Below, one piece after another: positions 1-64,000 of a DNA stretch of 64,000 bases. The notes beneath the pieces are model-generated. The model saw nothing but the letters and a program-made list of their open reading frames with translations, was not told where the DNA came from and ran no database searches. The stretch is taken from the IMG/VR virus record IMGVR_UViG_2887127144_000001, one strand, 5' to 3'. The stretch is from a virus (taxonomy: Duplodnaviria > Caudoviricetes). The position numbers and the translations under genes are program-made. The number at the start of each line of letters is the position of its first letter. The first letter of the stretch is position 1.

Positions 1-156
1 GGCATCCGACTGCTCCAATCAGGGAAGGTTAGGGATCGCCCTGGAGTCCTTCCATTCTACTTGATCCTTCGGCCGGATAAAGCGGGTGCTTGGGCTCGCC
101 CTTGTCCTCTACTTTCCGGTCCCACCCCGCTCATGTGGCCTTTGGACGGGGAAGCT

Positions 157-233
157 GAAGCCGCAGTCGGCCGGGTCAATCCTGCAGCGGGACCCTGCCC
201 CCTTCGGTTGACCCGGCCGCCTCTGGCGGCTTC
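157..233 (+). promoter_or_regulatory. Frpo/ssi-like hairpin promoter 1
   Basis: Perfect IR CGGCCGGGTCAA (168-179) / TTGACCCGGCCG (208-219) plus outer GAAGCCGC/GCGGCTTC; upstream of RBS AAGGAG and ATG 291. Confidence 0.6.
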
Positions 234-290
234 GGGGCGCTCCCGTAAGGCCCGATAGGCGGGCCGGAAACCGAAGAGAAGGAGAACACC

Positions 291-557
291 ATGTCCACCC
301 CCGCCCACAAACTCCGCGATGGCTGCCTGCAGGCCGTGATCTGGCGAAACCACGGCGAACGTGGCACCTACTACACGGTCAACGTGGCTCGCAGCTACCG
401 CCAGGGCGACGAAACCTGGAAGGAGACCGACTCGCTCAACGCCGACGACCTGCTGGCCATGGCCGAGCTGCTCCGCGAGGCTTATGCCTGGATCAAGACG
501 CAAAAGCGGGCCGACGCCAAAGGGCTGCGGGAACGCGATGGCGTGACTGCGAAGTAG
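291..557 (+). CDS. Small conserved mobile-element protein, possibly ssDNA-binding (PC4-like)
   Basis: 88 aa ORF with AAGGAG RBS; pattern AVIWRN...YYTV...RSY...WKETDSL..DDLL; fold assignment is inference. Confidence 0.7.
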   Translation: MSTPAHKLRDGCLQAVIWRNHGERGTYYTVNVARSYRQGDETWKETDSLNADDLLAMAELLREAYAWIKTQKRADAKGLRERDGVTAK

Positions 558-563
558 CGGAAC

Positions 564-590
564 CGGGGCGGCTTCGTGCCGCCCCTTTAT
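564..590 (+). terminator. Intrinsic terminator-like hairpin
   Basis: GGGGCGGC-ttcgt-GCCGCCCC-TTT after the stop at 557. Confidence 0.55.
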
Positions 591-603
591 CATGGAGGAT
601 GCT

Positions 604-801
604 ATGTCACCGAAATTCAGCCTGGAAGAGTGCCTGAAACGCTATTTGTACGACCTCAATGCACGCCTGTACCTGGAATCCACTTCGCCGCCGGTGCCGG
701 AAAGCCACAAGGAATGGCTGGCCGAAATTGTGACTCAACAGGAGGATATCCGTTGCGTCCAATACTGGCTGGCGCGGGTGCAGTCTGGGGAAGTGATCTG
801 A
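604..801 (+). CDS. Hypothetical protein
   Basis: ORF with GGAGGA RBS before ATG 604. Confidence 0.55.
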   Translation: MSPKFSLEECLKRYLYDLNARLYLESTSPPVPESHKEWLAEIVTQQEDIRCVQYWLARVQSGEVI

Positions 802-808
802 GCGGAGC

Positions 809-843
809 GGGGGCGGCTCCTTCGGGGGCCGCCCCTTTCGTTT
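809..843 (+). terminator. Intrinsic terminator
   Basis: GGGGCGGCTCC-TTCG-GGGGCCGCCCC followed by TTTCGTTT. Confidence 0.7.
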
Positions 844-870
844 GACATCTCCGCAGGGCCGCGCTACTGT
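842..870 (+). promoter_or_regulatory. Sigma70-type promoter
   Basis: TTGACA-N17-TACTGT upstream of ORF 980. Confidence 0.55.
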
Positions 871-979
871 CCCCTCGCTGCGGCGGCGTTCGCGCGACGA
901 CCACGGTCCCGGGAGGCCGCCCCCTGAGGCCGGTGGTTAATCAGCCCGGCCCGCAGCACCTCGATCAGCAAGGAGGCCT

Positions 980-1498
980 ATGCCGAGAAAGTCCAGAGCC
1001 AAGAAAGCCCAGCCAGAATCCCCCGCCACCGAGCCCACGCCTATCGCCGCCGTTCTCGAAGAATCTCCTGCCATGGAGGCCATCCGGGCGAGCCGCGAGG
1101 CCAAGGAGCGGATCGAGCAGGAATACCCCTTGCCCGATCCCGCCCTCCAGCTCCCCGCGCCGGAGCCCAAGCAGGCCGAGCCGCAGGCCCCCGCCAAGCC
1201 CCGCTGGACCGACCGCTTCAAGTCCATGCGGAGCTACCCGCAGGAGGGCGTGCGGATGGTCGAGTCCCTCGACCACAGCCGCGTCGGGATAGCCTTCGAC
1301 AACGACAAGCCGCCGACTTCGGATGAGAAGCTCGCCATGCAGTTCCCCGACGAAAGTCGCAGGGATCACGGCTTCGCCTATGACAAGAAGCCGAAGGTCT
1401 GGGAGCAAGCGGCATCCCCCGAAAGCCGTGACGCCGCGATCAAGCTGGCGGACACGATCGCCCAGCGTCGCCGGGAAGAGTCCGAGCGTGAGCGCTAA
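980..1498 (+). CDS. Hypothetical protein with Pro/Glu-rich N-terminus and Arg-rich C-terminus
   Basis: 172 aa ORF, AAGGAGG RBS; ends AQRRREESERER. Confidence 0.75.
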   Translation: MPRKSRAKKAQPESPATEPTPIAAVLEESPAMEAIRASREAKERIEQEYPLPDPALQLPAPEPKQAEPQAPAKPRWTDRFKSMRSYPQEGVRMVESLDHSRVGIAFDNDKPPTSDEKLAMQFPDESRRDHGFAYDKKPKVWEQAASPESRDAAIKLADTIAQRRREESERER

Positions 1499-1772
1499 GC
1501 CCGCCACCGGGCGAGACTTCCAGCCCTGCCCGGAGAAGCCCATCGTCTTCGGGCCAGGGGGCGTCCCTGAAGCCCGAGAACGGCTGCTCTTCGAGAAGGT
1601 CACCGAGCTCGCCTTCTCCCAGAACGAGACCTGCCGCGTCAGCCGCGAGCGGGACTCCCTGGCCAAGGCCCTCGAGCAGATCGCAGCCGGGCATGTGCAG
1701 GAACCGCGGCAATTCGCCAGCGAGATCCTCGCCAGACTGGCGAGCGGTAGCCTCCGGAAGGTGGGCGCATGA
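1488..1772 (+). CDS. Hypothetical protein
   Basis: GTG start overlapping the upstream gene end; ATGA overlap with the next gene. Confidence 0.55.
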   Translation: MSAKPATGRDFQPCPEKPIVFGPGGVPEARERLLFEKVTELAFSQNETCRVSRERDSLAKALEQIAAGHVQEPRQFASEILARLASGSLRKVGA

Positions 1773-2008
1773 CCTGGCAGAACCGCATCAAGGGCATCCA
1801 GGTCGGCGACACCGTCCGCTACTCACGAACCTGGCTCCAGTCCACCGGCACAATCACCGGCGACCTGCCTCGGGCCAAGGGCATCGTCACGGCCATCAAG
1901 GACCTCGGCAGCACGAAGATCGCCACCATCGAATGGGACAAGCCGGACATCCCGGAGCGGGTGAACGTCGCCAATCTCTCGAAGGTGAAGCAGCGCGAGG
2001 TTGAGTGA
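1769..2008 (+). CDS. Small SH3/KOW-like hypothetical protein
   Basis: 79 aa, IQVGDTVRY...GIVTAI pattern; translationally coupled. Confidence 0.6.
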   Translation: MTWQNRIKGIQVGDTVRYSRTWLQSTGTITGDLPRAKGIVTAIKDLGSTKIATIEWDKPDIPERVNVANLSKVKQREVE

Positions 2009-2277
2009 CCCGAGGCTCCGCAGGCGGGCGGGAGACGCTCAGGAGGCACGGGGTCGAGCACTTCCGCGAGATCGGACGCAAAGGCTTCCAGAGCTTTACA
2101 GACCGCTACTTCCAAGGTGACCGGCAGCAGGCCGGTGACTGGCTCAGGACGCGGGCCCATTAGCGGCGGATCGAGTCGTTCGTGGAGCGGGAGCTTGCCC
2201 GCAGGCTCGAAAACGGTGAGCGGACGGTCTGCGAGGAATTGCCCGTGCTCAGTGAGCCGGGCGAGGTTCCTTTTTAA
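2005..2277 (+). pseudogene. Small ORF interrupted by an in-frame TAG (2161-2163); KGG-like motif and EVPF tail
   Basis: GTGA overlap start; MTRGSAGGRETLRRHGVEHFREIGRKGF...RAH*RRIESF...PGEVPF*. Confidence 0.55.
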
Positions 2278-3348
2278 TCATGTAATTTCATCGTGATCCC
2301 CGGATTGCCCGCGAACGACGTGGACATTCTCGCAACCCGCCTTTTCCAACAGTTGCTCCACCTTGCCCTCGTATCCCGGCGCGGACTCGGGACTGACCAC
2401 AACTTCAAGAATCGCGCCGGCCAGCTTCATCGGAAGGTTGAATCCGGGAACTTTCTTGCTCCTGACATCCTTGGAGACCCGCTTGATCTCCTCCGCCTTC
2501 GGAACACTAGCCTCCATAATTGCTTCGACGCGTTCTCGGTGGAACTCAGGTCCCTCATTCGTGAAAGGGCCCCAAGCTTTCCTGAAGTAAGCGATCGCTT
2601 CCTCCTCGGAACTGAAAGCCAACCGCTCGTTCATATTGATGGTCACTGTTTTTGAGACGGTGAAGTTGATCTTTGCCAGCGCTGGGGACCTGGCGGAGAA
2701 CCTGACTTCCCTTTGGTGCTTATACTTGCTTCGAACGAGCGAGAGGATGCCTTTGGCTCCGTCGTTCAGCGTGAAGTAAACGCCATGGCTCACATAGCCG
2801 ACCTGGCAGACATCCGGGCGAGATGCTTCAGGTAGGTTTTGCGCACCAAGCAGGGCCTCCTTGACCAGGCCGACCGTGGACCGTACAGCTACGCCATCCT
2901 TACCTTGCTTCTTTGAATGGCGTCCCGAGAATCGCCACATCTTCGGATCCACGTTCTCGTTCATTTGCCAGCACGAGGCTCCGTAGAGGTCAGCGGTAGC
3001 CTCTATGGCGTCGTAAAGGTGCGCATTGCTGACCGAGAGGTAGAGTTCACGGAGAGCAGCCGCTTCCTTCTTCTTCAGACCCTTCTTCTTGATCACCTTC
3101 TCGATGTACTTCTCTCTCTGCCTACTCCGGGCGGGGAGCTTGCCCTCGAAGCGGTCCTTGAATGACCATGGGTATCCGAACCAGAGTTGACCAGGAGGCT
3201 GGGGCTTTTCACTGCTCGGAGCGCTAATACCCCAGTCGGCATGGGCTGTGAACGGATCAAGCAACGTGGCAAACTTCGCGGCGTTCATGTAACGCCAAAT
3301 CACGGTTTCCGGCTCGGGGGACTTGGGATCCGTACTCGCCACGGTCAT
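2278..3348 (-). CDS. DUF2971-like protein
   Basis: WRYM..KF, F.D.FEG, SCW, MW, GVAVRST, Y.HQREVR motifs; lower GC than flanks. Confidence 0.7.
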   Translation of the reverse strand: MTVASTDPKSPEPETVIWRYMNAAKFATLLDPFTAHADWGISAPSSEKPQPPGQLWFGYPWSFKDRFEGKLPARSRQREKYIEKVIKKKGLKKKEAAALRELYLSVSNAHLYDAIEATADLYGASCWQMNENVDPKMWRFSGRHSKKQGKDGVAVRSTVGLVKEALLGAQNLPEASRPDVCQVGYVSHGVYFTLNDGAKGILSLVRSKYKHQREVRFSARSPALAKINFTVSKTVTINMNERLAFSSEEEAIAYFRKAWGPFTNEGPEFHRERVEAIMEASVPKAEEIKRVSKDVRSKKVPGFNLPMKLAGAILEVVVSPESAPGYEGKVEQLLEKAGCENVHVVRGQSGDHDEIT

Positions 3349-3911
3349 CGGCTCTCTCCGCCTTGGGTGCCGTGCCTGTCTTTGTTCATGCGGTAGAGCG
3401 CGATGAAGGGGAAGCCTGCGGGCACAGACTGTCCCGCTACTTCGAAGGTGGCGCCACGGGCGTCGAGGACGGTCCGCTCGATCACGTCACCCAACCCTTC
3501 GATCGCGATCCCGACGTCCCTGGTCGGTGAGAAGGAAGCCCCAGAACCCAACCCTACCCCGCCTCGCTTCTTGATCAGAGGGTCACGAGTGGCCGCGGGC
3601 AAGCGGTTCAGAATCTGGTGGGCAGTGAGCCAGGCGTGGCTCCCATTCGTGTCCACTGCATCCTGGACAACTTGGAGCACCTCTTGCTGAAGTGGCGTCA
3701 TCGCTGATGGCTCCTTGAGCGCGTAGAACTCCAGCATCGTCGAGCCAGCCGCCTCGACGATCCGCTCGATCGTAACTAGGCCCGGATTCGCGGTTTCTCC
3801 TCGAACGATCTTCCACACGGCCTGCCGGTCGAGCCCGGCGGCTTTGGCGAGGTCTACGACATTGAGGCCCTTCAGCGCCAGCAGCGAACGGATACGCTGG
3901 GCGGGGGTCAG
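3345..3911 (-). CDS. XRE/Cro-C1 HTH regulator fused in frame to an unknown domain (start uncertain; internal ATG at 3701)
   Basis: LNVVDLAKAAGLDRQAVWKIVRGETANPGLVTIERI HTH; no stop before MTPLQQ, which has its own AAGGAG RBS. Confidence 0.7.
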   Translation of the reverse strand: MTPAQRIRSLLALKGLNVVDLAKAAGLDRQAVWKIVRGETANPGLVTIERIVEAAGSTMLEFYALKEPSAMTPLQQEVLQVVQDAVDTNGSHAWLTAHQILNRLPAATRDPLIKKRGGVGLGSGASFSPTRDVGIAIEGLGDVIERTVLDARGATFEVAGQSVPAGFPFIALYRMNKDRHGTQGGESR

Positions 3912-3968
3912 CCTTATTTCCTCGATGGGGTTGCTTCTCCAGCGGGACGCGAGTCGGCTTCGACCTGA

Positions 3969-3997
3969 ATGGTACGGACCGTCCTGATCCACGTCAA
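3969..3997 (-). promoter_or_regulatory. Sigma70-type promoter for the HTH/DUF2971 operon
   Basis: TTGACG-N17-TACCAT on the minus strand. Confidence 0.55.
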
Positions 3998-4050
3998 CAA
4001 TAGTCCCTCTGGATTTTCTTCGCGTCTCCCCTCCGGGGCCGGGCCATCCC

Positions 4051-4245
4051 GGGGTGCGCTTCGCTCCCGTCGCTACGCGACCTGGCGCCCTCCCTGTCCC
4101 TGACGTGGGAAGAAGGGGCCTAACGCCCCTCGCTGCGTCAAGGACCTCGCAAGTCGCCTTCGCATCTTCCGCGCGCTGCACGCTTGTGCAGACGCTCGGC
4201 GATCCTTGACTGCGCACACCCCCGCTGAGGGCTTTTCCTTCGTTC
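4051..4245 (+). promoter_or_regulatory. Conserved motif plus Frpo/ssi-like hairpin promoter 2
   Basis: GTCAAGGA (4137-4144) / TCCTTGAC (4203-4210) IR with internal hairpins; motif at 4051-4100 repeated at 14666. Confidence 0.6.
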
Positions 4246-4300
4246 CGGTTGAATGCGCGCGGCATTCAACCAGACCTTTTCAACGAAGGAGACCACTACC

Positions 4301-5110
4301 ATGACCACCACCCTCGCGACCCTCTCCAACGAGCAGCTCCGCCGCTCCGCCCCTTCCATCTTCGCCTCCACCCCTTGGCATCGCATGAGCGACCGCTACC
4401 GCTTCGTGCCGACGATCGAGGTCGTGGACATGCTGCGCGACCGGGGGTTCATGCCCGTCCGCGCCCAGCAGAGCCGATCCCGCATCGAGGGCAAGGGCGA
4501 CTTCACCAAGCACCTGATCCGCTTCCGCCACGATAGCCTGCTCGACTCGCCCCGCGTAGGCGAGGAGATCCCGGAGCTCGTGCTGGTCAACAGCCACGAC
4601 GGAACCTCGTCGTATCAACTCATGGCGGGGATTTTCCGCCTGGTCTGCTCGAACGGCCTGGTCGTCCAGTCGGCCGACTTCGGCAGCATCCGGGTTCACC
4701 ACTCCGGCGGCTCCGATTTCCACCAGCGGGTGATCGACGCCACCTACCAGATCGTGGAGGAGGCACCCCGCACGATGGCCGCCATCGAGGAATGGAAGGG
4801 GATCACCCTGACCCGCCCGCAGCAGCTGGCCCTCGCGGACGCCGCCATGGAGATCAAGCCGAACGCCAGCATCCGCCCCGCTCACCTGCTGACTGCCCGG
4901 CGGAGCGAGGACTACACCGACCAGGATGGCCGCCGAGACCTCTGGCGCACGACGAACGTCTTGCAGGAGAATCTCCTCCGGGGTGGCCTGGCCGGGCACA
5001 ACGCGAACGGACGCCGGGTCCGCACCCGCCCCATCAAGAGCGTGTCGGAGGACGTGCGTGTGAACCGTGCCCTCTGGAGGCTGGCCGAGAGGATGGCCGA
5101 GCTGGTTTGA
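4301..5110 (+). CDS. DUF932/DUF945 family plasmid protein
   Basis: APSIFA..S.RY.FVPT, FTKHLIRFR, LVNSHDGTSSYQLMAGIFRLVCSNGL, QENLLRGG motifs. Confidence 0.92.
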   Translation: MTTTLATLSNEQLRRSAPSIFASTPWHRMSDRYRFVPTIEVVDMLRDRGFMPVRAQQSRSRIEGKGDFTKHLIRFRHDSLLDSPRVGEEIPELVLVNSHDGTSSYQLMAGIFRLVCSNGLVVQSADFGSIRVHHSGGSDFHQRVIDATYQIVEEAPRTMAAIEEWKGITLTRPQQLALADAAMEIKPNASIRPAHLLTARRSEDYTDQDGRRDLWRTTNVLQENLLRGGLAGHNANGRRVRTRPIKSVSEDVRVNRALWRLAERMAELV

Positions 5111-5165
5111 GACTGGCGAGGGGGTGGCAGGGATGCCGCCCCCTTCCTTCCTCGGAGTTACGACC

Positions 5166-5438
5166 ATGATCTGGCGCTTCGTCGGCCCCAACCGCGAGGG
5201 GGAGCTTGAAGACCACGAAATCACCGCATCGAGCCTTCCCGAAGCGATCGAGGCGCTCAAGGCAACGCACTGGAAGCCTGGCCTGTGCTGCTCGTATGCG
5301 GTCTGGCACGACTACGCACTCGTGGCCCACGTCTATGAGGGCCTGATGCTGGACACCGGGAAATATGACCTGTACTGGGTGCGGGTTCCGCCGTCGATCC
5401 TCCCCGCAACCTGGCCGCGGAACCCGAGCGATAACTGA
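5166..5438 (+). CDS. Hypothetical protein (paralog of 5464..5709)
   Basis: GGAG RBS; WRFVGPN.EG.L.D...AVW....V..VYEG. Confidence 0.65.
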   Translation: MIWRFVGPNREGELEDHEITASSLPEAIEALKATHWKPGLCCSYAVWHDYALVAHVYEGLMLDTGKYDLYWVRVPPSILPATWPRNPSDN

Positions 5439-5463
5439 GGCCTCCCTTCACCGGAGCATTCCC

Positions 5464-5709
5464 ATGCCCTTCCGCTTCATCCGCCCGAACTCTGACGGCA
5501 CTCTGACCGACGTCACGGTCGTGGCTTCGGACCTGGTGACCGCGTTCCATCAGTTCATGCATCATCATCCCAGCCTCAGGGGCTGGTTCGCCGTGTGGTG
5601 CGGCGTGCGACTCGCCGGGTATGTCCACGAGGGAGAAAATCACCTCGTTCTGACCGACCTCAAGTCAGAGCCGCCCAGCTACGCGAACCCGTTTGCTTGT
5701 GGGGATTGA
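5464..5709 (+). CDS. Hypothetical protein (paralog of 5166..5438)
   Basis: GGAG RBS; FRFIRPN.DG.L.D...AVW....L..YVHEG. Confidence 0.65.
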   Translation: MPFRFIRPNSDGTLTDVTVVASDLVTAFHQFMHHHPSLRGWFAVWCGVRLAGYVHEGENHLVLTDLKSEPPSYANPFACGD

Positions 5710-5781
5710 ACAGGAGGAGGTGCGGGAGAGGAGGCCCGCCCCGCAGGCCGCGAGGCTCGCTTCGCTCGCCAGCGTGATCAA

Positions 5782-5835
5782 CACAACGTGTAAATAATCG
5801 CTTGACCGAAGGATCAGGCTGCGCTACACGTTGTG
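5782..5835 (+). promoter_or_regulatory. Promoter bracketed by an 11-bp inverted operator pair
   Basis: CACAACGTGTA (5782-5792) / TACACGTTGTG (5825-5835) around TTGACC-N17-TACACG. Confidence 0.6.
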
Positions 5836-5860
5836 ACGTAACCAGCAAGGAGGCTGCAAC

Positions 5861-6346
5861 GTGGATACCATCGAATATTACACCCAAGATAAAACCCAGT
5901 GGGGACGCGGCGATTGGGAAAGCGAACCCGACAAAAAGCAGTGGCTGGACCAGGCCACAGGCTACCCTTGCCTGATCGTTCGAGGACCTCTCGGCGCGCT
6001 CTGCGGCTACGTCGGCGTCTCGAAGGACCACCCACATTTCGGTAAGGACTACGAGGTTCCGAACGTCGAGGTTCACGGTGGCCTGACCTTCGCCGGAGCC
6101 TGCCAGCCAAATGCCGACGAAGCCCGCCACATCTGCCATAAAGTGGATGGCGAGGACCATGTCTGGTGGTTCGGCTTTGACTGTGCCCACTACCGGGACT
6201 ATGTGCCGGGGATGAGGTCGATCCGCCGCGAGGCTGAAATGGTTGATCCCTTTGGGGGCTTCGAGAGATACAGGAACCTCGCCTATGTGACCGGAGAGGT
6301 CGAGTCGCTCGCCCAGCAACTCAAGTCGCTGGCGGTCGCCGCATGA
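5861..6346 (+). CDS. Conserved phage hypothetical protein
   Basis: GALCGYVGV...VEVHGGLTF...WWFGFDCAH motif typical of phage accessory genes; AAGGAGG RBS. Confidence 0.8.
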   Translation: MDTIEYYTQDKTQWGRGDWESEPDKKQWLDQATGYPCLIVRGPLGALCGYVGVSKDHPHFGKDYEVPNVEVHGGLTFAGACQPNADEARHICHKVDGEDHVWWFGFDCAHYRDYVPGMRSIRREAEMVDPFGGFERYRNLAYVTGEVESLAQQLKSLAVAA

Positions 6347-6531
6347 CCCCCGAGGAACTCAAGCCCATCGTCGCAGCGTGGGGCGGGCCGGAGAAGTTCG
6401 CCAAGCTGATCGACGTGAAGGAGCGAACCGTTAAGGCATGGCTATACGGGGAGCGCGGCATCAAGCCGCCCGTCGCCAAGCTGATACGGAGCCTGAAACT
6501 ACCGAAACCAAGGAAGGAACTCAGTGAATGA
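6343..6531 (+). CDS. Small HTH DNA-binding protein
   Basis: EKFAKLIDVKERTVKAWLYGERGI. Confidence 0.7.
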   Translation: MTPEELKPIVAAWGGPEKFAKLIDVKERTVKAWLYGERGIKPPVAKLIRSLKLPKPRKELSE

Positions 6532-6893
6532 GCGACATAGTTATCAAAGGCGACGCCATCGAAGCCATCATGGCAGCAGCAGCGATCAAAGTGTTCAAGG
6601 ACAAAATCGAAGGCTGGCAAACGCCGCTTGGACCGATCATTGAGGACGCCTTCAAGCTTCACTCCGAAGCCATTCGCAAGGCGGTTTACACGGCAACAGC
6701 AGAGTGCGTCAACTCGCCAGACTTTGCCAAGCAGCTTGTCCACCAGCTCAACCACAAGCTGGCGAACTTGGTGATCAATAAATGTAGCGGATTGGTAGAA
6801 AAGTCCTTCAACAACTTGATGAGAGATGAGGTTCTGAGAACCCGGCTGCAAACCGCAGTGATCGAGATCATCGAAAAGGAATCGGGTGCATGA
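6528..6893 (+). CDS. Hypothetical protein
   Basis: 121 aa coupled ORF (ATGA overlaps). Confidence 0.65.
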   Translation: MSDIVIKGDAIEAIMAAAAIKVFKDKIEGWQTPLGPIIEDAFKLHSEAIRKAVYTATAECVNSPDFAKQLVHQLNHKLANLVINKCSGLVEKSFNNLMRDEVLRTRLQTAVIEIIEKESGA

Positions 6894-7132
6894 ACACCGA
6901 GGCAACCCTCTGGCAGCCGATCGAGACCGCGCCCAAGACCGCCCTGAAGCGGATCGACCTGCTCGACGCCGGCAAGCGCCGCGTGCCCGACTGCTACTGG
7001 TCTCGGCATCACCAGAAATGGCGCTCGAAGCACTTCGACCAGTACGGGCAGCGGCTGAAGATCCGCCGCCCCACGCACTGGATGTTCGTGCCGAAGCCGC
7101 CGAAGGCCGAGACGGCAGCGGGGATCCTGTGA
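6890..7132 (+). CDS. DUF551-like phage protein
   Basis: WQPIETAPK...PTHWM..P.PP motifs. Confidence 0.8.
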   Translation: MNTEATLWQPIETAPKTALKRIDLLDAGKRRVPDCYWSRHHQKWRSKHFDQYGQRLKIRRPTHWMFVPKPPKAETAAGIL

Positions 7133-7296
7133 TCTGCCACGTCTGCGAAGGCTCCGGCTGCCACATGCTTATCCGCAACTGGAAGCCGGAATACTGGCCG
7201 TGCCCCTGCTGCCGGTACGCGGGCGTGACGGTGATGTACGGCCCGGCAACCATTGGACGAGCGAGGCTCGTAAGAACGCAACAGAAGGAGAGATAG
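7129..7296 (+). CDS. Small Cys-rich (zinc-finger-like) protein
   Basis: CHVCEGSGC...CPCC; GTGA overlap. Confidence 0.5.
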   Translation: MICHVCEGSGCHMLIRNWKPEYWPCPCCRYAGVTVMYGPATIGRARLVRTQQKER

Positions 7297-7299
7297 ACC

Positions 7300-7719
7300 A
7301 TGGAAGGAAAGAAACAAGATGTCGGGCTGACCGCCCCCACTTTTCAAGAGCGAGTTGGAGCCTGGATGGACGCCTGCTTCGGGCCCGTGATCTCCGCCGA
7401 CAAGGTGGAGAGGAACCACCGCTTCCTTGAGGAAGCTCTGGAACTGGTTCAAGCCTGCGGAGCTACGCGCGAGGAGTGCCTGCAACTCGTGGACTATGTT
7501 TTCGGACGCCCGGTCGGCGAGCCGAAGCAGGAGTCGGGCGGGGTCTCCGTCACGCACGCCGCCCTCTGTCTGGCAAACGGCATCGAAGTGCACGAGGCGG
7601 CAGAAGTCGAGCTTAGCCGGGTCTGGACGAAGATCGAGCAGATCCGGGCGAAGCAGGCGGCAAAGCCGAGGGGCTCGGTGCTCCCGATCTCGCCGAGCTA
7701 CAGCGGCGCGGAAGGGTGA
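7300..7719 (+). CDS. MazG-like nucleotide pyrophosphohydrolase-fold phage protein
   Basis: FQERV..W...CFG...RFLEEALELVQA...QESGGV. Confidence 0.6.
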   Translation: MEGKKQDVGLTAPTFQERVGAWMDACFGPVISADKVERNHRFLEEALELVQACGATREECLQLVDYVFGRPVGEPKQESGGVSVTHAALCLANGIEVHEAAEVELSRVWTKIEQIRAKQAAKPRGSVLPISPSYSGAEG

Positions 7720-7726
7720 GGCGGTC

Positions 7727-8251
7727 ATGGGATGGGGAGATTGCGGCACCGACAGCAAGGGAAGGCCGATCGGCTACGTTCACGCGGCGACTTGCGACCA
7801 TCCCGGATGCGACGCGAAGATCGACCGGGGACTGGCTTACGCTTGCGGCGGAATGCACGGGACTGGCGAAGGCGGCTGCGAGGGGTACTTCTGCGAGAAG
7901 CACCGCTACCATGTCGAGGACCCGTTCGGTTGGGTCGGCAGGCAGGAGGGCTTCGCTGTGCTGTGCGAGGCCTGCAAAAATGAACACAACGCCTACCTCG
8001 TCGAAGACCTGATCGAGGAACTGAAAGAACTTCGCGAGGGTCAGATCATGGCGCCCACCGACGCCCAACTCGCACGCCTGCGCGAGACGCTCCGCCCGAC
8101 CATCGAGGAATGGGCTCGCGACTACGGCCTGCCGATGGGCAAAGAGCACGCCCAGCTCGAGAACCGTCTGGTGGCCGCGCTGCTTGCAATGCACGAGAGC
8201 GGGACGATAACGATTAACAGCAAGGCCGAGGGGCCGGAAGGAAGAGTATGA
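7727..8251 (+). CDS. Cys/His-rich hypothetical phage protein
   Basis: CDHPGC..IDRGLAYACGG.H...C.GYFCEKH. Confidence 0.7.
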   Translation: MGWGDCGTDSKGRPIGYVHAATCDHPGCDAKIDRGLAYACGGMHGTGEGGCEGYFCEKHRYHVEDPFGWVGRQEGFAVLCEACKNEHNAYLVEDLIEELKELREGQIMAPTDAQLARLRETLRPTIEEWARDYGLPMGKEHAQLENRLVAALLAMHESGTITINSKAEGPEGRV

Positions 8252-8344
8252 GAATAGGATTTGTGGAAGGATTATGGGTGGGTATGGCAGCGACGCTAAT
8301 CCTGCTGATTTTGGTCGCAAAGACTTCGATGTGGATTTTGGATG
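8248..8344 (+). CDS. ~32 aa hydrophobic micro-protein
   Basis: MRIGFVEGLWVGMAATLILLILVAKTSMWILG; AAGGA RBS; ATGA overlap. Confidence 0.45.
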
Positions 8345-8417
8345 ATGCGTGTGCCCGCCAAGGTTGGAAGGGCGAGTCCTGCCAGTGCCGGAAGCTCGAA
8401 AAGGCGAAGGTGCAGCC

Positions 8418-8771
8418 ATGACCGCCCCCGACCTCCCCGCCCGCCTCGGTGCCGTTATCCGGCAGCGGCGCGTCCTGCTCGGGCTCTCGCAGCCCGCCCT
8501 CGCCAAGCGGGTCGGGGTGACCTTCCAGCAGGTCCAGAAGTACGAGAAGGGCACGAACCAGCCGACGTTTTGCCGCCTGGTCGACCTGGCGAACGCCCTC
8601 GGCACCACCGTAGGCGACCTGGCCGCGTCCGCCCTGCGTGGGGATGCCGGGGCCCAGGACGGACTTTCCGACCGCGAGACGCTGGAGCTGATGAAGTGGC
8701 TCGCCAGCCTCAGCCCGAACCAGCGGCGGGCCGTGCGGCAGCTGGTGGACGTCATGGCGGGGGCTGCGTGA
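8418..8771 (+). CDS. XRE-family HTH transcriptional regulator
   Basis: RQRRVLLGLSQPALAKRVGVTFQQVQKYEKGTN. Confidence 0.88.
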   Translation: MTAPDLPARLGAVIRQRRVLLGLSQPALAKRVGVTFQQVQKYEKGTNQPTFCRLVDLANALGTTVGDLAASALRGDAGAQDGLSDRETLELMKWLASLSPNQRRAVRQLVDVMAGAA

Positions 8772-8983
8772 ACGCCGGGCAGAACGACCCCCTCATGCCG
8801 GAGAACGAGCTGGTCGCCAAGGCCAAGCTCGACATCCGGGACGGCCGCATCCATTACCGTCTCTACCAGCAGGACGGAACCATGCAGCCGATGGACTGCC
8901 CCGATACGCCGAGCAACCGGCTATGCGTGTCCTGGATTCAGGCACACGACCGCTACACGCCAGGCGGTGCAAATGCGGCGTAA
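8768..8983 (+). CDS. Hypothetical protein
   Basis: GTGA-coupled ORF. Confidence 0.55.
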   Translation: MNAGQNDPLMPENELVAKAKLDIRDGRIHYRLYQQDGTMQPMDCPDTPSNRLCVSWIQAHDRYTPGGANAA

Positions 8984-9019
8984 ACGATTAATCAAAGGGC
9001 TGAGGCCCGAAGGAGGAGT

Positions 9020-9175
9020 ATGGAAGAGAAGAAGGTTTTGCCGTTGAACGAACTGCTCGACACGCTGAGCGAGAAGCAAGCCACGTTCATCCTCAACGCT
9101 TTGGTGACCGCTGGTTATGTGAGCCGTGAGCTGCTGGAAGACGCGATCAAGCTGTCGCGCTGGGTCAAGCCATGA
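9020..9175 (+). CDS. 51 aa hypothetical protein
   Basis: AAGGAGGAG RBS; MEEKKVLPLNELL...; ATGA overlap with next gene. Confidence 0.55.
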   Translation: MEEKKVLPLNELLDTLSEKQATFILNALVTAGYVSRELLEDAIKLSRWVKP

Positions 9176-9699
9176 CCGCGGCCCCGAGCATGTCGCTCCT
9201 GAAGCGAGCTGCAGACCGCCTGATTCGGCCCTTCTACCGGGATCCAGACTTTTACATCGGCGGCAAGGAGGACCCGTACCTGCTCCGCTGGTGGGTCATC
9301 CCACGGAACCGCTTCTTCAACATCTACCTGCACAAGTTCCTGCGGGACGACGACGACCGCGCGCTTCATGACCATCCCTGGGTCAGCCTGAGCATCATCC
9401 TGAAGGGCGGGTACATCGAGCACACCGCAACCGAAGTTCGGCGACGCTATGCAGGCAGCATTGTCTTCCGAAGGGCGAAGCACGCCCACCGGATTGAGCT
9501 GCTCCGCAATCATCGCTGCCCGGTCGTGCCACCTGGCGACGAGCCCGCCTACTTCCGGCTAAAGCCCGCCTGGACGTTGTTCGTCACCGGTCCCCGCATC
9601 CGCGAATGGGGCTTCCACTGCCCGCAAGGCTGGCGGCATTGGCGAGAGTTCACCAGCCCGGTTGATAGCGGGAACGTCGGGAAGGGCTGCGAGCCATGA
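9172..9699 (+). CDS. Cupin-like phage protein
   Basis: NIYLH.F...D.DRALHDHPW...GGY.E...HRIEL...WTLF.TGP. Confidence 0.8.
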   Translation: MTAAPSMSLLKRAADRLIRPFYRDPDFYIGGKEDPYLLRWWVIPRNRFFNIYLHKFLRDDDDRALHDHPWVSLSIILKGGYIEHTATEVRRRYAGSIVFRRAKHAHRIELLRNHRCPVVPPGDEPAYFRLKPAWTLFVTGPRIREWGFHCPQGWRHWREFTSPVDSGNVGKGCEP

Positions 9700-9977
9700 C
9701 GCCCTATGAACTGCGACTGGCCTGCGAGGAGCGAATCCAGCAGTGGGAGCGCGACAACTGGGCAGCCGCTGAGTATCCTCACATCTACCTCACGCTGCCC
9801 TGGCTGGCGACTGGCGAGAACACCCGTCTGGCAAAGACGAAGGGCCCCATGTCGGAGTTCATCGCCAACGTAGTCGCAGGCCGTGGCACCACGGCTGCGT
9901 TCGATGCCCGCAAGGTGCTGGCTTACCTCGAACGCCATGCTGCTCCCCCTCCGCCCTCAGCCCCGCACGGCCTTTGA
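9696..9977 (+). CDS. Hypothetical protein
   Basis: 93 aa coupled ORF. Confidence 0.55.
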   Translation: MTPYELRLACEERIQQWERDNWAAAEYPHIYLTLPWLATGENTRLAKTKGPMSEFIANVVAGRGTTAAFDARKVLAYLERHAAPPPPSAPHGL

Positions 9978-9989
9978 TGTGGTGATGCT

Positions 9990-10086
9990 GAGGCCGGAGC
10001 CATGCCGGGGCAAGGAAAAAAGACCGCTTTCCGCAAGCGGAAGCCTTCGGCTTTTTGTCCTTGCACGGCACAGCGCCACCGGCCTC
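9990..10086 (+). promoter_or_regulatory. Frpo/ssi-like hairpin promoter 3
   Basis: Nested IRs GAGGCCGG/CCGGCCTC, TGCCG/CGGCA and GCAAGGA/TCCTTGC with internal hairpins. Confidence 0.55.
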
Positions 10087-10144
10087 GGGCGCACACACAG
10101 AAAGGCCCGATGAGCGGGCAAGAATCAGAGAAAGGAAGCTCGTT

Positions 10145-10492
10145 ATGACAACTCAAATTGCACAGCCTTCTCCAGCTCCTTGGAGCTACGAGTACAGCCC
10201 TTACACGGTCCGCAACCCCGGCACTCACGGAGACAAGCAGGTGGGCGATGATATCCCCGCTTTCGAGATCTTCGACGCCGAGGGCAACAAGGTCTTCGAC
10301 ACGAATGAGGATACACCTGGTGAATTACAGGAGGCGAACGCCCGCTTGGGCTCCGCCGCTCCGAAACTGCTGAAGGCATTGGTCCGCTGCGCCGAGCTGC
10401 TTGCTGATCACGACGATTCCGAAGGCGAGGAAGGCGAAGCGTATCGTGATGCATTGGCCGCCATCGCTGAGGCGACCGGGAGGGCAGAATGA
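10145..10492 (+). CDS. Hypothetical protein with ANARL.SAAPKLL C-terminal module
   Basis: AAAGGA RBS; shared C-terminal motif. Confidence 0.75.
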   Translation: MTTQIAQPSPAPWSYEYSPYTVRNPGTHGDKQVGDDIPAFEIFDAEGNKVFDTNEDTPGELQEANARLGSAAPKLLKALVRCAELLADHDDSEGEEGEAYRDALAAIAEATGRAE

Positions 10493-10845
10493 CCAAGTAC
10501 AACGTCCACATCTACAGGGAAATGAAGCTTTACTTCCCCGGTATCGAGGCCGAGAGCCCTCAAGCAGCCGCCGATCTGGCAGCCAAGATGGATACCGCTG
10601 ACGCTGATGACATCGTAAGTTGCGACGGTATCGACCTGGCCGCATTGGTCGATGTGGATGGCGACGATAACTTTGAACAAAGCGTCACTATCGCCTTCGA
10701 GCCGCAGCGCATGCTGGATGCAGCGCCGAGACTGCTCGCAGCGCTAAGTGAAATAGTCCGAGTGTACGCGGAGTATCCAGATGAGACTGCCCGGCAAATC
10801 GCCGAATCCGCCATAGCAGAAGCCACCGGCAAGGAGGCCGCATGA
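10489..10845 (+). CDS. Acidic hypothetical protein with AAPRLL..AIAEATG module
   Basis: Coupled ORF; shared motif. Confidence 0.75.
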   Translation: MTKYNVHIYREMKLYFPGIEAESPQAAADLAAKMDTADADDIVSCDGIDLAALVDVDGDDNFEQSVTIAFEPQRMLDAAPRLLAALSEIVRVYAEYPDETARQIAESAIAEATGKEAA

Positions 10846-11447
10846 ACGTCATCGCCATCAAGCTCACCACCCCGGACGAGATCCGCACCGCCTGCGACAT
10901 GGCTGTCCTGATGGGCGAGGAGCAGTTCCAGGTCATGTACAAGCCCGACCAGGCCGAGGACGACGACTACATCGGCGTCGACCTGGGCGAGTTCTCCCAA
11001 GCAAGGAGCGACGACTACTTCCTCGTCGAGTTCCTCGAAGGCCGCCACTCCTGGGAGATGTGGGTCTACGAGTTGAGGCCTGCGGCCGTGGCCGATTCCG
11101 CCACGGCGAGCCTTCCTCCCGGCCCCTACCACTTCGAGCCTGGCGAAACCGCCGACACCTACCGCATCTTCGCGGCTGGCGAAGACAGGCCGATGGTCGA
11201 GATGATCTACATCGGCGGGGCGGAGGACTTCGCGGCCACAGCCAAGGCGCTGGCCCGGCTGTTTGCGGCAGGGCCGAAGCTGGTGCAATCGCTCCGGACC
11301 CTCGCTGAGCAGGCCGACGAGGATTGCCCACACGAATATCGGAGCAGGCATTTTGTCGAGGCTTTGGCAGACGCCAATGATGCCATCGTCGGGGCGACCA
11401 TCGGACAGCCCAGCCAGCCTACCCCACCTCCCTCTCGATCTCCTTGA
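10842..11447 (+). CDS. Acidic hypothetical protein with ARLFAAGPKL module
   Basis: Coupled ORF with AAGGAGG RBS; shared motif. Confidence 0.75.
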   Translation: MNVIAIKLTTPDEIRTACDMAVLMGEEQFQVMYKPDQAEDDDYIGVDLGEFSQARSDDYFLVEFLEGRHSWEMWVYELRPAAVADSATASLPPGPYHFEPGETADTYRIFAAGEDRPMVEMIYIGGAEDFAATAKALARLFAAGPKLVQSLRTLAEQADEDCPHEYRSRHFVEALADANDAIVGATIGQPSQPTPPPSRSP

Positions 11448-11868
11448 TCTGGATGCTCGTGATCAGAGCCTCGCCTTCGGCCCCTGCCGCGAACCCCCGG
11501 TCGCTCAGCCTGACCCACGGCATCCGATGCTGGTGGATCAGGTCGTAGAGCCGCCAGAGGTTGAGCCCTCCGATCGTAACCTCCCAGATCTTCGAGCCCA
11601 CGAACCGCAGGCGGATGATCTGGCCCTCCTTCTCGGCCCTGAACTCGCTGTGGCTGTCGAGCTGCACAAACTGGAAGCTCACGCAGCCCTTCGCCCCCAG
11701 CAGGCAATGCAGGGCGTAGACGGCCTTGTTCGCCGCCCTCGCGTGCGCCTGGTACGGGGCGTCCAGGGCGGGCAGCTCGGTTTCGCCCGCGTCGTCGACT
11801 GCCGGAACATCCGGCTTGGGGACCAGGCCATTCGGCCCGCCCTTCAGGATTCTATCGAGTTCGGACAT
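11419..11868 (-). CDS. Hypothetical protein coupled to the relaxase
   Basis: AAGGAG RBS; start overlaps the relaxase 3' end. Confidence 0.7.
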   Translation of the reverse strand: MSELDRILKGGPNGLVPKPDVPAVDDAGETELPALDAPYQAHARAANKAVYALHCLLGAKGCVSFQFVQLDSHSEFRAEKEGQIIRLRFVGSKIWEVTIGGLNLWRLYDLIHQHRMPWVRLSDRGFAAGAEGEALITSIQIKEIEREVG

Positions 11869-14590
11869 AGGCTCTCTCCTTCTCTCGCTGCACTGCAATA
11901 ACAGTCGCAGCCTTCTCGCGCAACTGGGCAAATGCGAGCCGCATCCGCTCCGCGAGCGTGCGGACCCGCCGCCTCGGCTTCATCGGCACGGGAGCGCGGC
12001 GCAGCAGTTCCGTCGCCGACTTCCGCGGATCCGCCCTCTGGATGGCCTCGCGCAGCTCGGCCGGCGTCAGGTCGCTGTAGACCGTCGCCTGCTCCCGGCC
12101 CCGCGACACTGAGACGTAGAACTGCTCCGCGCCCATCGCCGGGCGGGACTCGTGGCCCATGGCGATCAGCACGCGGTCGACCGTCTTGCCCTGGCTCGCG
12201 TGCGAGGTGGTGACGTAGCCGTGGGCCAGGTGGCCGAAGTCACGCCCCACGACCCAGCCGTTCTCCAGCACGATGTCGTCGTCCTTCGTGAAGCCCTTGA
12301 CCCGATACATCGCTCCGTTGTTCAGCTTGTGCTTACCGTCCTTCGTCTTCCCGTTGGCGGTGACGCGGATCTGGTCCCCGGCGGCCAGCTCGATGGACGA
12401 CGGCGTGTAGACCGAGAAGTGCGACGGCTTGGCGAAGTGGGCACCGGGCTTCCAGTCGAGCACCCGGACGCGGTCCCCGGCCCGGAAGGTGCCCGAGTTC
12501 CGGTGGAACTGCATGACCTCGCCGCCCTCGTACCGCCCCAGGTCGCCCCGCTCGGCCTCCGTCCAGCCAAGGGGCACCAGCACCCCGACCTGCTTACCCT
12601 CGCTGGCGATTGCGCCCCGCTGCTTGAGCCGGGCCCGGATCTCCGCGGTGATCTCCCCGCCCTCCGCATGGGTCGGGGCGACGACCAGGACGGACTTCCG
12701 GGAATCGAGGGCCGCCAGGTAGTCCTCGACCAGCGTGGCATCGTCCTGGGCCTCCTTGACCCAGCCCAGGCCTTCGAGCTGGTCGTACCCGCCGAGGAGG
12801 TCGCCCTTGGCCAGTGACGCCACGGCGGCCTTGTAGCGGCCCTTCTGGCGGCGGATATCCTTCAGCTCCGCCACGGGCAGTCCGGCGAACTCCTCGAGCA
12901 CCCGGAGCGTGGCTCCGCGCTCGACCGATCCGTGTTGCTTCCGGTCGCCCTGGAGCACGACGCGGGCACCGAGCCGCTCGGCGGCGTCGAAGACCTCCCG
13001 CACCTGCCGCATGCCCAGCAGCCCGGCCTCGTCCACCCAGATGACGCCGTCCCGAGCCTCCTCCTGGAACCTCTCGTCGATCAGGAACCGGGCCACGGTG
13101 TTGGCCTCCTGGAAGCCCTCCTTGCGGAGCACGGCCCGGCTGGCCTCGGCAGAGGGGGCCAGCACGACCACCGGGCGATCCAGCCCCTCGATGGTCGCCT
13201 TCATCGTGTGGGTCTTGCCAGTCCCGGCGGCCCCGCGGATCAGGATGACGCGGTCGGGCGAGTTCCAGACGTGGCGGGCGATGGCGGCCTGGTCGGGGGA
13301 GAGGTCAGTTCTCGGTTGCGCGAGCGGTGAGGTTGTGGCAGGATGCCTTTGGGATGCAGTAGTGGGAGCTTGAGGGTCGCAACCTGGGCTGTCCACACGG
13401 AGGGTCAAGAACTCCTGCATCCCAACCCCCATCGGCCGACACGTCCCCCGCCCGTTGCGGGCGAACCCGATCACCCGCTGCTCCTCGGCGTGCACCAGCC
13501 GGGTCGTGGCCTCCCCGTCCTTCGTGAGCAGGCCCTGCCGCTTCGCCTCCTCCTGAACCAGCTCCGGCGTGACCGAGCCGACGCCGTGGCGGATGGCCGT
13601 CTCGTAGAGCCTCTTCTCGTCCACCACGCTCCTGCGCTCGAACAGGTGGCCGATGGCGAACTCGACGGCCGCCTTCACGTCCCCCTCGTACCCCGCCTTG
13701 CCGACCAGCCCGGCAAGCTGCTGGCGCTCCGCGTCAGTCAGGCGGCTGACCCAGTAGCGGTTGAGGTCGTCGGCCCGCTCCTTGACCTTGCCCAGCCGGG
13801 TGGTCGCCCCGAGCGTGTTCCGGCCCTCGGGGCTGGTGATGCCCAGCTTCTCGGCGACCTGGTCGATGTACGCACGACGGCGGCTGAACTTCCTGACCAG
13901 CTCGTCGGAGATGCCCGCGATCTCGAAGGCCTTGTCCTTCTTCCGCACGCCGTAGCCGAGCTGCCGGAGGTTTGACGCCAGCCGGTTGTGGTAGATGGCC
14001 TCGTAGTAGGGCGCGTCGTGCTTGATCTGCCCCATCTCGGCGGCCTTCCACTTGCCCTCGGCCTGGTCCTCGGTGGCGTTGAAGACGACCACGTGGTCGT
14101 GAAGGCTCATGTCGGGCATGGCGTCCTGCCCGCTGACCCGCGTGTCTCGGTGCGTCACGCGGAAGGCGACCATGTTGCCGGTGATCCTGTCCTCGTTCTT
14201 TCCACCGGCCCGGACGCGACCGCGCATGTCCGCCTCGACATAGCCCATGGCATGGGCCACCGCCTCGCGGTGAGCCCACTCGATACGGTCGTCACCTCGG
14301 TTGCCTGGCCCAGCCAACTCCCGCGCGATGCCCACCGACTTCGTGCTGTTAAAGTTCAAGTCGATGCCGACCCGCCTGCCGTCTCGGGTGTAGGTCGTCA
14401 GCGGCTGGCCGGTGAGCGGGTTCACATTGTCGCAGAGCAGCTCGAAGTCTTCCTTCCGAGCGGGCCCCACAAGCCCGAGAACCTCAGCGCCCTTGCCCAG
14501 CCAGTCGCCTTGCGACTGCGCGTAGTAGTCCGACGCCTGGTAGTAGGCCTTCGCGGCAGCAGCATCGGTAATCCAGTGTGTTCGCAGCAC
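11852..14590 (-). CDS. mobF: MOB-F (TrwC/TraI-like) conjugative relaxase-helicase
   Basis: N-terminal YY..DYY, D..F...KSV, H...R...D..LHDH HUH motif, FSRRR; helicase GAAGTGKT, VDEAGL, GY.TTSHASQGKTVD. Confidence 0.96.
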   Translation of the reverse strand: MLRTHWITDAAAAKAYYQASDYYAQSQGDWLGKGAEVLGLVGPARKEDFELLCDNVNPLTGQPLTTYTRDGRRVGIDLNFNSTKSVGIARELAGPGNRGDDRIEWAHREAVAHAMGYVEADMRGRVRAGGKNEDRITGNMVAFRVTHRDTRVSGQDAMPDMSLHDHVVVFNATEDQAEGKWKAAEMGQIKHDAPYYEAIYHNRLASNLRQLGYGVRKKDKAFEIAGISDELVRKFSRRRAYIDQVAEKLGITSPEGRNTLGATTRLGKVKERADDLNRYWVSRLTDAERQQLAGLVGKAGYEGDVKAAVEFAIGHLFERRSVVDEKRLYETAIRHGVGSVTPELVQEEAKRQGLLTKDGEATTRLVHAEEQRVIGFARNGRGTCRPMGVGMQEFLTLRVDSPGCDPQAPTTASQRHPATTSPLAQPRTDLSPDQAAIARHVWNSPDRVILIRGAAGTGKTHTMKATIEGLDRPVVVLAPSAEASRAVLRKEGFQEANTVARFLIDERFQEEARDGVIWVDEAGLLGMRQVREVFDAAERLGARVVLQGDRKQHGSVERGATLRVLEEFAGLPVAELKDIRRQKGRYKAAVASLAKGDLLGGYDQLEGLGWVKEAQDDATLVEDYLAALDSRKSVLVVAPTHAEGGEITAEIRARLKQRGAIASEGKQVGVLVPLGWTEAERGDLGRYEGGEVMQFHRNSGTFRAGDRVRVLDWKPGAHFAKPSHFSVYTPSSIELAAGDQIRVTANGKTKDGKHKLNNGAMYRVKGFTKDDDIVLENGWVVGRDFGHLAHGYVTTSHASQGKTVDRVLIAMGHESRPAMGAEQFYVSVSRGREQATVYSDLTPAELREAIQRADPRKSATELLRRAPVPMKPRRRVRTLAERMRLAFAQLREKAATVIAVQREKERAYVRTR

Positions 14591-14596
14591 GCTGGA

Positions 14597-14624
14597 ATAA
14601 TAGGGCTGGACAAGCGCGTGTCAA
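14597..14624 (-). promoter_or_regulatory. Relaxase promoter (leaderless) overlapping a candidate oriT/nic region
   Basis: TTGACA-N16-TATTAT, 6 nt before the GTG start, no RBS; contains GCGCTTGTCCAGCCC. Confidence 0.5.
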
Positions 14625-14665
14625 TTAATGCTATGGGCGATTCGGCAAGCCGACCGGGCTGCTAT

Positions 14666-14840
14666 GGGGTTCGCTTGCGCTCCCGTCGCGAGCGACCGGC
14701 TGGCGCCGCCCTCCGCATCCCTATCGCAATCGGCGAGAGATGGAGGCCAACGGGGCGCTGCAATGCCACGGCCCGGCCTTAATGCGGTCAAGGGTTTCAC
14801 GAGCGGCTGCGCCGCCCTTGACCGCAGTCCGGGCCGCGGC
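14666..14840 (+). promoter_or_regulatory. Conserved motif plus Frpo/ssi-like hairpin promoter 4
   Basis: Perfect IR TGCGGTCAAGGG (14783-14794) / CCCTTGACCGCA (14815-14826) with outer CGGCCCGG/CCGGGCCG. Confidence 0.65.
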
Positions 14841-14928
14841 GAAGGGGCATCCATTCGGCAGTAGGGCGAGGCATCGAGCAAGCTCGTGCCTTCCCTACTA
14901 CCTCAACCATTAACAGAAAGGGAATCTC

Positions 14929-15249
14929 ATGAGCACCAAGCAGCTTGGCATACAGGAAATCCAGAGAATCGCGAAGGAGTTAGGCGATCGTCTGGAGCAA
15001 GTAAGTAACCGAATGCCGTTGGGACGCAGGTTAAGGGACAAGGCCGATCGAATCAGAACCCTCGCCAAGACACTGGACGTGATAGCCAAGACGCCCAACG
15101 CCGCCGTGAACCGCGAGGCCCTCGACGCGTGGCTTGCAGAACTCCGTGAGGCCCATGCGGCGCTCAAGGCATGGTGCAAGCGGATGCTCCGCCTCGATGA
15201 CCTTCAGGCCGACGAGGACGAAAGCGATTGGGACGAGATCCCGTTCTGA
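14929..15249 (+). CDS. Helical hypothetical protein with SSB-like acidic C-terminal tail
   Basis: 106 aa; ends DEDESDWDEIPF. Confidence 0.75.
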   Translation: MSTKQLGIQEIQRIAKELGDRLEQVSNRMPLGRRLRDKADRIRTLAKTLDVIAKTPNAAVNREALDAWLAELREAHAALKAWCKRMLRLDDLQADEDESDWDEIPF

Positions 15250-15255
15250 GGGGGC

Positions 15256-15280
15256 GGGGCCGGGTGAGAATCCGGCCCCT
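15256..15280 (+). terminator. Hairpin after ORF 14929
   Basis: GGGGCCGG-gtgagaat-CCGGCCCC. Confidence 0.45.
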
Positions 15281-15562
15281 CTCCTGAGTCGGTCAACTGA
15301 GCCGGGCGGGCAAGCCGCGGTGAAATCCCGTGAGATTCGGCTTCACACATCTCTCCTGTGGGTTGCCCCCAGGTGATGGAACGGAGCAAGCTAACGGAGA
15401 TCACCGAAAGTTTAGCTGCCAAAGCTCATCGTCCTGCGCCGGCAGCGTAGCGTCGGTATAGATCGCCTCCGGCGATTCCTGATGCCAGGCAGCGTATCCG
15501 ACCACGCCCCAGAACAGGGCAAGGGCGAGCAGCGACCAGATCAGCCCCCAGTTCATCGGCAA

Positions 15563-15736
15563 TCAATCCTTCGGTTGGCCGCAGTAGATACACACCCCGT
15601 CTTGTGTGACGCAAACAGTGTGGCGGATTTCGCCGTAACGCTTGCTGCCGTCTGGGTAGGTATATTCGGTCTGGTAGAATCCTGGCATGACCACCCTGAC
15701 GCGGGCGTCAATCACGGTTGCTTTGTAGACGGCCAT
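15563..15736 (-). CDS. Small hypothetical protein
   Basis: MAVYKATVIDARV...CIYCGQPKD; TGATG overlap with the upstream gene. Confidence 0.5.
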   Translation of the reverse strand: MAVYKATVIDARVRVVMPGFYQTEYTYPDGSKRYGEIRHTVCVTQDGVCIYCGQPKD

Positions 15737-16611
15737 CACTCCCCCATCTCCCGCTCAAGGGCGGCGAGGGCGGTTTTCACCATCCGCCAGTTGCCAGTTT
15801 CTATCCCGCGTTGCAGGCCAGCCCTGACCTGCACCAAACTCTCGCGCTTTTCCTGTGTCATGGCTGGGCGGGTAAGTTGCTGGCGAAGCCTTCCAACCTC
15901 AGCCCTTTCAGACCAGAATCTGTCGTACCAGTCATTCCCAGAATTTTGGGTTGGCCGCTGGCATCCCTCGTAAAGCCCCTCCATGTAGGCTTGATGCAGG
16001 AATGCCTCTATTGCAGATGGCGCACCTTTAATGGCCTCCACGGAATCGGTTAGATTCACACGAAGCGCCCATCTTTCTGCCATATTTTCAAGGCAGCGAA
16101 TTGCCTCATCAATCACCGGCTCCTGCGCTGGTGCGAGGGTGGGGAGGAGGGCTGCGACTACCGAGTTGGTTATCGCCTCTATGCCGCCTTCGGTTAGGAT
16201 GTCAGGCGTAGAGAGCGCGGCATGCACCGAGTCACCGAGATGCTTCTTAATGGCAGCGCGGTAGTTTTGATGCCCTACGCGTACCGCCTCCCGAATCTTC
16301 TCCACCGCATCGGGCGCTACCATTTTCATGGCGTCAGGATTATGGTCTGTGGCAGCCTGTCCAGCAGATAGCACTTTTGCATGTTCCGCCTGCAACTTCT
16401 CGTACATTACAAGAAGCTGCGCATACATGGCCGATGGCACCGCATCGGGCTGTGGCGCGGGGCGGGTGCGCTCGTATTCGCCACGCCCACACCATGCGTC
16501 ATAGGCTTGCGGGTGCTCAAGGAATAAAGGCGTTCCGCGCTTCTTCATCCATTTCTCAAACGCCTCGCGCTCACTCAGCGCCTCTGCGGGGGTGGTGTTT
16601 GTGGGGGTCAT
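15736..16611 (-). CDS. Mosaic phage hypothetical protein
   Basis: 291 aa; EREAFEKW...AW.GR motif; lower GC. Confidence 0.75.
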   Translation of the reverse strand: MTPTNTTPAEALSEREAFEKWMKKRGTPLFLEHPQAYDAWCGRGEYERTRPAPQPDAVPSAMYAQLLVMYEKLQAEHAKVLSAGQAATDHNPDAMKMVAPDAVEKIREAVRVGHQNYRAAIKKHLGDSVHAALSTPDILTEGGIEAITNSVVAALLPTLAPAQEPVIDEAIRCLENMAERWALRVNLTDSVEAIKGAPSAIEAFLHQAYMEGLYEGCQRPTQNSGNDWYDRFWSERAEVGRLRQQLTRPAMTQEKRESLVQVRAGLQRGIETGNWRMVKTALAALEREMGE

Positions 16612-16859
16612 GCTTCATCCTTGATGTGCTTGGGTTGCTCGTCTCGCCGCTCGTAGGCCAGATACGGTTTGCCGATGGCTCGTATCCGGTCGTGGTGGAT
16701 TCCGCACTGCCGCTTGGACAGGCTGGCCTCCCCGCGAGGTTGGATGTCGTACTGCCACGGGTTGCAGCGATGCACGCCCATGACCTTGCCCCGGCCTTCG
16801 TAGTTGCCCCGGTGGTCGAACACCATGACCTCTTGGCCGTGGGTGTAAGGTTCGGCCAT
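16608..16859 (-). CDS. Small SH3-like hypothetical protein
   Basis: Coupled ORF MAEPYTHGQEV... Confidence 0.6.
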   Translation of the reverse strand: MAEPYTHGQEVMVFDHRGNYEGRGKVMGVHRCNPWQYDIQPRGEASLSKRQCGIHHDRIRAIGKPYLAYERRDEQPKHIKDEA

Positions 16860-17158
16860 CACCACCACCTCTTGTAGCTGTCGATGTTCTCCGGCGTGAT
16901 GTTCCACACCTCGGCGATGACCTCGGCCCGTTCGTGGCTGTCGTAGATGACGTAGCCGTTCTTGCGGAGGACGACCGGCTCGGCGGGCTGATACACCTCA
17001 GACGGCCTCTTCACCGGCGCGGACGGTAGGCCATGCTTCGCCATCACGACGCTCATAGCCATGGACGCCAAGCCGGCGGCTATCAGGCCGTGGATGCCGG
17101 CGGAGAGCGGGGTGAGGCCCCGGTATGGACTGTCGAAGAGGCAAAGGAGCTTATTCAT
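16859..17158 (-). CDS. Hypothetical membrane protein
   Basis: AAAGGA RBS; one hydrophobic segment. Confidence 0.6.
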   Translation of the reverse strand: MNKLLCLFDSPYRGLTPLSAGIHGLIAAGLASMAMSVVMAKHGLPSAPVKRPSEVYQPAEPVVLRKNGYVIYDSHERAEVIAEVWNITPENIDSYKRWW

Positions 17159-17564
17159 GGTCGAATCCTTTCGTTGCGGGGTTGGTCGGGATGGGGCGGA
17201 GCGTGTCGCGCAGCAGCTTGCTGCCGTCGATTGGCTTCGGGCGAAATGTATCGAACAGCCGCTCGGCTTCGGCGGCGATCAGCTTGTCGCTGTCCACAGG
17301 GGTGACGCTGAAGGTGTGGGTCGGGCACAGCTCCTCCAGCTCTGTCAGCGCGTGGTCGAACTCGTGGGCCATGCCTTCGGAGACCTGCTCCATGATGCAG
17401 GCCAGCTCGCGCTCGTGGTACGAAACCCGGTCCTTGATCGCTGCGTCCACCACGGCCTTCAGGACGTTGTGCCAGTGGCGGTGCGCCCGCTGCAGCTCAC
17501 CATCGGCCTCCTCGACGCGGTGCTCGGGGGTGTACTCGATGTTGTCTCCTTTTCGTGCTGACAT
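17151..17564 (-). CDS. Hypothetical protein
   Basis: First gene of the leftward early operon. Confidence 0.7.
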   Translation of the reverse strand: MSARKGDNIEYTPEHRVEEADGELQRAHRHWHNVLKAVVDAAIKDRVSYHERELACIMEQVSEGMAHEFDHALTELEELCPTHTFSVTPVDSDKLIAAEAERLFDTFRPKPIDGSKLLRDTLRPIPTNPATKGFDHE

Positions 17565-17596
17565 GACGCTAACCTTTTTGTTGACTTGATGGAAAC

Positions 17597-17646
17597 ACCA
17601 TGCCACAACTGGAATAGCAGCGCAAGCACTATTTACGCGATGTAAA
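17597..17646. promoter_or_regulatory. Divergent early control region
   Basis: Minus-strand TTGCGC-N17-CATGGT; palindrome TTTAC-N5-GTAAA. Confidence 0.45.
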
Positions 17647-17661
17647 CAACGAAGTGACAAC

Positions 17662-17832
17662 ATGCTGAACGACAAGAATTTTATGTCCGTAGCCGAGGCC
17701 GCTGAGGCGCTTGGCATAACCCGCCAGTGGCTTCACAAGCTGGTCAAGGCCGGGAAGGCCCCGGCACATATCCAGGTTGCCGGGCGGACCATCTTCGACC
17801 GAGCGGACGTCGAACGGCACGCCAAGAAGTAA
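17662..17832 (+). CDS. AlpA/excisionase-like HTH protein (56 aa)
   Basis: FMSVAEAAEALGITRQWLHKLVKAGKAP...GRTIFDRADVE. Confidence 0.8.
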   Translation: MLNDKNFMSVAEAAEALGITRQWLHKLVKAGKAPAHIQVAGRTIFDRADVERHAKK

Positions 17833-17853
17833 CCATTGACAGGGAGAAACCAC

Positions 17854-18024
17854 ATGAAATTCCAGATCACCCCCACGAAGAAGGGCCACACTATCGAACT
17901 GCTGGACGGGAACGGCAAGCCGATCATGAGCGGCACGCGCCGCTATGCCCGCGCCCGCGATGCCGAGCGGGCCGTCGAGCGCATCCAGGAGCGGGCGATG
18001 TTCGCCCCCGTGGAGGTCGCGTGA
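17854..18024 (+). CDS. YegP/DUF1508-like protein
   Basis: MKFQI...L.DGNGKPIMSG..Y....DAERAVERI. Confidence 0.7.
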   Translation: MKFQITPTKKGHTIELLDGNGKPIMSGTRRYARARDAERAVERIQERAMFAPVEVA

Positions 18025-18158
18025 ACGCCCTCGGGTTCACCTGCGGCCTGCTGCTGCTCTCGCATCACGTAGGCTATCCTCTGGCGACGTCCAGCTGGTG
18101 GCTGTGCTTCGTCGGAGTGCTCCTCGGCACGTCATCCTCGTCGGGGAGGTCGAAATGA
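18021..18158 (+). CDS. Small hydrophobic protein
   Basis: GTGA/ATGA coupled on both sides. Confidence 0.45.
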   Translation: MNALGFTCGLLLLSHHVGYPLATSSWWLCFVGVLLGTSSSSGRSK

Positions 18159-18343
18159 AGATCGATTTGCTCACGCTCACCAGGCAGAAGTACTCCCAAC
18201 GGCACCCGGAGCGCGATACGCGCCAGATGCCGGTAGATGACACCCTCTTGGCTGCCCTTGAGGCCGTCGAGGAGCAGCTTGAACGCCTCCGGACGCGGCA
18301 GGAACGCCTGGAGGCCAAGCTGAACGCACGGGACGCGGAGTAG
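18155..18343 (+). CDS. Small coiled-coil protein
   Basis: GGAGG RBS. Confidence 0.6.
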   Translation: MKIDLLTLTRQKYSQRHPERDTRQMPVDDTLLAALEAVEEQLERLRTRQERLEAKLNARDAE

Positions 18344-18346
18344 GCC

Positions 18347-18958
18347 ATGCTGCACCACGCGTACCTCATCAAGGGATGGCTCCTCGACAAGGACCCGCCC
18401 GCGGCCGTGACCGAGGCACTGGAGGCGATTATCGGCTCTCTCGGCCGTGAGACGGCTCCCGAGCAGGCTATTCCGGTTCTGCCGATCCCCACTCAGCCAC
18501 CTGCCCCGGCTCCTGACACTGCCGATGAACAGCAGGAGCAGGCCGGCAGCGAACCCAAGGACGACCATGAGCCACCGGCTCCCGCCAGGAAGAAGCACAA
18601 CATGTCCCCCGAGGCCCGCGAGGCCGCCCGGCAGCGAATGATCGCCATGCAGGCCCGGAAGCGGGCCGAGCGTGAGGCCGCCACAAGGGAACATCAGCCT
18701 GTCTTTACGAAAGAGGAGCTCCGCATCACCGTTCCCGCACCCAGGCGGAAGACCAGCTTGTCGGACGGCGACTGGCCCGAGATCAAGCGGATGCTCGCCG
18801 AAGGCCGGAGCCGAGCTGCGATCGCCAGCGATTACGACGAAGACCCCGAGGACCTCGACTTCTTCATCTCCTCCTGCCAGCGCCGGGAGGCAAGAACACC
18901 GGGGGAAGCCCTCGCGCCCCTGCCGGGAGCGGCGGCGGGCGCAGCGAGGCGGACATGA
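18347..18958 (+). CDS. Hypothetical protein with C-terminal HTH-like segment
   Basis: EIKRMLAEGRSRAAIASDY. Confidence 0.65.
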   Translation: MLHHAYLIKGWLLDKDPPAAVTEALEAIIGSLGRETAPEQAIPVLPIPTQPPAPAPDTADEQQEQAGSEPKDDHEPPAPARKKHNMSPEAREAARQRMIAMQARKRAEREAATREHQPVFTKEELRITVPAPRRKTSLSDGDWPEIKRMLAEGRSRAAIASDYDEDPEDLDFFISSCQRREARTPGEALAPLPGAAAGAARRT

Positions 18959-19401
18959 TCGCGGCTTTCATCCAGGAGCGCGGGGTGACGGTCTGCCCGC
19001 CGAGGACAGGGGATTGGACGCATAAGGCTACCGCCAATGGTCACGATACGCCGGATTGCTCTCTCTTCCGCGAGAGCAACACCAGCAGGACACCGGAGCA
19101 GAAGCTGGCGGTCGCAAAGATCCTCACGATGCTTCAGGACTTGGCCGGAAAGTCGCATGTCGGCGCGAGCGAGAGGGGCATAATCCGCTGGGACGCTGAA
19201 CGCTGGTTCTTCGAGAAGTCTGACTTGGATCTCTGGTGCGAGATGGCCGGTCTTGAGGTACACGTCGTGCGGGCGAAGGCCCGTGACATTCTGCAGAACG
19301 GCTGGCCGCAGTGGCGTGCTGAGGCGGGAAAGGGGGCGCGCTACGAGGAGCGCAAAGCCTACCGGATCGGCCGCAAGCGCCGGAAGGCAGGCCTCGCATG
19401 A
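18955..19401 (+). CDS. Hypothetical phage protein
   Basis: PEQKL...ILTMLQD...AERWF....LDLWCEMAGLE. Confidence 0.7.
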   Translation: MIAAFIQERGVTVCPPRTGDWTHKATANGHDTPDCSLFRESNTSRTPEQKLAVAKILTMLQDLAGKSHVGASERGIIRWDAERWFFEKSDLDLWCEMAGLEVHVVRAKARDILQNGWPQWRAEAGKGARYEERKAYRIGRKRRKAGLA

Positions 19402-19438
19402 AGCAGCCCCCTATCGCCGTTGACCGGAGGGCAAGCTG

Positions 19439-19825
19439 ATGGCCCGCGAGATCGACTGGTCGCCCGAACTCCACGACCCCGTCCTGATCCGGCTTCGGAA
19501 GGGACGCAAGCTCAGCATCGAGGCCTGCGCCGAGGAGATGCGGTTCAGCTACAGCACCATCCGTCGGCACGCCCACCGCCTCGGACTTATGCCGACCCTC
19601 AAGCCGAACCTGCCATCCGAGCCGCCTCCGCCGAAAAACGAGAAGCCCAACCCCATGGCCGTGGCCCAGTTCTGGCTCGGCACACGCCTCGAAGAGCGAC
19701 CGGCCGGGTACTTCCTGGACCGGCAGCCAGCCGGCCTCGATACGATTATGCGCGAGGCGAACCGCGTGGCCATGGCCAGCGGCGCCGAGCCGCTGCTCTA
19801 CAAGGACAGCTGGCGGCCATGCTGA
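19439..19825 (+). CDS. GcrA-like N-terminal HTH protein
   Basis: DWS...LIRL..G..LS....AEEM..S...I..HAHRLGL resembles the GcrA DNA-binding domain. Confidence 0.55.
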   Translation: MAREIDWSPELHDPVLIRLRKGRKLSIEACAEEMRFSYSTIRRHAHRLGLMPTLKPNLPSEPPPPKNEKPNPMAVAQFWLGTRLEERPAGYFLDRQPAGLDTIMREANRVAMASGAEPLLYKDSWRPC

Positions 19826-20007
19826 TCACCCCGGGCTTTGCGATCGTCTACAACCGCACCTACGCCCTTCGGCAGGAATACGAGCTGGCCCGGAAAGAAT
19901 ACGACGAGGTCTTCGACCTGCCCTACGACGCCCCGGACCGTCGCGAACGATTCCAGGCCGCCCGGGAGCGGATCGACCGAGCCAGGGGGCTGCTCGCCAG
20001 TGCGTAG
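19819..20007 (+). CDS. Hypothetical protein
   Basis: Overlapping ORF MLITPGFAIVY... Confidence 0.5.
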   Translation: MLITPGFAIVYNRTYALRQEYELARKEYDEVFDLPYDAPDRRERFQAARERIDRARGLLASA

Positions 20008-20173
20008 TAAGCCCGAGGAGCCAGCCGACGACGCGGAGCGGACCGGTTTGCCGATCCAGCCGGTCGACACCTACACGGACGAGCTCGGACGGAAGATCAC
20101 GATCTATCCCACTCGCTACGCCGAGGGAAGCGGCGTCCAGCCATTCACGGCCAAACCGAGGCGTCGTGAGTAG
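20000..20173 (+). CDS. Hypothetical protein
   Basis: Overlapping ORF containing KITIYPTRYAEG. Confidence 0.5.
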   Translation: MRSKPEEPADDAERTGLPIQPVDTYTDELGRKITIYPTRYAEGSGVQPFTAKPRRRE

Positions 20174-20528
20174 CGAGTCGGTAATCGTCGCCCAATGCCT
20201 CGAATGGCTCGCGCTCCATCGCGTGTTCGCATGGTGCAACAACACCGGAGCTGGCAGAATCGATGGCCGCTGGATCAGATACGGTCATCCGGGAAGCGGC
20301 GACATCCTCGGAATCCTGCCCAGTGGCTTGTTCCTCTCCGTCGAGTGCAAGACCCCCACTGGCAGACAGGCCAAGCAGCAGAAACTGTTCCAGAAGATGA
20401 TCGAGCGGAACTGCGGCGTGTATATCCTTGCACGCAACGCCGCCGACCTAGAACGGCACCTCATCGAACACCCACGATTCGCAACCTTCGGCCTGAACCT
20501 CGGCGGGCGGAATGGCCTCGGCAAGTGA
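20166..20528 (+). CDS. VRR-NUC domain nuclease
   Basis: ES.I...CL.WL...NNTGA...GSGDILG...SVECKTPTGRQ..QQ. Confidence 0.88.
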   Translation: MSSESVIVAQCLEWLALHRVFAWCNNTGAGRIDGRWIRYGHPGSGDILGILPSGLFLSVECKTPTGRQAKQQKLFQKMIERNCGVYILARNAADLERHLIEHPRFATFGLNLGGRNGLGK

Positions 20529-20648
20529 GCACACCCCGCCGCTCCAGTGCTGGCATGTGCGGCAGGATCGCCGGACATCAATACGTTCGAGAAAAGTCAA
20601 TAAAGTCCTCAACGCCTGCAGCATCTCCTGCCTCAGCTTCGGGTCCAT
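20448..20648 (-). CDS. Small Cys4 protein with DEVPF tail
   Basis: SCRTCQHW..GVC...IPP.EVQ.EGCESW..DEVPF. Confidence 0.7.
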   Translation of the reverse strand: MDPKLRQEMLQALRTLLTFLERIDVRRSCRTCQHWSGGVCSLAEAIPPAEVQAEGCESWVFDEVPF

Positions 20649-22263
20649 TAACCGTGAATCCTGTAAGGTCATAGCCAGTAATCTCCCAGTACTTATCTTG
20701 CTGCTTCACACGAATGCCGAACGGCTTTCGCAGCACGTCGGCATAATATAGGGCCGTCTCAATATGGTCGGGTGGCTCGATGCCGGACCGCCGCTTCCAC
20801 CAACCGATCGCCTTCGCCCTCGCGAAGCCCGGCGGGTGCTGGAGGCAGATCCACTCGCGATAGGTCTGAAGGCCGCATCGGTACTCGACCCTAAGGCTCG
20901 GAATCTTCCCTTCCTTTGCATGCTTGTGATAGCTGACCGACTCGACCCTGACCCACTCGCCAAGGTCGGGCGGAGGCGGTGGCTCAAGAACCATAACCTC
21001 GGCCGTGCTCGCCTCGGTCCCGTGACTAACCCGCTCTGGCCGGGTGAACGGGCGGCCGCAGTCGGCGCACTCCAACGTGCCTAGGGGGGATGCCATCCGG
21101 CAGTCTGGGCAAACCAGGCAGGTTCTCTCGTGGGACTCACGAGGCCCTCTACTGCCTGCCGCGCGCGGCGGCTTGAGCTGGGTGATTGGCCCGTGGTAGT
21201 CGATGTTCCCGGCGTAATCAAGGACGAGGCAGTTCAGTTTACCGGGGTGCAGCCGCATCCCCCGGCCGAGGATCTGGTAGTAGAGACCGGGCGACAGGGT
21301 TTTCCTCAGCAGAACGAGCAGGTCGATGTTCGGGGCGTCGAAGCCGGTCGTGTGCACCCCGAGCGACACCAGGGCCCGCAACTTCCCAGCCTTGAAGTCG
21401 GCGTGCGCGGCGTCCCGCTCGTCGTCGGGCGTGTCGCCGTGCACGAACCTGGCGGTGATGCCACGAGCGAGGAGAGCAGCCTCGACGTGCTCCCCGTGGG
21501 TTCGGCCCGCAACGAACACGAGCCATGATTTGCGGTCCGAGGCCAGCGAGAACACCTCGTCCAGCGCGGCCTGAGTCAGCTCCTCCTTGTCCACCGCGGC
21601 TTCCTGCTGGCGGTTGTTGAGTTCGCCACCTTCGATCGCCACCCCGGTCAGATCGGCCTGGATCAGCGAGGGGCGGCTCTTCAGCGGGCTGATGTGCCCG
21701 GCGTCCAGAAGCTCGGTCAGGCTCACCTCGGCCGCGATGTCGGTGAACAACCGGTCTTTCCCCTCGTGCAGCATCCCGGTCTTTAGGCGGTATGCCGTTG
21801 CCGTGAGGCCCACGACCTTGAGCCGCGGGTTGGTCTGCTTCAGCCCTTCGAGGAACGTGCGGTACATGGAATCCGAGTCGGGCGAAAGCAGATGGCACTC
21901 GTCGATCAGCACCAGGTCCCGCCAGCCGAAGAGGTGGGACTTGCGGTAGACGGACTGGATGCCGGCCACCGTGATGGGATCTCGGCTGCGTTTCTGACGG
22001 AGCCCGGCGCTGTATAGCCCGGCCGGAGCCTGCGGCCAGAAGGCCGTGATCTTGCCGAAGTTCTGTGCGAGCAGCTCCTTAACATGCGACAGGATCATCA
22101 GCCGCTGGTCCGGCCAGGCCTGGAGGATCACCTTACATAGAGCACCGATGATCACGGACTTCCCTGCCCCGGTCGGTAGGACGAGGAGCGGATTGCCTGT
22201 GTTGTGCTCGAAATACTCGAACAGCCCGTCTATCACACGCTGCTGGTAATCTCGGAGCTGCAT
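20578..22263 (-). CDS. SF2 helicase (RadD/YejH-like) with zinc finger
   Basis: LRDYQ, PTGAGKS, DECH, TAT, TTGFDAP, QILGRGMR, CPDC..CADC. Confidence 0.95.
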   Translation of the reverse strand: MQLRDYQQRVIDGLFEYFEHNTGNPLLVLPTGAGKSVIIGALCKVILQAWPDQRLMILSHVKELLAQNFGKITAFWPQAPAGLYSAGLRQKRSRDPITVAGIQSVYRKSHLFGWRDLVLIDECHLLSPDSDSMYRTFLEGLKQTNPRLKVVGLTATAYRLKTGMLHEGKDRLFTDIAAEVSLTELLDAGHISPLKSRPSLIQADLTGVAIEGGELNNRQQEAAVDKEELTQAALDEVFSLASDRKSWLVFVAGRTHGEHVEAALLARGITARFVHGDTPDDERDAAHADFKAGKLRALVSLGVHTTGFDAPNIDLLVLLRKTLSPGLYYQILGRGMRLHPGKLNCLVLDYAGNIDYHGPITQLKPPRAAGSRGPRESHERTCLVCPDCRMASPLGTLECADCGRPFTRPERVSHGTEASTAEVMVLEPPPPPDLGEWVRVESVSYHKHAKEGKIPSLRVEYRCGLQTYREWICLQHPPGFARAKAIGWWKRRSGIEPPDHIETALYYADVLRKPFGIRVKQQDKYWEITGYDLTGFTVNGPEAEAGDAAGVEDFIDFSRTY

Positions 22264-22769
22264 CAGTCCTCGACCTTGATGCGCTTGGCCTTCTTGACCT
22301 TCTCCGGCAGGTGCTTGGCGGGCAGCACCCGCTGGTACTCGCCCGACTGCTGGACCATGACGCGGTCGCCCTCCTTGATGCCCTCGATCTCCTTCTCGAA
22401 GGTCTGGACGATGGTCAGGATCTCGCCGTTCTCCAGGGCGACGGTGAACTCGACCCCGTCGTAGTCCTGGATGGCCTGCTCGACCATGTGCCCGGCGATG
22501 CCGGCCACCAGTGCGCCGGCGATCATGCCGCCGAGGGAGCCTCCGCCGTTGCCGATGTACGAGCCGCCGAGGGCGCCACCTGCGGCCCCGGCCAACGCGC
22601 CGGTCCCGGTGTTCCTGCCCTGGACCTGCACGAGGCGATAGGAGACGACGGTGCCGAACATGACGCGGGTCGCCTTGCCGACGTCCGGGTATCCGTAGCG
22701 GTTCTGGCCGGGGTGCTGGCAAGCGGTCAATAGAGTTAACGCTAAACACATTGCAATCATTCTGTTCAT
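22263..22769 (-). CDS. Glycine-zipper 2TM outer-membrane lipoprotein (SlyB/Pcp-like)
   Basis: Lipobox LTAC; GALAGAAGGALGGSYIGNGGG..GALVAGIAG. Confidence 0.85.
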   Translation of the reverse strand: MNRMIAMCLALTLLTACQHPGQNRYGYPDVGKATRVMFGTVVSYRLVQVQGRNTGTGALAGAAGGALGGSYIGNGGGSLGGMIAGALVAGIAGHMVEQAIQDYDGVEFTVALENGEILTIVQTFEKEIEGIKEGDRVMVQQSGEYQRVLPAKHLPEKVKKAKRIKVED

Positions 22770-22786
22770 GGTTATTCTCCTTACGA

Positions 22787-23521
22787 TTAATATCTTTGAT
22801 GGCAGGCTTCGTGGAAGTCGCACATTTTGCATTTGAAGTACTCCGGCCGCTCCGAGAGGCGGGCCGGAGGCGATCCCGCCGACAGGATTCGCTGGGCCTT
22901 GGCAAGTAGCGCCCTGGCCATTGTCGGATTTGCCTCGGTGCGGCAGGCGTTGTGATCCCGACCGCCGGGCGTGCAAACCGTCAGGAAGTGGCGGGTCAGG
23001 TCGAGCAGCTCCATGTAGACGACGGCCTGGGCGTAATACACCGGGTCCCAGGCTTGGAGCGTCAGCTTCTCCCCAAGCGAGGACTTCAGCTTCCCGAACT
23101 CGTCGAACTTCTTCTGGCCGACCTGCTTGTGTTCCCAGACGTGGGGTGTCTCGGGTGACTGCAAGAGGCCACGGATCACGCCGTCGACGTGCCAGCCAAA
23201 CCTTCCCTCGAACAAGGTTCCCCCGATCTGTCCTCCCGTCTGATCGTCCTCCGTCCAAAGCTCCACGCCGGGCACCATTCGTAGCCGCTCGGCCATGATG
23301 GCTTCGCCCCGGTGGCCGTCATCGAATCGCTTGATGCTGGCTGCGTTGAATGGCTTGCGCGGGACCTCGGGCCGGATCGAGTACCATAGCTTTCGCTCGC
23401 ACTCGTCGCCGATGGCCGACGCCCCGAGATAGGAGCGGCGAGGCTCCAACGCCTTACGCCGCTCCAGTTCCCGGTCGATCGCCGCGAGCGTGGGGTCGCA
23501 CACTTCGGGGATCAGCGCCAT
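22787..23521 (-). CDS. PD-(D/E)XK exonuclease (Cas4-like phage type)
   Basis: RSYLGASAIGDECERKLWY, GH..E, HVDG, WEHK, YAQ, CKMCDF..C. Confidence 0.9.
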   Translation of the reverse strand: MALIPEVCDPTLAAIDRELERRKALEPRRSYLGASAIGDECERKLWYSIRPEVPRKPFNAASIKRFDDGHRGEAIMAERLRMVPGVELWTEDDQTGGQIGGTLFEGRFGWHVDGVIRGLLQSPETPHVWEHKQVGQKKFDEFGKLKSSLGEKLTLQAWDPVYYAQAVVYMELLDLTRHFLTVCTPGGRDHNACRTEANPTMARALLAKAQRILSAGSPPARLSERPEYFKCKMCDFHEACHQRY

Positions 23522-23524
23522 GGG

Positions 23525-24040
23525 CTACTTACGGGCCCAGGCGGGGGCCGCCTTCGCTCCTGCGGAGGCCGACCCGGTAGGTGCACCGACAGCGCTGGAA
23601 ACCCCTTCGCTGCCAACAGCCTCGAAGCCCTTGATGACATTTCGGGGGTTGTAGCCTTCCTTCCGCTCGACATCGACCTTGATCATCAGCGGCTTGTTAT
23701 GCAGCTCGCTGGAGTCCTTGACTTTCAGCTTGCCGACCGCATGGCAGACCGCAGATAGCTCACGCTGGCCGATTTCCTGGGCCTGCGGGTTCGTGTTGAC
23801 AATGTTGAGGTTCGAGAAGATCAGGGCATCTTTGTGATCGCCCTCGATGACGCGGAAGCTCAGGGTCAGGAGGCGGTCATTCGCCTCCGGCCCACCGTAC
23901 TGCGTGGCCTCCTGCGCCTTCTTGGTGGGTTTCACGTCGCTGGCCTCGATGATCGCCTTGTACCAGCCGGGGGGCACCACTTCGCGTGGCTTGGAGGGTT
24001 CTACCTGGGAAGCGTCGAATTCAGCACCTAAGTAAGCCAT
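23525..24040 (-). CDS. DUF669 family phage ssDNA-binding protein
   Basis: FDASQVEP...PPGWY.A.I, L..VCHAVG..DSSELH.KP, PAWA tail; adjacent to Sak4. Confidence 0.88.
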   Translation of the reverse strand: MAYLGAEFDASQVEPSKPREVVPPGWYKAIIEASDVKPTKKAQEATQYGGPEANDRLLTLSFRVIEGDHKDALIFSNLNIVNTNPQAQEIGQRELSAVCHAVGKLKVKDSSELHNKPLMIKVDVERKEGYNPRNVIKGFEAVGSEGVSSAVGAPTGSASAGAKAAPAWARK

Positions 24041-24125
24041 AAGTCTTTCCTTTCGTAAGTTGATTGATGGTTGTCGGCTTGAGCGGGGAGCCACCCCAAT
24101 GGCGGGGGTCAGGCCGCCATGTTCC

Positions 24126-24896
24126 TTATGCTGCCTCGGCAGACGGTTCCGAGATGGCGTTGGTCATTGCGTCGTTGAACGCTGCCCAAGAGAACGGAAG
24201 CTCCGGCGGCAACCCGTATCGATTGCCTGCCATGAAGGCGGGGCTCTCGACGGTATGCAGCACGCGGTCGCCCGCGCGGCCCTTCGTTACCTTCTTCTTG
24301 AAGCCAACGTCCTTTGCGTCTATGTATACGTCCTGGTTGGCGAACAGAAGGCAGTCCGACCACTCGGTGAGGATCGCGGCCGACTTTGCATGAAGCTTAA
24401 GCATGTGTCGGTCGTAGGAGTCGGTGAGCGGGTTATCGTAGCGTTTCACCTGGTCGTGGGCGATCAGAAGCACGGCCATCCCCTTGTCGTTGCGCAGGGC
24501 GGTCAAGCCATCGAAGAGTTGCTTCCACAGGTTGACGGCAGCCACATAGCCGGCCCCGTAGCCGATGTCCTCGATGGACTTCTTCCCGGCCTCGGCGGCG
24601 ACCTGCTGGAAGATCAGCGCCTCAAGCCAGTCGGCGGAGTCGATAACAACCGTGGAGAACGGGTGCTCCTGAGTGTAGAGTGCCTCGACCGCACCGATCA
24701 CGTCGCTGTAGGAGGTGAGTTTGTCTTTCGTGACGCGGGCGACATTGAGCGCCCCAGAGCCGCCTTCGATGTCGAGCACGATGGCGCCCTCGATGTCGGC
24801 GGCGAAGGTCGTCTTGCCGATCTTCGGGGGCCCGTAGAGGACGAGGCGGGGGGGGAGAATGACGCGGGAGGGTTTGATCTCGGAGAGGTTTAGCAT
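24126..24896 (-). CDS. Sak4-like AAA_24 ATPase (single-strand annealing)
   Basis: YGPPKIGKTT, VIDSADWLE, GYGAGY, AGNRY. Confidence 0.92.
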   Translation of the reverse strand: MLNLSEIKPSRVILPPRLVLYGPPKIGKTTFAADIEGAIVLDIEGGSGALNVARVTKDKLTSYSDVIGAVEALYTQEHPFSTVVIDSADWLEALIFQQVAAEAGKKSIEDIGYGAGYVAAVNLWKQLFDGLTALRNDKGMAVLLIAHDQVKRYDNPLTDSYDRHMLKLHAKSAAILTEWSDCLLFANQDVYIDAKDVGFKKKVTKGRAGDRVLHTVESPAFMAGNRYGLPPELPFSWAAFNDAMTNAISEPSAEAA

Positions 24897-24923
24897 TAGT
24901 GAGTCCTTTCACACTTAGAGTTG

Positions 24924-25319
24924 TTACGCGGCTTCTTTTACGCTGAACGCCGGCTTCTTCGGCTTCAGCGTCAGGGCGGGCTGGATCTTCTGGTAAGCCT
25001 CCGGCACGTTGTCGCGCAGGTATCCGATCGCCTTACCGTCCGGCTTCCATACGCCGGTGAACGGAAACGGCACGGATGCGTCCCAGTCCTGATAGGCAGC
25101 TGTGATCCGCTCCTGCGACCATTCCTCGCTGTAACCGGTGGCGATCTTCATGCCCGTCGGCAGTGTGTGCGTGCCCTTCTCCGGTAGCTCGCTCTCGACA
25201 AGTTCGTAGATCTGGGATTCGATCGCGATTCGGCGTGCGTTGGCGTCTGTCTCTTGCTGTTTCGCTTCTTTCCACGCGGCAGTAAGCAGCGCGAGCTTCT
25301 TGTCGGCGTCTTGGTCCAT
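24924..25319 (-). CDS. Conserved phage protein of the Sak4 module
   Basis: W.EAK..E..A...R..IE..I; ALTLKP.KP.F tail; AAGGA RBS. Confidence 0.8.
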   Translation of the reverse strand: MDQDADKKLALLTAAWKEAKQQETDANARRIAIESQIYELVESELPEKGTHTLPTGMKIATGYSEEWSQERITAAYQDWDASVPFPFTGVWKPDGKAIGYLRDNVPEAYQKIQPALTLKPKKPAFSVKEAA

Positions 25320-25366
25320 AGGTCGTTCCTTCAGTTGGTTGTTGCATGAATAAATGAGTTGGTGTA

Positions 25367-25399
25367 TTGATACCTAATAGCTTCTACGCTAACTGTCAA
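25367..25399. promoter_or_regulatory. Overlapping divergent promoters of the replication module
   Basis: TTGATA-N17-TAACTG (+) and TTGACA-N17-TAGGTA (-). Confidence 0.45.
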
Positions 25400-25417
25400 C
25401 CGAAAAATGAGGTCCCA

Positions 25418-25579
25418 ATGGAGGAAGAAACAATCAGCAGCAAAACAGAGTCCTATTACCTTCCGTCCGACGTGTCAGCCTGGATCGAGCAGCAAGCGAA
25501 AGCGGAGAATCGCTCAGCAAGCAATTTCTTAACGACCCTGATACGGAAGATTCGCGACAGCGGCGGTAACGCAGCATGA
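25418..25579 (+). CDS. Arc/ribbon-helix-helix regulator
   Basis: SYYLPSDV..WIEQQAKAENRSASNFL. Confidence 0.75.
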   Translation: MEEETISSKTESYYLPSDVSAWIEQQAKAENRSASNFLTTLIRKIRDSGGNAA

Positions 25580-27753
25580 CACGCAGTCCCTTTCAGGCCG
25601 CCGCACCGGCCATGCGTGCACATGGCTATTCCGTCATCCCGCTCGCGCCCACCCAGAAGTACCCGACGATCGAGCGTTGGAGTGAATACTGCTCCCGCCT
25701 TCCGACGGACGAGGAGCACACTCGCTGGATGGGCTGGGTGGCCTCGAACATCGGGTTATGCCTGGGCTCCGCCTCCGGCGTCATGGCGCTCGACTTCGAC
25801 GACGACGTCGACGGACTTCACGAGCGCATCCTGGCGATCGTGCCCGACTCCCCGGTCAAGAAGCGGGGCGCCAAGGGGTTCACGGCTTTCTACCGGTACG
25901 GCGGGCAGCGTAGCCAAGGGCTCAGCCTGCGTGGAACCCGTGTGCTCGACGTGCTCTCCGACGGCCGCCAGACCGTCCTGCCGCCCTCCCTGCATCCGTC
26001 CGGCGGGGCCTACGAATGGATGACCCCGAGAACGCTCGCCGACCTCTCTCCGGATGACCTCCCCGAGATCCCAGCCGCCGCGATGCAGGCGGTGGGGGCG
26101 CTGTTCCGCTCGGAACCGGCCCGTCCGGCTTCCAGGCCCTTCCTCCAGGACCCCTACCGCGAGACCGACCTGGCCGAGGTCGCCGATGCCTTACGCTGCA
26201 TTCCGGCCGACGACTACGACGTCTGGATCAGGATGGGGATGGCGCTCAGGCAGCACCTGGGCGACCGAGGCATGGCCCTCTGGGATCAATGGTCCTCGAC
26301 CAGCTCGAAATACGACGCCCGGGAGATCCCGAAGCGATGGAGGAGCTTCAACCGGGCTGACATCACGATCGCCAGCCTCTTCTATACGGCCATGGATCAC
26401 GGCTACATCCCCCCGAGGCGGATGCCCGAGCGGCCCGAGTTGCCGGCGGTGGTCATCGAGGAGGGAGGGAACCTGCGCCCTTTCGCCAGCGGCCGCGCGG
26501 CCCAGCCATCGGTCGACGCGGCCATCCTGAACCCTCCGGGTTTGGTCGGTAGGGTCGCCCGCTGGATCAACGACACGAGCATCTATCCCCAGCCCATGCT
26601 CGCCGTGGCGGCGGCGATCACCGCGGCCGGGGTCGCGATGAGCCACAAGGTCCAGTCGCCGACGCGATTGCGGACGAACTTCTACACGATGGGCCTGGCG
26701 CCCAGCGGCGCGGGCAAGGACCATGCTCGCGACTGCGTCACGACCCTGCTATGCCGCGCCGGGCTGGAAGGTCTCATCGGGGGCACACCGGCGAGCGGCG
26801 CGGGGCTACTGACGGCCCTGCGGGAAGGTGGCGGGCGCTGCCTGGTGCTCTGGGACGAGTTCGGGCGTGTGCTGAAGAACCTGACCCACAAGAACGCGGG
26901 GAGCCATCAGCGGGACATCCTGACCTACCTGATCGAGCTATTCAGCTCATCGAAGAGCATGTACGCCGGGGTCCAGTACGCCAACCACGACGGCAAGATG
27001 AAGCGGACACCGATCGACCAGCCCTGCCTGTCGGTCTACGCGACCACGGTGCCCGAGCGCTTCTTCCAGACGCTGACCTCGGACGACGCGATTGACGGCT
27101 TCCTGGCTCGCTGGCTGGTCCTGGAGAGCAAGGAATACACGCTGAAGCCGGCCAAACCCGCAGGCAACGTGAACGACCCCCCGGAGGAGATCCTCGCCGA
27201 GCTGCGGCGGTGGAAGGATGCCCCTAGCAACTACGACCCCCGCGGCAACGTCGATGGGGTGCTCCGGATCAGTCCGATGGTGGTCAGCTATTCGGAGGAG
27301 GCGGAGAAGATCATCGGGGAGTACAGCGAGACCATGCGACGCCGGGCCGCAGAGGAATCGGCGGCACGCAGCGGCCTGTCTGCCATCTACGCCCGCTCGG
27401 CCGAGCACGCCATCAAGCTGGCCCTGGTCGCCCATGAGGGGGACACGATCGGGGCCGAGGCGATGAGCTGGGGCATCGCCATGGCCGACCACTGCGCGGC
27501 CTACATGGCCGAAGCCGTGAAGGCCAACGTCGCGGAAAGCGACCACGAGCGGAACCTCAACAGGGTCCTGCAGGTCATCCGCGACGGCAAGGGAGCCTGG
27601 GTCGAGAACCGCACGCTACTCCTGCGCACCCGCAACCTCAAGTTCAGGGAGCGAAACGAGATAATCGCGGACCTGGTCGAGTCGGGCGAGATCGAGCGTG
27701 AGGAGGTCGAGGGCAAGACCAAACGCTCTTACCGCTTCCGCGCGGTACGATAG
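25576..27753 (+). CDS. Bifunctional primase-polymerase / PriCT-2 / DUF3987-type helicase
   Basis: GYSVIPL, NIGL, ALDFD, QTVLPPSLHPSG; YD.WI.MGMAL..W..WS; SGAGKD, WDEFG. Confidence 0.92.
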   Translation: MTRSPFQAAAPAMRAHGYSVIPLAPTQKYPTIERWSEYCSRLPTDEEHTRWMGWVASNIGLCLGSASGVMALDFDDDVDGLHERILAIVPDSPVKKRGAKGFTAFYRYGGQRSQGLSLRGTRVLDVLSDGRQTVLPPSLHPSGGAYEWMTPRTLADLSPDDLPEIPAAAMQAVGALFRSEPARPASRPFLQDPYRETDLAEVADALRCIPADDYDVWIRMGMALRQHLGDRGMALWDQWSSTSSKYDAREIPKRWRSFNRADITIASLFYTAMDHGYIPPRRMPERPELPAVVIEEGGNLRPFASGRAAQPSVDAAILNPPGLVGRVARWINDTSIYPQPMLAVAAAITAAGVAMSHKVQSPTRLRTNFYTMGLAPSGAGKDHARDCVTTLLCRAGLEGLIGGTPASGAGLLTALREGGGRCLVLWDEFGRVLKNLTHKNAGSHQRDILTYLIELFSSSKSMYAGVQYANHDGKMKRTPIDQPCLSVYATTVPERFFQTLTSDDAIDGFLARWLVLESKEYTLKPAKPAGNVNDPPEEILAELRRWKDAPSNYDPRGNVDGVLRISPMVVSYSEEAEKIIGEYSETMRRRAAEESAARSGLSAIYARSAEHAIKLALVAHEGDTIGAEAMSWGIAMADHCAAYMAEAVKANVAESDHERNLNRVLQVIRDGKGAWVENRTLLLRTRNLKFRERNEIIADLVESGEIEREEVEGKTKRSYRFRAVR

Positions 27754-27844
27754 CCCCCGACGCGGGCTAGACGCCACGAACCCGGCAGCCCCGTGGCGTG
27801 TCGGCTATAAGTTTCGATGATCAAACGGGTTCGGAGCCCCCCCC

Positions 27845-29245
27845 GTGGACATCCTCACGCCTGTGGTCCCCGAGGACCGGCAGCACCCCAACTTCCGCAT
27901 GCTGACGAGCATCGAGCTCTCCGGCCCTGAACGGGCCGTGCTTCAGGGCTGGGCGGATGGATTTCGTGACCGGGACGGCAAGTTCGCGAAGGAATTCCAG
28001 ACGACCTACAATTCCAGCTTCTGGGAGCTCTACCTGTTCGCGGCCTTCAGGGAGCTGGGCTGCGATGTCGACCAGAGCCACTCGTCGCCGGATTTTGTCC
28101 TGAGGACCCCGGTCGGTGAAATCGTCGCAGAGGCCACGATCGCCTCGCATGCGGAGGGGTACGCCCCGGAGTGGGAGCGCCCGGATCCCGAGGCAAGGCT
28201 CGACGTCAACCGCGAGGAGCTCATCACGCTGGCCACGATCCGCCTGGCGAACGCGGTCACGTCGAAGCACCGGAAGTACTTTGCCTCCTATGCGACGCTA
28301 CCTCACGTCGCCGGCAAGCCGTATGTGATCTGCGTGGCCCCGTTCGAGCAGCCCTTCTTCTTCATGCAGAACGACCTGGCGCTCCGGAGGGTCCTGTACG
28401 GCTTCGACCAGCACATCTTCATCGACGACAAGGGGACCGGGGCGAGGCTGGTGCTCGGGGTGGCGACGCGCGACAGCGTCACGAAGGACAACGGGTCGCA
28501 GGTGCCACTGGGGCTATTCACACGCCCAGGCATGGAGGACGTCAGCGCCGTCATCTTCAGCAACACAGCGACCTTCACCAAGGTTCAAGCCCTTGCGAGC
28601 GAGGGTTCGTACCCGGTCATCTTTCTGGCGAGCCGATACAATGCGGCCGGGATCGAGCCTCACCTGATCCGCCTGCCGCGCCCCCACTACCAGGAGACGT
28701 TGCTCGACGGCCTTCACGTCTGCCTCAACCCGTTCGCTACCCGGCCCCTCGACCCCGGCTGGTTGCTAGAACGAGGGGCGGCGCTTCACACCTATGACCC
28801 GGCGACCAAAGAATACTCGGGGCTTGGGCCAGACGGATTCCTGATCCAGCACGGCAGCTTTTCGGCGTTGCGACCGGGCATGGCGCGGGGCTTCGCGAGG
28901 GAGCCCAAGCCCCCGGATTCGTTCAAGCGGCCGAGCCTACCCGATTTCCCCGAGGGTCAGTTGGTGGCCGTTGGCGGTCAGGTAATGAGCTTCGTCGACC
29001 ACCACCTCGGCCATTATCGCGGCTGGACCGTCATGGTCGCCCGCGACCGAGGGGACAACGACTGGGGAGCCCAAGCGTTCGAGGGGCTATATCGGTCGCT
29101 TGCCGAGTGCCAGAGCGTGCCGAAGGAGATGCGATACCTGCCGGCGGCGGACTGGCGGGCGACCCGAGATGAGGCGTTCGAGGACATGAAGCGACGGATC
29201 GACCGCGAAGTCGCCCGTTCGCGGGAATCGAGACAGGCCGACTGA
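27845..29245 (+). CDS. Putative PD-(D/E)XK nuclease (family often mis-annotated as glycosaminoglycan attachment protein)
   Basis: HPNF...DRDGKF.KEFQTT.NSSFWELYL...SPDF...EAT motifs. Confidence 0.7.
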   Translation: MDILTPVVPEDRQHPNFRMLTSIELSGPERAVLQGWADGFRDRDGKFAKEFQTTYNSSFWELYLFAAFRELGCDVDQSHSSPDFVLRTPVGEIVAEATIASHAEGYAPEWERPDPEARLDVNREELITLATIRLANAVTSKHRKYFASYATLPHVAGKPYVICVAPFEQPFFFMQNDLALRRVLYGFDQHIFIDDKGTGARLVLGVATRDSVTKDNGSQVPLGLFTRPGMEDVSAVIFSNTATFTKVQALASEGSYPVIFLASRYNAAGIEPHLIRLPRPHYQETLLDGLHVCLNPFATRPLDPGWLLERGAALHTYDPATKEYSGLGPDGFLIQHGSFSALRPGMARGFAREPKPPDSFKRPSLPDFPEGQLVAVGGQVMSFVDHHLGHYRGWTVMVARDRGDNDWGAQAFEGLYRSLAECQSVPKEMRYLPAADWRATRDEAFEDMKRRIDREVARSRESRQAD

Positions 29246-29263
29246 GATAAGTAACAATGATCG

Positions 29264-29535
29264 AGATAAATCGCACGGCTCCTTGCGATTTATTCGAGGA
29301 CGCCGTTCCCTTAAATTTCAATATATTATTGTAATATGATTATATAAATAATAAATAAGTAACATAAATCACATGGTATCTCTTGCCCTCCTCTTCTACA
29401 GTAGGGATGTGCTATAGGGTGTACTGCTGCGATTTATTCTGGCGACGTCCGGCTGGCAGCGAGATTTACTAGCAATGTCATCAGGTTAGAGCGACAAGAT
29501 AAATCGCTGCGACTTTTTCGGCCTGCGATTTATCT
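29264..29535. repeat. Candidate phage replication origin: GCGATTTAT iterons around an AT-rich core
   Basis: GCGATTTAT at ~29285, 29429, 29525; inverted ATAAATCGC at ~29266, 29499; AT-rich 29310-29370. Confidence 0.75.
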
Positions 29536-29623
29536 CCCCTCCCCGCAACAGCTCCCCATAAAGAACCCGCTTGCGCACCACTTCATTTCGTGGCAGTGTT
29601 TGGCAAACCAGCTAGGGGGGGCT

Positions 29624-30124
29624 ATGCGGGGGCACATCATCACCTGGGAACGGGCGGCCAAGGGCGACCTTCACATCACGCAGGACGCCGCAGGGTTCAT
29701 GTCACGGGCGTCCGTGATCGACAACAGCATCATCAGCAGGCTGCACGAGAAGCGGATCCTCGGATGGAAGCACATCGAGGCCGCAGCGACCTACTCCCTG
29801 TGGCAGCACGCCTTCAAGCGCCCCTTTTACGCCGAGCCCCGCAAGCTCTACATGATCGAGATCGCCGGCGGCCAGTCGAACGGCAAGAAGGACGAGGGCA
29901 GCTACCGGAAGCTCCTCCGCAGGCTTACGCGGCTCGACCAGTACATCGTCGACACGGCGATCACCGGCGACTACGTCGAGCCCGTGACCGAGCAGGAGGT
30001 GATCCGCCAGGCCCACACGAACAAGCAGGTGGTGCATGCCTTCGACCTGCTGTGCGAGGCCATCCGGCAGGTGAAGGAGGAGATCGAGCGGGATGAAGAT
30101 AACGCTTGCGCAACGGATAATTAA
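29624..30124 (+). CDS. Hypothetical protein, possible late transcription regulator
   Basis: Position between the origin and the terminase promoter; function inferred from synteny only. Confidence 0.65.
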   Translation: MRGHIITWERAAKGDLHITQDAAGFMSRASVIDNSIISRLHEKRILGWKHIEAAATYSLWQHAFKRPFYAEPRKLYMIEIAGGQSNGKKDEGSYRKLLRRLTRLDQYIVDTAITGDYVEPVTEQEVIRQAHTNKQVVHAFDLLCEAIRQVKEEIERDEDNACATDN

Positions 30125-30199
30125 CTGCTATCCTTAGAATTAAGCCACGCCACAGGTGCGTCCAGAATTTACCGCCCGCGTTCAGCGGGCTTTTTTATT
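30105..30199 (+). promoter_or_regulatory. Late promoter followed by a leader terminator
   Basis: TTGCGC-N17-TATCCT, then GCCCGC-gttca-GCGGGC-TTTTTT before terS. Confidence 0.6.
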
Positions 30200-30205
30200 G
30201 CCCAC

Positions 30206-30751
30206 ATGTCCGAGACCCTTACCCCGAAACAGGAAAAGTTCGCGCAGAAGTTCGTCGAGATCGACAACGCCAGCGAGTCATATCGCTTTGCGTATGACGC
30301 CGAAAACATGAGCGACGAAGCAATCGCGGTTGAGGCTTGCCGCCTTCGAGACAACCCTAAGGTGGCCCTAAGAATTGAAGAGCTTAGGAAATACCAGCTC
30401 AAGCGGCACGAAGCGACCGCGGATCGCGTCATCGCCGAGCTGGCCCGTCTGGCCTTCCTGGATATCCGCAAGGCCTTCGATGAAGAAGGCAACTTGAAGC
30501 CGATCCACGAGCTGGATGACGACACCGCGGCCGCCATCTCCGGCCTCGAGGTCGAGACCCTCTTCGAGGGCAAGGGGTCGGAACGTGAGGCGGTAGGCCG
30601 CCTGCACAAGATCAAGCTCAGCGACAAGAAAGGGGCGTTGGACAGCCTGGCGAAGACGCTCGGCATCGCCCCCGACAAGCTGATCGTGATGAACCAGCCC
30701 CTGCCCGAGGAGGATCGGGCACTGCTTGACGAGTACACGAAGGCCAAGTGA
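30206..30751 (+). CDS. terS: Terminase small subunit
   Basis: LTPKQEKF...ASESYR.AY, ADRVIAELARLAF.D, KIKLSDK..AL. Confidence 0.93.
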   Translation: MSETLTPKQEKFAQKFVEIDNASESYRFAYDAENMSDEAIAVEACRLRDNPKVALRIEELRKYQLKRHEATADRVIAELARLAFLDIRKAFDEEGNLKPIHELDDDTAAAISGLEVETLFEGKGSEREAVGRLHKIKLSDKKGALDSLAKTLGIAPDKLIVMNQPLPEEDRALLDEYTKAK

Positions 30752-32141
30752 CCAGGAGGCGTTCGACGCCCTCCTGCGCCATCGGCTGTCCGCGTTCACG
30801 CGAAAGGCATTCGCGACCGTAGATCCGGGGGCGACCTACAGCCACAACTGGCACATCGACCTTATCGCCGAGTACCTGGAGGCATGCACCAGGCGCGAGA
30901 TCAAGCGGCTGATCATCAACATCCCGCCCCGCTACATGAAGTCGATATCGGTCACGGTGGCGTGGCCGGCATGGCTCCTAGGCAGAGACCCGAGCGAGCG
31001 CATCCTCGCGGCGTCCTACGCCGAAGTGCTCTCCCTGAAGCACAGCATGGACTGCCGCCTGGTGATGCAGTCGGACTGGTACCGGCGCATCTTCCCCGGG
31101 CTTCAGCTCACCGGGGACCAGAACGAGAAACGCAAATTCGTCACGACGGCGCGGGGCCATCGCTTCGCCACCTCAGTCGGCGCCTCGGTCATCGGCGAGG
31201 GCGGGCGGTTCCTGATCGTGGATGACCCGCTCAATGCCCAGCAGGCATTGTCCGACACCCAACGCGAGGCCGCGAACACCTGGTTCGACCAGGGGTTCTC
31301 GACCCGCCTCGACGACAAGGAGAACGGCGTCATCGTCGTGGTGATGCAGAGGCTCCACGCCGACGACCTATCCGGCCACCTGCTGGCGAAGGGCGGCTGG
31401 GAGCACCTGTGCATCCCCGGCATAGCCGAGGTCCGCACGGTCGTTGATTTCGGGCGGGTGAAAGTCATCCGGGAACCGGGCGACGTGCTTCATCCGGCCC
31501 GCGAGAGCCGGCAGGCTATCGAGCGGCAGAAGACCGAGATGGGTTCCTACGCCTTCGCCGGGCAGTACCAGCAACGTCCCGCGCCTGCGGACGGCGGCAT
31601 CTTCAAGGCCGGCTGGTTCAGACGCTACGAGAAGCCCCTGGAGACTTACGAGCAGATCATCCAGAGCTGGGACACGGCGAGCAAGCCGGGCCAGCTCAAC
31701 GACCCGAGCTGCTGCCTGACCTTCGGTGTCAGGAAAGACGGCTTCGACCTGCTGCAGGCGGTTGTTCGCCGCCTCGAGTACCCGGACCTGAAGGCCCTCG
31801 TGCTCAAGCAGGCCGTCGACTGGAACCCGAACGCCATCCTGATCGAGGACAAGTCGTCCGGTCAGGCGCTCCTGCAAGACCTTCGACGGGAGACGAAGCT
31901 GCCGCTGATCGGGATCAATCCCGAGAAGGACAAGATCACCCGGGCTTCGGCCGTCTCCGCCATGGTGGAGGCTGGCAAGCTGGCCCTGCCTACGCAGGCA
32001 CCATGGCTAACCGATTTCGAGATGGAACTGATGACCTTCCCCAACGCTCCGCATGACGACCAAGTGGACGGGCTGAGCCAGTTCTTGAACTGGATGCGGG
32101 AGCGCCAGCACGCCCCCGAGATCCGCATCCGCAGGCTCTAG
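30726..32141 (+). CDS. terL: Terminase large subunit
   Basis: INIPPRYMKS, IVDDP, MQRLH.DDL, YQQRP, SWDTA, IEDKSSG, HDDQVD. Confidence 0.96.
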   Translation: MTSTRRPSDQEAFDALLRHRLSAFTRKAFATVDPGATYSHNWHIDLIAEYLEACTRREIKRLIINIPPRYMKSISVTVAWPAWLLGRDPSERILAASYAEVLSLKHSMDCRLVMQSDWYRRIFPGLQLTGDQNEKRKFVTTARGHRFATSVGASVIGEGGRFLIVDDPLNAQQALSDTQREAANTWFDQGFSTRLDDKENGVIVVVMQRLHADDLSGHLLAKGGWEHLCIPGIAEVRTVVDFGRVKVIREPGDVLHPARESRQAIERQKTEMGSYAFAGQYQQRPAPADGGIFKAGWFRRYEKPLETYEQIIQSWDTASKPGQLNDPSCCLTFGVRKDGFDLLQAVVRRLEYPDLKALVLKQAVDWNPNAILIEDKSSGQALLQDLRRETKLPLIGINPEKDKITRASAVSAMVEAGKLALPTQAPWLTDFEMELMTFPNAPHDDQVDGLSQFLNWMRERQHAPEIRIRRL

Positions 32142-33500
32142 ATGGTCTGGCCCTTCCGCCGCAAGGACGTGGCGCCCCCGCCCGGCCGTAAGAACGCGAC
32201 CTACTTCTTCTCGCTCGGCCTCGGCAAGGCCGGGCTCACCGGAGCCGGATATGACAAGCTCGCGAGCGAGGGCTACGCCCAGTGCGTGGTGGCCTACGCC
32301 TGCATCAACCTGAAGGCGACTGCGGTCGCCTCGGTGGACCTCCAGCTCTACCGGCGCGGCAAGAAGGGCAAGCTGGCGAAGGTTGAGGCGCACGAGCTGC
32401 TCAGGCTGCTGGAGAACCCGAACCCGACCCAGTCGGGCCGCGAGTTCATGCGGCACCTGACAAGCTACCAGCAACTCTGCGGCAACGCCTACATCTTCGG
32501 CAACGGCATCGACCCGGCGAAGCGCACCGGCAAGCCGCCCCGGGAACTTCAGCTGCTGAACCCGGGCAAGATGCGGATCGAGCCGGGGACGGGTCTGTTC
32601 CCGAAGCAGTACGAATACCGCTCGGCCCAGAACGTGGCCACCACCTTCCCGGTGGAACAGATCACGGGCCGCTCGGCGATCCTGCACCTGAAGTCGTTCA
32701 ATCCGCTCAACGCCTGGTACGGCATGAGCCCGCTGGAGGCGGCCGCCCTCGGCGTGGACATCCACAACGACGGCCAGCGCTGGAACAAGCGGCTGATCGA
32801 GAACGGGGCCCGCCCCTCTGGCGCCCTGGTGGTCAAGGGCGGCGAGGGCCATCCGGCAACGCTCTCGGACGATCAGTACCTCCGCGTCAAGCAGATGATC
32901 GACGAGCAGTTCAGCGGCCCGGCCAACGCAGGCCGACCGATGCTCCTCGAGGGCGGGCTGGAATGGAAGGAGATGAGCCTGAACCCCAAGGACATGGAGT
33001 TCTTGGAGGGCAAGCACTCCGCCGCCCGCGACATCGCCCTGGCCTACGGGGTGCCGCCGCAGCTTCTCGGCATCCCGGGCGACTCGACCTATTCGAATTA
33101 CTCCGAGGCCCGCACCGCCTTCTGGACGGACACCGTCCTACCGGAGCTGGGCTGGACGCTCGACGCCCTGAACCGCTGGCTGACGCCGCTCTACGGCGAG
33201 GATCTCTACGTCTGGTACGACGAGGAGATGATCCCCGCGCTGGAGACCCGGCGCAAGGAGAAGGCCGAGCGGATCAACGCCGCGAGCTACATGACGATCA
33301 ACGAGAAGCGCCGGGCGATGGGCCTGGACGACGTCGAGGGCGGGGACGTGATCTTCGTGCCCAGCACGAACGTGCCTCTGGAACTGGCCGGTCAGATAGA
33401 CCTGCCCGAGCCGGGGAGCCAGGCTGACCAGGGCGGAGAGCCCGCGACGGACGCCCCGGAAGACGACACGGACGATCCGGAAGACGACGAGGCCGAGTGA
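32142..33500 (+). CDS. HK97-family portal protein
   Basis: VAYACI, GMSPLEAA, NGARPSGAL, NAGRPMLLEGGL, GVPPQLLG, TINEKR. Confidence 0.96.
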   Translation: MVWPFRRKDVAPPPGRKNATYFFSLGLGKAGLTGAGYDKLASEGYAQCVVAYACINLKATAVASVDLQLYRRGKKGKLAKVEAHELLRLLENPNPTQSGREFMRHLTSYQQLCGNAYIFGNGIDPAKRTGKPPRELQLLNPGKMRIEPGTGLFPKQYEYRSAQNVATTFPVEQITGRSAILHLKSFNPLNAWYGMSPLEAAALGVDIHNDGQRWNKRLIENGARPSGALVVKGGEGHPATLSDDQYLRVKQMIDEQFSGPANAGRPMLLEGGLEWKEMSLNPKDMEFLEGKHSAARDIALAYGVPPQLLGIPGDSTYSNYSEARTAFWTDTVLPELGWTLDALNRWLTPLYGEDLYVWYDEEMIPALETRRKEKAERINAASYMTINEKRRAMGLDDVEGGDVIFVPSTNVPLELAGQIDLPEPGSQADQGGEPATDAPEDDTDDPEDDEAE

Positions 33501-34246
33501 CCGACCGCCGCCTCGCCCTCCGCGCCTGGCTACTCGCGATGAGTCGGCTCGAAGTCCAGCTCCGCGTCGAGCAGGCCCGCGCCCGCAACGCGATGATCCG
33601 GGCGGCGGCCAGGGCCTACGAGAAGAACGGCCACCCACCGTCCCATGTCTTCCTCGCCCATCGGGTGAGGGTGAAGGGCGTGCTGGACGATCACTACCGC
33701 CGCACCATCCCCCTCTTCGGGCAGATGGCACTGAAGCAGGTCAAGTCCCGCCGCATCGAGCGGAAGGCCGCCCAGACCATCTACGAGGCGCTGGTTGCCG
33801 AATGGATCGGTCGCGAGGCACTGCGCAAGGCGACGCTGATCGCGGACACCGACCGCGACGACGTCCTCGGCGCCATCGAAGGCGGCATGGCCGAGGGGAT
33901 CGGCACGGAGGAAATAGGGAGGAGGATACGGAAGGTCGCGCAGATGACACCGTATCGGGCCGCCACGGTCGCCCGCACGGAGACGCACGCCGCCGCCACG
34001 TTCGGCAGCATCGAGAGTGTCCGGCAGGCAGAGCGCGACCTGGGCGTGGTCATGGTCAAGGAATGGCTGGCCACGAAGGACGACCGCACCCGCCCGGAGC
34101 ACCTTGCTGCGGACGGGCAGAAGGTCGGCATGGACGAGAAATTCACCGTCGGCGGCGAGCTGATGGACCGGCCGGGGGATTCGAGCGCGAGTGCGGAGAA
34201 CGTCATCGCGTGCCGGTGTGCGCTGGTTTATGAGGAGAAAAGTTAG
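33497..34246 (+). CDS. Minor head protein (Mu gpF/SPP1 gp7)
   Basis: RA.TVARTET, KEW....DDRTRPEH, PGD, CRC. Confidence 0.92.
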   Translation: MTDRRLALRAWLLAMSRLEVQLRVEQARARNAMIRAAARAYEKNGHPPSHVFLAHRVRVKGVLDDHYRRTIPLFGQMALKQVKSRRIERKAAQTIYEALVAEWIGREALRKATLIADTDRDDVLGAIEGGMAEGIGTEEIGRRIRKVAQMTPYRAATVARTETHAAATFGSIESVRQAERDLGVVMVKEWLATKDDRTRPEHLAADGQKVGMDEKFTVGGELMDRPGDSSASAENVIACRCALVYEEKS

Positions 34247-34623
34247 TGATTCCAGTCAAACAGAGCAAGCTCTACGCGAAAGACGGCATCCACAACGGGA
34301 ATTGCTTTGCTGCCTGCCTTGCCTCACTGCTTGAGATTCCTCTATGGATGGTCCCGCCCTTCGATGACATGTTCGGGCGGAGCGATTGGCGTCCGCGTGT
34401 TGACGAGTGGCTGCTACAGCTTTTCAAGCTCAAGCTAGTGCGCTGGGACGCAGGCGATGACCCGGTGGAATTCCCCGATTTCTACATCGCCAGCGGCATG
34501 TCCGCTCGTGGCGTGCAGCACTCGGTCATCTACAGCAATGGCGTGATGGTGCACGACCCGCACTACAGCGACAGCGGCATCGCCGAGGTGGATTGGGTTT
34601 GGTATCTGGCACCGGCCGCATGA
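34246..34623 (+). CDS. Hypothetical protein, papain/C39-like Cys-His-Asp pattern
   Basis: GNCFAACLASLL...HSVIY...HDP. Confidence 0.65.
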   Translation: MIPVKQSKLYAKDGIHNGNCFAACLASLLEIPLWMVPPFDDMFGRSDWRPRVDEWLLQLFKLKLVRWDAGDDPVEFPDFYIASGMSARGVQHSVIYSNGVMVHDPHYSDSGIAEVDWVWYLAPAA

Positions 34624-34838
34624 CCGACCGCATCCGCTCCCAGCACGGCAACGTCATCGCCGCCGACTTCCGGCCGCGCGTGGGCGAAATCACGGTAGGA
34701 ATCGAGTTCCGCTCCGAAACGCTCTACTGCGACGACCACATCATCCTGACCCGAGCGACCGCCTTCATGGATGGCGAGGTCATCGCGGTCATGCACTTCG
34801 CCGGGAATCTGCAGACCGGCACCATCGTAACGCTGTAA
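34620..34838 (+). CDS. Hypothetical protein
   Basis: ATGA-coupled ORF. Confidence 0.55.
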   Translation: MTDRIRSQHGNVIAADFRPRVGEITVGIEFRSETLYCDDHIILTRATAFMDGEVIAVMHFAGNLQTGTIVTL

Positions 34839-34853
34839 CAACTGGGAACCCAT

Positions 34854-35498
34854 ATGGACAAGGAAGTCTCCTACTTCGCCTTCACCGAATTCAAGGCGGA
34901 CGACGAAACCCGCACTATCGAAGGTTGGGCGTCCATCTACGACTACGTCGACTCGCAGAAGGACATCGTCGTCCGCGGGGCGTTCGCCAAGTCGCTCAAG
35001 AGCGGCAAGCCGGCCATGCTCTGGCAGCACCGCCAGGACTCCCCGATCGGCGTTTGGGACGTGGCCGAGGAAACCGACAAGGGCCTGCTCGTGCGGGGGC
35101 GCATCCTCGACACGACCTTGGGAAACGATGCCTACAAGCTGGCCAAGGCCGGCGCCATCAAGGGCCTCTCCATCGGGTACACGGCCAAGCGTCAGGAGTT
35201 CGACCGTGATAAGGGCACGCGCAAGCTGCTCGAGGTGGACCTCTGGGAGGTGTCGCTCGTCACCTTCCCGGCCAACGACCGGGCCAAGCTGACCAGAGTC
35301 AAATCGGACGACGGCGCGTTCATGACCGAGCGCGACTTCGAGGAATTCCTGCGGGACGCAGGAGGTTTGAGCCACAAGGAGGCCAAGATCGTGGTCTCCG
35401 AGGGCTACAAGGCTTTGCTGAAGCACCGGGACGGTGGGGCGGAGGAGCAGACGGTATTGCGCGAATTGCGCGACGTATTAACCAACTTTAGGATTTAG
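34854..35498 (+). CDS. HK97-family prohead protease
   Basis: MLWQH, PIGVW, GLSIGY, EVSLVTFPAN. Confidence 0.96.
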   Translation: MDKEVSYFAFTEFKADDETRTIEGWASIYDYVDSQKDIVVRGAFAKSLKSGKPAMLWQHRQDSPIGVWDVAEETDKGLLVRGRILDTTLGNDAYKLAKAGAIKGLSIGYTAKRQEFDRDKGTRKLLEVDLWEVSLVTFPANDRAKLTRVKSDDGAFMTERDFEEFLRDAGGLSHKEAKIVVSEGYKALLKHRDGGAEEQTVLRELRDVLTNFRI

Positions 35499-35502
35499 CA
35501 AC

Positions 35503-36822
35503 ATGAGTGAGATTGTAATTAACGAGGTCAAGGAAGCCCTCAAGGGCATGGAGACCAAATTCTCGACCGCAATGAACGGCTTCGACGCCTTCAAGTCCGA
35601 AATCGCCCCGAAGCTCAGCAAGCTCGACAGCCTGGACGAGGCTAAGTTCAGCAAGATTTCCGAAACCATCGCCAACGCGGTCGAGGAAAGCCAGAAGCTG
35701 AACCTCAAGCTCAAAGCGGCTGAAGAAGCCATCGAGACCAAGACCAAGGCCCTCGAAACCGAACTGGCAGATGTGAAGACCGCCTTCAACCGCCAGGCCG
35801 CCTCCGGCGGCGGCGACGGCGATAAGGAAGCGAAAGCACAGCTCACCAAGCTGTTTAATCAGTTCGCCCGCTCGAAGAAGTCCCAGAACCAGGACTTCCA
35901 CGAGTATCTGGAATCGGTCGACGCCCCGGCCGAGGTGAAGGCCCTGTCGGTCGGCAGCGACCCTGACGGCGGCTACCTGGTCATGCCGGAGTTCGGCGGG
36001 ATCATCCAGACGAAGGTGTTCGAGTCGACCCCGCTGCGCCAGCTGGCCAGCGTGATCACCATCAACACCGACTCCTACGAGTACGTGCTGGATAACGGCG
36101 AGGCCGACGGCGAGTGGGTGGGCGAAACCTCCTCGGGTTCGACCGAAACCACCCCGACCCTGGGCAAGAAGTCGATCGTCGTGCACGAGCTGGCGGCCAA
36201 GCCGAAGGCCACGCAGAAGATGATCGACGACGGCATCGTGGACATCGAAGCATGGCTGGCCGGCAAGGTGGGCGACATCTTCGCTCGCAAGCAGGCCACC
36301 GCGTTCGTGTCCGGCAACGGCGTCGGCAAGCCCCGCGGCATCCTGACCTACACCGCAGGCACCGACATCGCCCAGGAGCAGGTCGAGCAGGTCGTGTCCG
36401 GTTCGGCCAGCACCGTCACCTACGACGGCATGGTCGACCTGCAGAACGCGCTGAAGGAGCCCTACCAGGCGAACGCGGCGTGGCTCTACAAGCGCTCCAC
36501 CAACGCGGCGATCCTGAAGATCAAGGACCTGGAAGGTCGCCCGATCTTCAACATGACCTACGACAAGAACGCGGGCCTGCGCCCGACGCTCCTGGGTCAG
36601 CCCGCCTACTTCGGCAACGACATGCCGGCGATCGCGAGCAACGCTCTGCCCCTGGCCTACGCCGACTTCAAGCGTGCCTACCAGATCGTGGATCGCATCG
36701 GCATCCGCGTGCTGCGTGACCCGTATACCGCCAAGCCGTTCGTGATGTTCTACAGCACGACCCGCGTCGGCGGTGCGGTGATCAACCACGAGGCGATCAA
36801 GCTGCAGAAGATCAGCACCTAA
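35503..36822 (+). CDS. HK97-fold major capsid protein
   Basis: KALSVGSDPDGGYLV, FVSGNGVGKPRGIL, RVLRDPYTAKPFV.FY...RVGG. Confidence 0.97.
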   Translation: MSEIVINEVKEALKGMETKFSTAMNGFDAFKSEIAPKLSKLDSLDEAKFSKISETIANAVEESQKLNLKLKAAEEAIETKTKALETELADVKTAFNRQAASGGGDGDKEAKAQLTKLFNQFARSKKSQNQDFHEYLESVDAPAEVKALSVGSDPDGGYLVMPEFGGIIQTKVFESTPLRQLASVITINTDSYEYVLDNGEADGEWVGETSSGSTETTPTLGKKSIVVHELAAKPKATQKMIDDGIVDIEAWLAGKVGDIFARKQATAFVSGNGVGKPRGILTYTAGTDIAQEQVEQVVSGSASTVTYDGMVDLQNALKEPYQANAAWLYKRSTNAAILKIKDLEGRPIFNMTYDKNAGLRPTLLGQPAYFGNDMPAIASNALPLAYADFKRAYQIVDRIGIRVLRDPYTAKPFVMFYSTTRVGGAVINHEAIKLQKIST

Positions 36823-36895
36823 GCCACCTCCTCCGGACGGCCGGCGCTAACTCGTCGGCCGTCGCACTCCCCACATTCGCAAGAAAGGAATCACC

Positions 36896-37336
36896 ATGCG
36901 TGACATTACTTCCAACTTCCTCGTGAAACGGGCCATCAGCCCCGTTTCTGTGTCGGACAACACCGCCCAGGTATCGCAGATCATCGATCGCCAGGGGTTC
37001 GACTCCCTCATGTTCGCAATCGCCATCGGCTCGGTCGCCGATGCCGACGTCACCTTCACCACGTTACTCGAAGAATCGGACAACTCCGACCTCTCGAGCG
37101 GCAATGCGGTGGCCGATGCTGACATGACGAGCCAGACCTACGGCACTGCCCCCGAAACCGCCGCGTCGTTCCAGTTCGACGACGACAACGAGGTGCGCAA
37201 GATCGGCTATCTCGGCAACAAGCGCTACGTGCGGCTGACCATCACCCCGGCCAATAACGCCTCGGCAGCTCTCTTGGCCGCCGTTGCGATCCTCGGCCAC
37301 GCGGGTCAGAAGCCGGTGACGCAGTCCGCGTCCTAA
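36896..37336 (+). CDS. Probable capsid cement/decoration protein
   Basis: IIDRQGFDS...LEESD...IGY.GNKRYVRL; follows the MCP. Confidence 0.7.
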   Translation: MRDITSNFLVKRAISPVSVSDNTAQVSQIIDRQGFDSLMFAIAIGSVADADVTFTTLLEESDNSDLSSGNAVADADMTSQTYGTAPETAASFQFDDDNEVRKIGYLGNKRYVRLTITPANNASAALLAAVAILGHAGQKPVTQSAS

Positions 37337-37388
37337 CCACCTTGGGGGGGGGCTCGGGCCTCCCCCGCACTTTCTTATGGAGCGATAA

Positions 37389-37769
37389 ATGAAGCAGAAA
37401 GTCAAAATGCTGAAGACCCTGGCAGGCGTAGACGAGGGGAAAGTTTACCCCGAGACCTACCGCGAAGGTCAGGAATACGCGGTCGGCGAAGATCTGCTCC
37501 GCTGTTTCGTCGACCTCGGCGGCGTGGAGCTGGTCGATGCTCCGACCTCGACCGGCAAGGCTCACAGCCGCGAGACGAAGGTCGGAGGCCCCGATGAGAC
37601 CAAGCCCTTCGACATCACGAAACTCAACAAAAAGCAGATCGTGCAGTTCGCCAAGGACAACTTCAACCTGGAGCTGAACGAGGAAGACAAAAAAGACGAC
37701 CTGCTCGCCGCCATCGAACTGGCCGCGGAGCAGAGCAAGAGCCAGAGCGAAGAAGCTCCCGCCGAGTAA
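37389..37769 (+). CDS. Hypothetical protein with C-terminal HeH/Rho-N-like motif
   Basis: LNKKQIVQFAK..........KKDDLLAAI. Confidence 0.7.
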   Translation: MKQKVKMLKTLAGVDEGKVYPETYREGQEYAVGEDLLRCFVDLGGVELVDAPTSTGKAHSRETKVGGPDETKPFDITKLNKKQIVQFAKDNFNLELNEEDKKDDLLAAIELAAEQSKSQSEEAPAE

Positions 37770-37772
37770 ACC

Positions 37773-38420
37773 GTGCTCCGTCAGTCCCTCGCCCTCGTCA
37801 CCCCTCCGGCCAGCGAGCCCGTTTCGCTGTCCGAGGCCAAGGCGTGGGCGAGGATCGACGGCAGCGACGACGACGCGACCCTTACGGCGCTCATCACCGC
37901 CGCCCGTCTGGCCGCCGAGCAGTACCTCCGCCGCTCGCTGATCACCCAGACCTGGAAGCTAACCCTCGACCTGTGCGGCGCCAGGGGCTCCGAGCCGTGG
38001 TGGGACGGCGTCGTGGACGGGCCGCTCAATTCCCTCTATGGCGGCCTGCCCAACACGATTCCCCTTCCCAGGGGGCCGGTCTCCGCCATCTCCTCGGTCG
38101 TAACCTACGACCTGGACAACTCTTCCGCGACCTATTCCGCCAGCAACTACCGCCTGGACAACTCCGGCGACCGCCTGATCCTGAACTACGGGGCCATCTG
38201 GCCCGCGAACATCCGCCCGAAGGCCGGGTGCGAGATCACCTACACCGCCGGGTACGGTTCGGCTGCCACTGCCGTCCCCCAGCCGATCAAGCAGGGCATC
38301 CTGATCCACGTCGCGAGCCTCTACGAGCAGCGTGGCAACTGCGAGGACGCCATGGCCCTGCCGCCCGGAACCGCCATGCTCTACTCGCCTTACCGGATCA
38401 TGGGGGATCGCCTTGGCTGA
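37773..38420 (+). CDS. Head-tail connector (HK97 gp6-like)
   Basis: PASEPVSLSEAK...RID..DD..L..LI.AAR..E, YTAGYG, VP..IKQ.IL. Confidence 0.92.
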   Translation: MLRQSLALVTPPASEPVSLSEAKAWARIDGSDDDATLTALITAARLAAEQYLRRSLITQTWKLTLDLCGARGSEPWWDGVVDGPLNSLYGGLPNTIPLPRGPVSAISSVVTYDLDNSSATYSASNYRLDNSGDRLILNYGAIWPANIRPKAGCEITYTAGYGSAATAVPQPIKQGILIHVASLYEQRGNCEDAMALPPGTAMLYSPYRIMGDRLG

Positions 38421-40131
38421 ATGCTGCGCGTCGATCGTCAACAGCCTGAGCAAGCGGGTAGCCATCCAGCGCGTCCAGTACCAGGCCGACGGGCAGGGAG
38501 GCTTCGAGGAAAGTTGGGCGGACGTCGCCACGGTGTACGCCTCCATCGTGCCGCTGAAGTCCTACGAGCGCTACCAGGCCATGCAGCTCGCGGTGCCGAT
38601 CACCCACAAGGTGGTCATGCGCTACAACCCGGACGTGGACGAGACGACCCGGCTGCGGTACGGCGAGCGGATCTTCACCGTTAAGGAGGTGATCAACCAC
38701 GAGGAGCAGAACCGCTTCCTGTTCCTGAAGGTCATCGAGACAGACGTCATCGACAGCAACACCGACCCCGTGGTGGCCATCAACTCGCTGACCGACGAAC
38801 TCGGCCAGCTCATTACCGACGAGCTTGACAACCCGATCGACATCACCCCCAACCCGGTGCCGATCATCACTAGCGCGAGCAATTACACCGTTACCGAAGG
38901 AGTTACACTCACCTTTGCCGTAGCGGCCGATGGTCCGGTCACCTGGAGCATCGAGGGCGCGGACGAAACCCGATTCACCCTGGTCGGTAACGTCATCACC
39001 CTGCCGTACCAGGATTTCGAGACCCCGACCGACGCCGACGGCGACAACGTCTACGAGCTCACCGTCCGGGCCACCAACGCCCAGGGCAACTCGACCGCGC
39101 AGGCCGTTCGGGTCACGGTCACGAACCTGATCGACGACATCACGCCGGACGCCTTCGTATTCCCGGACGTGCTGACGCCGCTGCGCGACACGCCCTTCAC
39201 GACAGAGACCATCACCCTCTCGGGCATGAACGTGCCCGCTAACCTGACGATTACCAACGGCCTGTATTCGCTTAACGGTGGAGAATTCACGAGCGCCCCG
39301 GCCGTCGTGTTCACGGGGGATACCATCGCCCTGCGTGCCACCTCGTCGTCGGACGGCACACCGGTGGTGGCAACACTCACCGTGGGGACCTACTCAACGA
39401 ACTTCGGCATCTACGACGACCCGAACCCGCCCGTCACCTCAGGCCTTCGGCTGTGGCTCAGTTCCTCGGTCGCCGAATACATCGTCAGCTCTGGCGGACT
39501 GGTCAGCCAATGGACGGATCGCAGCGGGAACGGGAACCACCTCACCCAGGGCACGGCGGTCAACCAGCCTACAACGGGCACCCGCACGCTCAACGGCCGC
39601 AATGCCCTCGACTTCGACGGCACAAACGACTTCATGCTCCTGCCGAGCGCACTGCACTCGATCCCCGGCGCGAACAACACCGTCTTCGTCGTGGCTCTGA
39701 GCGACACCGGGGCTGGCTCCGGTGGGGCCCAGGCTCTGCTACGTGGTGATACGACGAACTTCCAGATGCAGTTCAACCCCGGCAGCGCCCGCATCGAGAA
39801 TCGGAACCACACCAGCACCAACGTCTTCACCACCGTAACAAAGAACGCCACGGCCAACATTTTCGCCCAGTGCCGGAACGGCTCTGCCCTGACCGCCTGC
39901 TTTAACACCACACAGACCGTCAACGCCTCAGGCGCGAACAACGTGACCGTGACCGGCATCGGCCTGGGTGGCAGCGCGACCGGTACGCAACCGTTCAATG
40001 GCCTGATCGCCGAGGTGCTCGTCTACAACCGGGCGTTGACGCTGGCCGAGGCCAACCAGGTGGCGACTTTCCTGAAGGACAAGTGGAACGTGGCCAACTT
40101 CTCCGGCTCCTACGCCAGCGGCTTCGCCTGA
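38413..40131 (+). CDS. Head-closure protein fused to cadherin/Ig-like and LamG-like domains
   Basis: N-terminal RV.IQ...DGQGG...W.DVATVYA...THKV.MRY; DFETPTDADGDNVYELTVRA; LWL..VSQWTDRSGNGNH...IAEVLVYNRAL. Confidence 0.85.
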   Translation: MAECCASIVNSLSKRVAIQRVQYQADGQGGFEESWADVATVYASIVPLKSYERYQAMQLAVPITHKVVMRYNPDVDETTRLRYGERIFTVKEVINHEEQNRFLFLKVIETDVIDSNTDPVVAINSLTDELGQLITDELDNPIDITPNPVPIITSASNYTVTEGVTLTFAVAADGPVTWSIEGADETRFTLVGNVITLPYQDFETPTDADGDNVYELTVRATNAQGNSTAQAVRVTVTNLIDDITPDAFVFPDVLTPLRDTPFTTETITLSGMNVPANLTITNGLYSLNGGEFTSAPAVVFTGDTIALRATSSSDGTPVVATLTVGTYSTNFGIYDDPNPPVTSGLRLWLSSSVAEYIVSSGGLVSQWTDRSGNGNHLTQGTAVNQPTTGTRTLNGRNALDFDGTNDFMLLPSALHSIPGANNTVFVVALSDTGAGSGGAQALLRGDTTNFQMQFNPGSARIENRNHTSTNVFTTVTKNATANIFAQCRNGSALTACFNTTQTVNASGANNVTVTGIGLGGSATGTQPFNGLIAEVLVYNRALTLAEANQVATFLKDKWNVANFSGSYASGFA

Positions 40132-40158
40132 TAGCAACCAGAATGTAGAGGAATGTGA

Positions 40159-41715
40159 ATGCGGATTAACGAGTTGAACGGCGGCAATGCACTCGGCTTC
40201 GCCAAACTGATCGCGCCCAGTGCCCAGTTCCCCATCATTCAGGGCGGCGTGACCTACCCCATCGCACTTCAGGACGCCCTTCGCGCCGGCCAGTTCTACA
40301 TCGACCCCCACGCCTTTGGTGCGAAGGGGGATGCAGTGGCAAACGTGGATGGGGTGATCACGAACGGCACGACCCTCACCTCCGCGACCTACCAGTTCAC
40401 CGAGAAGGACGTGGGCAAGCTCTGCTTCATCAACTCCAGCGAGCGAACCATCACGTCCGTATCGAACGGCTCGGCCACACTGAGCGCCTCGGTATCCAAC
40501 GCCAGCGCCGTGCGCTGGCTCATCGGCACGGACGATACGGCCGCGATCGAGGCGGCGATGGAGGCGGCACGGACTGTGGGCGTCACCATCCCCGACGGGA
40601 ACACGTCCGAAACCTCCCGCTGGGGCAGCATCCCATTCGGCGGTTTGGTTCAGCTTCGCAGTAGGGGCTACCTCGTGCGCAACACCCAAGCCCGCTACGA
40701 CGCTGGGAAGCTTGGCGCCATCACCGTCCCTCGCCGGTGCGGCCTGCGTGGGGCCGGCATGGGCCAGACGCACATCTACCTGGCCCCCGGCAACATCGGT
40801 CACGGCATCGCCAACCGGGGTTCCTCGGTATCCGGCGGCGGCTGGGACGACTTCATGCAGCTCAGTGATTTCACACTGTTCGGAAACCACGACCTGCAGA
40901 CCTCCGCCTGCCTGGACGGCATCCATTACGAGGCCGCTTTCAACAACTACCTCAAGGTGGACAACTTCACCTGCATGTCGAACATCCGCGTCTACGAGCC
41001 ACGCCGGCACGGCATCTACATCAACGGTCGCGGCGAGATGGTCTACTTCAACCTCTTCGTGTACTCGGCGTTCCAGTACGGCGTGTTCATCGAGAACAAC
41101 ATGGACAGCCGCTTCTACTCGATCAACGCGGGCGGTTGTTCCCGAACCGGCATCCGCATCAACAAATCGGCGAACATCCACCTGACCAACTGCAAGTCGT
41201 TCTACAGCGGCAACAGTGGTGGAACGAATGCCGCCGACAGCGCCAACTTCGCGCTCATCGCGGACACATACCTCAACGGGCAGGTCATCATGACGGCCTG
41301 CGAAGCGCAGGAGTCCCGCGGTTCTGGCTTCTACATCACCAGCGGCCTGAACATCTTCAACGGTTGCCTCGCCGCCGATCCCAGTCGCGCCGCGTTGGTG
41401 GGAAGCAGCACCCCGCCGACCGTCCGTGCCGGATTCCACCTGGCGGACACGAACTCGGTACACGCGAACCCGAAGCACAACATCTTCAACGGATGCTACG
41501 TCCGCCCGGCCTTGACCTTGAACTACGCTGACGCCGCCGCCACGGACATGTACTGCGGCACCCACGCCGTCTACATCGATGACGCGGGCAGGGCGAATCG
41601 CGGCGACATCTACACCTTCGACCAAGCAGCCTACGACGCCTCGAAGCTCGGAGGGCCTGGCATCTCGAACGGTCGGAACACGGGGCTGCGCGTAGACGGC
41701 ACGGCATTAACCTAA
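40159..41715 (+). CDS. Pectin-lyase-like beta-helix spike / depolymerase
   Basis: FGAKGD, DDTAAIEAA, LRGAGMGQT, Asn/Gly-rich beta-helix rungs. Confidence 0.82.
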   Translation: MRINELNGGNALGFAKLIAPSAQFPIIQGGVTYPIALQDALRAGQFYIDPHAFGAKGDAVANVDGVITNGTTLTSATYQFTEKDVGKLCFINSSERTITSVSNGSATLSASVSNASAVRWLIGTDDTAAIEAAMEAARTVGVTIPDGNTSETSRWGSIPFGGLVQLRSRGYLVRNTQARYDAGKLGAITVPRRCGLRGAGMGQTHIYLAPGNIGHGIANRGSSVSGGGWDDFMQLSDFTLFGNHDLQTSACLDGIHYEAAFNNYLKVDNFTCMSNIRVYEPRRHGIYINGRGEMVYFNLFVYSAFQYGVFIENNMDSRFYSINAGGCSRTGIRINKSANIHLTNCKSFYSGNSGGTNAADSANFALIADTYLNGQVIMTACEAQESRGSGFYITSGLNIFNGCLAADPSRAALVGSSTPPTVRAGFHLADTNSVHANPKHNIFNGCYVRPALTLNYADAAATDMYCGTHAVYIDDAGRANRGDIYTFDQAAYDASKLGGPGISNGRNTGLRVDGTALT

Positions 41716-41733
41716 CGCGACGAGAGGCAGATC

Positions 41734-42078
41734 ATGTCGACCACCATTATCGGCGAGTACAAGACCGTAACCATCACCAATGGGCAACCTTCCACCGGCC
41801 CCATCGACCTATTGGGCAACCGCCTGATGGGTATCATCTGGCCCGCTGTCATGACGAATTCCGCGTTCAAGGTTCAGGTGTCCGGCAACGGCATCGATTT
41901 CGTTGACCTCAAGACGACCGAGGCGGCCAGCGCCGACCTTTCAGTCACCGTCTCCGTCGGCGAGGCGATCCCGATCACGAATGCTGCGGTACTCGCTGGC
42001 TGGCGGTGGATTCAACTCGTGGGCTCATCGAACGAACTCGGCGATCGCAGCCTGATCCTGGCGGTAAGGCCCGTTTAA
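41734..42078 (+). CDS. Small beta-rich virion-associated protein
   Basis: 114 aa; VQVS.NG.DF.D motif; GAGAGG RBS. Confidence 0.65.
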   Translation: MSTTIIGEYKTVTITNGQPSTGPIDLLGNRLMGIIWPAVMTNSAFKVQVSGNGIDFVDLKTTEAASADLSVTVSVGEAIPITNAAVLAGWRWIQLVGSSNELGDRSLILAVRPV

Positions 42079-43118
42079 TGGGGCGTCTGCTCACCCTCCT
42101 CAGTCCGCGTGGTACGGGAGACACCACGGCCCCGAGCGGGTATGCAGTGGCGTTCACCACAGACCCGATCAGCGACGTCAACGCAGCGGCGGCCGCCTTT
42201 CAGATCACGCTGGCGGAGGTCGGGGCAACCTTCGATTACACGATCACCAGCTCCGGCGGCGGTACACCCGTGGCCGGCTCTGGAACTATCTCGACGGCTA
42301 CGCAGAACGTGACCGGGGTGAACGTATCTGGTCTGAACGACGGCACACTTACCTTGTCGCTGACCCTAACCGATCTTTCAGGCAACACCGGGCTCGCTGC
42401 CACCGACACCGTGGTCAAGGCGTTCGCCCCCACCGACATTTCGAACATCGCCCTGTGGCTTGATGCGGCGGACACTAGCAGCATCACGGCATCGGGCGGT
42501 GCAGTGAGCCAGTGGAACGACAAGTCCGGGAACGCGCGCCACGCAACACAGGGCACACCGAGTAACAGGCCCACATCGGGCTCACGCACCCTCAACGGAC
42601 TCAATGTCTTGGACTTCGTCCGCACCTCGCAGCACGTGCTTGAGCTCCCGTCTGGGATGTTCGGAGTATCGGCCGGACCGAACACGGTGATCATCGTCGC
42701 TTCAGCCGACGATACCACTAACAACCACCGCCTATACCAGGGCAGCATCTCTGGTACGGTCGGGGTGTCCGTTCGATACGCCTCTACCACGACCATGGGG
42801 GTTCAGAACCGCACGACCCTGACTCTCACAAACATCACTATTACGCGAAACACGAACCCTCATGTGTTCGGATTCCGCAGGTCGGGAACCTCGATAACGC
42901 CGTTCTATGACGGCACGGAAGGTTCAACAGCCTCCACCGCTCAGGATGCAACACTCACGACGCTAGGCATCGGGCGCGATCCTGCGGCCACCACGGATAG
43001 TACGGACGGGCTGTTTGCCGAGGTTCTCGTATTCGCCAAGTCGCTTTCGAACGCCGAACTGAACAAGGTGGGCAACTACCTTGCCAGCAAGTGGGGCGTT
43101 ACTTGGGCTGGGGTGTAG
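42078..43118 (+). CDS. Ig-like plus LamG-like fibre protein
   Basis: VSGLNDGTLTLSLTLTD.SGN; LWLDAAD..VSQWNDKSGN...AEVLVF...YLASKWG. Confidence 0.8.
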   Translation: MGRLLTLLSPRGTGDTTAPSGYAVAFTTDPISDVNAAAAAFQITLAEVGATFDYTITSSGGGTPVAGSGTISTATQNVTGVNVSGLNDGTLTLSLTLTDLSGNTGLAATDTVVKAFAPTDISNIALWLDAADTSSITASGGAVSQWNDKSGNARHATQGTPSNRPTSGSRTLNGLNVLDFVRTSQHVLELPSGMFGVSAGPNTVIIVASADDTTNNHRLYQGSISGTVGVSVRYASTTTMGVQNRTTLTLTNITITRNTNPHVFGFRRSGTSITPFYDGTEGSTASTAQDATLTTLGIGRDPAATTDSTDGLFAEVLVFAKSLSNAELNKVGNYLASKWGVTWAGV

Positions 43119-43122
43119 GCGG

Positions 43123-43575
43123 ATGGACTTTGAAGTGAAGGTGGAGGGTCTCGACCGCATCCAGAACGCTACGCAGGAGATGCAGCGATCTGTCGAGGCC
43201 GAACTGGTCAAGGGCCTATTCGCCTCCGCCAAGCGCGTCGAAGCCGAGGCCAAGCGGAGCATCACGGCGGGGGGGAAGACCGGTCGCGTCTACCGTCGCC
43301 GCACGGTCACCCACCAGGCTTCCGCTCCGGGCGAGGCCCCGGCATCCGACACCGGGCGGTTGGTCAACTCGATCAACTCCTCCGTCGAGGGGTTGGACGG
43401 CGTCGTCGTGGCCGGCGGCGGGCTGGTCAAGTATGCCCGCATGCTTGAGTTCGGAACCGCCAGGATGGCCGCCCGTCCCTTCATGTTCCCGGCCCTCGAA
43501 AAGAGCAAGGCCTGGATCCGCGAGCGACTCGCTAAAGCCGTCCGCATCGCGGCGGCGAAGTCCGTGGGGCGCTGA
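43123..43575 (+). CDS. HK97 gp10-family tail component
   Basis: HQASAPGEAPASDTGRL, YA..LEFGT.RMAARPFM.PA. Confidence 0.92.
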   Translation: MDFEVKVEGLDRIQNATQEMQRSVEAELVKGLFASAKRVEAEAKRSITAGGKTGRVYRRRTVTHQASAPGEAPASDTGRLVNSINSSVEGLDGVVVAGGGLVKYARMLEFGTARMAARPFMFPALEKSKAWIRERLAKAVRIAAAKSVGR

Positions 43576-44009
43576 TGCCAACACCGGATAACGCACTCCA
43601 GGCCGGCATCTACGCCCGGCTGACCGGCTACGCGCCGCTGACCACGGCGTTGCGCGGGCAGCGAGTGTTCGATTATGTCCAACCGAAACAGTCTGCCCCC
43701 TACGTCGTGATCGGCGACGACACCATCGGGGACTTCAGCACCAAGAACGGCAACGGCTGGGACTGCACGCTCACGATCCACGTCTGGGACTTCGAGAAGG
43801 CGGGCCGCAAGTCGGTCAAGGCACTGCTCGGGCACATTTACGACGCGCTACACCGGCAGGAGGCCAGCGTCAGCGTTTCGGGCTTCGCACTTATCGAGCT
43901 GCGCTTCGACGGCTTCCAGGCCACGTTCCAGGAGACCGCTATCGAGGGAGAGAACGACCACTACTACCACGGCGTCGCGCGGTATCGGGCGCTCGTGCAA
44001 GCAACTTAG
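43575..44009 (+). CDS. DUF3168 tail terminator
   Basis: ALQ..IYARL, VFD.V, PYVVIG, TIHVW, HGV.RYR. Confidence 0.9.
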   Translation: MPTPDNALQAGIYARLTGYAPLTTALRGQRVFDYVQPKQSAPYVVIGDDTIGDFSTKNGNGWDCTLTIHVWDFEKAGRKSVKALLGHIYDALHRQEASVSVSGFALIELRFDGFQATFQETAIEGENDHYYHGVARYRALVQAT

Positions 44010-44030
44010 AGCAACATCCAAGGAGGGATT

Positions 44031-44441
44031 ATGGCATTACAACGTGGCCGCGACATGGTCATCAAACTGGGTTCGGGGCCGTCCGCGCAGCTGATCGGGG
44101 GGCTGACCGAGACGTCCATCAGCATGAACGGCACCGTGATTGACGGCAGCACGAAAGACACCGAGGGCTGGCGAGAACTGGTGGAGGACGCAGCGCTCAA
44201 GTCGTTCAGCATCGCCTGCTCAGGCATGTTCAAGGACTCGACCACCGACGACCTGATGCGTCAGAAGGCGTTCGGCCAGACCATCGACACCTACACCCTG
44301 GTCTTCCCGAACGGCGACACCATCGTGTGCGACTTCCAGATCACCGGCTACAGCCGAGCCGGTTCGGTCGAGGGCGTGGAGACCTACAACTACACGCTCG
44401 AAAGCTCCGGCATCCCCGTATTCACCAAAGCCTCAATCTAA
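44031..44441 (+). CDS. Major tail tube protein (TP901-1 type)
   Basis: QRGRD...K, D.STKD..GWREL, SG.F, Y..TLESSG. Confidence 0.9.
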   Translation: MALQRGRDMVIKLGSGPSAQLIGGLTETSISMNGTVIDGSTKDTEGWRELVEDAALKSFSIACSGMFKDSTTDDLMRQKAFGQTIDTYTLVFPNGDTIVCDFQITGYSRAGSVEGVETYNYTLESSGIPVFTKASI

Positions 44442-44453
44442 AGGAGATAACCT

Positions 44454-44810
44454 ATGGGCACCCTGACTGTTCAATCCTGTGACCGCGACGGCCTGCAATA
44501 CACCCTTGGCGCCGCAAGCACCTCGGACAACTTCGCCAACGACGGCAAGACGCTGCTGGTCTTCGTCAACGCCAACGCATCCTCGCGCACGTTGACCATC
44601 GCGGCCAACGACACCACCAAGACCGGCTACGGCGACATCGACGTGCCGAACACGACCATCACCGTCCCCGGCTCCGGTACCAACGGCGGCCGCCTGATCG
44701 TGGGTTTCTTCCCCCAGGCCCGCTTCAACGACGTCGGCGGCCGCGTGAACTACACGCTCGACAACGCCACGGACATGTCCGTAGCCGCCGTCAGCGTGGC
44801 CTCCCAGTGA
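44454..44810 (+). CDS. Tail-associated hypothetical protein
   Basis: D.FANDGK..L...N; AAGGAG RBS. Confidence 0.7.
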   Translation: MGTLTVQSCDRDGLQYTLGAASTSDNFANDGKTLLVFVNANASSRTLTIAANDTTKTGYGDIDVPNTTITVPGSGTNGGRLIVGFFPQARFNDVGGRVNYTLDNATDMSVAAVSVASQ

Positions 44811-45229
44811 CGGCCTTCGAACCTGCCCGCCCTCGTTATGTCCTTCCCTTCGCCGGGAAGGACTACGAGCTCTTCGGCACCATGGAGGTGATCGAGGCCA
44901 TCGAGTTCTCCATGAAGGAAAGCGTGCTGGACGTCTGCTTCCGCGTCATCGACATGGGCGTTACGGATACCGCGAGAGTCATAGCGGCTATCCTCTCGGC
45001 CAGCGGGCACAAGGATCACTCGCCTCGTTCGGTGAGTCAGGCCCTCATGGACATGGGTGTGGCCGGGCAAGCGTTCACCGTGCTGAGAGCACATATCAGC
45101 TGCTTCCTGCAGATCATCCTGCAGCCCCCCGAACTGCGCGAGGAGACCGCGAAGCGGATGGGGGAGGTGATGGGGAAGTTCGACGCCCGGACCGCTTCCC
45201 CTGGCGAGAATACCAGCAGTTCTGCCTAG
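44807..45229 (+). CDS. Tail assembly chaperone (G-like)
   Basis: Position before the tape measure; F.GKDYEL..T.E.IEAIE. Confidence 0.75.
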   Translation: MTAFEPARPRYVLPFAGKDYELFGTMEVIEAIEFSMKESVLDVCFRVIDMGVTDTARVIAAILSASGHKDHSPRSVSQALMDMGVAGQAFTVLRAHISCFLQIILQPPELREETAKRMGEVMGKFDARTASPGENTSSSA

Positions 45230-45435
45230 GGGCGCTGCGCTGGCCGCCATCCGAGTTCTGGAAGGCCACGACGTGGGACGTGATGCGGGCGCAGAAGGGA
45301 TACCTGGCGAGCAAGGGCGTAAAGACAGACCAGCCGCATCAGCACAAGCCCACTAGCGAGGACGTGAAGCGATGGAAGGCGTTGATTCGGGAGGCCGAGA
45401 TTGAAGAAGCCAAGCATAAGCAGGAAGCGAAATGA
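45160..45435 (+). CDS. Tail assembly chaperone T-like segment in the -1 frame
   Basis: FPWREYQQFCLGALRWPPSEFWKATTWDV; no own start; G GGG GAG and G GGG AAG candidate slip sites. Confidence 0.7.
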   Translation, partial: GGGDGEVRRPDRFPWREYQQFCLGALRWPPSEFWKATTWDVMRAQKGYLASKGVKTDQPHQHKPTSEDVKRWKALIREAEIEEAKHKQEAK

Positions 45436-47162
45436 CGGATATCGGTGAACTCGTAGTCAGGATCAAGGCCGACGCTGCTCAACTGGAGCGCGAGATCAAG
45501 AAGGCGAACGGCGTCGTCAAGAAGAGCGCAGGAGAGATGGAGCTTTCCGTCAGCAGCCTGCGTCGGCAGTTCATCGCACTGACCGCGGCCATCGGCGGAG
45601 CCCAGATCGTTCGGTCGATCATGACCTACGAGAAGCTGCAAGCGTCGCTCAAGACCGTGACGGGCTCCGCCGAGGCTGCCAGTCGGGCTTTCTCCCTGAT
45701 CGAGGGCTTCGCTGCGACGACCCCGTTTTCGCTGGAGCAGGTAACTGCCGCATTCATCAAGCTGAAGGCCCTTGGCCTGACTCCTTCCGAGGAAGCGTTG
45801 CGCTCCTACGGGAACACCGCCTCCGCGATGGGCAAGTCTCTCAATCAGATGATCGAGGCCGTCGCCGACGCGACTACCGGTGAGTTTGAACGCCTGAAGG
45901 AGTTCGGGATTAAGACCCGCCAGGAAGGCGACTCCGTGGTGTTCACCTTCCAGGGGATGTCGACCAAGGTCGGTAAGAATGCGGCGGAGATCGAAGGCTA
46001 TCTCCGCAAGATCGGCGACGTGAACTTCGCCGGGGCGATGAAAGAGCAGGAGAACACGGTCAGCACCGCCCTGTCCAACATGGGGGACAGTTTCGGCAAG
46101 CTTGCCAAGCAGATCGGCGACGCCGGCCTCAGCGAGATCATCATCGCGATTGCTAACACGATCCGCTCAATGAACGAGGAGATGGCGGAGACGATCCGCC
46201 TGATGACTCAGATCAATCAGGCAGGCACGGCGAACAATACTGCCTCTCCGATCGACCTTCAGGACAACTTCCCCACCACGACGGATCGGATGCGATTTGG
46301 CCAGCGCCCGAGGAGGGCATCGCAGGTCAGCGACACCCCATTCGGCCCTGAGTTTCAGCAGCCACGGTCCGCTTCCGTGGACGAGAAGGCGGTCGAGAGG
46401 ATCAAGAAGGGGCGAGAGGCGCTGTCAGACTACAACCGCGCCCTCCGCGAGGAGCAAGTGCTTCTCGGCCTCTCTGGCCGCGACCGGGCTGCGCAGGAGT
46501 CGAGATTTCGCGTGGAGGAGATAGCCCGCAAAAGCGGCATCAAGCTCACAAATGAGCAGATCGAGGCGAACGCCGAACTCGCGGCCTCGAATTACGACCT
46601 GCAGGAGGCGCAGGAAAAAATGAAAGAATCTATGCGGGAGGCGGAGCAGATCCGCGCCCTGTTCTACGATCGCCTGACCAGCAGCCTGACCGACGTAGTG
46701 TTCCGCGCCAACAGCGCCCGCGACGCAATGCTCGGGTTCGCCGAATCCATCGCCCGCGCCGCCTTCGAGCGAAAGGTTGCCGGGCCGCTGGCAGATGCCC
46801 TAGTCGGCAGAAACGGCGGAACCGGCCTGTTGGACAGTGTCTTCGACAGCATTGGCGGCGCGTTCGGAGGCTTCTTCGCAGACGGTGGCCGCCCTCCAGT
46901 GGGCGTCCCGTCCATCGTCGGTGAGCGCGGGCCGGAGCTATTCGTGCCTGATTCAGCCGGCACCGTCATCCCGAACCACTCGCTCGGCGGGCAGTCCGTG
47001 ACCGTGTACCAGAGCTTCAACCTGAACCCGGGGGCCACCGAGCAGACCGTGGCCCAGCTCCGCAACCTGGTGCCGAGCATCATGGCCGAGACCAAGGCCG
47101 CGGTGTTCGCCGAAATGCAGCGTGGCGGCACGGGTAGCAAGATCATCGGAGCGAGGAACTGA
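45432..47162 (+). CDS. Tape measure protein (576 aa)
   Basis: IGELVVRI.AD, FAATTPF, TGEFERLKEFG, FADGG.PPVG.PSIVGERGPELFVP. Confidence 0.93.
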   Translation: MTDIGELVVRIKADAAQLEREIKKANGVVKKSAGEMELSVSSLRRQFIALTAAIGGAQIVRSIMTYEKLQASLKTVTGSAEAASRAFSLIEGFAATTPFSLEQVTAAFIKLKALGLTPSEEALRSYGNTASAMGKSLNQMIEAVADATTGEFERLKEFGIKTRQEGDSVVFTFQGMSTKVGKNAAEIEGYLRKIGDVNFAGAMKEQENTVSTALSNMGDSFGKLAKQIGDAGLSEIIIAIANTIRSMNEEMAETIRLMTQINQAGTANNTASPIDLQDNFPTTTDRMRFGQRPRRASQVSDTPFGPEFQQPRSASVDEKAVERIKKGREALSDYNRALREEQVLLGLSGRDRAAQESRFRVEEIARKSGIKLTNEQIEANAELAASNYDLQEAQEKMKESMREAEQIRALFYDRLTSSLTDVVFRANSARDAMLGFAESIARAAFERKVAGPLADALVGRNGGTGLLDSVFDSIGGAFGGFFADGGRPPVGVPSIVGERGPELFVPDSAGTVIPNHSLGGQSVTVYQSFNLNPGATEQTVAQLRNLVPSIMAETKAAVFAEMQRGGTGSKIIGARN

Positions 47163-47767
47163 TGCCCATCGACATGCCCACCCTCCCAGGATTCAACGGC
47201 AGCCGCTTCGGTTTGGAGACAAATACCCAGCGGTTCGAGAGCCCCTTCACCCGCTCCGTGCAGCGAGTCGCCCTCGGCGGCTCCCGATGGATCGCGACCT
47301 ACAGCCTCCCCCCGATGAAGCGGGAGCGGGCCGCCGAGTGGCAGGCCTTCTTCCTGAATCTGGAGGGCGGGGCGAACACGTTCAACGCCTTCGACCCGGA
47401 CGCAAGGCGTCCGCGAGGGGTGGCGACTGGCTCGCCGCTTGTGAAGGGCGGTTCCCAGACCGGCAGCACGCTGAACATCGACGGCGCGACCGCGAACATC
47501 CTGGCATGGCTCCGGCCCGGCGACTACTTCTCGGTGAACGGCGAGTTGAAGATGGTCACCGCCCCGGCGAACACGGACAGCAGCGGTGAGGCGACGATCA
47601 GCTTCAAGCCCGCCTTGCGGAACAGCCCCCCGGACAATACGCCCATCATTCTCGACAAGCCGACCTGCACCATGGCCCTGGTGGACGACCAGCAGGCCAT
47701 CTGGGAGTGCGACGTGGTCGGTCTGTACCAGCCTAAGACGTTCTCGGCGATCGAGGTGTTTAGCTGA
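47162..47767 (+). CDS. Distal tail protein (Dit-like)
   Basis: FESPFT...Q......RW, LPPM....A..WQAF...LEG, PGDYF, PALR. Confidence 0.8.
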   Translation: MPIDMPTLPGFNGSRFGLETNTQRFESPFTRSVQRVALGGSRWIATYSLPPMKRERAAEWQAFFLNLEGGANTFNAFDPDARRPRGVATGSPLVKGGSQTGSTLNIDGATANILAWLRPGDYFSVNGELKMVTAPANTDSSGEATISFKPALRNSPPDNTPIILDKPTCTMALVDDQQAIWECDVVGLYQPKTFSAIEVFS

Positions 47768-47791
47768 GGAACGGCTCTACTGGACCACTAC

Positions 47792-48022
47792 GTGCCTGCC
47801 CATGAACAGGAGATGGAGGCCCGTTGCCCGGTCGTAGTAGATGACGAACAGCGGTCGGCCTTCCGAATCCGTTGCCCTCATCAAGTGGCACAGCTCGTGT
47901 CGTTTAACCCTGACGCAGCCGCCGAGATTCGCCTGATCGATGGCGGACTCCAGCGCAGCCTGCTGGGAAGGTCGATTCGATTCGGTCTCCATACGCCGTC
48001 AACCGTATCAGAAACAACATAG
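47792..48022 (+). CDS. Hypothetical protein
   Basis: 76 aa ORF with weak support. Confidence 0.3.
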   Translation: MPAHEQEMEARCPVVVDDEQRSAFRIRCPHQVAQLVSFNPDAAAEIRLIDGGLQRSLLGRSIRFGLHTPSTVSETT

Positions 48023-48035
48023 CCGTCAACGATTT

Positions 48036-48950
48036 ATGACCGACACCCTGAACCTAGACCGCGCCATCCCGACCCTGACCGAGGAATTCGACCGCCTGCT
48101 CGAGTGGCGACGGGGCTGCACGCAGGTAGACGCCAAGCCGCTCCCGTTGAACGACCCCGGCTTCAATTGGGCCGCCGGATACGTCTGGAACCACCCGATC
48201 GTAGGCCCTGACGCGCCGAAGGAGAAGTGGCCCGCAAAGAAAGCCGCCTCCTACCCGGCGTGGACCTCGAACCTTGGCTCCGGCGCCGTGGATGTCTGTC
48301 CGAATGGCGACATGATCCGCAGAATGGGCCGCAGCCTGGGGCCGTTCGACCTGTCGGGCAGCCAGGAACTTCTGGTATCGGCGAAGCCGCTGCCCGCCTA
48401 CCTGGCCAAGACCGTTGGCCCCCAGGACCGGGTGAACGGCGCGGCCCCCGCCTACATGGGCGGGGCCTTCGTCAGCTTCCCCTACTCGCAGACCTTCGGC
48501 GTGTTCGAGATGCGGGCAAGGATCGCCAAAGGCAAGGGCCTCTGGCCTGCGTTCTGGCTGCTGCCGTGCGACCACTCCTGGCCGCCCGAGATCGACGTGA
48601 TGGAGGTGCTCGGCAAGAGCCCCGAGACCGTCGTCTCGACCCTCCACTTCAAGGACCCGTCCGGCAAGCACAAGCAGGCGTCCGGGATCCTCAAGGGGGC
48701 TGACCTGAGCCTCGCAGTCCACGATTACGCCGTGGACTGGGGGCCGGAGGTCATCCGCTTCTACCTCGACGGCCGCCTGTTCTTCACCCATCCGACCCCT
48801 GCCTCCATGAAGAAGCCGCATTACCTGATCGTTGACCACGCCGTCGGCGGCCCGAAAAGCTGGCCAGGAGCGCCAGACGCGACCACCAAATTCCCCGCCC
48901 AGATGAGGATCTCCCACATCCGCGCCTGGCAGCGGCCCGAGTACCTATGA
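48036..48950 (+). CDS. Glycoside hydrolase family 16
   Basis: G.FEMRA...GLWPAFWL...WPPEIDVMEVLG, HDYAVDW. Confidence 0.9.
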   Translation: MTDTLNLDRAIPTLTEEFDRLLEWRRGCTQVDAKPLPLNDPGFNWAAGYVWNHPIVGPDAPKEKWPAKKAASYPAWTSNLGSGAVDVCPNGDMIRRMGRSLGPFDLSGSQELLVSAKPLPAYLAKTVGPQDRVNGAAPAYMGGAFVSFPYSQTFGVFEMRARIAKGKGLWPAFWLLPCDHSWPPEIDVMEVLGKSPETVVSTLHFKDPSGKHKQASGILKGADLSLAVHDYAVDWGPEVIRFYLDGRLFFTHPTPASMKKPHYLIVDHAVGGPKSWPGAPDATTKFPAQMRISHIRAWQRPEYL

Positions 48951-49522
48951 CCGGAACCCGCGACGCAGCCACCGCCACCCTGACCGCCGCCGAGCAGGAC
49001 CTCATCCTGCCCGTGCTGTTCGCCAAGCTGGAGTTCGACAGCGGCGACGTGCTGGCCCATTCCTGGCTGGGCGAGATCACCTGGGGAGGCGACACCTACC
49101 TCGGCATCGGCCAGTTCGGCGGGGTGAGCCCGGCGGGCGAGCCGAGCGACCTTTCTCGCTCCGGCCTGTCCCTGACGCTCTCGAACATCCCCGGTGCCAT
49201 GGGGGCGCTCGTCCTGGGCGAGTACTACCAGCGCCGCCGGGCCACGCTGTATCTGGGCTACCTCGACCAGACGACGATGCAACTCGTGGACGACCCCGTG
49301 ATCGTCTACCGCGGCCGCATGGACAACTCGCGCATCAAGCAGGACGGGAAGACCTTCACGGTGACGGTCAACGTCGAGAGCGCCTTCGCCGCGTGGGACA
49401 AGCCGCAGATCAGGCGGTTCAACAACGCCTATCAGCAGTCGGTGTACCCCGGCGACCGGGGCTTCGAGTTCGCGGAGCAGGCAGCGGATAAACAAGTAGT
49501 TTGGGGCGGGAAGCTGACGTGA
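48947..49522 (+). CDS. Tail tip/hub protein
   Basis: W.G.TYLG.G, L.LS.I, GRMD, Q..YPGDRGFEF...WG. Confidence 0.8.
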   Translation: MTGTRDAATATLTAAEQDLILPVLFAKLEFDSGDVLAHSWLGEITWGGDTYLGIGQFGGVSPAGEPSDLSRSGLSLTLSNIPGAMGALVLGEYYQRRRATLYLGYLDQTTMQLVDDPVIVYRGRMDNSRIKQDGKTFTVTVNVESAFAAWDKPQIRRFNNAYQQSVYPGDRGFEFAEQAADKQVVWGGKLT

Positions 49523-49914
49523 GGAATGAGGGCTGGGAGGCAATTCTCGCCGAGCACATCGAGCAGGCGAGGAACAATGCATTTGAATGGGGCATGAACG
49601 ACTGCGCCCTCTGGTCAGCCGACTGGGTCAGGAAGGCCACGGGCGAGGACTTCGCCTCGACCTGGCGCGGCCGGTACACGACCGAGACTGAGCTGAACGC
49701 CCTGCTGGCCGCGATGGACATCGAGTCGCCGGGCGACATCGCCTCCGAGCACCTGCCCGAGATGGACGTGCCGTTCGCCCAGCGGGGCGACATCGTGCTG
49801 CACCCGCAAGGCTGCCTCGGCATCTGCAACGGCCTGGACAGCTACTTCCTTATGGAACAGGGCGTGACCCGCATCCGCACCCGCAACTGCGTCAAAGCCT
49901 GGGCGGTGCGCTGA
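49519..49914 (+). CDS. NlpC/P60-like tail tip protein
   Basis: FEWG.NDCALW.AD, AQRGDIV, LGIC.G. Confidence 0.82.
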   Translation: MRNEGWEAILAEHIEQARNNAFEWGMNDCALWSADWVRKATGEDFASTWRGRYTTETELNALLAAMDIESPGDIASEHLPEMDVPFAQRGDIVLHPQGCLGICNGLDSYFLMEQGVTRIRTRNCVKAWAVR

Positions 49915-52541
49915 TGGGTCCGGCTGTTCCCGTCGTCGCGGCCCTCGCCGGCGCGGCAGCATCCTCGGCCATCGGGGCGACCGCCATCGGCGGCGCTTTC
50001 ACCGTGGGCCTCCTGAACGCGGGCATCGGCTTCAGCGCGGGTGGCGCCATCGCATTCACGGGGGCCATCGCGGGCTTTGCCGTGTCCACGGCGGTGAACG
50101 CCGTCGGCAGCCGCATGGTCTCGAGCAAGCCCAAGCCGGGCGCGAACACCGCCCAGGAGGTTCGCGGCCAATCGGTCATGGTCCGCTCCTCGGTCGAGAG
50201 CCACAAGATCATCTACGGCCAGACCCGCGTTTCCGGCCCCATCGTGCTGGTCACCACCACGAACAGCGGTCCCGATTCCACCGGCGCGACGGTGACGGCC
50301 GACAACCTGTTCCTGCACATGGTCATCCCTCTTGCCGGGCACGAGGTGGAGGAGATCGGCACCGTTTATCTGAACGACGTGGCTGTCAGCCTCGACGGCA
50401 ACGGCTTCGTGCAGACCGCCCCGTACCTGAAGGACGGCAAGTCCTACGTCCGCATCAAGAAATACCTGGGAACCGCCAGCCAGACGGCGGACCCGCTGCT
50501 TATGGCGGAAGTGTCGAGCTGGACCTCGGCCCACCGCCTGCAGGGCATCCCGTACCTCTACATTCGGATGCAGTGGAACCCGGACGTCTACCCGAACGGC
50601 ACGCCCAACGTCAGCGCCGTGGTCAAGGGCAAGAAGGTCTACGACCCCCGCAGCGGGCTGACCGCCTGGACCGACAACTCCGCCCTGTGCGCCCGCGACT
50701 ACCTCGCGTCCGATTACGGCTTCAACGTCGACGCCGACGAGTTGAACGACGACTTCTTCGAGGCCGCCGCCAACGTCTGCGACGAATCCGTGGCCCTCAA
50801 CGCCGGCGGCACCCAGAAGCGGTACACGACCAATGGCGTGATCGACACGGCGGCCTCCCCGCTCGACAACCTGAACGCTCTGGTCGCGGCCATGGCCGGT
50901 ACGGTCACCTACGTCCAGGGCAAGTTCCGGGCCTACGCGGGCGCCTACGACGCCCCGGTCGGCGACATCGACCTGGACATGGTGGTGGACGGCATCGACG
51001 TGGTCGAGAGCCCGCCCCGCCAGGACCTGTTCAACCGCGTGCAGGGCACCTACGTCGACCCGAACAAGAACTGGCAGCCGACCGATTTCCCACCGGTCAC
51101 GAACAGCCTGTACGAGACGCAGGACGGGGGCGAGGTCATCCCCCGCGACGTGGTGCTGACGCTCACCAACCACCCCGAGGCCGCCCAGCGCATCGCCAAG
51201 ATCATCCTGGAGCAGGGACGCCAGGGCATCCAGGTTGAGCTGAAGCTCAAGCACAGCGCCCTGTCCTACGCCGTGTGGGACACCGTGACGCTCACCAACA
51301 CCCCGCTCGGCTGGGAGAGCAAGGTCTTCCGCATCAGTAACTTGCAGACGGAGGGCATCGGTCCGATCACCCTGAGCCTCCAGGAGGAGAGCGCGGCCAG
51401 CTACGACTGGGCGGCCGGTCAGGCGTCCACCTACGACGCGGCCCCGGACACGAACCTGCCCAGCCCGTTCAACGTGGCACCGCCCGTGTCGCTGACCGTG
51501 ACCGAGGACTTGTACGTCACCCGCGAGGGGGACGGCGTGAAGGCGAAGGCCATCATGAGCTGGGTCGCCTCGCCGGACGCCTTCATCTATCTATACCAGC
51601 CCGAATACAAGCTCGCGTCCGATACCGAGTGGATCCCGCTACCGCGTACCCCTTCTACGACCGCCGAGGTGTTGGACATCGCGCCGGACATCTACAACTT
51701 CCGGGTCAAGGCGATCAACACGCTGAACGCTTCGTCGGTGTACACCGAGACCACCAAACAGATCTCGGGCCTCGCGGCCCCGCCGACCGCCCCGCAGAAC
51801 CTCTACTGGACGGCCATCGGCGGGTTGGCCTACCTGAATTGGGCTCCGTCCCCCGACCTCGACGTGCGCATCGGCGGCAAGTACGTCTTCCGCTACTCGC
51901 CGGACACTTCGGACGGGTGGGCGAACAGCACCACCATCGGCAACGCCGTGCCGGGCAGTTCGTCGCAGGCTCTCCTGCCGCTCAAGACGGGCATATATCT
52001 GGTGAAGGCCGAGGACTCAAGCGGCGTGCAGTCATCCACCACCTCCAGCGTCATCGTGACGCAGGACACGATTTACGCCCTGTCGGTCATTGCCACGTTG
52101 ACCGAGGACCCCACGTTCGGCGGTTCGAAGACCAACTGCTCGGTCTCCGGTGGCGTTCTCTCGCTCACCGACACAACCCTGCCCGGGACGTACCTGTTCA
52201 GCAGCAAGATGGACCTCGGGAGCGTAAAGCGGGTGCGCCTCACTGCGAAGTTAAAGGCCGCCGTGGTGAACCCATCCGACTTGTTCGACAGCCGCTCCGG
52301 ATTGTTCGACGACGCGGAAGGCAGTTTCGACGGTGACGACACCGCGTCCGCTGATGCCGTGGTGTTCGTGCGGTCAACGCAGACTGATCCCAACGGCAGC
52401 CCGACGTGGACGGCTTGGAACCGACTGGATTCCGGTGAGTTCGTGGCAAGAGGGTTCGACTTCAAGGTAGAGCTGGTGTCATACGACTCAGCGTTCAACA
52501 TCGAGATCAGCGAATTAGAAGCAGAAGCAGCGGAGTTGTAA
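49914..52541 (+). CDS. Central tail fibre / tip attachment protein (J-like) with FN3 domains
   Basis: IIYG.TRVSG, HRLQG, VKGKKVYDPR, NSALC.RDYL, YNFRVKAIN. Confidence 0.92.
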   Translation: MGPAVPVVAALAGAAASSAIGATAIGGAFTVGLLNAGIGFSAGGAIAFTGAIAGFAVSTAVNAVGSRMVSSKPKPGANTAQEVRGQSVMVRSSVESHKIIYGQTRVSGPIVLVTTTNSGPDSTGATVTADNLFLHMVIPLAGHEVEEIGTVYLNDVAVSLDGNGFVQTAPYLKDGKSYVRIKKYLGTASQTADPLLMAEVSSWTSAHRLQGIPYLYIRMQWNPDVYPNGTPNVSAVVKGKKVYDPRSGLTAWTDNSALCARDYLASDYGFNVDADELNDDFFEAAANVCDESVALNAGGTQKRYTTNGVIDTAASPLDNLNALVAAMAGTVTYVQGKFRAYAGAYDAPVGDIDLDMVVDGIDVVESPPRQDLFNRVQGTYVDPNKNWQPTDFPPVTNSLYETQDGGEVIPRDVVLTLTNHPEAAQRIAKIILEQGRQGIQVELKLKHSALSYAVWDTVTLTNTPLGWESKVFRISNLQTEGIGPITLSLQEESAASYDWAAGQASTYDAAPDTNLPSPFNVAPPVSLTVTEDLYVTREGDGVKAKAIMSWVASPDAFIYLYQPEYKLASDTEWIPLPRTPSTTAEVLDIAPDIYNFRVKAINTLNASSVYTETTKQISGLAAPPTAPQNLYWTAIGGLAYLNWAPSPDLDVRIGGKYVFRYSPDTSDGWANSTTIGNAVPGSSSQALLPLKTGIYLVKAEDSSGVQSSTTSSVIVTQDTIYALSVIATLTEDPTFGGSKTNCSVSGGVLSLTDTTLPGTYLFSSKMDLGSVKRVRLTAKLKAAVVNPSDLFDSRSGLFDDAEGSFDGDDTASADAVVFVRSTQTDPNGSPTWTAWNRLDSGEFVARGFDFKVELVSYDSAFNIEISELEAEAAEL

Positions 52542-53762
52542 GTGTCCCAGCATGATTTGGTAATCGATAACGCCACGTTCCCGTCCGTCCGTTCCGATGT
52601 GAACAGCGCCCTCCAGGCCCTCGGCAGCACGAGCAAGGGCAACAGCCGCCCGGCCACACCGTATGCCGGGCAGTTATGGCTCGACGACAACACCCCGAGC
52701 GCCACCGTGTGGTCGCTCTACATGTACGACGGCAGCGACGACATCAAGCTGGGCGAGTTCGACAGTACGGCCAACAACTTCATGCCGTTCGTCAACGGCG
52801 TCTCCCTGACCTCGTTCCTCTCGGCCTACACCTTCCCCGGCACGGAGGCCAGCCTCGCGTCGGCGTCCACCACGAACCTCGGCTCAACCGGCGTGTTCGC
52901 CGTCTCGATCACTGGCACGACGACCATTAACTCGTTCGGCAGTTCCGCCAGCACCTCGGCCCCGCTTTATTTCATCCGGTTCACCGGCGCCCTGACCATC
53001 ACCCACAACGCCACCAGCCTGATCCTGCCGGGCGGGGCGAATATCACCACCGCGGCTGGGGCCACGGCGACAATGCTTTACCTCGGCTCGGGAAACTGGC
53101 GGATGCTCTCCTACGAACCCGCGCTCGCGGCCAACCGCCTGATCGGTGTGGGCTCGACCGGGGGTAAGGGGGCCGTAATTCCCTCAGGGGATTTCACGTT
53201 CAGCGGCTTGAACATGGGCCTCAACACCGGCACCAGCGCCAACCAGATCGTGAAGCTGGATTGGTCAGCCAGACTCCCAGCAGTGGACGGCAGCCAACTC
53301 CTCGGCATCTCGGGTATGCCTTCCGCCGTGACGGGCACGCTCTCCGGTGGCTCGACAGTCTTCACGGTCGACTTCACGACGTATTCGGCCTACAGGCTGG
53401 ACATCGTCGAAATGGTATCGAGCCCAAACGGCGCGTTCACCATCGATCTCAGTAGCGATGGCGGATCGACTTACGTCAGTGCCACTCGAAACAACCGGGA
53501 CAACGGAAGCGCAGCAAACACCACGTCTGATGGCAACTCTGGCGCCGGCTCGTCTCGCTACAACGGCTCCTTCGTAATCTCGCAGCCCTCTGCGTCTGGT
53601 GAAACCTGCCTCATCGGGTCCGGGGCGGTATCCGGCTCAACTGACACCGCGGCACACGTCCGACATGGGAGCAGCGCAGCCATCAACCGAGTGCGTATCA
53701 CAGGATCATCGATCACTTTCACCGGTGGGAATGTCATCCTCCAGCCCATTTCCAAGCGTTAA
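52542..53762 (+). CDS. Tail fibre protein
   Basis: MSQHD.VI.N..FPSVRSD.N.ALQAL; Ser/Thr/Gly-rich; RLPAVDGSQL. Confidence 0.85.
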   Translation: MSQHDLVIDNATFPSVRSDVNSALQALGSTSKGNSRPATPYAGQLWLDDNTPSATVWSLYMYDGSDDIKLGEFDSTANNFMPFVNGVSLTSFLSAYTFPGTEASLASASTTNLGSTGVFAVSITGTTTINSFGSSASTSAPLYFIRFTGALTITHNATSLILPGGANITTAAGATATMLYLGSGNWRMLSYEPALAANRLIGVGSTGGKGAVIPSGDFTFSGLNMGLNTGTSANQIVKLDWSARLPAVDGSQLLGISGMPSAVTGTLSGGSTVFTVDFTTYSAYRLDIVEMVSSPNGAFTIDLSSDGGSTYVSATRNNRDNGSAANTTSDGNSGAGSSRYNGSFVISQPSASGETCLIGSGAVSGSTDTAAHVRHGSSAAINRVRITGSSITFTGGNVILQPISKR

Positions 53763-53773
53763 CCATTGCCTCG

Positions 53774-53802
53774 TTGCGCCTACGCAACAAATGGTATAGA
53801 CT
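53774..53802 (+). promoter_or_regulatory. Promoter for the lysis region
   Basis: TTGCGC-N17-TAGACT within an imperfect palindrome. Confidence 0.45.
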
Positions 53803-53828
53803 TTTTATAACCAGTCTAGGAGTAGATA

Positions 53829-54044
53829 ATGATTGTCGACATTGGCGATACCCTCCGAAATCATGGCTGGAAAATCTTCATCTCGACTGTATCCGTCATC
53901 GGCACCACCATCGGCGGTGCGTACTGGTCGCTCGATAAGCGGCAGTCCTCGCTGGAAGACTCCCAGATCATGATCGAGAAGAACATCTCCGAGATCAACG
54001 GCAAGATGGACGTTGTCATTACGCTCCTAAGGGGTCGCAAATGA
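53829..54044 (+). CDS. Single-TM coiled-coil protein, candidate holin
   Basis: AGGAG RBS; one TM then a coiled coil; position before the endolysin. Confidence 0.55.
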   Translation: MIVDIGDTLRNHGWKIFISTVSVIGTTIGGAYWSLDKRQSSLEDSQIMIEKNISEINGKMDVVITLLRGRK

Positions 54045-54217
54045 GCAAGGTCCATACCCTCGATACGCCCGCCTCCTACGCCTACGAGGACGAGGATTGC
54101 ATCGTGAGGGTGACGGACAAGGCTGGCGAGCCCCTCACGAACGCGGTCGCCTTCTACGCGCTTTGCAAGGCCGCGATCGACCTGCTCATCGACTACGGCG
54201 ACGAGGCCGAGGACTGA
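54041..54217 (+). CDS. Small acidic protein
   Basis: ATGA-coupled 58 aa ORF. Confidence 0.5.
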   Translation: MSKVHTLDTPASYAYEDEDCIVRVTDKAGEPLTNAVAFYALCKAAIDLLIDYGDEAED

Positions 54218-55129
54218 ATGCGGCGCGAACCCTACGACGAGGCTTACAAGGCTGAGATCGTCAGGAGGGTTCTGGCAGGAGAAACCGCCGAGGCCATCAG
54301 TCGCCAGCCAGGGTCACCGAGAGGTGCAACCATCCGCGAGTGGGTTGTCAAGGCGAAGCATAAGGAGGCCCTCAAGGCCACAGTACGTCAGCACGTCGAG
54401 CCGAGGCCTGTCGTCCTGGCCCCCACCATCGAAGCCCACCGCCCGCGCCGGGTGCTCGTCATCCCCGACATGCACCATCCCTTCTGCCACCCCGACGCGC
54501 TGGAGTTCCTGAAGGCTGTACGCGATGCGTACAAGTGCGATTCCGTGGTGTGCCTCGGGGACGAGGTGGACTGGCACGCGCTCTCGCGCTACGACCACGA
54601 CCCGGACGGCTTATCACCCGGGGGAGAGTTGGAGGCGGCGCTGGTCAGCATCGCCCCGTTCTACACCGCCTTCCCCGACGTGCTGGTATGCACCTCGAAC
54701 CACACCGTGCGCGGCCACCGCAAGGCGTACTCCGCCGGCATCCCCGCCGCGTTCCTCAAGCACATCAGCATGGTGCTGCACGCTCCCGACGGCTGGGAGT
54801 GGAGGGATGAGCACCGCATCGACGGCGTGTCCTACATCCACGGCGACGCTGGGCGCTCCGGCCAGTACGCCCACATCCACTACATGAAGCAGGCCAAGCG
54901 CTCAGTGGTCATCGGGCACATTCATGCCTTTGCCGGAGTGGCATTTGAAGGACAGCACTTCGGCATGAACACGGGCTGCCTTATCGACTCGGAGGCCTAC
55001 GCCTTCGCCTATGGAAGAAAGAACCTGCTCCCCGTATCCCTCGGGTGTGGCGTGGTCATCGAGGGAAGGGAGGCGCATTTCATCCCGATGCACCTGGACG
55101 ACAACAAACGATGGACAGGAAAGTTATGA
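54218..55129 (+). CDS. Calcineurin-like metallophosphoesterase with N-terminal HTH
   Basis: IPDMH, LGDEVD, SNH, HGD, GHIH. Confidence 0.9.
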   Translation: MRREPYDEAYKAEIVRRVLAGETAEAISRQPGSPRGATIREWVVKAKHKEALKATVRQHVEPRPVVLAPTIEAHRPRRVLVIPDMHHPFCHPDALEFLKAVRDAYKCDSVVCLGDEVDWHALSRYDHDPDGLSPGGELEAALVSIAPFYTAFPDVLVCTSNHTVRGHRKAYSAGIPAAFLKHISMVLHAPDGWEWRDEHRIDGVSYIHGDAGRSGQYAHIHYMKQAKRSVVIGHIHAFAGVAFEGQHFGMNTGCLIDSEAYAFAYGRKNLLPVSLGCGVVIEGREAHFIPMHLDDNKRWTGKL

Positions 55130-55398
55130 AGGCAGAGGAGATCGCCCGCAGGGCGGCGGATCTGGTCGGGGGCGACCGAGCCAGGCAGCACGGCGACAAG
55201 CACGAGACGCACCGCAACATCGCCCGACTGTGGAGCGCGTGGCTGCGCCATCCCGTTTCGGCGGCTGACGTGGCGGCCATGATGGTGCTGCTGAAACTGG
55301 CCCGCACCAAGGGCGGAAGCCTCAACACGGACAATTTCGTGGATATGGCGGGCTACGCCAGCATCATGGGAGAACTCGCCGATGGAGCCGACTCGTAA
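55126..55398 (+). CDS. DUF6378-like phage protein
   Basis: GDRA.QHGD...NIA.LWSA.L...DVA.MM.LLK.AR...D.FVD.AGY. Confidence 0.85.
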   Translation: MKAEEIARRAADLVGGDRARQHGDKHETHRNIARLWSAWLRHPVSAADVAAMMVLLKLARTKGGSLNTDNFVDMAGYASIMGELADGADS

Positions 55399-55505
55399 TG
55401 CTGTTCTCGAAAGACTGGCTCTTCTGCTTGAGCGGGAGTGCCGCCTGGCTGGCGTGGATATTGAGCCGGAAACGACGAAAATCATCGAAAAGCTGAAGAG
55501 GAACC

Positions 55506-56162
55506 ATGAAGGTATCGGATCGCGGGATCGCACTGATTAAAGACCACGAAGGGTTGCGGCTGGAGGCGTACCTATGCCCCGGCAACGTCTGGACAATCGG
55601 CTACGGCTCCACCAAAGGCGTGAAGCAAGGCATGAAGGTGACCAAGAAACAGGCCGAGGAAATGCTGCGTCGCGATATTGGCAGGTTCGAGCGGGCGGTG
55701 AACAAGTTGGTCACCATGGAATTGTCGCAGGAGCAGTTCGACGCGCTGGTGTCGCTCGCCTTTAACATCGGCGAAGGCGCGTTTGCAAAGTCCAAGCTAT
55801 TGGAGGTTCTAAACGCGGGGAAATATCGCGACGCAGCCGCGCAGTTCCCGAAGTGGCGCAAGTCGGCGGGCAAAGTGCTGCCTGGCTTGGTCAAGCGCCG
55901 CGCCGCCGAGAAAGCCCTGTTCCTCGAAGGCACCGCCCCCGAGCCCTTGAAGCCGCTCACCAAGAGCCGTGAACTGATCGGCAGCACCGTGGCTGCGGTC
56001 GGCACTGCGGGCGACGTCGCCCTCTCCGAGGCCAAGGACGCGATCGAGCCGGTCATCGGCTACTCGGAAACCCTTCGCTGGCTTTTCATCGCCCTCGTAT
56101 TCGTCGGCCTCGGCCTGACCATCTATGGGCGGCTCAGCAACCGGAGGAAGGGCATTGTTTAA
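55506..56162 (+). CDS. GH24 lysozyme endolysin with C-terminal membrane segment
   Basis: EGLRLEAYLCP..VWTIGYGST, QFDALVS..FNIG, LPGLVKRR.AE. Confidence 0.95.
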   Translation: MKVSDRGIALIKDHEGLRLEAYLCPGNVWTIGYGSTKGVKQGMKVTKKQAEEMLRRDIGRFERAVNKLVTMELSQEQFDALVSLAFNIGEGAFAKSKLLEVLNAGKYRDAAAQFPKWRKSAGKVLPGLVKRRAAEKALFLEGTAPEPLKPLTKSRELIGSTVAAVGTAGDVALSEAKDAIEPVIGYSETLRWLFIALVFVGLGLTIYGRLSNRRKGIV

Positions 56163-56379
56163 CGCGAAACTGATTGCCATCCTCGCGCTGTTGTGCATAG
56201 CTGCGGGGGGTGGGCTTTACTGGAAGGGCTACTTCAGCGGCAAGGCGACCTACGAGCAGCAGCAGGTGAAGAAAACGAATGAGATCAAGAGGAAACATGC
56301 GAAGGTCAAGCGCGACGCTCCTGGCGACACTGATAAGCAGCCTGTCATTGAGTGGCTGCGGCAACGCACCCGTCAGTGA
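56155..56379 (+). CDS. Inner-membrane spanin (Rz-like)
   Basis: N-terminal TM plus helical domain; overlapped by a lipoprotein ORF. Confidence 0.7.
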   Translation: MFNAKLIAILALLCIAAGGGLYWKGYFSGKATYEQQQVKKTNEIKRKHAKVKRDAPGDTDKQPVIEWLRQRTRQ

Positions 56380-56551
56380 CGCGGCACCCGAGCCGTACTA
56401 TCCATCCTGCGAGACCGTCCGGCACCTGAACCAAGCCAGCACCCCGGACATTGTCTGGCGTGACGTGCGCGGGATGGTGATCGTCATGGAGCAGCTCCGC
56501 GAGACCATGCCCGAGGACGAGCGGCCCCGTTTCGGTGAGTGCAAACTGTGA
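56297..56551 (+). CDS. Outer-membrane lipoprotein spanin (Rz1-like)
   Basis: Lipobox LSGC; GAGGA RBS; overlaps the i-spanin in another frame. Confidence 0.75.
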   Translation: MRRSSATLLATLISSLSLSGCGNAPVSDAAPEPYYPSCETVRHLNQASTPDIVWRDVRGMVIVMEQLRETMPEDERPRFGECKL

Positions 56552-56709
56552 GCGTCGTGGTCTGCGACTTCTGCGGCAAGCGGCCGCCCGAGGGCGAGCT
56601 CATCGTCGCGGCACCAGGCGGACAGGTCCACATCTGCGAGTCCTGCGTGTTCGTGTGCCAGAGGGTGATCGAGGAGGAGAAGCAGAAGTGTTCTGGCGCA
56701 GCTGGATAA
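56548..56709 (+). CDS. Stand-alone ClpX-type C4 zinc finger
   Basis: CDFCGK......LIVA....VHICESCV..C. Confidence 0.8.
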   Translation: MSVVVCDFCGKRPPEGELIVAAPGGQVHICESCVFVCQRVIEEEKQKCSGAAG

Positions 56710-56806
56710 TCGCCGCGTTTGTGATCGAGCTGCTGACGGGTTGTGCCATGTGCCCCATCGACCCCTCCGGCTGCCCGCCGTTCCCCGTAAGCTACGAGCC
56801 ACGTCT

Positions 56807-57064
56807 ATGAACGCCGTGAGCCCCTCCTTCGTCGCCCGCGAGGCCGAGCGCATGGCCCAGAACGCCAGCGGCAAGCAGGCCATGCTCCTGAACCACATCG
56901 CCGTGGGCTGCATGGTCGCCATGGCGCTGCCAGCAGTCCTGCAGGCGTTCAGCGCGGTATTCCGCAGCACGAATCACCTGACCCACGCCCAGCGCCTGAA
57001 CATGGAGCGTGTGGGCCGTCAGATCGACGAGAATAGTATGTGGGAGGGAGACAGGCGGCGGTAG
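56807..57064 (+). CDS. Small membrane protein with Arg-rich tail
   Basis: Central hydrophobic helix; ends THAQRL...GDRRR. Confidence 0.55.
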   Translation: MNAVSPSFVAREAERMAQNASGKQAMLLNHIAVGCMVAMALPAVLQAFSAVFRSTNHLTHAQRLNMERVGRQIDENSMWEGDRRR

Positions 57065-57096
57065 GGGGCGAACACGCGGCCCGCCCCACTTAATCT

Positions 57097-57432
57097 CTAC
57101 GCAACCTTGGCGATGGTCCTACCTTCGTCGTTGCAGATGTATGCGAAGCACTCTACGGCAAGGCGATGCCACTGCCCGTCCTTCTCATAATCCACGAAGC
57201 GTACTCGCACGCCCTCGGGGCCTCCGGTAGAGCGATTATCGATCGATTCATCGAATGTATGTACAGCTGAGGGAGATAGACCCGTGGTGCGAAATACGCC
57301 GGGTCCCTTCGTCAGCGTGTCGTGCAATTCTCTGTCCGAAACAAATTGAAACCCGCTTTCGTGGATCTCCACGTCGGTCACGTTCTGAATGATACGCTGG
57401 GTATTGCGGTTCGTCATAACTTTTATAAGCAT
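57097..57432 (-). CDS. Hypothetical protein (low GC)
   Basis: AAGGA RBS; AYICND.GRTI C-terminal motif. Confidence 0.7.
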   Translation of the reverse strand: MLIKVMTNRNTQRIIQNVTDVEIHESGFQFVSDRELHDTLTKGPGVFRTTGLSPSAVHTFDESIDNRSTGGPEGVRVRFVDYEKDGQWHRLAVECFAYICNDEGRTIAKVA

Positions 57433-57769
57433 ATTTATAGTCCTTCTATTAATGCTAATGACATTGTCGCCTCAATGATGCGACTTGCAAATAGTGAATC
57501 AGACGCCGCCTTAGGTCAAGCGCACGATCGCTGTAGTCGCTTCTATTTCCGGTTGGCTCCCCGCCGCGGGCATGCTACACCTTGTCGGGCCGAATCCCAG
57601 CCGACCGCCCAGCATGTCCTTCGCCAGCCGCTTCTCCTCCAAAGATCGCCCCGACTCATTCGTGGAACGTGTCAGGCCGTCTCGCGGCCAGGGGCTTTTC
57701 TCGTTCTCCGAACCCCCTCCCCATACCGTGCACGGCCCGCCAGGGCCTTCCTCCGCGACCGTACCTCCC

Positions 57770-57830
57770 CAGCCGTCCGCTTCAAGCTGCAATGGGTCCC
57801 CTCCCATTTCGCTTGACCCGGCCGTTGCTG
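57770..57830 (+). promoter_or_regulatory. Frpo/ssi-like hairpin promoter 5
   Basis: TCAAGC/GCTTGA and AATGGG/CCCATT IRs; TTGACCCGGCCG identical to 208-219. Confidence 0.5.
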
Positions 57831-57895
57831 AGTCGGTTGATCGCTCCGACGTCAGGCCCCCGCTCGCGGGGCCTTCAACGTCTCAAGGAGGTTCC

Positions 57896-60800
57896 ATGGA
57901 CAATCCCCTCTCATCAGGCGAGAAAGCCAAAGCCCGCGACATCCTCGCCGCCATCCGCACGCTCAAGACCGTCGAACGCGAGCAGCGTCCCCCCACCGAC
58001 GACGAGATGCAGGCCCTCCGCCGATTCGGCGGCTTCGGGGCGGTGGCCCTCTCCATCTTCTCCGATCCCGTCACTGGCCAGTTCAAGGACGGCTGGCGCG
58101 AGATCGGCGAGGAGCTCCGCTCGCTCCTGACCCCCGAGGAATACGACTCCGCCAAGCGGACGACCTTCTCCCAGTTCTTCACCTCCCCCGTCGTCATGCG
58201 GGCCATGCACGACGCCCTTTCGCGTTTGGGCGTTCCTACCACCGCGACCGTGCTCGAGCCGGGATGCGGGACCGGCAATTTCATGGCTCACGCTCCCGCA
58301 GGTCAGCGGTTCATCGGCGTCGAGCTCGACTCCCTCACCGGCCGCATTGCCCGCGAGCTGCATCCCTCGGCAGATATCCGCATCGAAAACTTCCGCGACT
58401 CGAAGCTCCCTCCTCTCGACGCCGTGATCGGCAACGTCCCCTTCGCCAACGTCCACCTCGACTTCCACGGCCGGAAGCTCTCCCTCCACGACTTCTGCAT
58501 CGCCAAGTCGGTCGAGGCCCTGAAGCCCGGCGGCGTCCTCGCCGTGGTCACCAGCCACTTCACCCTCGACAAGCAGAACGCCGCCGTCCGCGAACTGCTC
58601 GCCTCGCAGGCCGACTTCCTCGGGGCCATCCGCCTGCCGAATGACGCCTTCAAGCGGGAGGGCACGGCGGTCACCACGGACATCCTGTTCCTGCGTAAGC
58701 GGGCCCCCGGCCAGGCGCCGAACCACGCGGACCCGGAATGGCTGGAAACCTCCGAGATCGGCATCGCCGGGGCCGACCTGCCGGTCAACCGCTACTTCCT
58801 GAACCACGACGAGATGGTCCTCGGCGACTGGAGTCGCGAGCACCTGCTCCACGGGGCGGTCGGGTTCAGCGTGAAGTCGAACGGCGACCTGGCCAGCCAG
58901 CTCAAGGAGGCCATCGCCCGGTTGCCGCAGGTGAAGCAGTCCGAGGCGGAGCGGCCGAATCCGCCTCCGGCCGTTCTACTAGACCCCGAAAAACGAGTAG
59001 ATGTAGTAGAAGTCCAAGTAGAAAAACCAGCCTTCGTCCCGCCCCCGCCGCTCCGGCATATCACCGAAGGCTCCCTGTTCGTCGGCGACGACAAGGTCAT
59101 CCGCCAGGTCGAGAACGGAACTGCCGAGCCCGTCACCTACTGCGGCGTCCTCCTCAGGTCCGACGGCACGCCCCAGGCCCGAAAGATCGGCTCGCTCATC
59201 GGGCTGCGCGACCTCGCCCGCCGCGTGCTCCAGTCCCAGAACGAGGGCTGGCCCGAGGCGAACCGCCAGGAGGCACGCCGGGCGCTCAACGCGGCCTACG
59301 ACCGATTCGTGGCCCAGTACGGCCCGGTCAATAAGACCACGTTCACGGAGACCAAGAACGGCACCATCCGCCGCATGCCCAACCTGGTGAAGTTCCGGGA
59401 GGACCCGGACGCCATGCTCGTCATGAGCCTCGAGGAGTACGACGAGGCGACCGGCAAGGCGGAGAAGGCCGCTATCATGAAGCGGGACGTGGTCGGCCCG
59501 AAGCCGCCCGTCACGCACGTCGCCTCCGCGGAGGAAGGGCTGCTGGTCTCGCTGAACGAGCGAGGGGCCGTCGACCTGCCGTTCATCGCCTTGCTCTACG
59601 GGAAGCCCGAGGAGGCCGTCGTCGCCGAGCTTGGCGACCTGATCTTCAAAAACCCTGAGACCGGGAAGTTCGAAGTCGCCGACGACTACCTCTCGGGGAA
59701 CGTCCGCCACAAGCTCGCCGTCGCCGAGAAGGCAGGGCCGGGGTATGCCCGGAACGTCGAGGCCCTGCGCTCAGTCCAGCCCGAGGACGTGCTACCCGGC
59801 GACATCGACGCGAACCTGGGCGCCCCATGGATCCCCGAGAAGGACATCAAGGCGTTCGCTGAGGAGCTCTTCGGCGGCTCGTTCACCGTCGGACACCTGA
59901 AGAAGGATGCCGTCTGGAGCCTGGAGCCCGACTACCGGGCCATCCAGTCGGTCGCGGCCACCGCCGACTTCGGGACCGGCCGGATCAACGGCACGGAGCT
60001 GCTCGCCCAGGCCTTGAACCTGAAATCACCGGTCATCTACGACACGATCCGCGGCGTCAACGGCGACGAGCGGGTCCTGAACCCGACCGAGACGCAGGCC
60101 GCCAAGGAGAAGCAGAAGCTCATCAAGGAGCGGTTCAAGTCGTGGATCTTCGCCGACCCCGACCGCACCGAGCGGCTGGTGAGGATCTACAACGACACCT
60201 ACAACAACATCCGGCCACGGCTGTTCGATGGCAGCCATCTAGATTTTCCGGGGATGAGCAGGGCGATCACGCTCAAGCCCCATCAGGTCGACGCGGTCTG
60301 GCGGTGCATGACGGCGGGGAACACGCTGCTCGCGCACGCCGTCGGAGCGGGCAAGGCCCAGCCACTCGACGCGAAAGTCCTGACACCAACTGGCTGGGTG
60401 CGGATGGGCAACCTCCGGCCGGGGGATAAGGTAATCGCGGGCGATGGCACCGTGACGCAGGTCACTGGAGTTTTCCCGCAAGGTGAGAAGGCAATCTGGC
60501 GGGTTGCCTTCTCCGATGGCTCATCTACGCGAGCATGCGGAGAGCATCTCTGGCTGACCCAGACGAGTGCGGAACGGCAGCGATGGAATGAGGCGAAGCG
60601 CGAAGGGCATGTCACCGTCAAGGGGCAACCCAAAGTCAGAACTACGGAGGAGCTAGCCCGAACTATTCACGAACGGCACTACGTGCCGCTGACCGGCCCG
60701 GTTGAATTCACTGCCGTTGAGTTGCCACTCGACCCATACACCCTCGGCGTGCTCATCGGCGACGCATCCTTCCGCCAGTTCTCGGTCCAACTGGCAGTCC

Positions 60801-63800
60801 CCGAGTCCGTTCAACTCGATTACCTCGCGCTGCCCGCTGGCGTGACGGCGAAGACCTGGTCGAAGCCGGGGAAGTGTCCCGTCGCGTGGATGGTCGCGGG
60901 CGGCGTCAGGCCGAACCCGCTCAACAAGATCATCCGTGAGCTTGGGCTGTGGAACTTGAAGAGCCGCGACAAGTTCATCCCTAACGACTACCTCTACGCC
61001 TCCCCGGCCGACCGCCTGGGGATGATCCAGGGCCTGATGGATGCCGACGGTGGGGTGGTGGGGCGGACGGCCCGGTACACCAGCTACTCGGAGAGATTGG
61101 CCGACGGAATGGTCGCGCTGGTGAGGAGCTTGGGCGGCATCCCGCACAAGCGCATCATGGAAGGCGCTGCGCCAGGAAGCGTCAAATTCACCGTAGACGT
61201 AAAGCTGCCTGATGGAATGGTTCCATTTCGGCTGAAGCGAAAGGTGCTAGCCTGGAAGGGGTCCACAATAAATCGCCGCACCCCGAAGCGGTGCATCGTC
61301 TCTATATCCCCTGACGGGGTCGCACCCTCCCAGTGTATCGCAGTAGCCCACCCGTCGCGCCTCTACATCACGGATGATTTCATCGTCACCCACAACACCT
61401 ACGAGATGTGCGCCGCCGGAATGAAGATGAAGCAGGCTGGCATCATTAAAAAACCGATGTACTGCATCGCGAACAACATGCTGGAGCAGTTCGCTCGCGA
61501 ATTCCTCCAGTTATATCCTGATGCCAAGCTTCTCGTCGCGACCAAGGAGGATTTCACGCGAGAAAAGCGAAAACTCCTGACGGCTCGGATCGCTTCAGGA
61601 GACTGGGATGGCATCATCACCACTCATTCGAGCTTCGAGCGGATTGGTATGTCGCGTGAGTTCCAAGAGCGGTTCCTGCGCGATCAGATCAAAGAATACG
61701 AAGATCTCCTGATTGACAAGGCCACGCTGGGCCGGAACATCACGAAGACGCTAGAAAAGCAAAAAGTGGCGAGGGAAGAAAAGCTCAAAGCTCTTCTGGC
61801 TGAGGACAAGAAGGACAGTGGTTTGGTCTTCGATGAGTTGGGGATTGACCACCTGTTCGTAGACGAGTCGGCGATGAGTTTCAAAAACCTCGAAACTCCC
61901 ACCAAGATGGAGCGTGTCGCAGGCATCCAGACCAGCGGCTCCGAACGGGCCTTTGATCTGTACATGAAGTGCCGCTACCTCGACGAACGCCACCCTGGCC
62001 ACGGCGTCACGTTCGCCACAGGCACGCCGATCACGAATACCATGGTCGAGATGTACACCAACCAGCGGTTCCTCGACCCCGAGGGGCTCCGCTCGCGCGG
62101 CATCGAGCACTTCGACGCTTGGGCCGCCACGTTCGGCGAGGTTGTGGACTCCATGGAGATCTCGCCCGACGGTGCATCGCTCCGGCCCCGCAGCCGCTTC
62201 GCGAAGTTCGTGAACCTGCCCGAGCTGGTCCAGATGTTCCGCGCCTTCGCCGACGTGCAGACGGCGGAGATGCTGGACCTGCCCCGGCCGAAGCTTGAAG
62301 GCGGGAAGCCCCAGACCATGGCCTGCCCCATGTCCGAGGAGCAGAAGGGTTTGCAGGCGGGGCTCATCAAGCGGTACGACCGCATCCGCAACGAGAAGGT
62401 CGATCCACGCGAGGACAACGCCCTGGCGATCACCACGGACGGCCGCAAGCTGGCCCTCGACGGCCGGATGCTCGGGACCGGGGGCGACTTCCCGGAGTCG
62501 AAGATCAACGCCCTGGTCAGGAACGTGGCCCGGATCTGGAACGCGACCGCCGAGAAACGCGGCACGCAGATGGTCTTCTGCGACATGGGCGTGAACGCAA
62601 ACCCGTTCTCGGCCTACGACGAGATCGTGGAGAAGTTGGTCGACCACGGCATCCCACGGGCCCAGATCGCCGTGATCGGCGATGCCGACACCGACGCGAA
62701 GAAGCAGGCACTGTTCGAGAAGGTCCGTCAGGGCACCGTTCGCGTGCTCCTGGGCTCGACGTCCAAGATGGGCACGGGCACCAACGTCCAGAAGCGACTG
62801 GTGGCCCTCCATCACCTCGACGCCCCCTGGAAGCCCGCCGAGGTCGAGCAGCGAGACGGCCGCATCCTCCGTCAGGGCAATGAGAACTCCGAGGTGGCCA
62901 TCTACCGATACGTCACCGAGGGTTCGTTCGACGCCTACATGTGGCAGGCGTTGGAGACCAAGGCCCGATTCATCGCCCAGGTGATGAGCGGCGACTGCGC
63001 GGTCAGGAAGGCCGAGGACATCGGCGGCCAGGAGCTGAGCTATGCCGAGGTGAAGGCCATCGCCTCGGGCAACCCGGCCGTGCTGACGCTGGCCGAGGCC
63101 GACGCCGAGCTCCAGCGGCTGGCTATTCTGCGGAAGAACCACCTGGACGAGCAGTACCGCGCAAGGCAGTCGGTCAGGGACCTCCCCGACGACATCCGGC
63201 GGCTGGAGAAGCGGCTGGAGGGCTTGGAGGCCGACAAGGCGACACTCGCGAAGAGCGAGGCTGTTCCGTCGCAGGAGGCAGTCGCCGATCGCATGAAGCG
63301 GATGCCGGAGAAGGTGAGCGAGACCTACCGCACCCCGCTCGGGCGATACCGCGGACTGGAGGCCAGCCTGATCCTGCACCCGCTCGGCGGGACGGAGGTC
63401 GTGCTGGACGGGGCGACCCGACGCCGGGAGACGCTGCTGCGGGACAACCCCGGCCCGCGTGCCGTGCTGAACGCGCTGGAACGGCTGGCGAACAGCTATG
63501 ACTACGATTGCCGGAGCCACCGGGCGGAGATCGGTGTGAGGCAGGGCCAGCTCAAGGACTACGAGGCCCGCCTCGGAAAACCGTTCGAACATGCCGACTA
63601 CATGAGCCAGCTGGCGGGCCTTCGCGACCTGCTCAAGGCCGGCCTCTCGGAGAACCCACCCGAGGGCATCCCTCCCGCCGGCGAGGTGGCCGAGAAGATC
63701 AAGGCGTTGCGGGAGGCGAACACCGTCGAGGCCGCCCCCGAGCGTGCGGTGAGGAAGGCCGCAAGGGCCGAGAGGCCGGTGACAGCCCGGCTCAGGGAAA

Positions 63801-64000
63801 AGCTGGCCGAGCAGCAGGCGGCCGAGGTGCCAGCTTCGGTCGAGGCCAACCCGGAGCCGGACGCAGCCCAGCCCGAGCCTGTTCAGGCGCCAGAGCACGT
63901 GGTCGTCCCCATGCCGGACCGGGTGAGGCTGACGAACGGCCACGCCAAGGCGGTGGTCAGCCGCCGCCAGGCGAAGGCGGAGCAGTTGAGACTGTTCTGA
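57896..64000 (+). CDS. DarB-like N6-adenine methyltransferase / SF2 (SNF2-related) helicase, intein-containing
   Basis: VLEPGCGTGNF, IGNVPF, YLSGNV..KL, LGAPWIP, AHAVGAGK/T, FATGTP, MGTGTNVQ, EQRDGRI.RQGN; AAGGAGG RBS. Confidence 0.95.
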   Translation: MDNPLSSGEKAKARDILAAIRTLKTVEREQRPPTDDEMQALRRFGGFGAVALSIFSDPVTGQFKDGWREIGEELRSLLTPEEYDSAKRTTFSQFFTSPVVMRAMHDALSRLGVPTTATVLEPGCGTGNFMAHAPAGQRFIGVELDSLTGRIARELHPSADIRIENFRDSKLPPLDAVIGNVPFANVHLDFHGRKLSLHDFCIAKSVEALKPGGVLAVVTSHFTLDKQNAAVRELLASQADFLGAIRLPNDAFKREGTAVTTDILFLRKRAPGQAPNHADPEWLETSEIGIAGADLPVNRYFLNHDEMVLGDWSREHLLHGAVGFSVKSNGDLASQLKEAIARLPQVKQSEAERPNPPPAVLLDPEKRVDVVEVQVEKPAFVPPPPLRHITEGSLFVGDDKVIRQVENGTAEPVTYCGVLLRSDGTPQARKIGSLIGLRDLARRVLQSQNEGWPEANRQEARRALNAAYDRFVAQYGPVNKTTFTETKNGTIRRMPNLVKFREDPDAMLVMSLEEYDEATGKAEKAAIMKRDVVGPKPPVTHVASAEEGLLVSLNERGAVDLPFIALLYGKPEEAVVAELGDLIFKNPETGKFEVADDYLSGNVRHKLAVAEKAGPGYARNVEALRSVQPEDVLPGDIDANLGAPWIPEKDIKAFAEELFGGSFTVGHLKKDAVWSLEPDYRAIQSVAATADFGTGRINGTELLAQALNLKSPVIYDTIRGVNGDERVLNPTETQAAKEKQKLIKERFKSWIFADPDRTERLVRIYNDTYNNIRPRLFDGSHLDFPGMSRAITLKPHQVDAVWRCMTAGNTLLAHAVGAGKAQPLDAKVLTPTGWVRMGNLRPGDKVIAGDGTVTQVTGVFPQGEKAIWRVAFSDGSSTRACGEHLWLTQTSAERQRWNEAKREGHVTVKGQPKVRTTEELARTIHERHYVPLTGPVEFTAVELPLDPYTLGVLIGDASFRQFSVQLAVPESVQLDYLALPAGVTAKTWSKPGKCPVAWMVAGGVRPNPLNKIIRELGLWNLKSRDKFIPNDYLYASPADRLGMIQGLMDADGGVVGRTARYTSYSERLADGMVALVRSLGGIPHKRIMEGAAPGSVKFTVDVKLPDGMVPFRLKRKVLAWKGSTINRRTPKRCIVSISPDGVAPSQCIAVAHPSRLYITDDFIVTHNTYEMCAAGMKMKQAGIIKKPMYCIANNMLEQFAREFLQLYPDAKLLVATKEDFTREKRKLLTARIASGDWDGIITTHSSFERIGMSREFQERFLRDQIKEYEDLLIDKATLGRNITKTLEKQKVAREEKLKALLAEDKKDSGLVFDELGIDHLFVDESAMSFKNLETPTKMERVAGIQTSGSERAFDLYMKCRYLDERHPGHGVTFATGTPITNTMVEMYTNQRFLDPEGLRSRGIEHFDAWAATFGEVVDSMEISPDGASLRPRSRFAKFVNLPELVQMFRAFADVQTAEMLDLPRPKLEGGKPQTMACPMSEEQKGLQAGLIKRYDRIRNEKVDPREDNALAITTDGRKLALDGRMLGTGGDFPESKINALVRNVARIWNATAEKRGTQMVFCDMGVNANPFSAYDEIVEKLVDHGIPRAQIAVIGDADTDAKKQALFEKVRQGTVRVLLGSTSKMGTGTNVQKRLVALHHLDAPWKPAEVEQRDGRILRQGNENSEVAIYRYVTEGSFDAYMWQALETKARFIAQVMSGDCAVRKAEDIGGQELSYAEVKAIASGNPAVLTLAEADAELQRLAILRKNHLDEQYRARQSVRDLPDDIRRLEKRLEGLEADKATLAKSEAVPSQEAVADRMKRMPEKVSETYRTPLGRYRGLEASLILHPLGGTEVVLDGATRRRETLLRDNPGPRAVLNALERLANSYDYDCRSHRAEIGVRQGQLKDYEARLGKPFEHADYMSQLAGLRDLLKAGLSENPPEGIPPAGEVAEKIKALREANTVEAAPERAVRKAARAERPVTARLREKLAEQQAAEVPASVEANPEPDAAQPEPVQAPEHVVVPMPDRVRLTNGHAKAVVSRRQAKAEQLRLF
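60356..61396 (+). mobile_element. Class 3 intein with LAGLIDADG homing endonuclease (347 aa)
   Basis: GAGK|AQPLDAKVLTP...EHLW...LGVLIGDA...GLMDADG...QCIAV...VTHN|T. Confidence 0.93.

Follow-up and report, generated by a model that had tools for sequence, protein, structure and literature searches.

The window, that is, the whole stretch of 64,000 nucleotides analysed here, probably lies inside a single mobile element, at least 95.7 kb long (~96 kb, larger than the window) and integrated in the chromosome of a planctomycete whose nearest named relative is Tundrisphaera lichenicola (Isosphaeraceae), and the element appears to belong to a conserved temperate tailed-phage-like lineage with a MOBF relaxase fixed in its early region. 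Judged from sequence, our reading is that of a conserved phage/mobilisable-element hybrid lineage, in which a VirD4-type coupling protein would be an additional early-region part of this sub-lineage. The element began with att, a tyrosine integrase, AlpA, the coupling protein, ParB, methylases, and small entry-type genes (p88 and DUF932), followed by the relaxase, a replication module, a virion and lysis module, a DarB-like gene, tRNAs and cargo, and the second att. Sequence comparison demonstrated this gene order, where the element ends, that it lacks an inner recombinase, and that it is conserved, with module swapping, in diverged genomes. The initial annotation of the window had proposed one composite unit instead of an ordinary prophage insertion, and this proposal was supported, with att repeats that enclosed the whole element and not the 15- to 57-kb part alone.

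Ends and chromosomal location of the element

The window was interior to a chromosomal contig of 258,013 bases, C1, which was not circular and in which the core genome began ~17 kb beyond the window end. An exact 22-bp direct repeat, TGCAATTCCCGCCGCCTCCACT, flanked the element; its only two copies in the genome were at C66:4157-4178 and C1:91496-91517, and the identical 22-mer bounded a 117-kb element in the complete chromosome of T. lichenicola. An intact tyrosine integrase gene (C66:2735-4229; tblastn; PF00589, 1.7e-15) and an AlpA-like gene (C1:83-379; read by eye) both lay outside the window. The left end was divided between contigs C66 and C1, and because these share no overlap, their join was inferred from synteny with the close relative G041, the provirus G042, and Tundrisphaera. 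The earlier view that neither integrase nor att was visible at the junctions thus applied to recombinases inside the window only, and the proposed replicon, for which closure shortly beyond position 64,000 had been considered, proved to be an integrated element with its own tyrosine integrase and AlpA.

None of the 16 genome matches to PF00589 and none of the 6 to PF00239 fell on C1, the window included, and Pfam and PHROG scans of the window genes yielded no inner recombinase. Furthermore, neither a second integrase nor a serine recombinase or a transposase was present on C1, and no direct repeats of at least 14 nt linked the supposed phage/backbone junctions. Phage-ICE tandems and nested Phage::ICE structures, known from a survey of 612 loci (Huang et al., Sci Adv 2026, PMC13651849), resemble the window element in placing phage and conjugation-type genes in one chromosomal island that possibly moves as a unit. 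They are, however, described there as accretions of two elements that both carry an integrase of their own, “rather than a hybrid element” (PMC13651849), whereas in the window element one integrase and att pair bounded everything, the virion block lacked a recombinase, the replication module was shared, a type IV secretion system was missing, and the layout was conserved across genera. The absence of recombinases from C1, the absence of junction repeats, and the single att pair speak against assignment to either structure.

An integrase and att repeats bounding the unit (with the left join inferred) are the mark of a temperate tailed phage, and an integrase with att together with a relaxase, the coupling protein being optional, is that of an integrative mobilisable element; both sets were found. 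Phage-plasmids such as P1, which carries darB, likewise combine phage and plasmid-type genes, including DarB-like ones, in old mosaic families, but they are extrachromosomal replicons with partition systems (PMC12282955), whereas the present unit sits between att repeats in a 258-kb chromosomal contig. ParA and Rep were not seen, and a ParB-like gene alone represented the plasmid partition/replication set.

Gene content of the window

The genes listed in the initial annotation, including the MOBF relaxase and the DUF932 gene, were real, and their framing needed correction (Table 1). The siphovirus gene set looked intact, with the terminase, portal, major capsid, tail, and lysis genes of a temperate tailed phage. 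Its proposed extent of 15.4 to 56.8 kb was too wide: the stretch at 15.4-20 kb is not virion DNA and was inherited together with the relaxase gene in both G021 and G041, and 20.5-27.7 kb constituted a replication module common to G041 despite the different virion type of that relative. In addition, the supposed second phage block at 5.9-10 kb is no virion module: all PHROG families matched there had an unknown or accessory function, and the block had hardly any counterpart in relatives.

Table 1. Features of the window
Feature	Position	Strand	Evidence or remark
Long imperfect hairpin upstream of 88-aa gene	156..234	+	3′ arm holds TTGACCCGGCCG; DNA fold -32 kcal/mol, z -3.3 (stretch 150-260)
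p88, conserved 88-aa protein	291..557	+	No Pfam match; in every related element examined
HTH (Cro/C1-type) protein, 306 aa	3345..4265	-	HTH_26 4.6e-05; HTH_3 5.4e-05
DUF932 protein	4253..5110	+	PF06067 1.2e-42
Variable accessory block of small genes	5861..9977	+	phrog_2164 (unknown function), MazG-like, phrog_9476, phrog_4786
Long hairpin	9975..10095	+	-35.7 kcal/mol, z -4.3; 0/200 shuffles as good
MOBF (TrwC-type) relaxase with SF1 helicase domain, 912 aa	11852..14590	-	PF08751 1.7e-60; AAA_30 5e-39
Inverted repeat in gap beside relaxase start	14765..14840	+	12-nt perfect inner arms; -40.9 kcal/mol, z -4.1 (stretch 14740-14860)
SF2 (ResIII/Helicase_C) helicase	20578..22263	-	True start near 22263, not 22905
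DUF669 protein and AAA_24 ATPase (replication/recombination module)	23525..24896	-	DUF669 9.5e-15; AAA_24 5e-44
Primase-polymerase with PriCT_2 and DUF3987 helicase-like domains	25576..27753	+	Domain matches
A+T-rich array, ~7 direct and inverted copies of TGCGATTTAT	29263..29536		Between replication and packaging genes
Packaging and head module: terS (30206), terL (30726), portal (32142), MuF (33497), small ORFs, prohead protease (34854), HK97-fold major capsid (35503)	30206..36822	+	Domain matches; starts in brackets
Head-closure protein with long C-terminal extension, two large virion-associated proteins	38332..43118	+	phrog_25 (aa 37-135); phrog_10356
Siphovirus neck and tail: Neck1, tail terminator, and major tail protein (these three at 43081-44441), chaperones, tape measure (576 aa; 45432), distal tail protein (47162), hub-region proteins, J-like fibre (875 aa; 49914), 406-aa protein	43081..53762	+	PHROG/Pfam scans
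Lysis region: metallophosphoesterase, lysozyme (55506), small downstream ORF	54218..56379	+	Phage_lysozyme 3e-50; phrog_221
DarB-like giant helicase/putative methylase, 2142-aa ORF	57572..64000	+	Pfam: only Helicase_C and a weak LAGLIDADG match
Hairpin just before conserved DarB-like part	57777..57824	+	TTGACCCGGCCG in 3′ arm; z -3.5 (stretch 57760-57880)

Homologues of the DarB-like gene in phage records are annotated as “DarB-like antirestriction” or “DNA methylase”. These homologues occur in more than 1,000 phage records, and because they are so common among phages, the gene is no plasmid-backbone marker, contrary to its first placement. Phage homologues aligned only from ~aa 116 of the ORF, and translation probably begins near 57.9 kb. 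An intein interrupted the protein at ~aa 927-1275 (window ~60350-61394) and was missing from the homologues in G041 and Tundrisphaera and from two paralogues in the same genome (C8 and C24).

The 12-mer TTGACCCGGCCG occurred exactly at 208 and 57813, as reported earlier, with an inverted copy at 168; with up to one mismatch there were 6 matches against 0.6 expected, a count that 0 of 100 shuffles attained. Of the co-oriented hairpins, four of six folded stretches were well beyond their shuffles, and those at 765-890 (z -2.0) and 57215-57340 (z -0.9) were not. The regions upstream of p88 homologues in relatives all folded as long hairpins (8/8, judged by fold alone), with differing stems. The inverted repeat adjoining the relaxase gene may be an oriT candidate or a promoter hairpin; a nic site was not identifiable in it. 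The TGCGATTTAT array may serve as an origin, as a pac site, or as a late-operator site.

Among solved capsids, the one nearest to the window protein belongs to the Rhodobacter gene transfer agent (E, 1e-62). Rhodobacter-type agents are host-domesticated head-tail clusters without replication, integration, or small terminase genes of their own, and membership in this class was ruled out by terS, the replication module, and the integrase, the capsid protein being the only likeness. A looser version, in which the virion genes form a transfer-agent-like or tailocin-like device of a mobilisable element that packages pieces of DNA and is no longer infectious, would accommodate the capsid similarity and the size of 96-117 kb between att sites, which is large for an HK97-type head lacking a separate scaffold gene and may exceed head capacity. 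It is nevertheless improbable, given intact terS, terL, and lysis genes, a full replication module, and an integrase, and given that the element is multi-copy in G076 and looks selfish rather than host-domesticated.

Conservation and module exchange among relatives

The order relaxase, replication module, virion module, and DarB-like gene recurred at 30-94% protein identity in the complete T. lichenicola chromosome, two IMG/VR proviruses, and other family genomes, and it was kept in at least six diverged genomes. The Tundrisphaera element was collinear with the window element from AlpA through the DarB-like gene, with similar divergence in the backbone half (integrase, 82% identity; coupling protein, 49%; ParB, 70%; relaxase, 70%) and the virion half (portal, 82%; capsid, 62%). 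Among the replication genes, the primase-polymerase showed 82-89% identity in Tundrisphaera (82%) and G041 and 71% in G097, and in Tundrisphaera and G041 the DUF669/AAA_24 pair showed 74-95% and the SF2 helicase 72-78%, with the G041 homology to the latter beginning at M215. G042, a 51-kb IMG/VR provirus with 67% G+C, had p88, the relaxase, and the terS-to-tail genes in the same order, and G097 and two G076 copies had, likewise in order, the relaxase, the replication genes, portal-protease-capsid, and the DarB-like gene. Among the smaller early genes, p88 had homologues at 55-87% identity (tblastn) in G041, Tundrisphaera, G021 (two copies), G042, C24, and C8, and also one in G076; the 306-aa HTH protein was found at 70% in G021, and the DUF932 protein at 53-56% in Tundrisphaera, G021, and G076.

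Relatives thus retain mobF along with the genes for capsid and packaging, in an unchanged order, which is what the initial annotation had proposed to look for. In a sample of 81 family genomes, a TrwC match lay 16-29 kb away on the same contig for 7 of 7 capsid loci (≥50% identity) and 8 of 8 sheath loci; the union comprised 10 loci in 6 genomes, all TrwC-linked, although these are not independent because the G076 copies are paralogues. G041 shared the left arm, the relaxase (87%), and the replication module at 70-90% nucleotide identity, as well as the DarB-like gene, and carried a myovirus-type portal, sheath, tape measure, and baseplate between the primase-polymerase and shared fibre genes. 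The proteins encoded at 38332..43118 were nevertheless 62-75% identical in G041, despite its myovirus-type virion.

All phage/backbone junctions were spanned by collinear homology in independent assemblies, one of them a complete chromosome, and no relative holding the 15- to 57-kb part alone between att ends was seen. An assembly chimera of a phage contig and a plasmid contig is contradicted by this continuity and has a practically negligible probability. No point in favour of a chimera was found. Since the arrangement is common to diverged relatives, it is, on the sequence evidence, not an accidental phage insertion.

The relaxase/coupling-protein/DarB backbone existed also without the virion module: at its two further copies in this genome, C8 and C24, there were no homologues of either virion module. 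Furthermore, explaining the relaxase tree takes at least 3-4 changes from virion-linked to other elements or back, which indicates that relaxase and virion modules recombined several times without strict co-inheritance. Both observations would suit an independent prophage inserted in an integrative mobilisable element, as nested and tandem phage-ICE structures are on record (PMC13651849). That history is very improbable, however, because G041 has the same replication module beside virion genes of a different type, the order is the same in at least six diverged genomes with both halves similarly diverged, the att repeats bound the whole element, and contig C1 and the junctions lack the recombinases and repeats such an insertion would bring.

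The relaxase and its possible roles

Alignment of the relaxase with the relaxase domains of F TraI and R388 TrwC matched the YY..YY and H..HxH positions, corresponding to the N-terminal catalytic tyrosines and the histidine triad of TraI/TrwC relaxases. By sequence the protein is a member of the MOBF family and looks active, and the relaxase-helicase was full length and intact. An intact VirD4-type coupling protein gene, encoded by the element itself, lay 5.6 kb upstream of the window and was kept at 49-79% identity in Tundrisphaera and G041. This gene, just upstream of the window, was absent from the initial gene list.

These two proteins would be the basis of a mobilisable phage, in which the virion route works and relaxase plus oriT let the type IV secretion system of a co-resident helper move the element. 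In line with this proposal, 35 of the 81 family genomes had a TrwC gene and 29 had the coupling protein, some of the nearest relaxases came from small contigs and from plasmid records within the same bacterial family, and the co-oriented hairpins before entry-type genes may be compared with single-strand promoters as they occur in the leading regions of plasmids (PMC11541004). However, a recognisable -10 box at normal spacing was missing from the putative promoter hairpins (read from the folded stretches), VirB4 (PF03135), AAA_10 (PF12846), and TrbI (PF03743) had no matches in this genome, which is 97.8% complete, and none of the 81 family genomes, 34 of them of high quality, yielded a VirB4. 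The mating-pair formation system of a self-transmissible ICE, with a VirB4-type ATPase and channel, was therefore not found, and helper-mediated mobilisation, as first suggested, is left unsupported by the VirB4 result. Moreover, 5 of the 10 virion-linked loci had only a short relaxase (nuclease) domain and no coupling protein nearby, which weakens the conjugation reading for those loci; the short relaxases of G076 (331-343 aa) retained the H..HxH motif. Overall, movement of the element by a helper is unlikely.

Known systems offer partial parallels. Integrative mobilisable elements with their own coupling protein, which the C8 and C24 copies resemble, share with the window element an integrase, att, a relaxase, and the lack of a mating-pair apparatus; they are not known to carry terminase, portal, capsid, tail, or lysis genes. 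For planctomycetes, 29 MOBF relaxases have been reported from 21 chromosomes, many of them accompanied by a coupling protein, and none of the planctomycete chromosomes had a complete mating-pair system (10.1101/2024.01.22.576637). Those loci combine the two genes seen here, in the phylum of the present host, and in the available text of that report “phage” occurs only in “phage integrase” and a filter pattern, with no link to a virion module (10.1101/2024.01.22.576637). The streptococcal “conjugative prophage” Phi1207.3 is a prophage said to move by conjugal transfer, but it is a 52.5-kb element of a Firmicute host (PMC4260502).

In the preferred reading of a hybrid lineage, the integrase and AlpA would cut out the unit as a whole, and its replication would depend on the primase-polymerase and helicases. 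TerS and TerL would then fill HK97-type heads, fitted with a siphovirus tail, with its DNA, a step against which the size of 96-117 kb counts. The DarB-like protein would protect incoming DNA, and the relaxase would nick at the nearby hairpin. A role of the relaxase outside both the phage cycle and DNA export is rather unlikely. True single-strand export via the coupling protein and an unrecognised channel is possible, and it is quite possible, again from sequence, that the relaxase is used inside the phage cycle, where it may serve nick-primed rolling-circle replication or DNA processing.

A mosaic element with exchangeable virion modules

The unit is a mosaic element in which a virion module (packaging, head, and tail genes) and a relaxase, here together with a coupling protein, rely on the same functions for integration and replication. 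Gene calling with a GC3-based ORF picker and scans with Pfam and PHROGs bore out the DUF932 gene, the TrwC relaxase, the phage replication genes, and the complete siphovirus set proposed in the initial annotation. In an alignment with the solved relaxase domains of F TraI and R388 TrwC, the window's relaxase shows both the paired catalytic tyrosines and the H..HxH motif. The PHROG families found in the 5.9-10 kb stretch, earlier read as a second phage-type block, are all accessory or of unknown function. The 15-19 kb stretch, earlier counted as phage DNA, proved to be shared, along with the relaxase, with G021, a genome of another genus.

Features of the element in the window and on the remainder of contig C1 of the genome that holds it (G000); plain coordinates are window positions, and L002 coordinates count onward from the window end
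Feature	Coordinates	Strand	Remarks
AlpA-type excision regulator	C1:83-379		very start of contig; read by eye
VirD4/TraG coupling protein	C1:3519-5351		PF02534, 4.7e-80
C5 DNA methylase and N6/N4 DNA methylase			upstream on C1
ParB-like protein			upstream on C1
DUF932 protein	4253-5110		
TrwC relaxase with helicase domains	11852-14590	minus	
SF2 helicase	20578-22263		replication block
DUF669 protein and AAA_24 ATPase			replication block
PrimPol/PriCT_2/DUF3987 protein	25576-27753		replication block
Full siphovirus set	30206-52541		from terS to end of J-like fibre
Lysozyme	55506		after siphovirus set
DarB-like ORF	57572-64000		2142 aa
tRNA Phe, Tyr, Met	L002:1273-1680 (C1:76240-76647)		1.3-1.7 kb past window end; inside element
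Y-family polymerase; nuclease; defence-like gene run			downstream on C1

Comparison with relatives showed that this layout is conserved. The G021 genome (79% complete) is collinear from C1:944 to about window 19.4-19.8 kb, relaxase included, where its contig ends; the remaining window had no further matches in it, a result of little weight at that level of completeness. Over window -10.6 to +69 kb, the 143-kb IMG/VR provirus G041 is collinear at 70-90% nucleotide identity and shares the coupling protein, the relaxase (87% protein identity), the entire replication module, the fibre-like genes at 38.8-43.1 kb, and the DarB-like gene. No counterpart of window 27.7-38.8 kb or 43.1-56.8 kb was found in G041, which carries after PrimPol a 26-kb myovirus module instead (portal, tail sheath, tape measure, and baseplate genes). 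The swapping of virion modules at a single position resembles ordinary phage mosaicism. The 51-kb provirus G042 (67% G+C) has the conserved 88-aa protein p88, the relaxase, and terS-to-tail in the same order, at 29-77% identity. Furthermore, the complete chromosome of Tundrisphaera lichenicola P12 contains the element's closest named relative, which is collinear across the whole window, with similar identities in the "plasmid" and "phage" halves. Relatives with both terL/capsid and a relaxase were also found in the comparison genomes G097 and G076, where the former and two copies in the latter have the order relaxase, replication genes, terL, portal, protease, capsid, DarB-like gene. The initial view that this is not an ordinary prophage insertion therefore stands, as no recombinase lies on C1 and the layout is kept in relatives; accidental insertion of a prophage into an island is very unlikely, and a chimeric assembly is excluded.

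Two further backbone copies, comprising a coupling protein, ParB, a DarB-like gene, p88, and a TrwC relaxase, lie elsewhere in G000 (C8:128-159 kb and C24:4-27 kb). Their relaxases are 35% identical to that of the window, and no homologues of either virion module were found in them. The DarB-like gene stands between ParB and p88 in these copies, whereas it follows the virion block in the window element. Among 50,697 phage records, a megablast search with the virion module (29500-54000; 24.5 kb) returned a single 47-base match only, and the relaxase had a match in one record, an unannotated faecal contig. The coupling protein matched 20 phage records at no more than 32% identity, mostly unannotated metagenomic contigs.

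The protein at 38332-40131 has an N-terminal head-closure domain (phrog_25, aa 37-135) fused to about 460 more residues, and G041 has only the part after the head-closure domain, despite its different head type. The terL gene (30726-32141) has been replaced independently of its neighbours: a 70% identical terL occurs in G097, and Tundrisphaera and G042 keep terS and portal and lack a match over at least half of the window's terL (E 1e-6). A Mu-like transposable phage was considered and rejected; the GemA match at 14929-15249 falls below the Pfam cut-off (20.8 vs 27 bits), and a transposase was not found.

The gene initially described as a DarB-like MTase-helicase is present but is not specifically plasmid backbone. 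Homologues occur in 1008 phage records, with 36-41% identity across about 70% of the length, and those that are annotated are called "DarB-like antirestriction" or "DNA methylase"; the gene therefore belongs to phages no less than to plasmids. Since these homologues align only from about aa 116, the true start probably lies just downstream of the hairpin at 57.78-57.82 kb, which is inside the long ORF as called. An intein lies at window ~60350-61394 (aa ~927-1275). Its N-terminal splicing region is similar to the gp41-1 intein (E 3.5e-07), and a LAGLIDADG endonuclease domain matches weakly. The insert is absent from the C8 and C24 paralogues and from the G041 and Tundrisphaera homologues.

The 12-mer repeat shared by two hairpins is real. 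As for the hairpins themselves, four stretches pass a shuffle control but two fail, and the four strong co-oriented ones stand before entry-type genes. The consensus of the p88 hairpin is poor (MAFFT/RNAalifold, -9.96 kcal/mol, inner stems unaligned), and in G076 the geometry at p88 is different. What was called the "iteron origin" is a stretch at 29263-29536 in which about seven copies of TGCGATTTAT form an A+T-rich array. It separates the replication genes from terS and may serve as an origin, as a pac site, or as an operator.

Ends, integration site, and host

The window corresponds to G000:C1:10968-74967 in a genome of 7.07 Mb (80 contigs, ~64% G+C). Because it sits inside a contig of 258,013 bases, the DNA forms no circle that would close just past 64000. 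The core genome begins at C1:91,994 with a 1425-aa gene that has 82-89% nucleotide identity in all four same-genus genomes. In the Tundrisphaera chromosome, the 22-bp direct repeat TGCAATTCCCGCCGCCTCCACT adjoins the 3' end of an integrase gene, and a second copy lies 117 kb away. The exact 22-mer occurs only twice in G000, at C1:91496-91517 and at C66:4157-4178. The C66 copy falls within the final codons of an intact tyrosine integrase gene (C66:2735-4229; PF00589 match, 1.7e-15), whose product is 80% identical to the AlpA-adjacent integrase of the sister genome G004. The initial statement that no integrase or att repeat is visible was right for the supposed phage junctions, and none of the genome's 16 tyrosine and 6 serine recombinase matches falls on C1, but an integrase and att repeats exist outside the window.

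No overlap was found between the starts of C66 and C1. We infer that they adjoin across a short gap, because homologues of the C66:530-2660 genes sit at the corresponding end of G042, G041, G021, and Tundrisphaera. Given this join, the element measures at least 95.7 kb (4,178 plus 91,517 bases, gap excluded). The att sites are 96-117 kb apart, a large span for a head assembled from an HK97-type protein of 439 aa, with protease and without separate scaffold. The N-terminal region preceding the capsid fold is ~140-155 aa, a length nearer to that of T5 than to that of HK97, which is no more than a hint. The element-borne tRNAs agree with a large phage genome; those of the Tundrisphaera element are tRNA-Met, tRNA-Arg, and tRNA-Leu.

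The right-hand att core lies within what is left of an integrase 3' end, ~375 bp of diverged sequence in the stretch L002:16383-16906 (C1:91.35-91.87 kb). This suggests that the element integrated next to an older one, since decayed, that probably once occupied the same site. This remnant is nearer to the G004 integrase than to the element's own. Defence-like cargo occupies the right end of the element (L002:5432-16053; C1:80.4-91.0 kb) and includes NOV_C, HNH, PfkB-like kinase, ORC/CDC6-like ATPase, and HAD-like genes, the HNH protein being 90% identical to that of the Tundrisphaera element.

Other integration sites were rejected. For att repeats at the supposed phage junctions (14.5-18.5 kb vs 55-57.7 kb), no repeats of more than 13 nt were found. 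The tRNA-Leu(CAA) called by ARAGORN at 59978-60047 (minus strand) lies inside the DarB-like ORF, has no Rfam support, and is probably a false call, and the three tRNAs that follow the window are internal to the element and do not mark its end.

The host is a planctomycete, in or near the Isosphaeraceae. This assignment is based on the Tundrisphaera element, on the best plasmid matches of the relaxase, which are plasmids of Isosphaeraceae and other planctomycetes, and on a flanking gene that in the sister genome encodes a prepilin-type protein (read by eye), a kind typical of the phylum.

Linkage of relaxase and virion genes in the family

Across a family sample of 81 genomes, G000 included, TrwC (PF08751) was found in 35 genomes, with up to 6 per genome, the coupling protein (PF02534) in 29, and VirB4 (PF03135) in none. 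The window's capsid protein matched at 8 places in 5 genomes and the G041 sheath at 8 loci in 4 genomes (E 1e-20 or better). All seven capsid places with at least 50% identity had a TrwC match 16-25 kb off on the same contig; the eighth (33% identity), in a genome of 1,290 contigs, had none on its contig. All eight sheath loci had a TrwC match 21-29 kb off. The union of these capsid (≥50% identity) and sheath places comprised 10 loci in 6 genomes, every one TrwC linked, against an expectation, by our estimate, of at most ~5% per locus for chance linkage within 30 kb (≤6 TrwC genes per 5-10 Mb genome). Independent support amounts to about 8 genomes, G041 and G042 counted, because five loci are G076 paralogues. 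G076, one complete-looking genome, has five virion-linked copies, four with a short and one with a full-length relaxase, plus a relaxase locus without virion genes.

A coupling protein within 35 kb was found only at full-length relaxases, namely, in G000, G064, G081, and one G076 copy, where the gene is split over two frames. Five virion-linked loci have a gene for the relaxase domain only (open frames of 340-363 aa), with no clear coupling protein close to any of them; the two short ORFs that were extracted (331 and 343 aa) keep the H..HxH motif.

A maximum-likelihood tree of 32 relaxase domains, 20 of them extra rows picked non-randomly from 70 listed TrwC places, required about 4 switches between virion-linked and other, where "other" means that neither virion query (capsid or sheath) matched nearby; the starred branches force at least 3. 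Shuffled labels gave about 10 switches on average, and none of 500 shuffles was as low as the observed tree. In the clade of the window's relaxase (support 99/98), five of six members are virion linked, and the remaining one, G021, is on a contig that stops short of the virion position.

Possible roles of the relaxase and coupling protein

Tentatively, and with doubt, a lineage of temperate tailed phages in the Isosphaeraceae may consist of true phage/conjugative hybrids in which the relaxase and coupling protein are working phage parts; this reading places the pair in a family in which no type IV secretion system can be recognised. In one version there would be two exit routes, virions and relaxase-led single-stranded DNA passing through a still unknown channel. 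In the other, a conjugative DNA-processing pair would have been repurposed to supply the replication or packaging of the ~100-kb phage genome. Family-wide, relaxase and coupling-protein pairs seem to work without an identifiable type IV secretion system.

A conjugation-type role is possible. The pair is intact and conserved, its relaxases are closely related to those of small planctomycete plasmids that themselves have no mating channel, and the four strong hairpins recall the single-strand promoters of plasmid leading regions (PMC11541004). However, channel genes were not found in G000, matching the absence of VirB4 from the family sample, and a preprint on planctomycete plasmids reports the same lack across the chromosomes of the phylum (10.1101/2024.01.22.576637). 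The loci that hold the nuclease domain alone also speak against conjugation, and they fit a role inside the phage cycle. Nick-primed rolling-circle replication, for which phages P2 and phiX174 use HUH initiators, would by analogy be one such role.

To our knowledge, planctomycete phages are a hardly known group, and no literature on relaxase-bearing planctomycete prophages was found, although the supplementary tables of PMC13651849 and 10.1101/2024.01.22.576637 may list such loci. A 2026 phage-ICE survey describes tandem and nested structures that are explicitly not hybrids (PMC13651849). Unlike the tandems described there, the present element has a relaxase fixed in a prophage lineage across genera, and its two halves share one integrase and one replication module. 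MOBF and coupling-protein loci without a mating-pair system are described for planctomycete chromosomes, with virion genes unmentioned in the portion of that source available to us (10.1101/2024.01.22.576637).

The relaxase is a conserved part of a prophage lineage across genera, partly alongside a coupling protein. The frequency of both proteins in a family sample in which VirB4 was not found constitutes a planctomycete puzzle, whose answer would be either an unknown DNA-export route or another job for the pair, and the question is testable, as the cultured Tundrisphaera lichenicola P12, with its complete genome, carries a full copy of the element.
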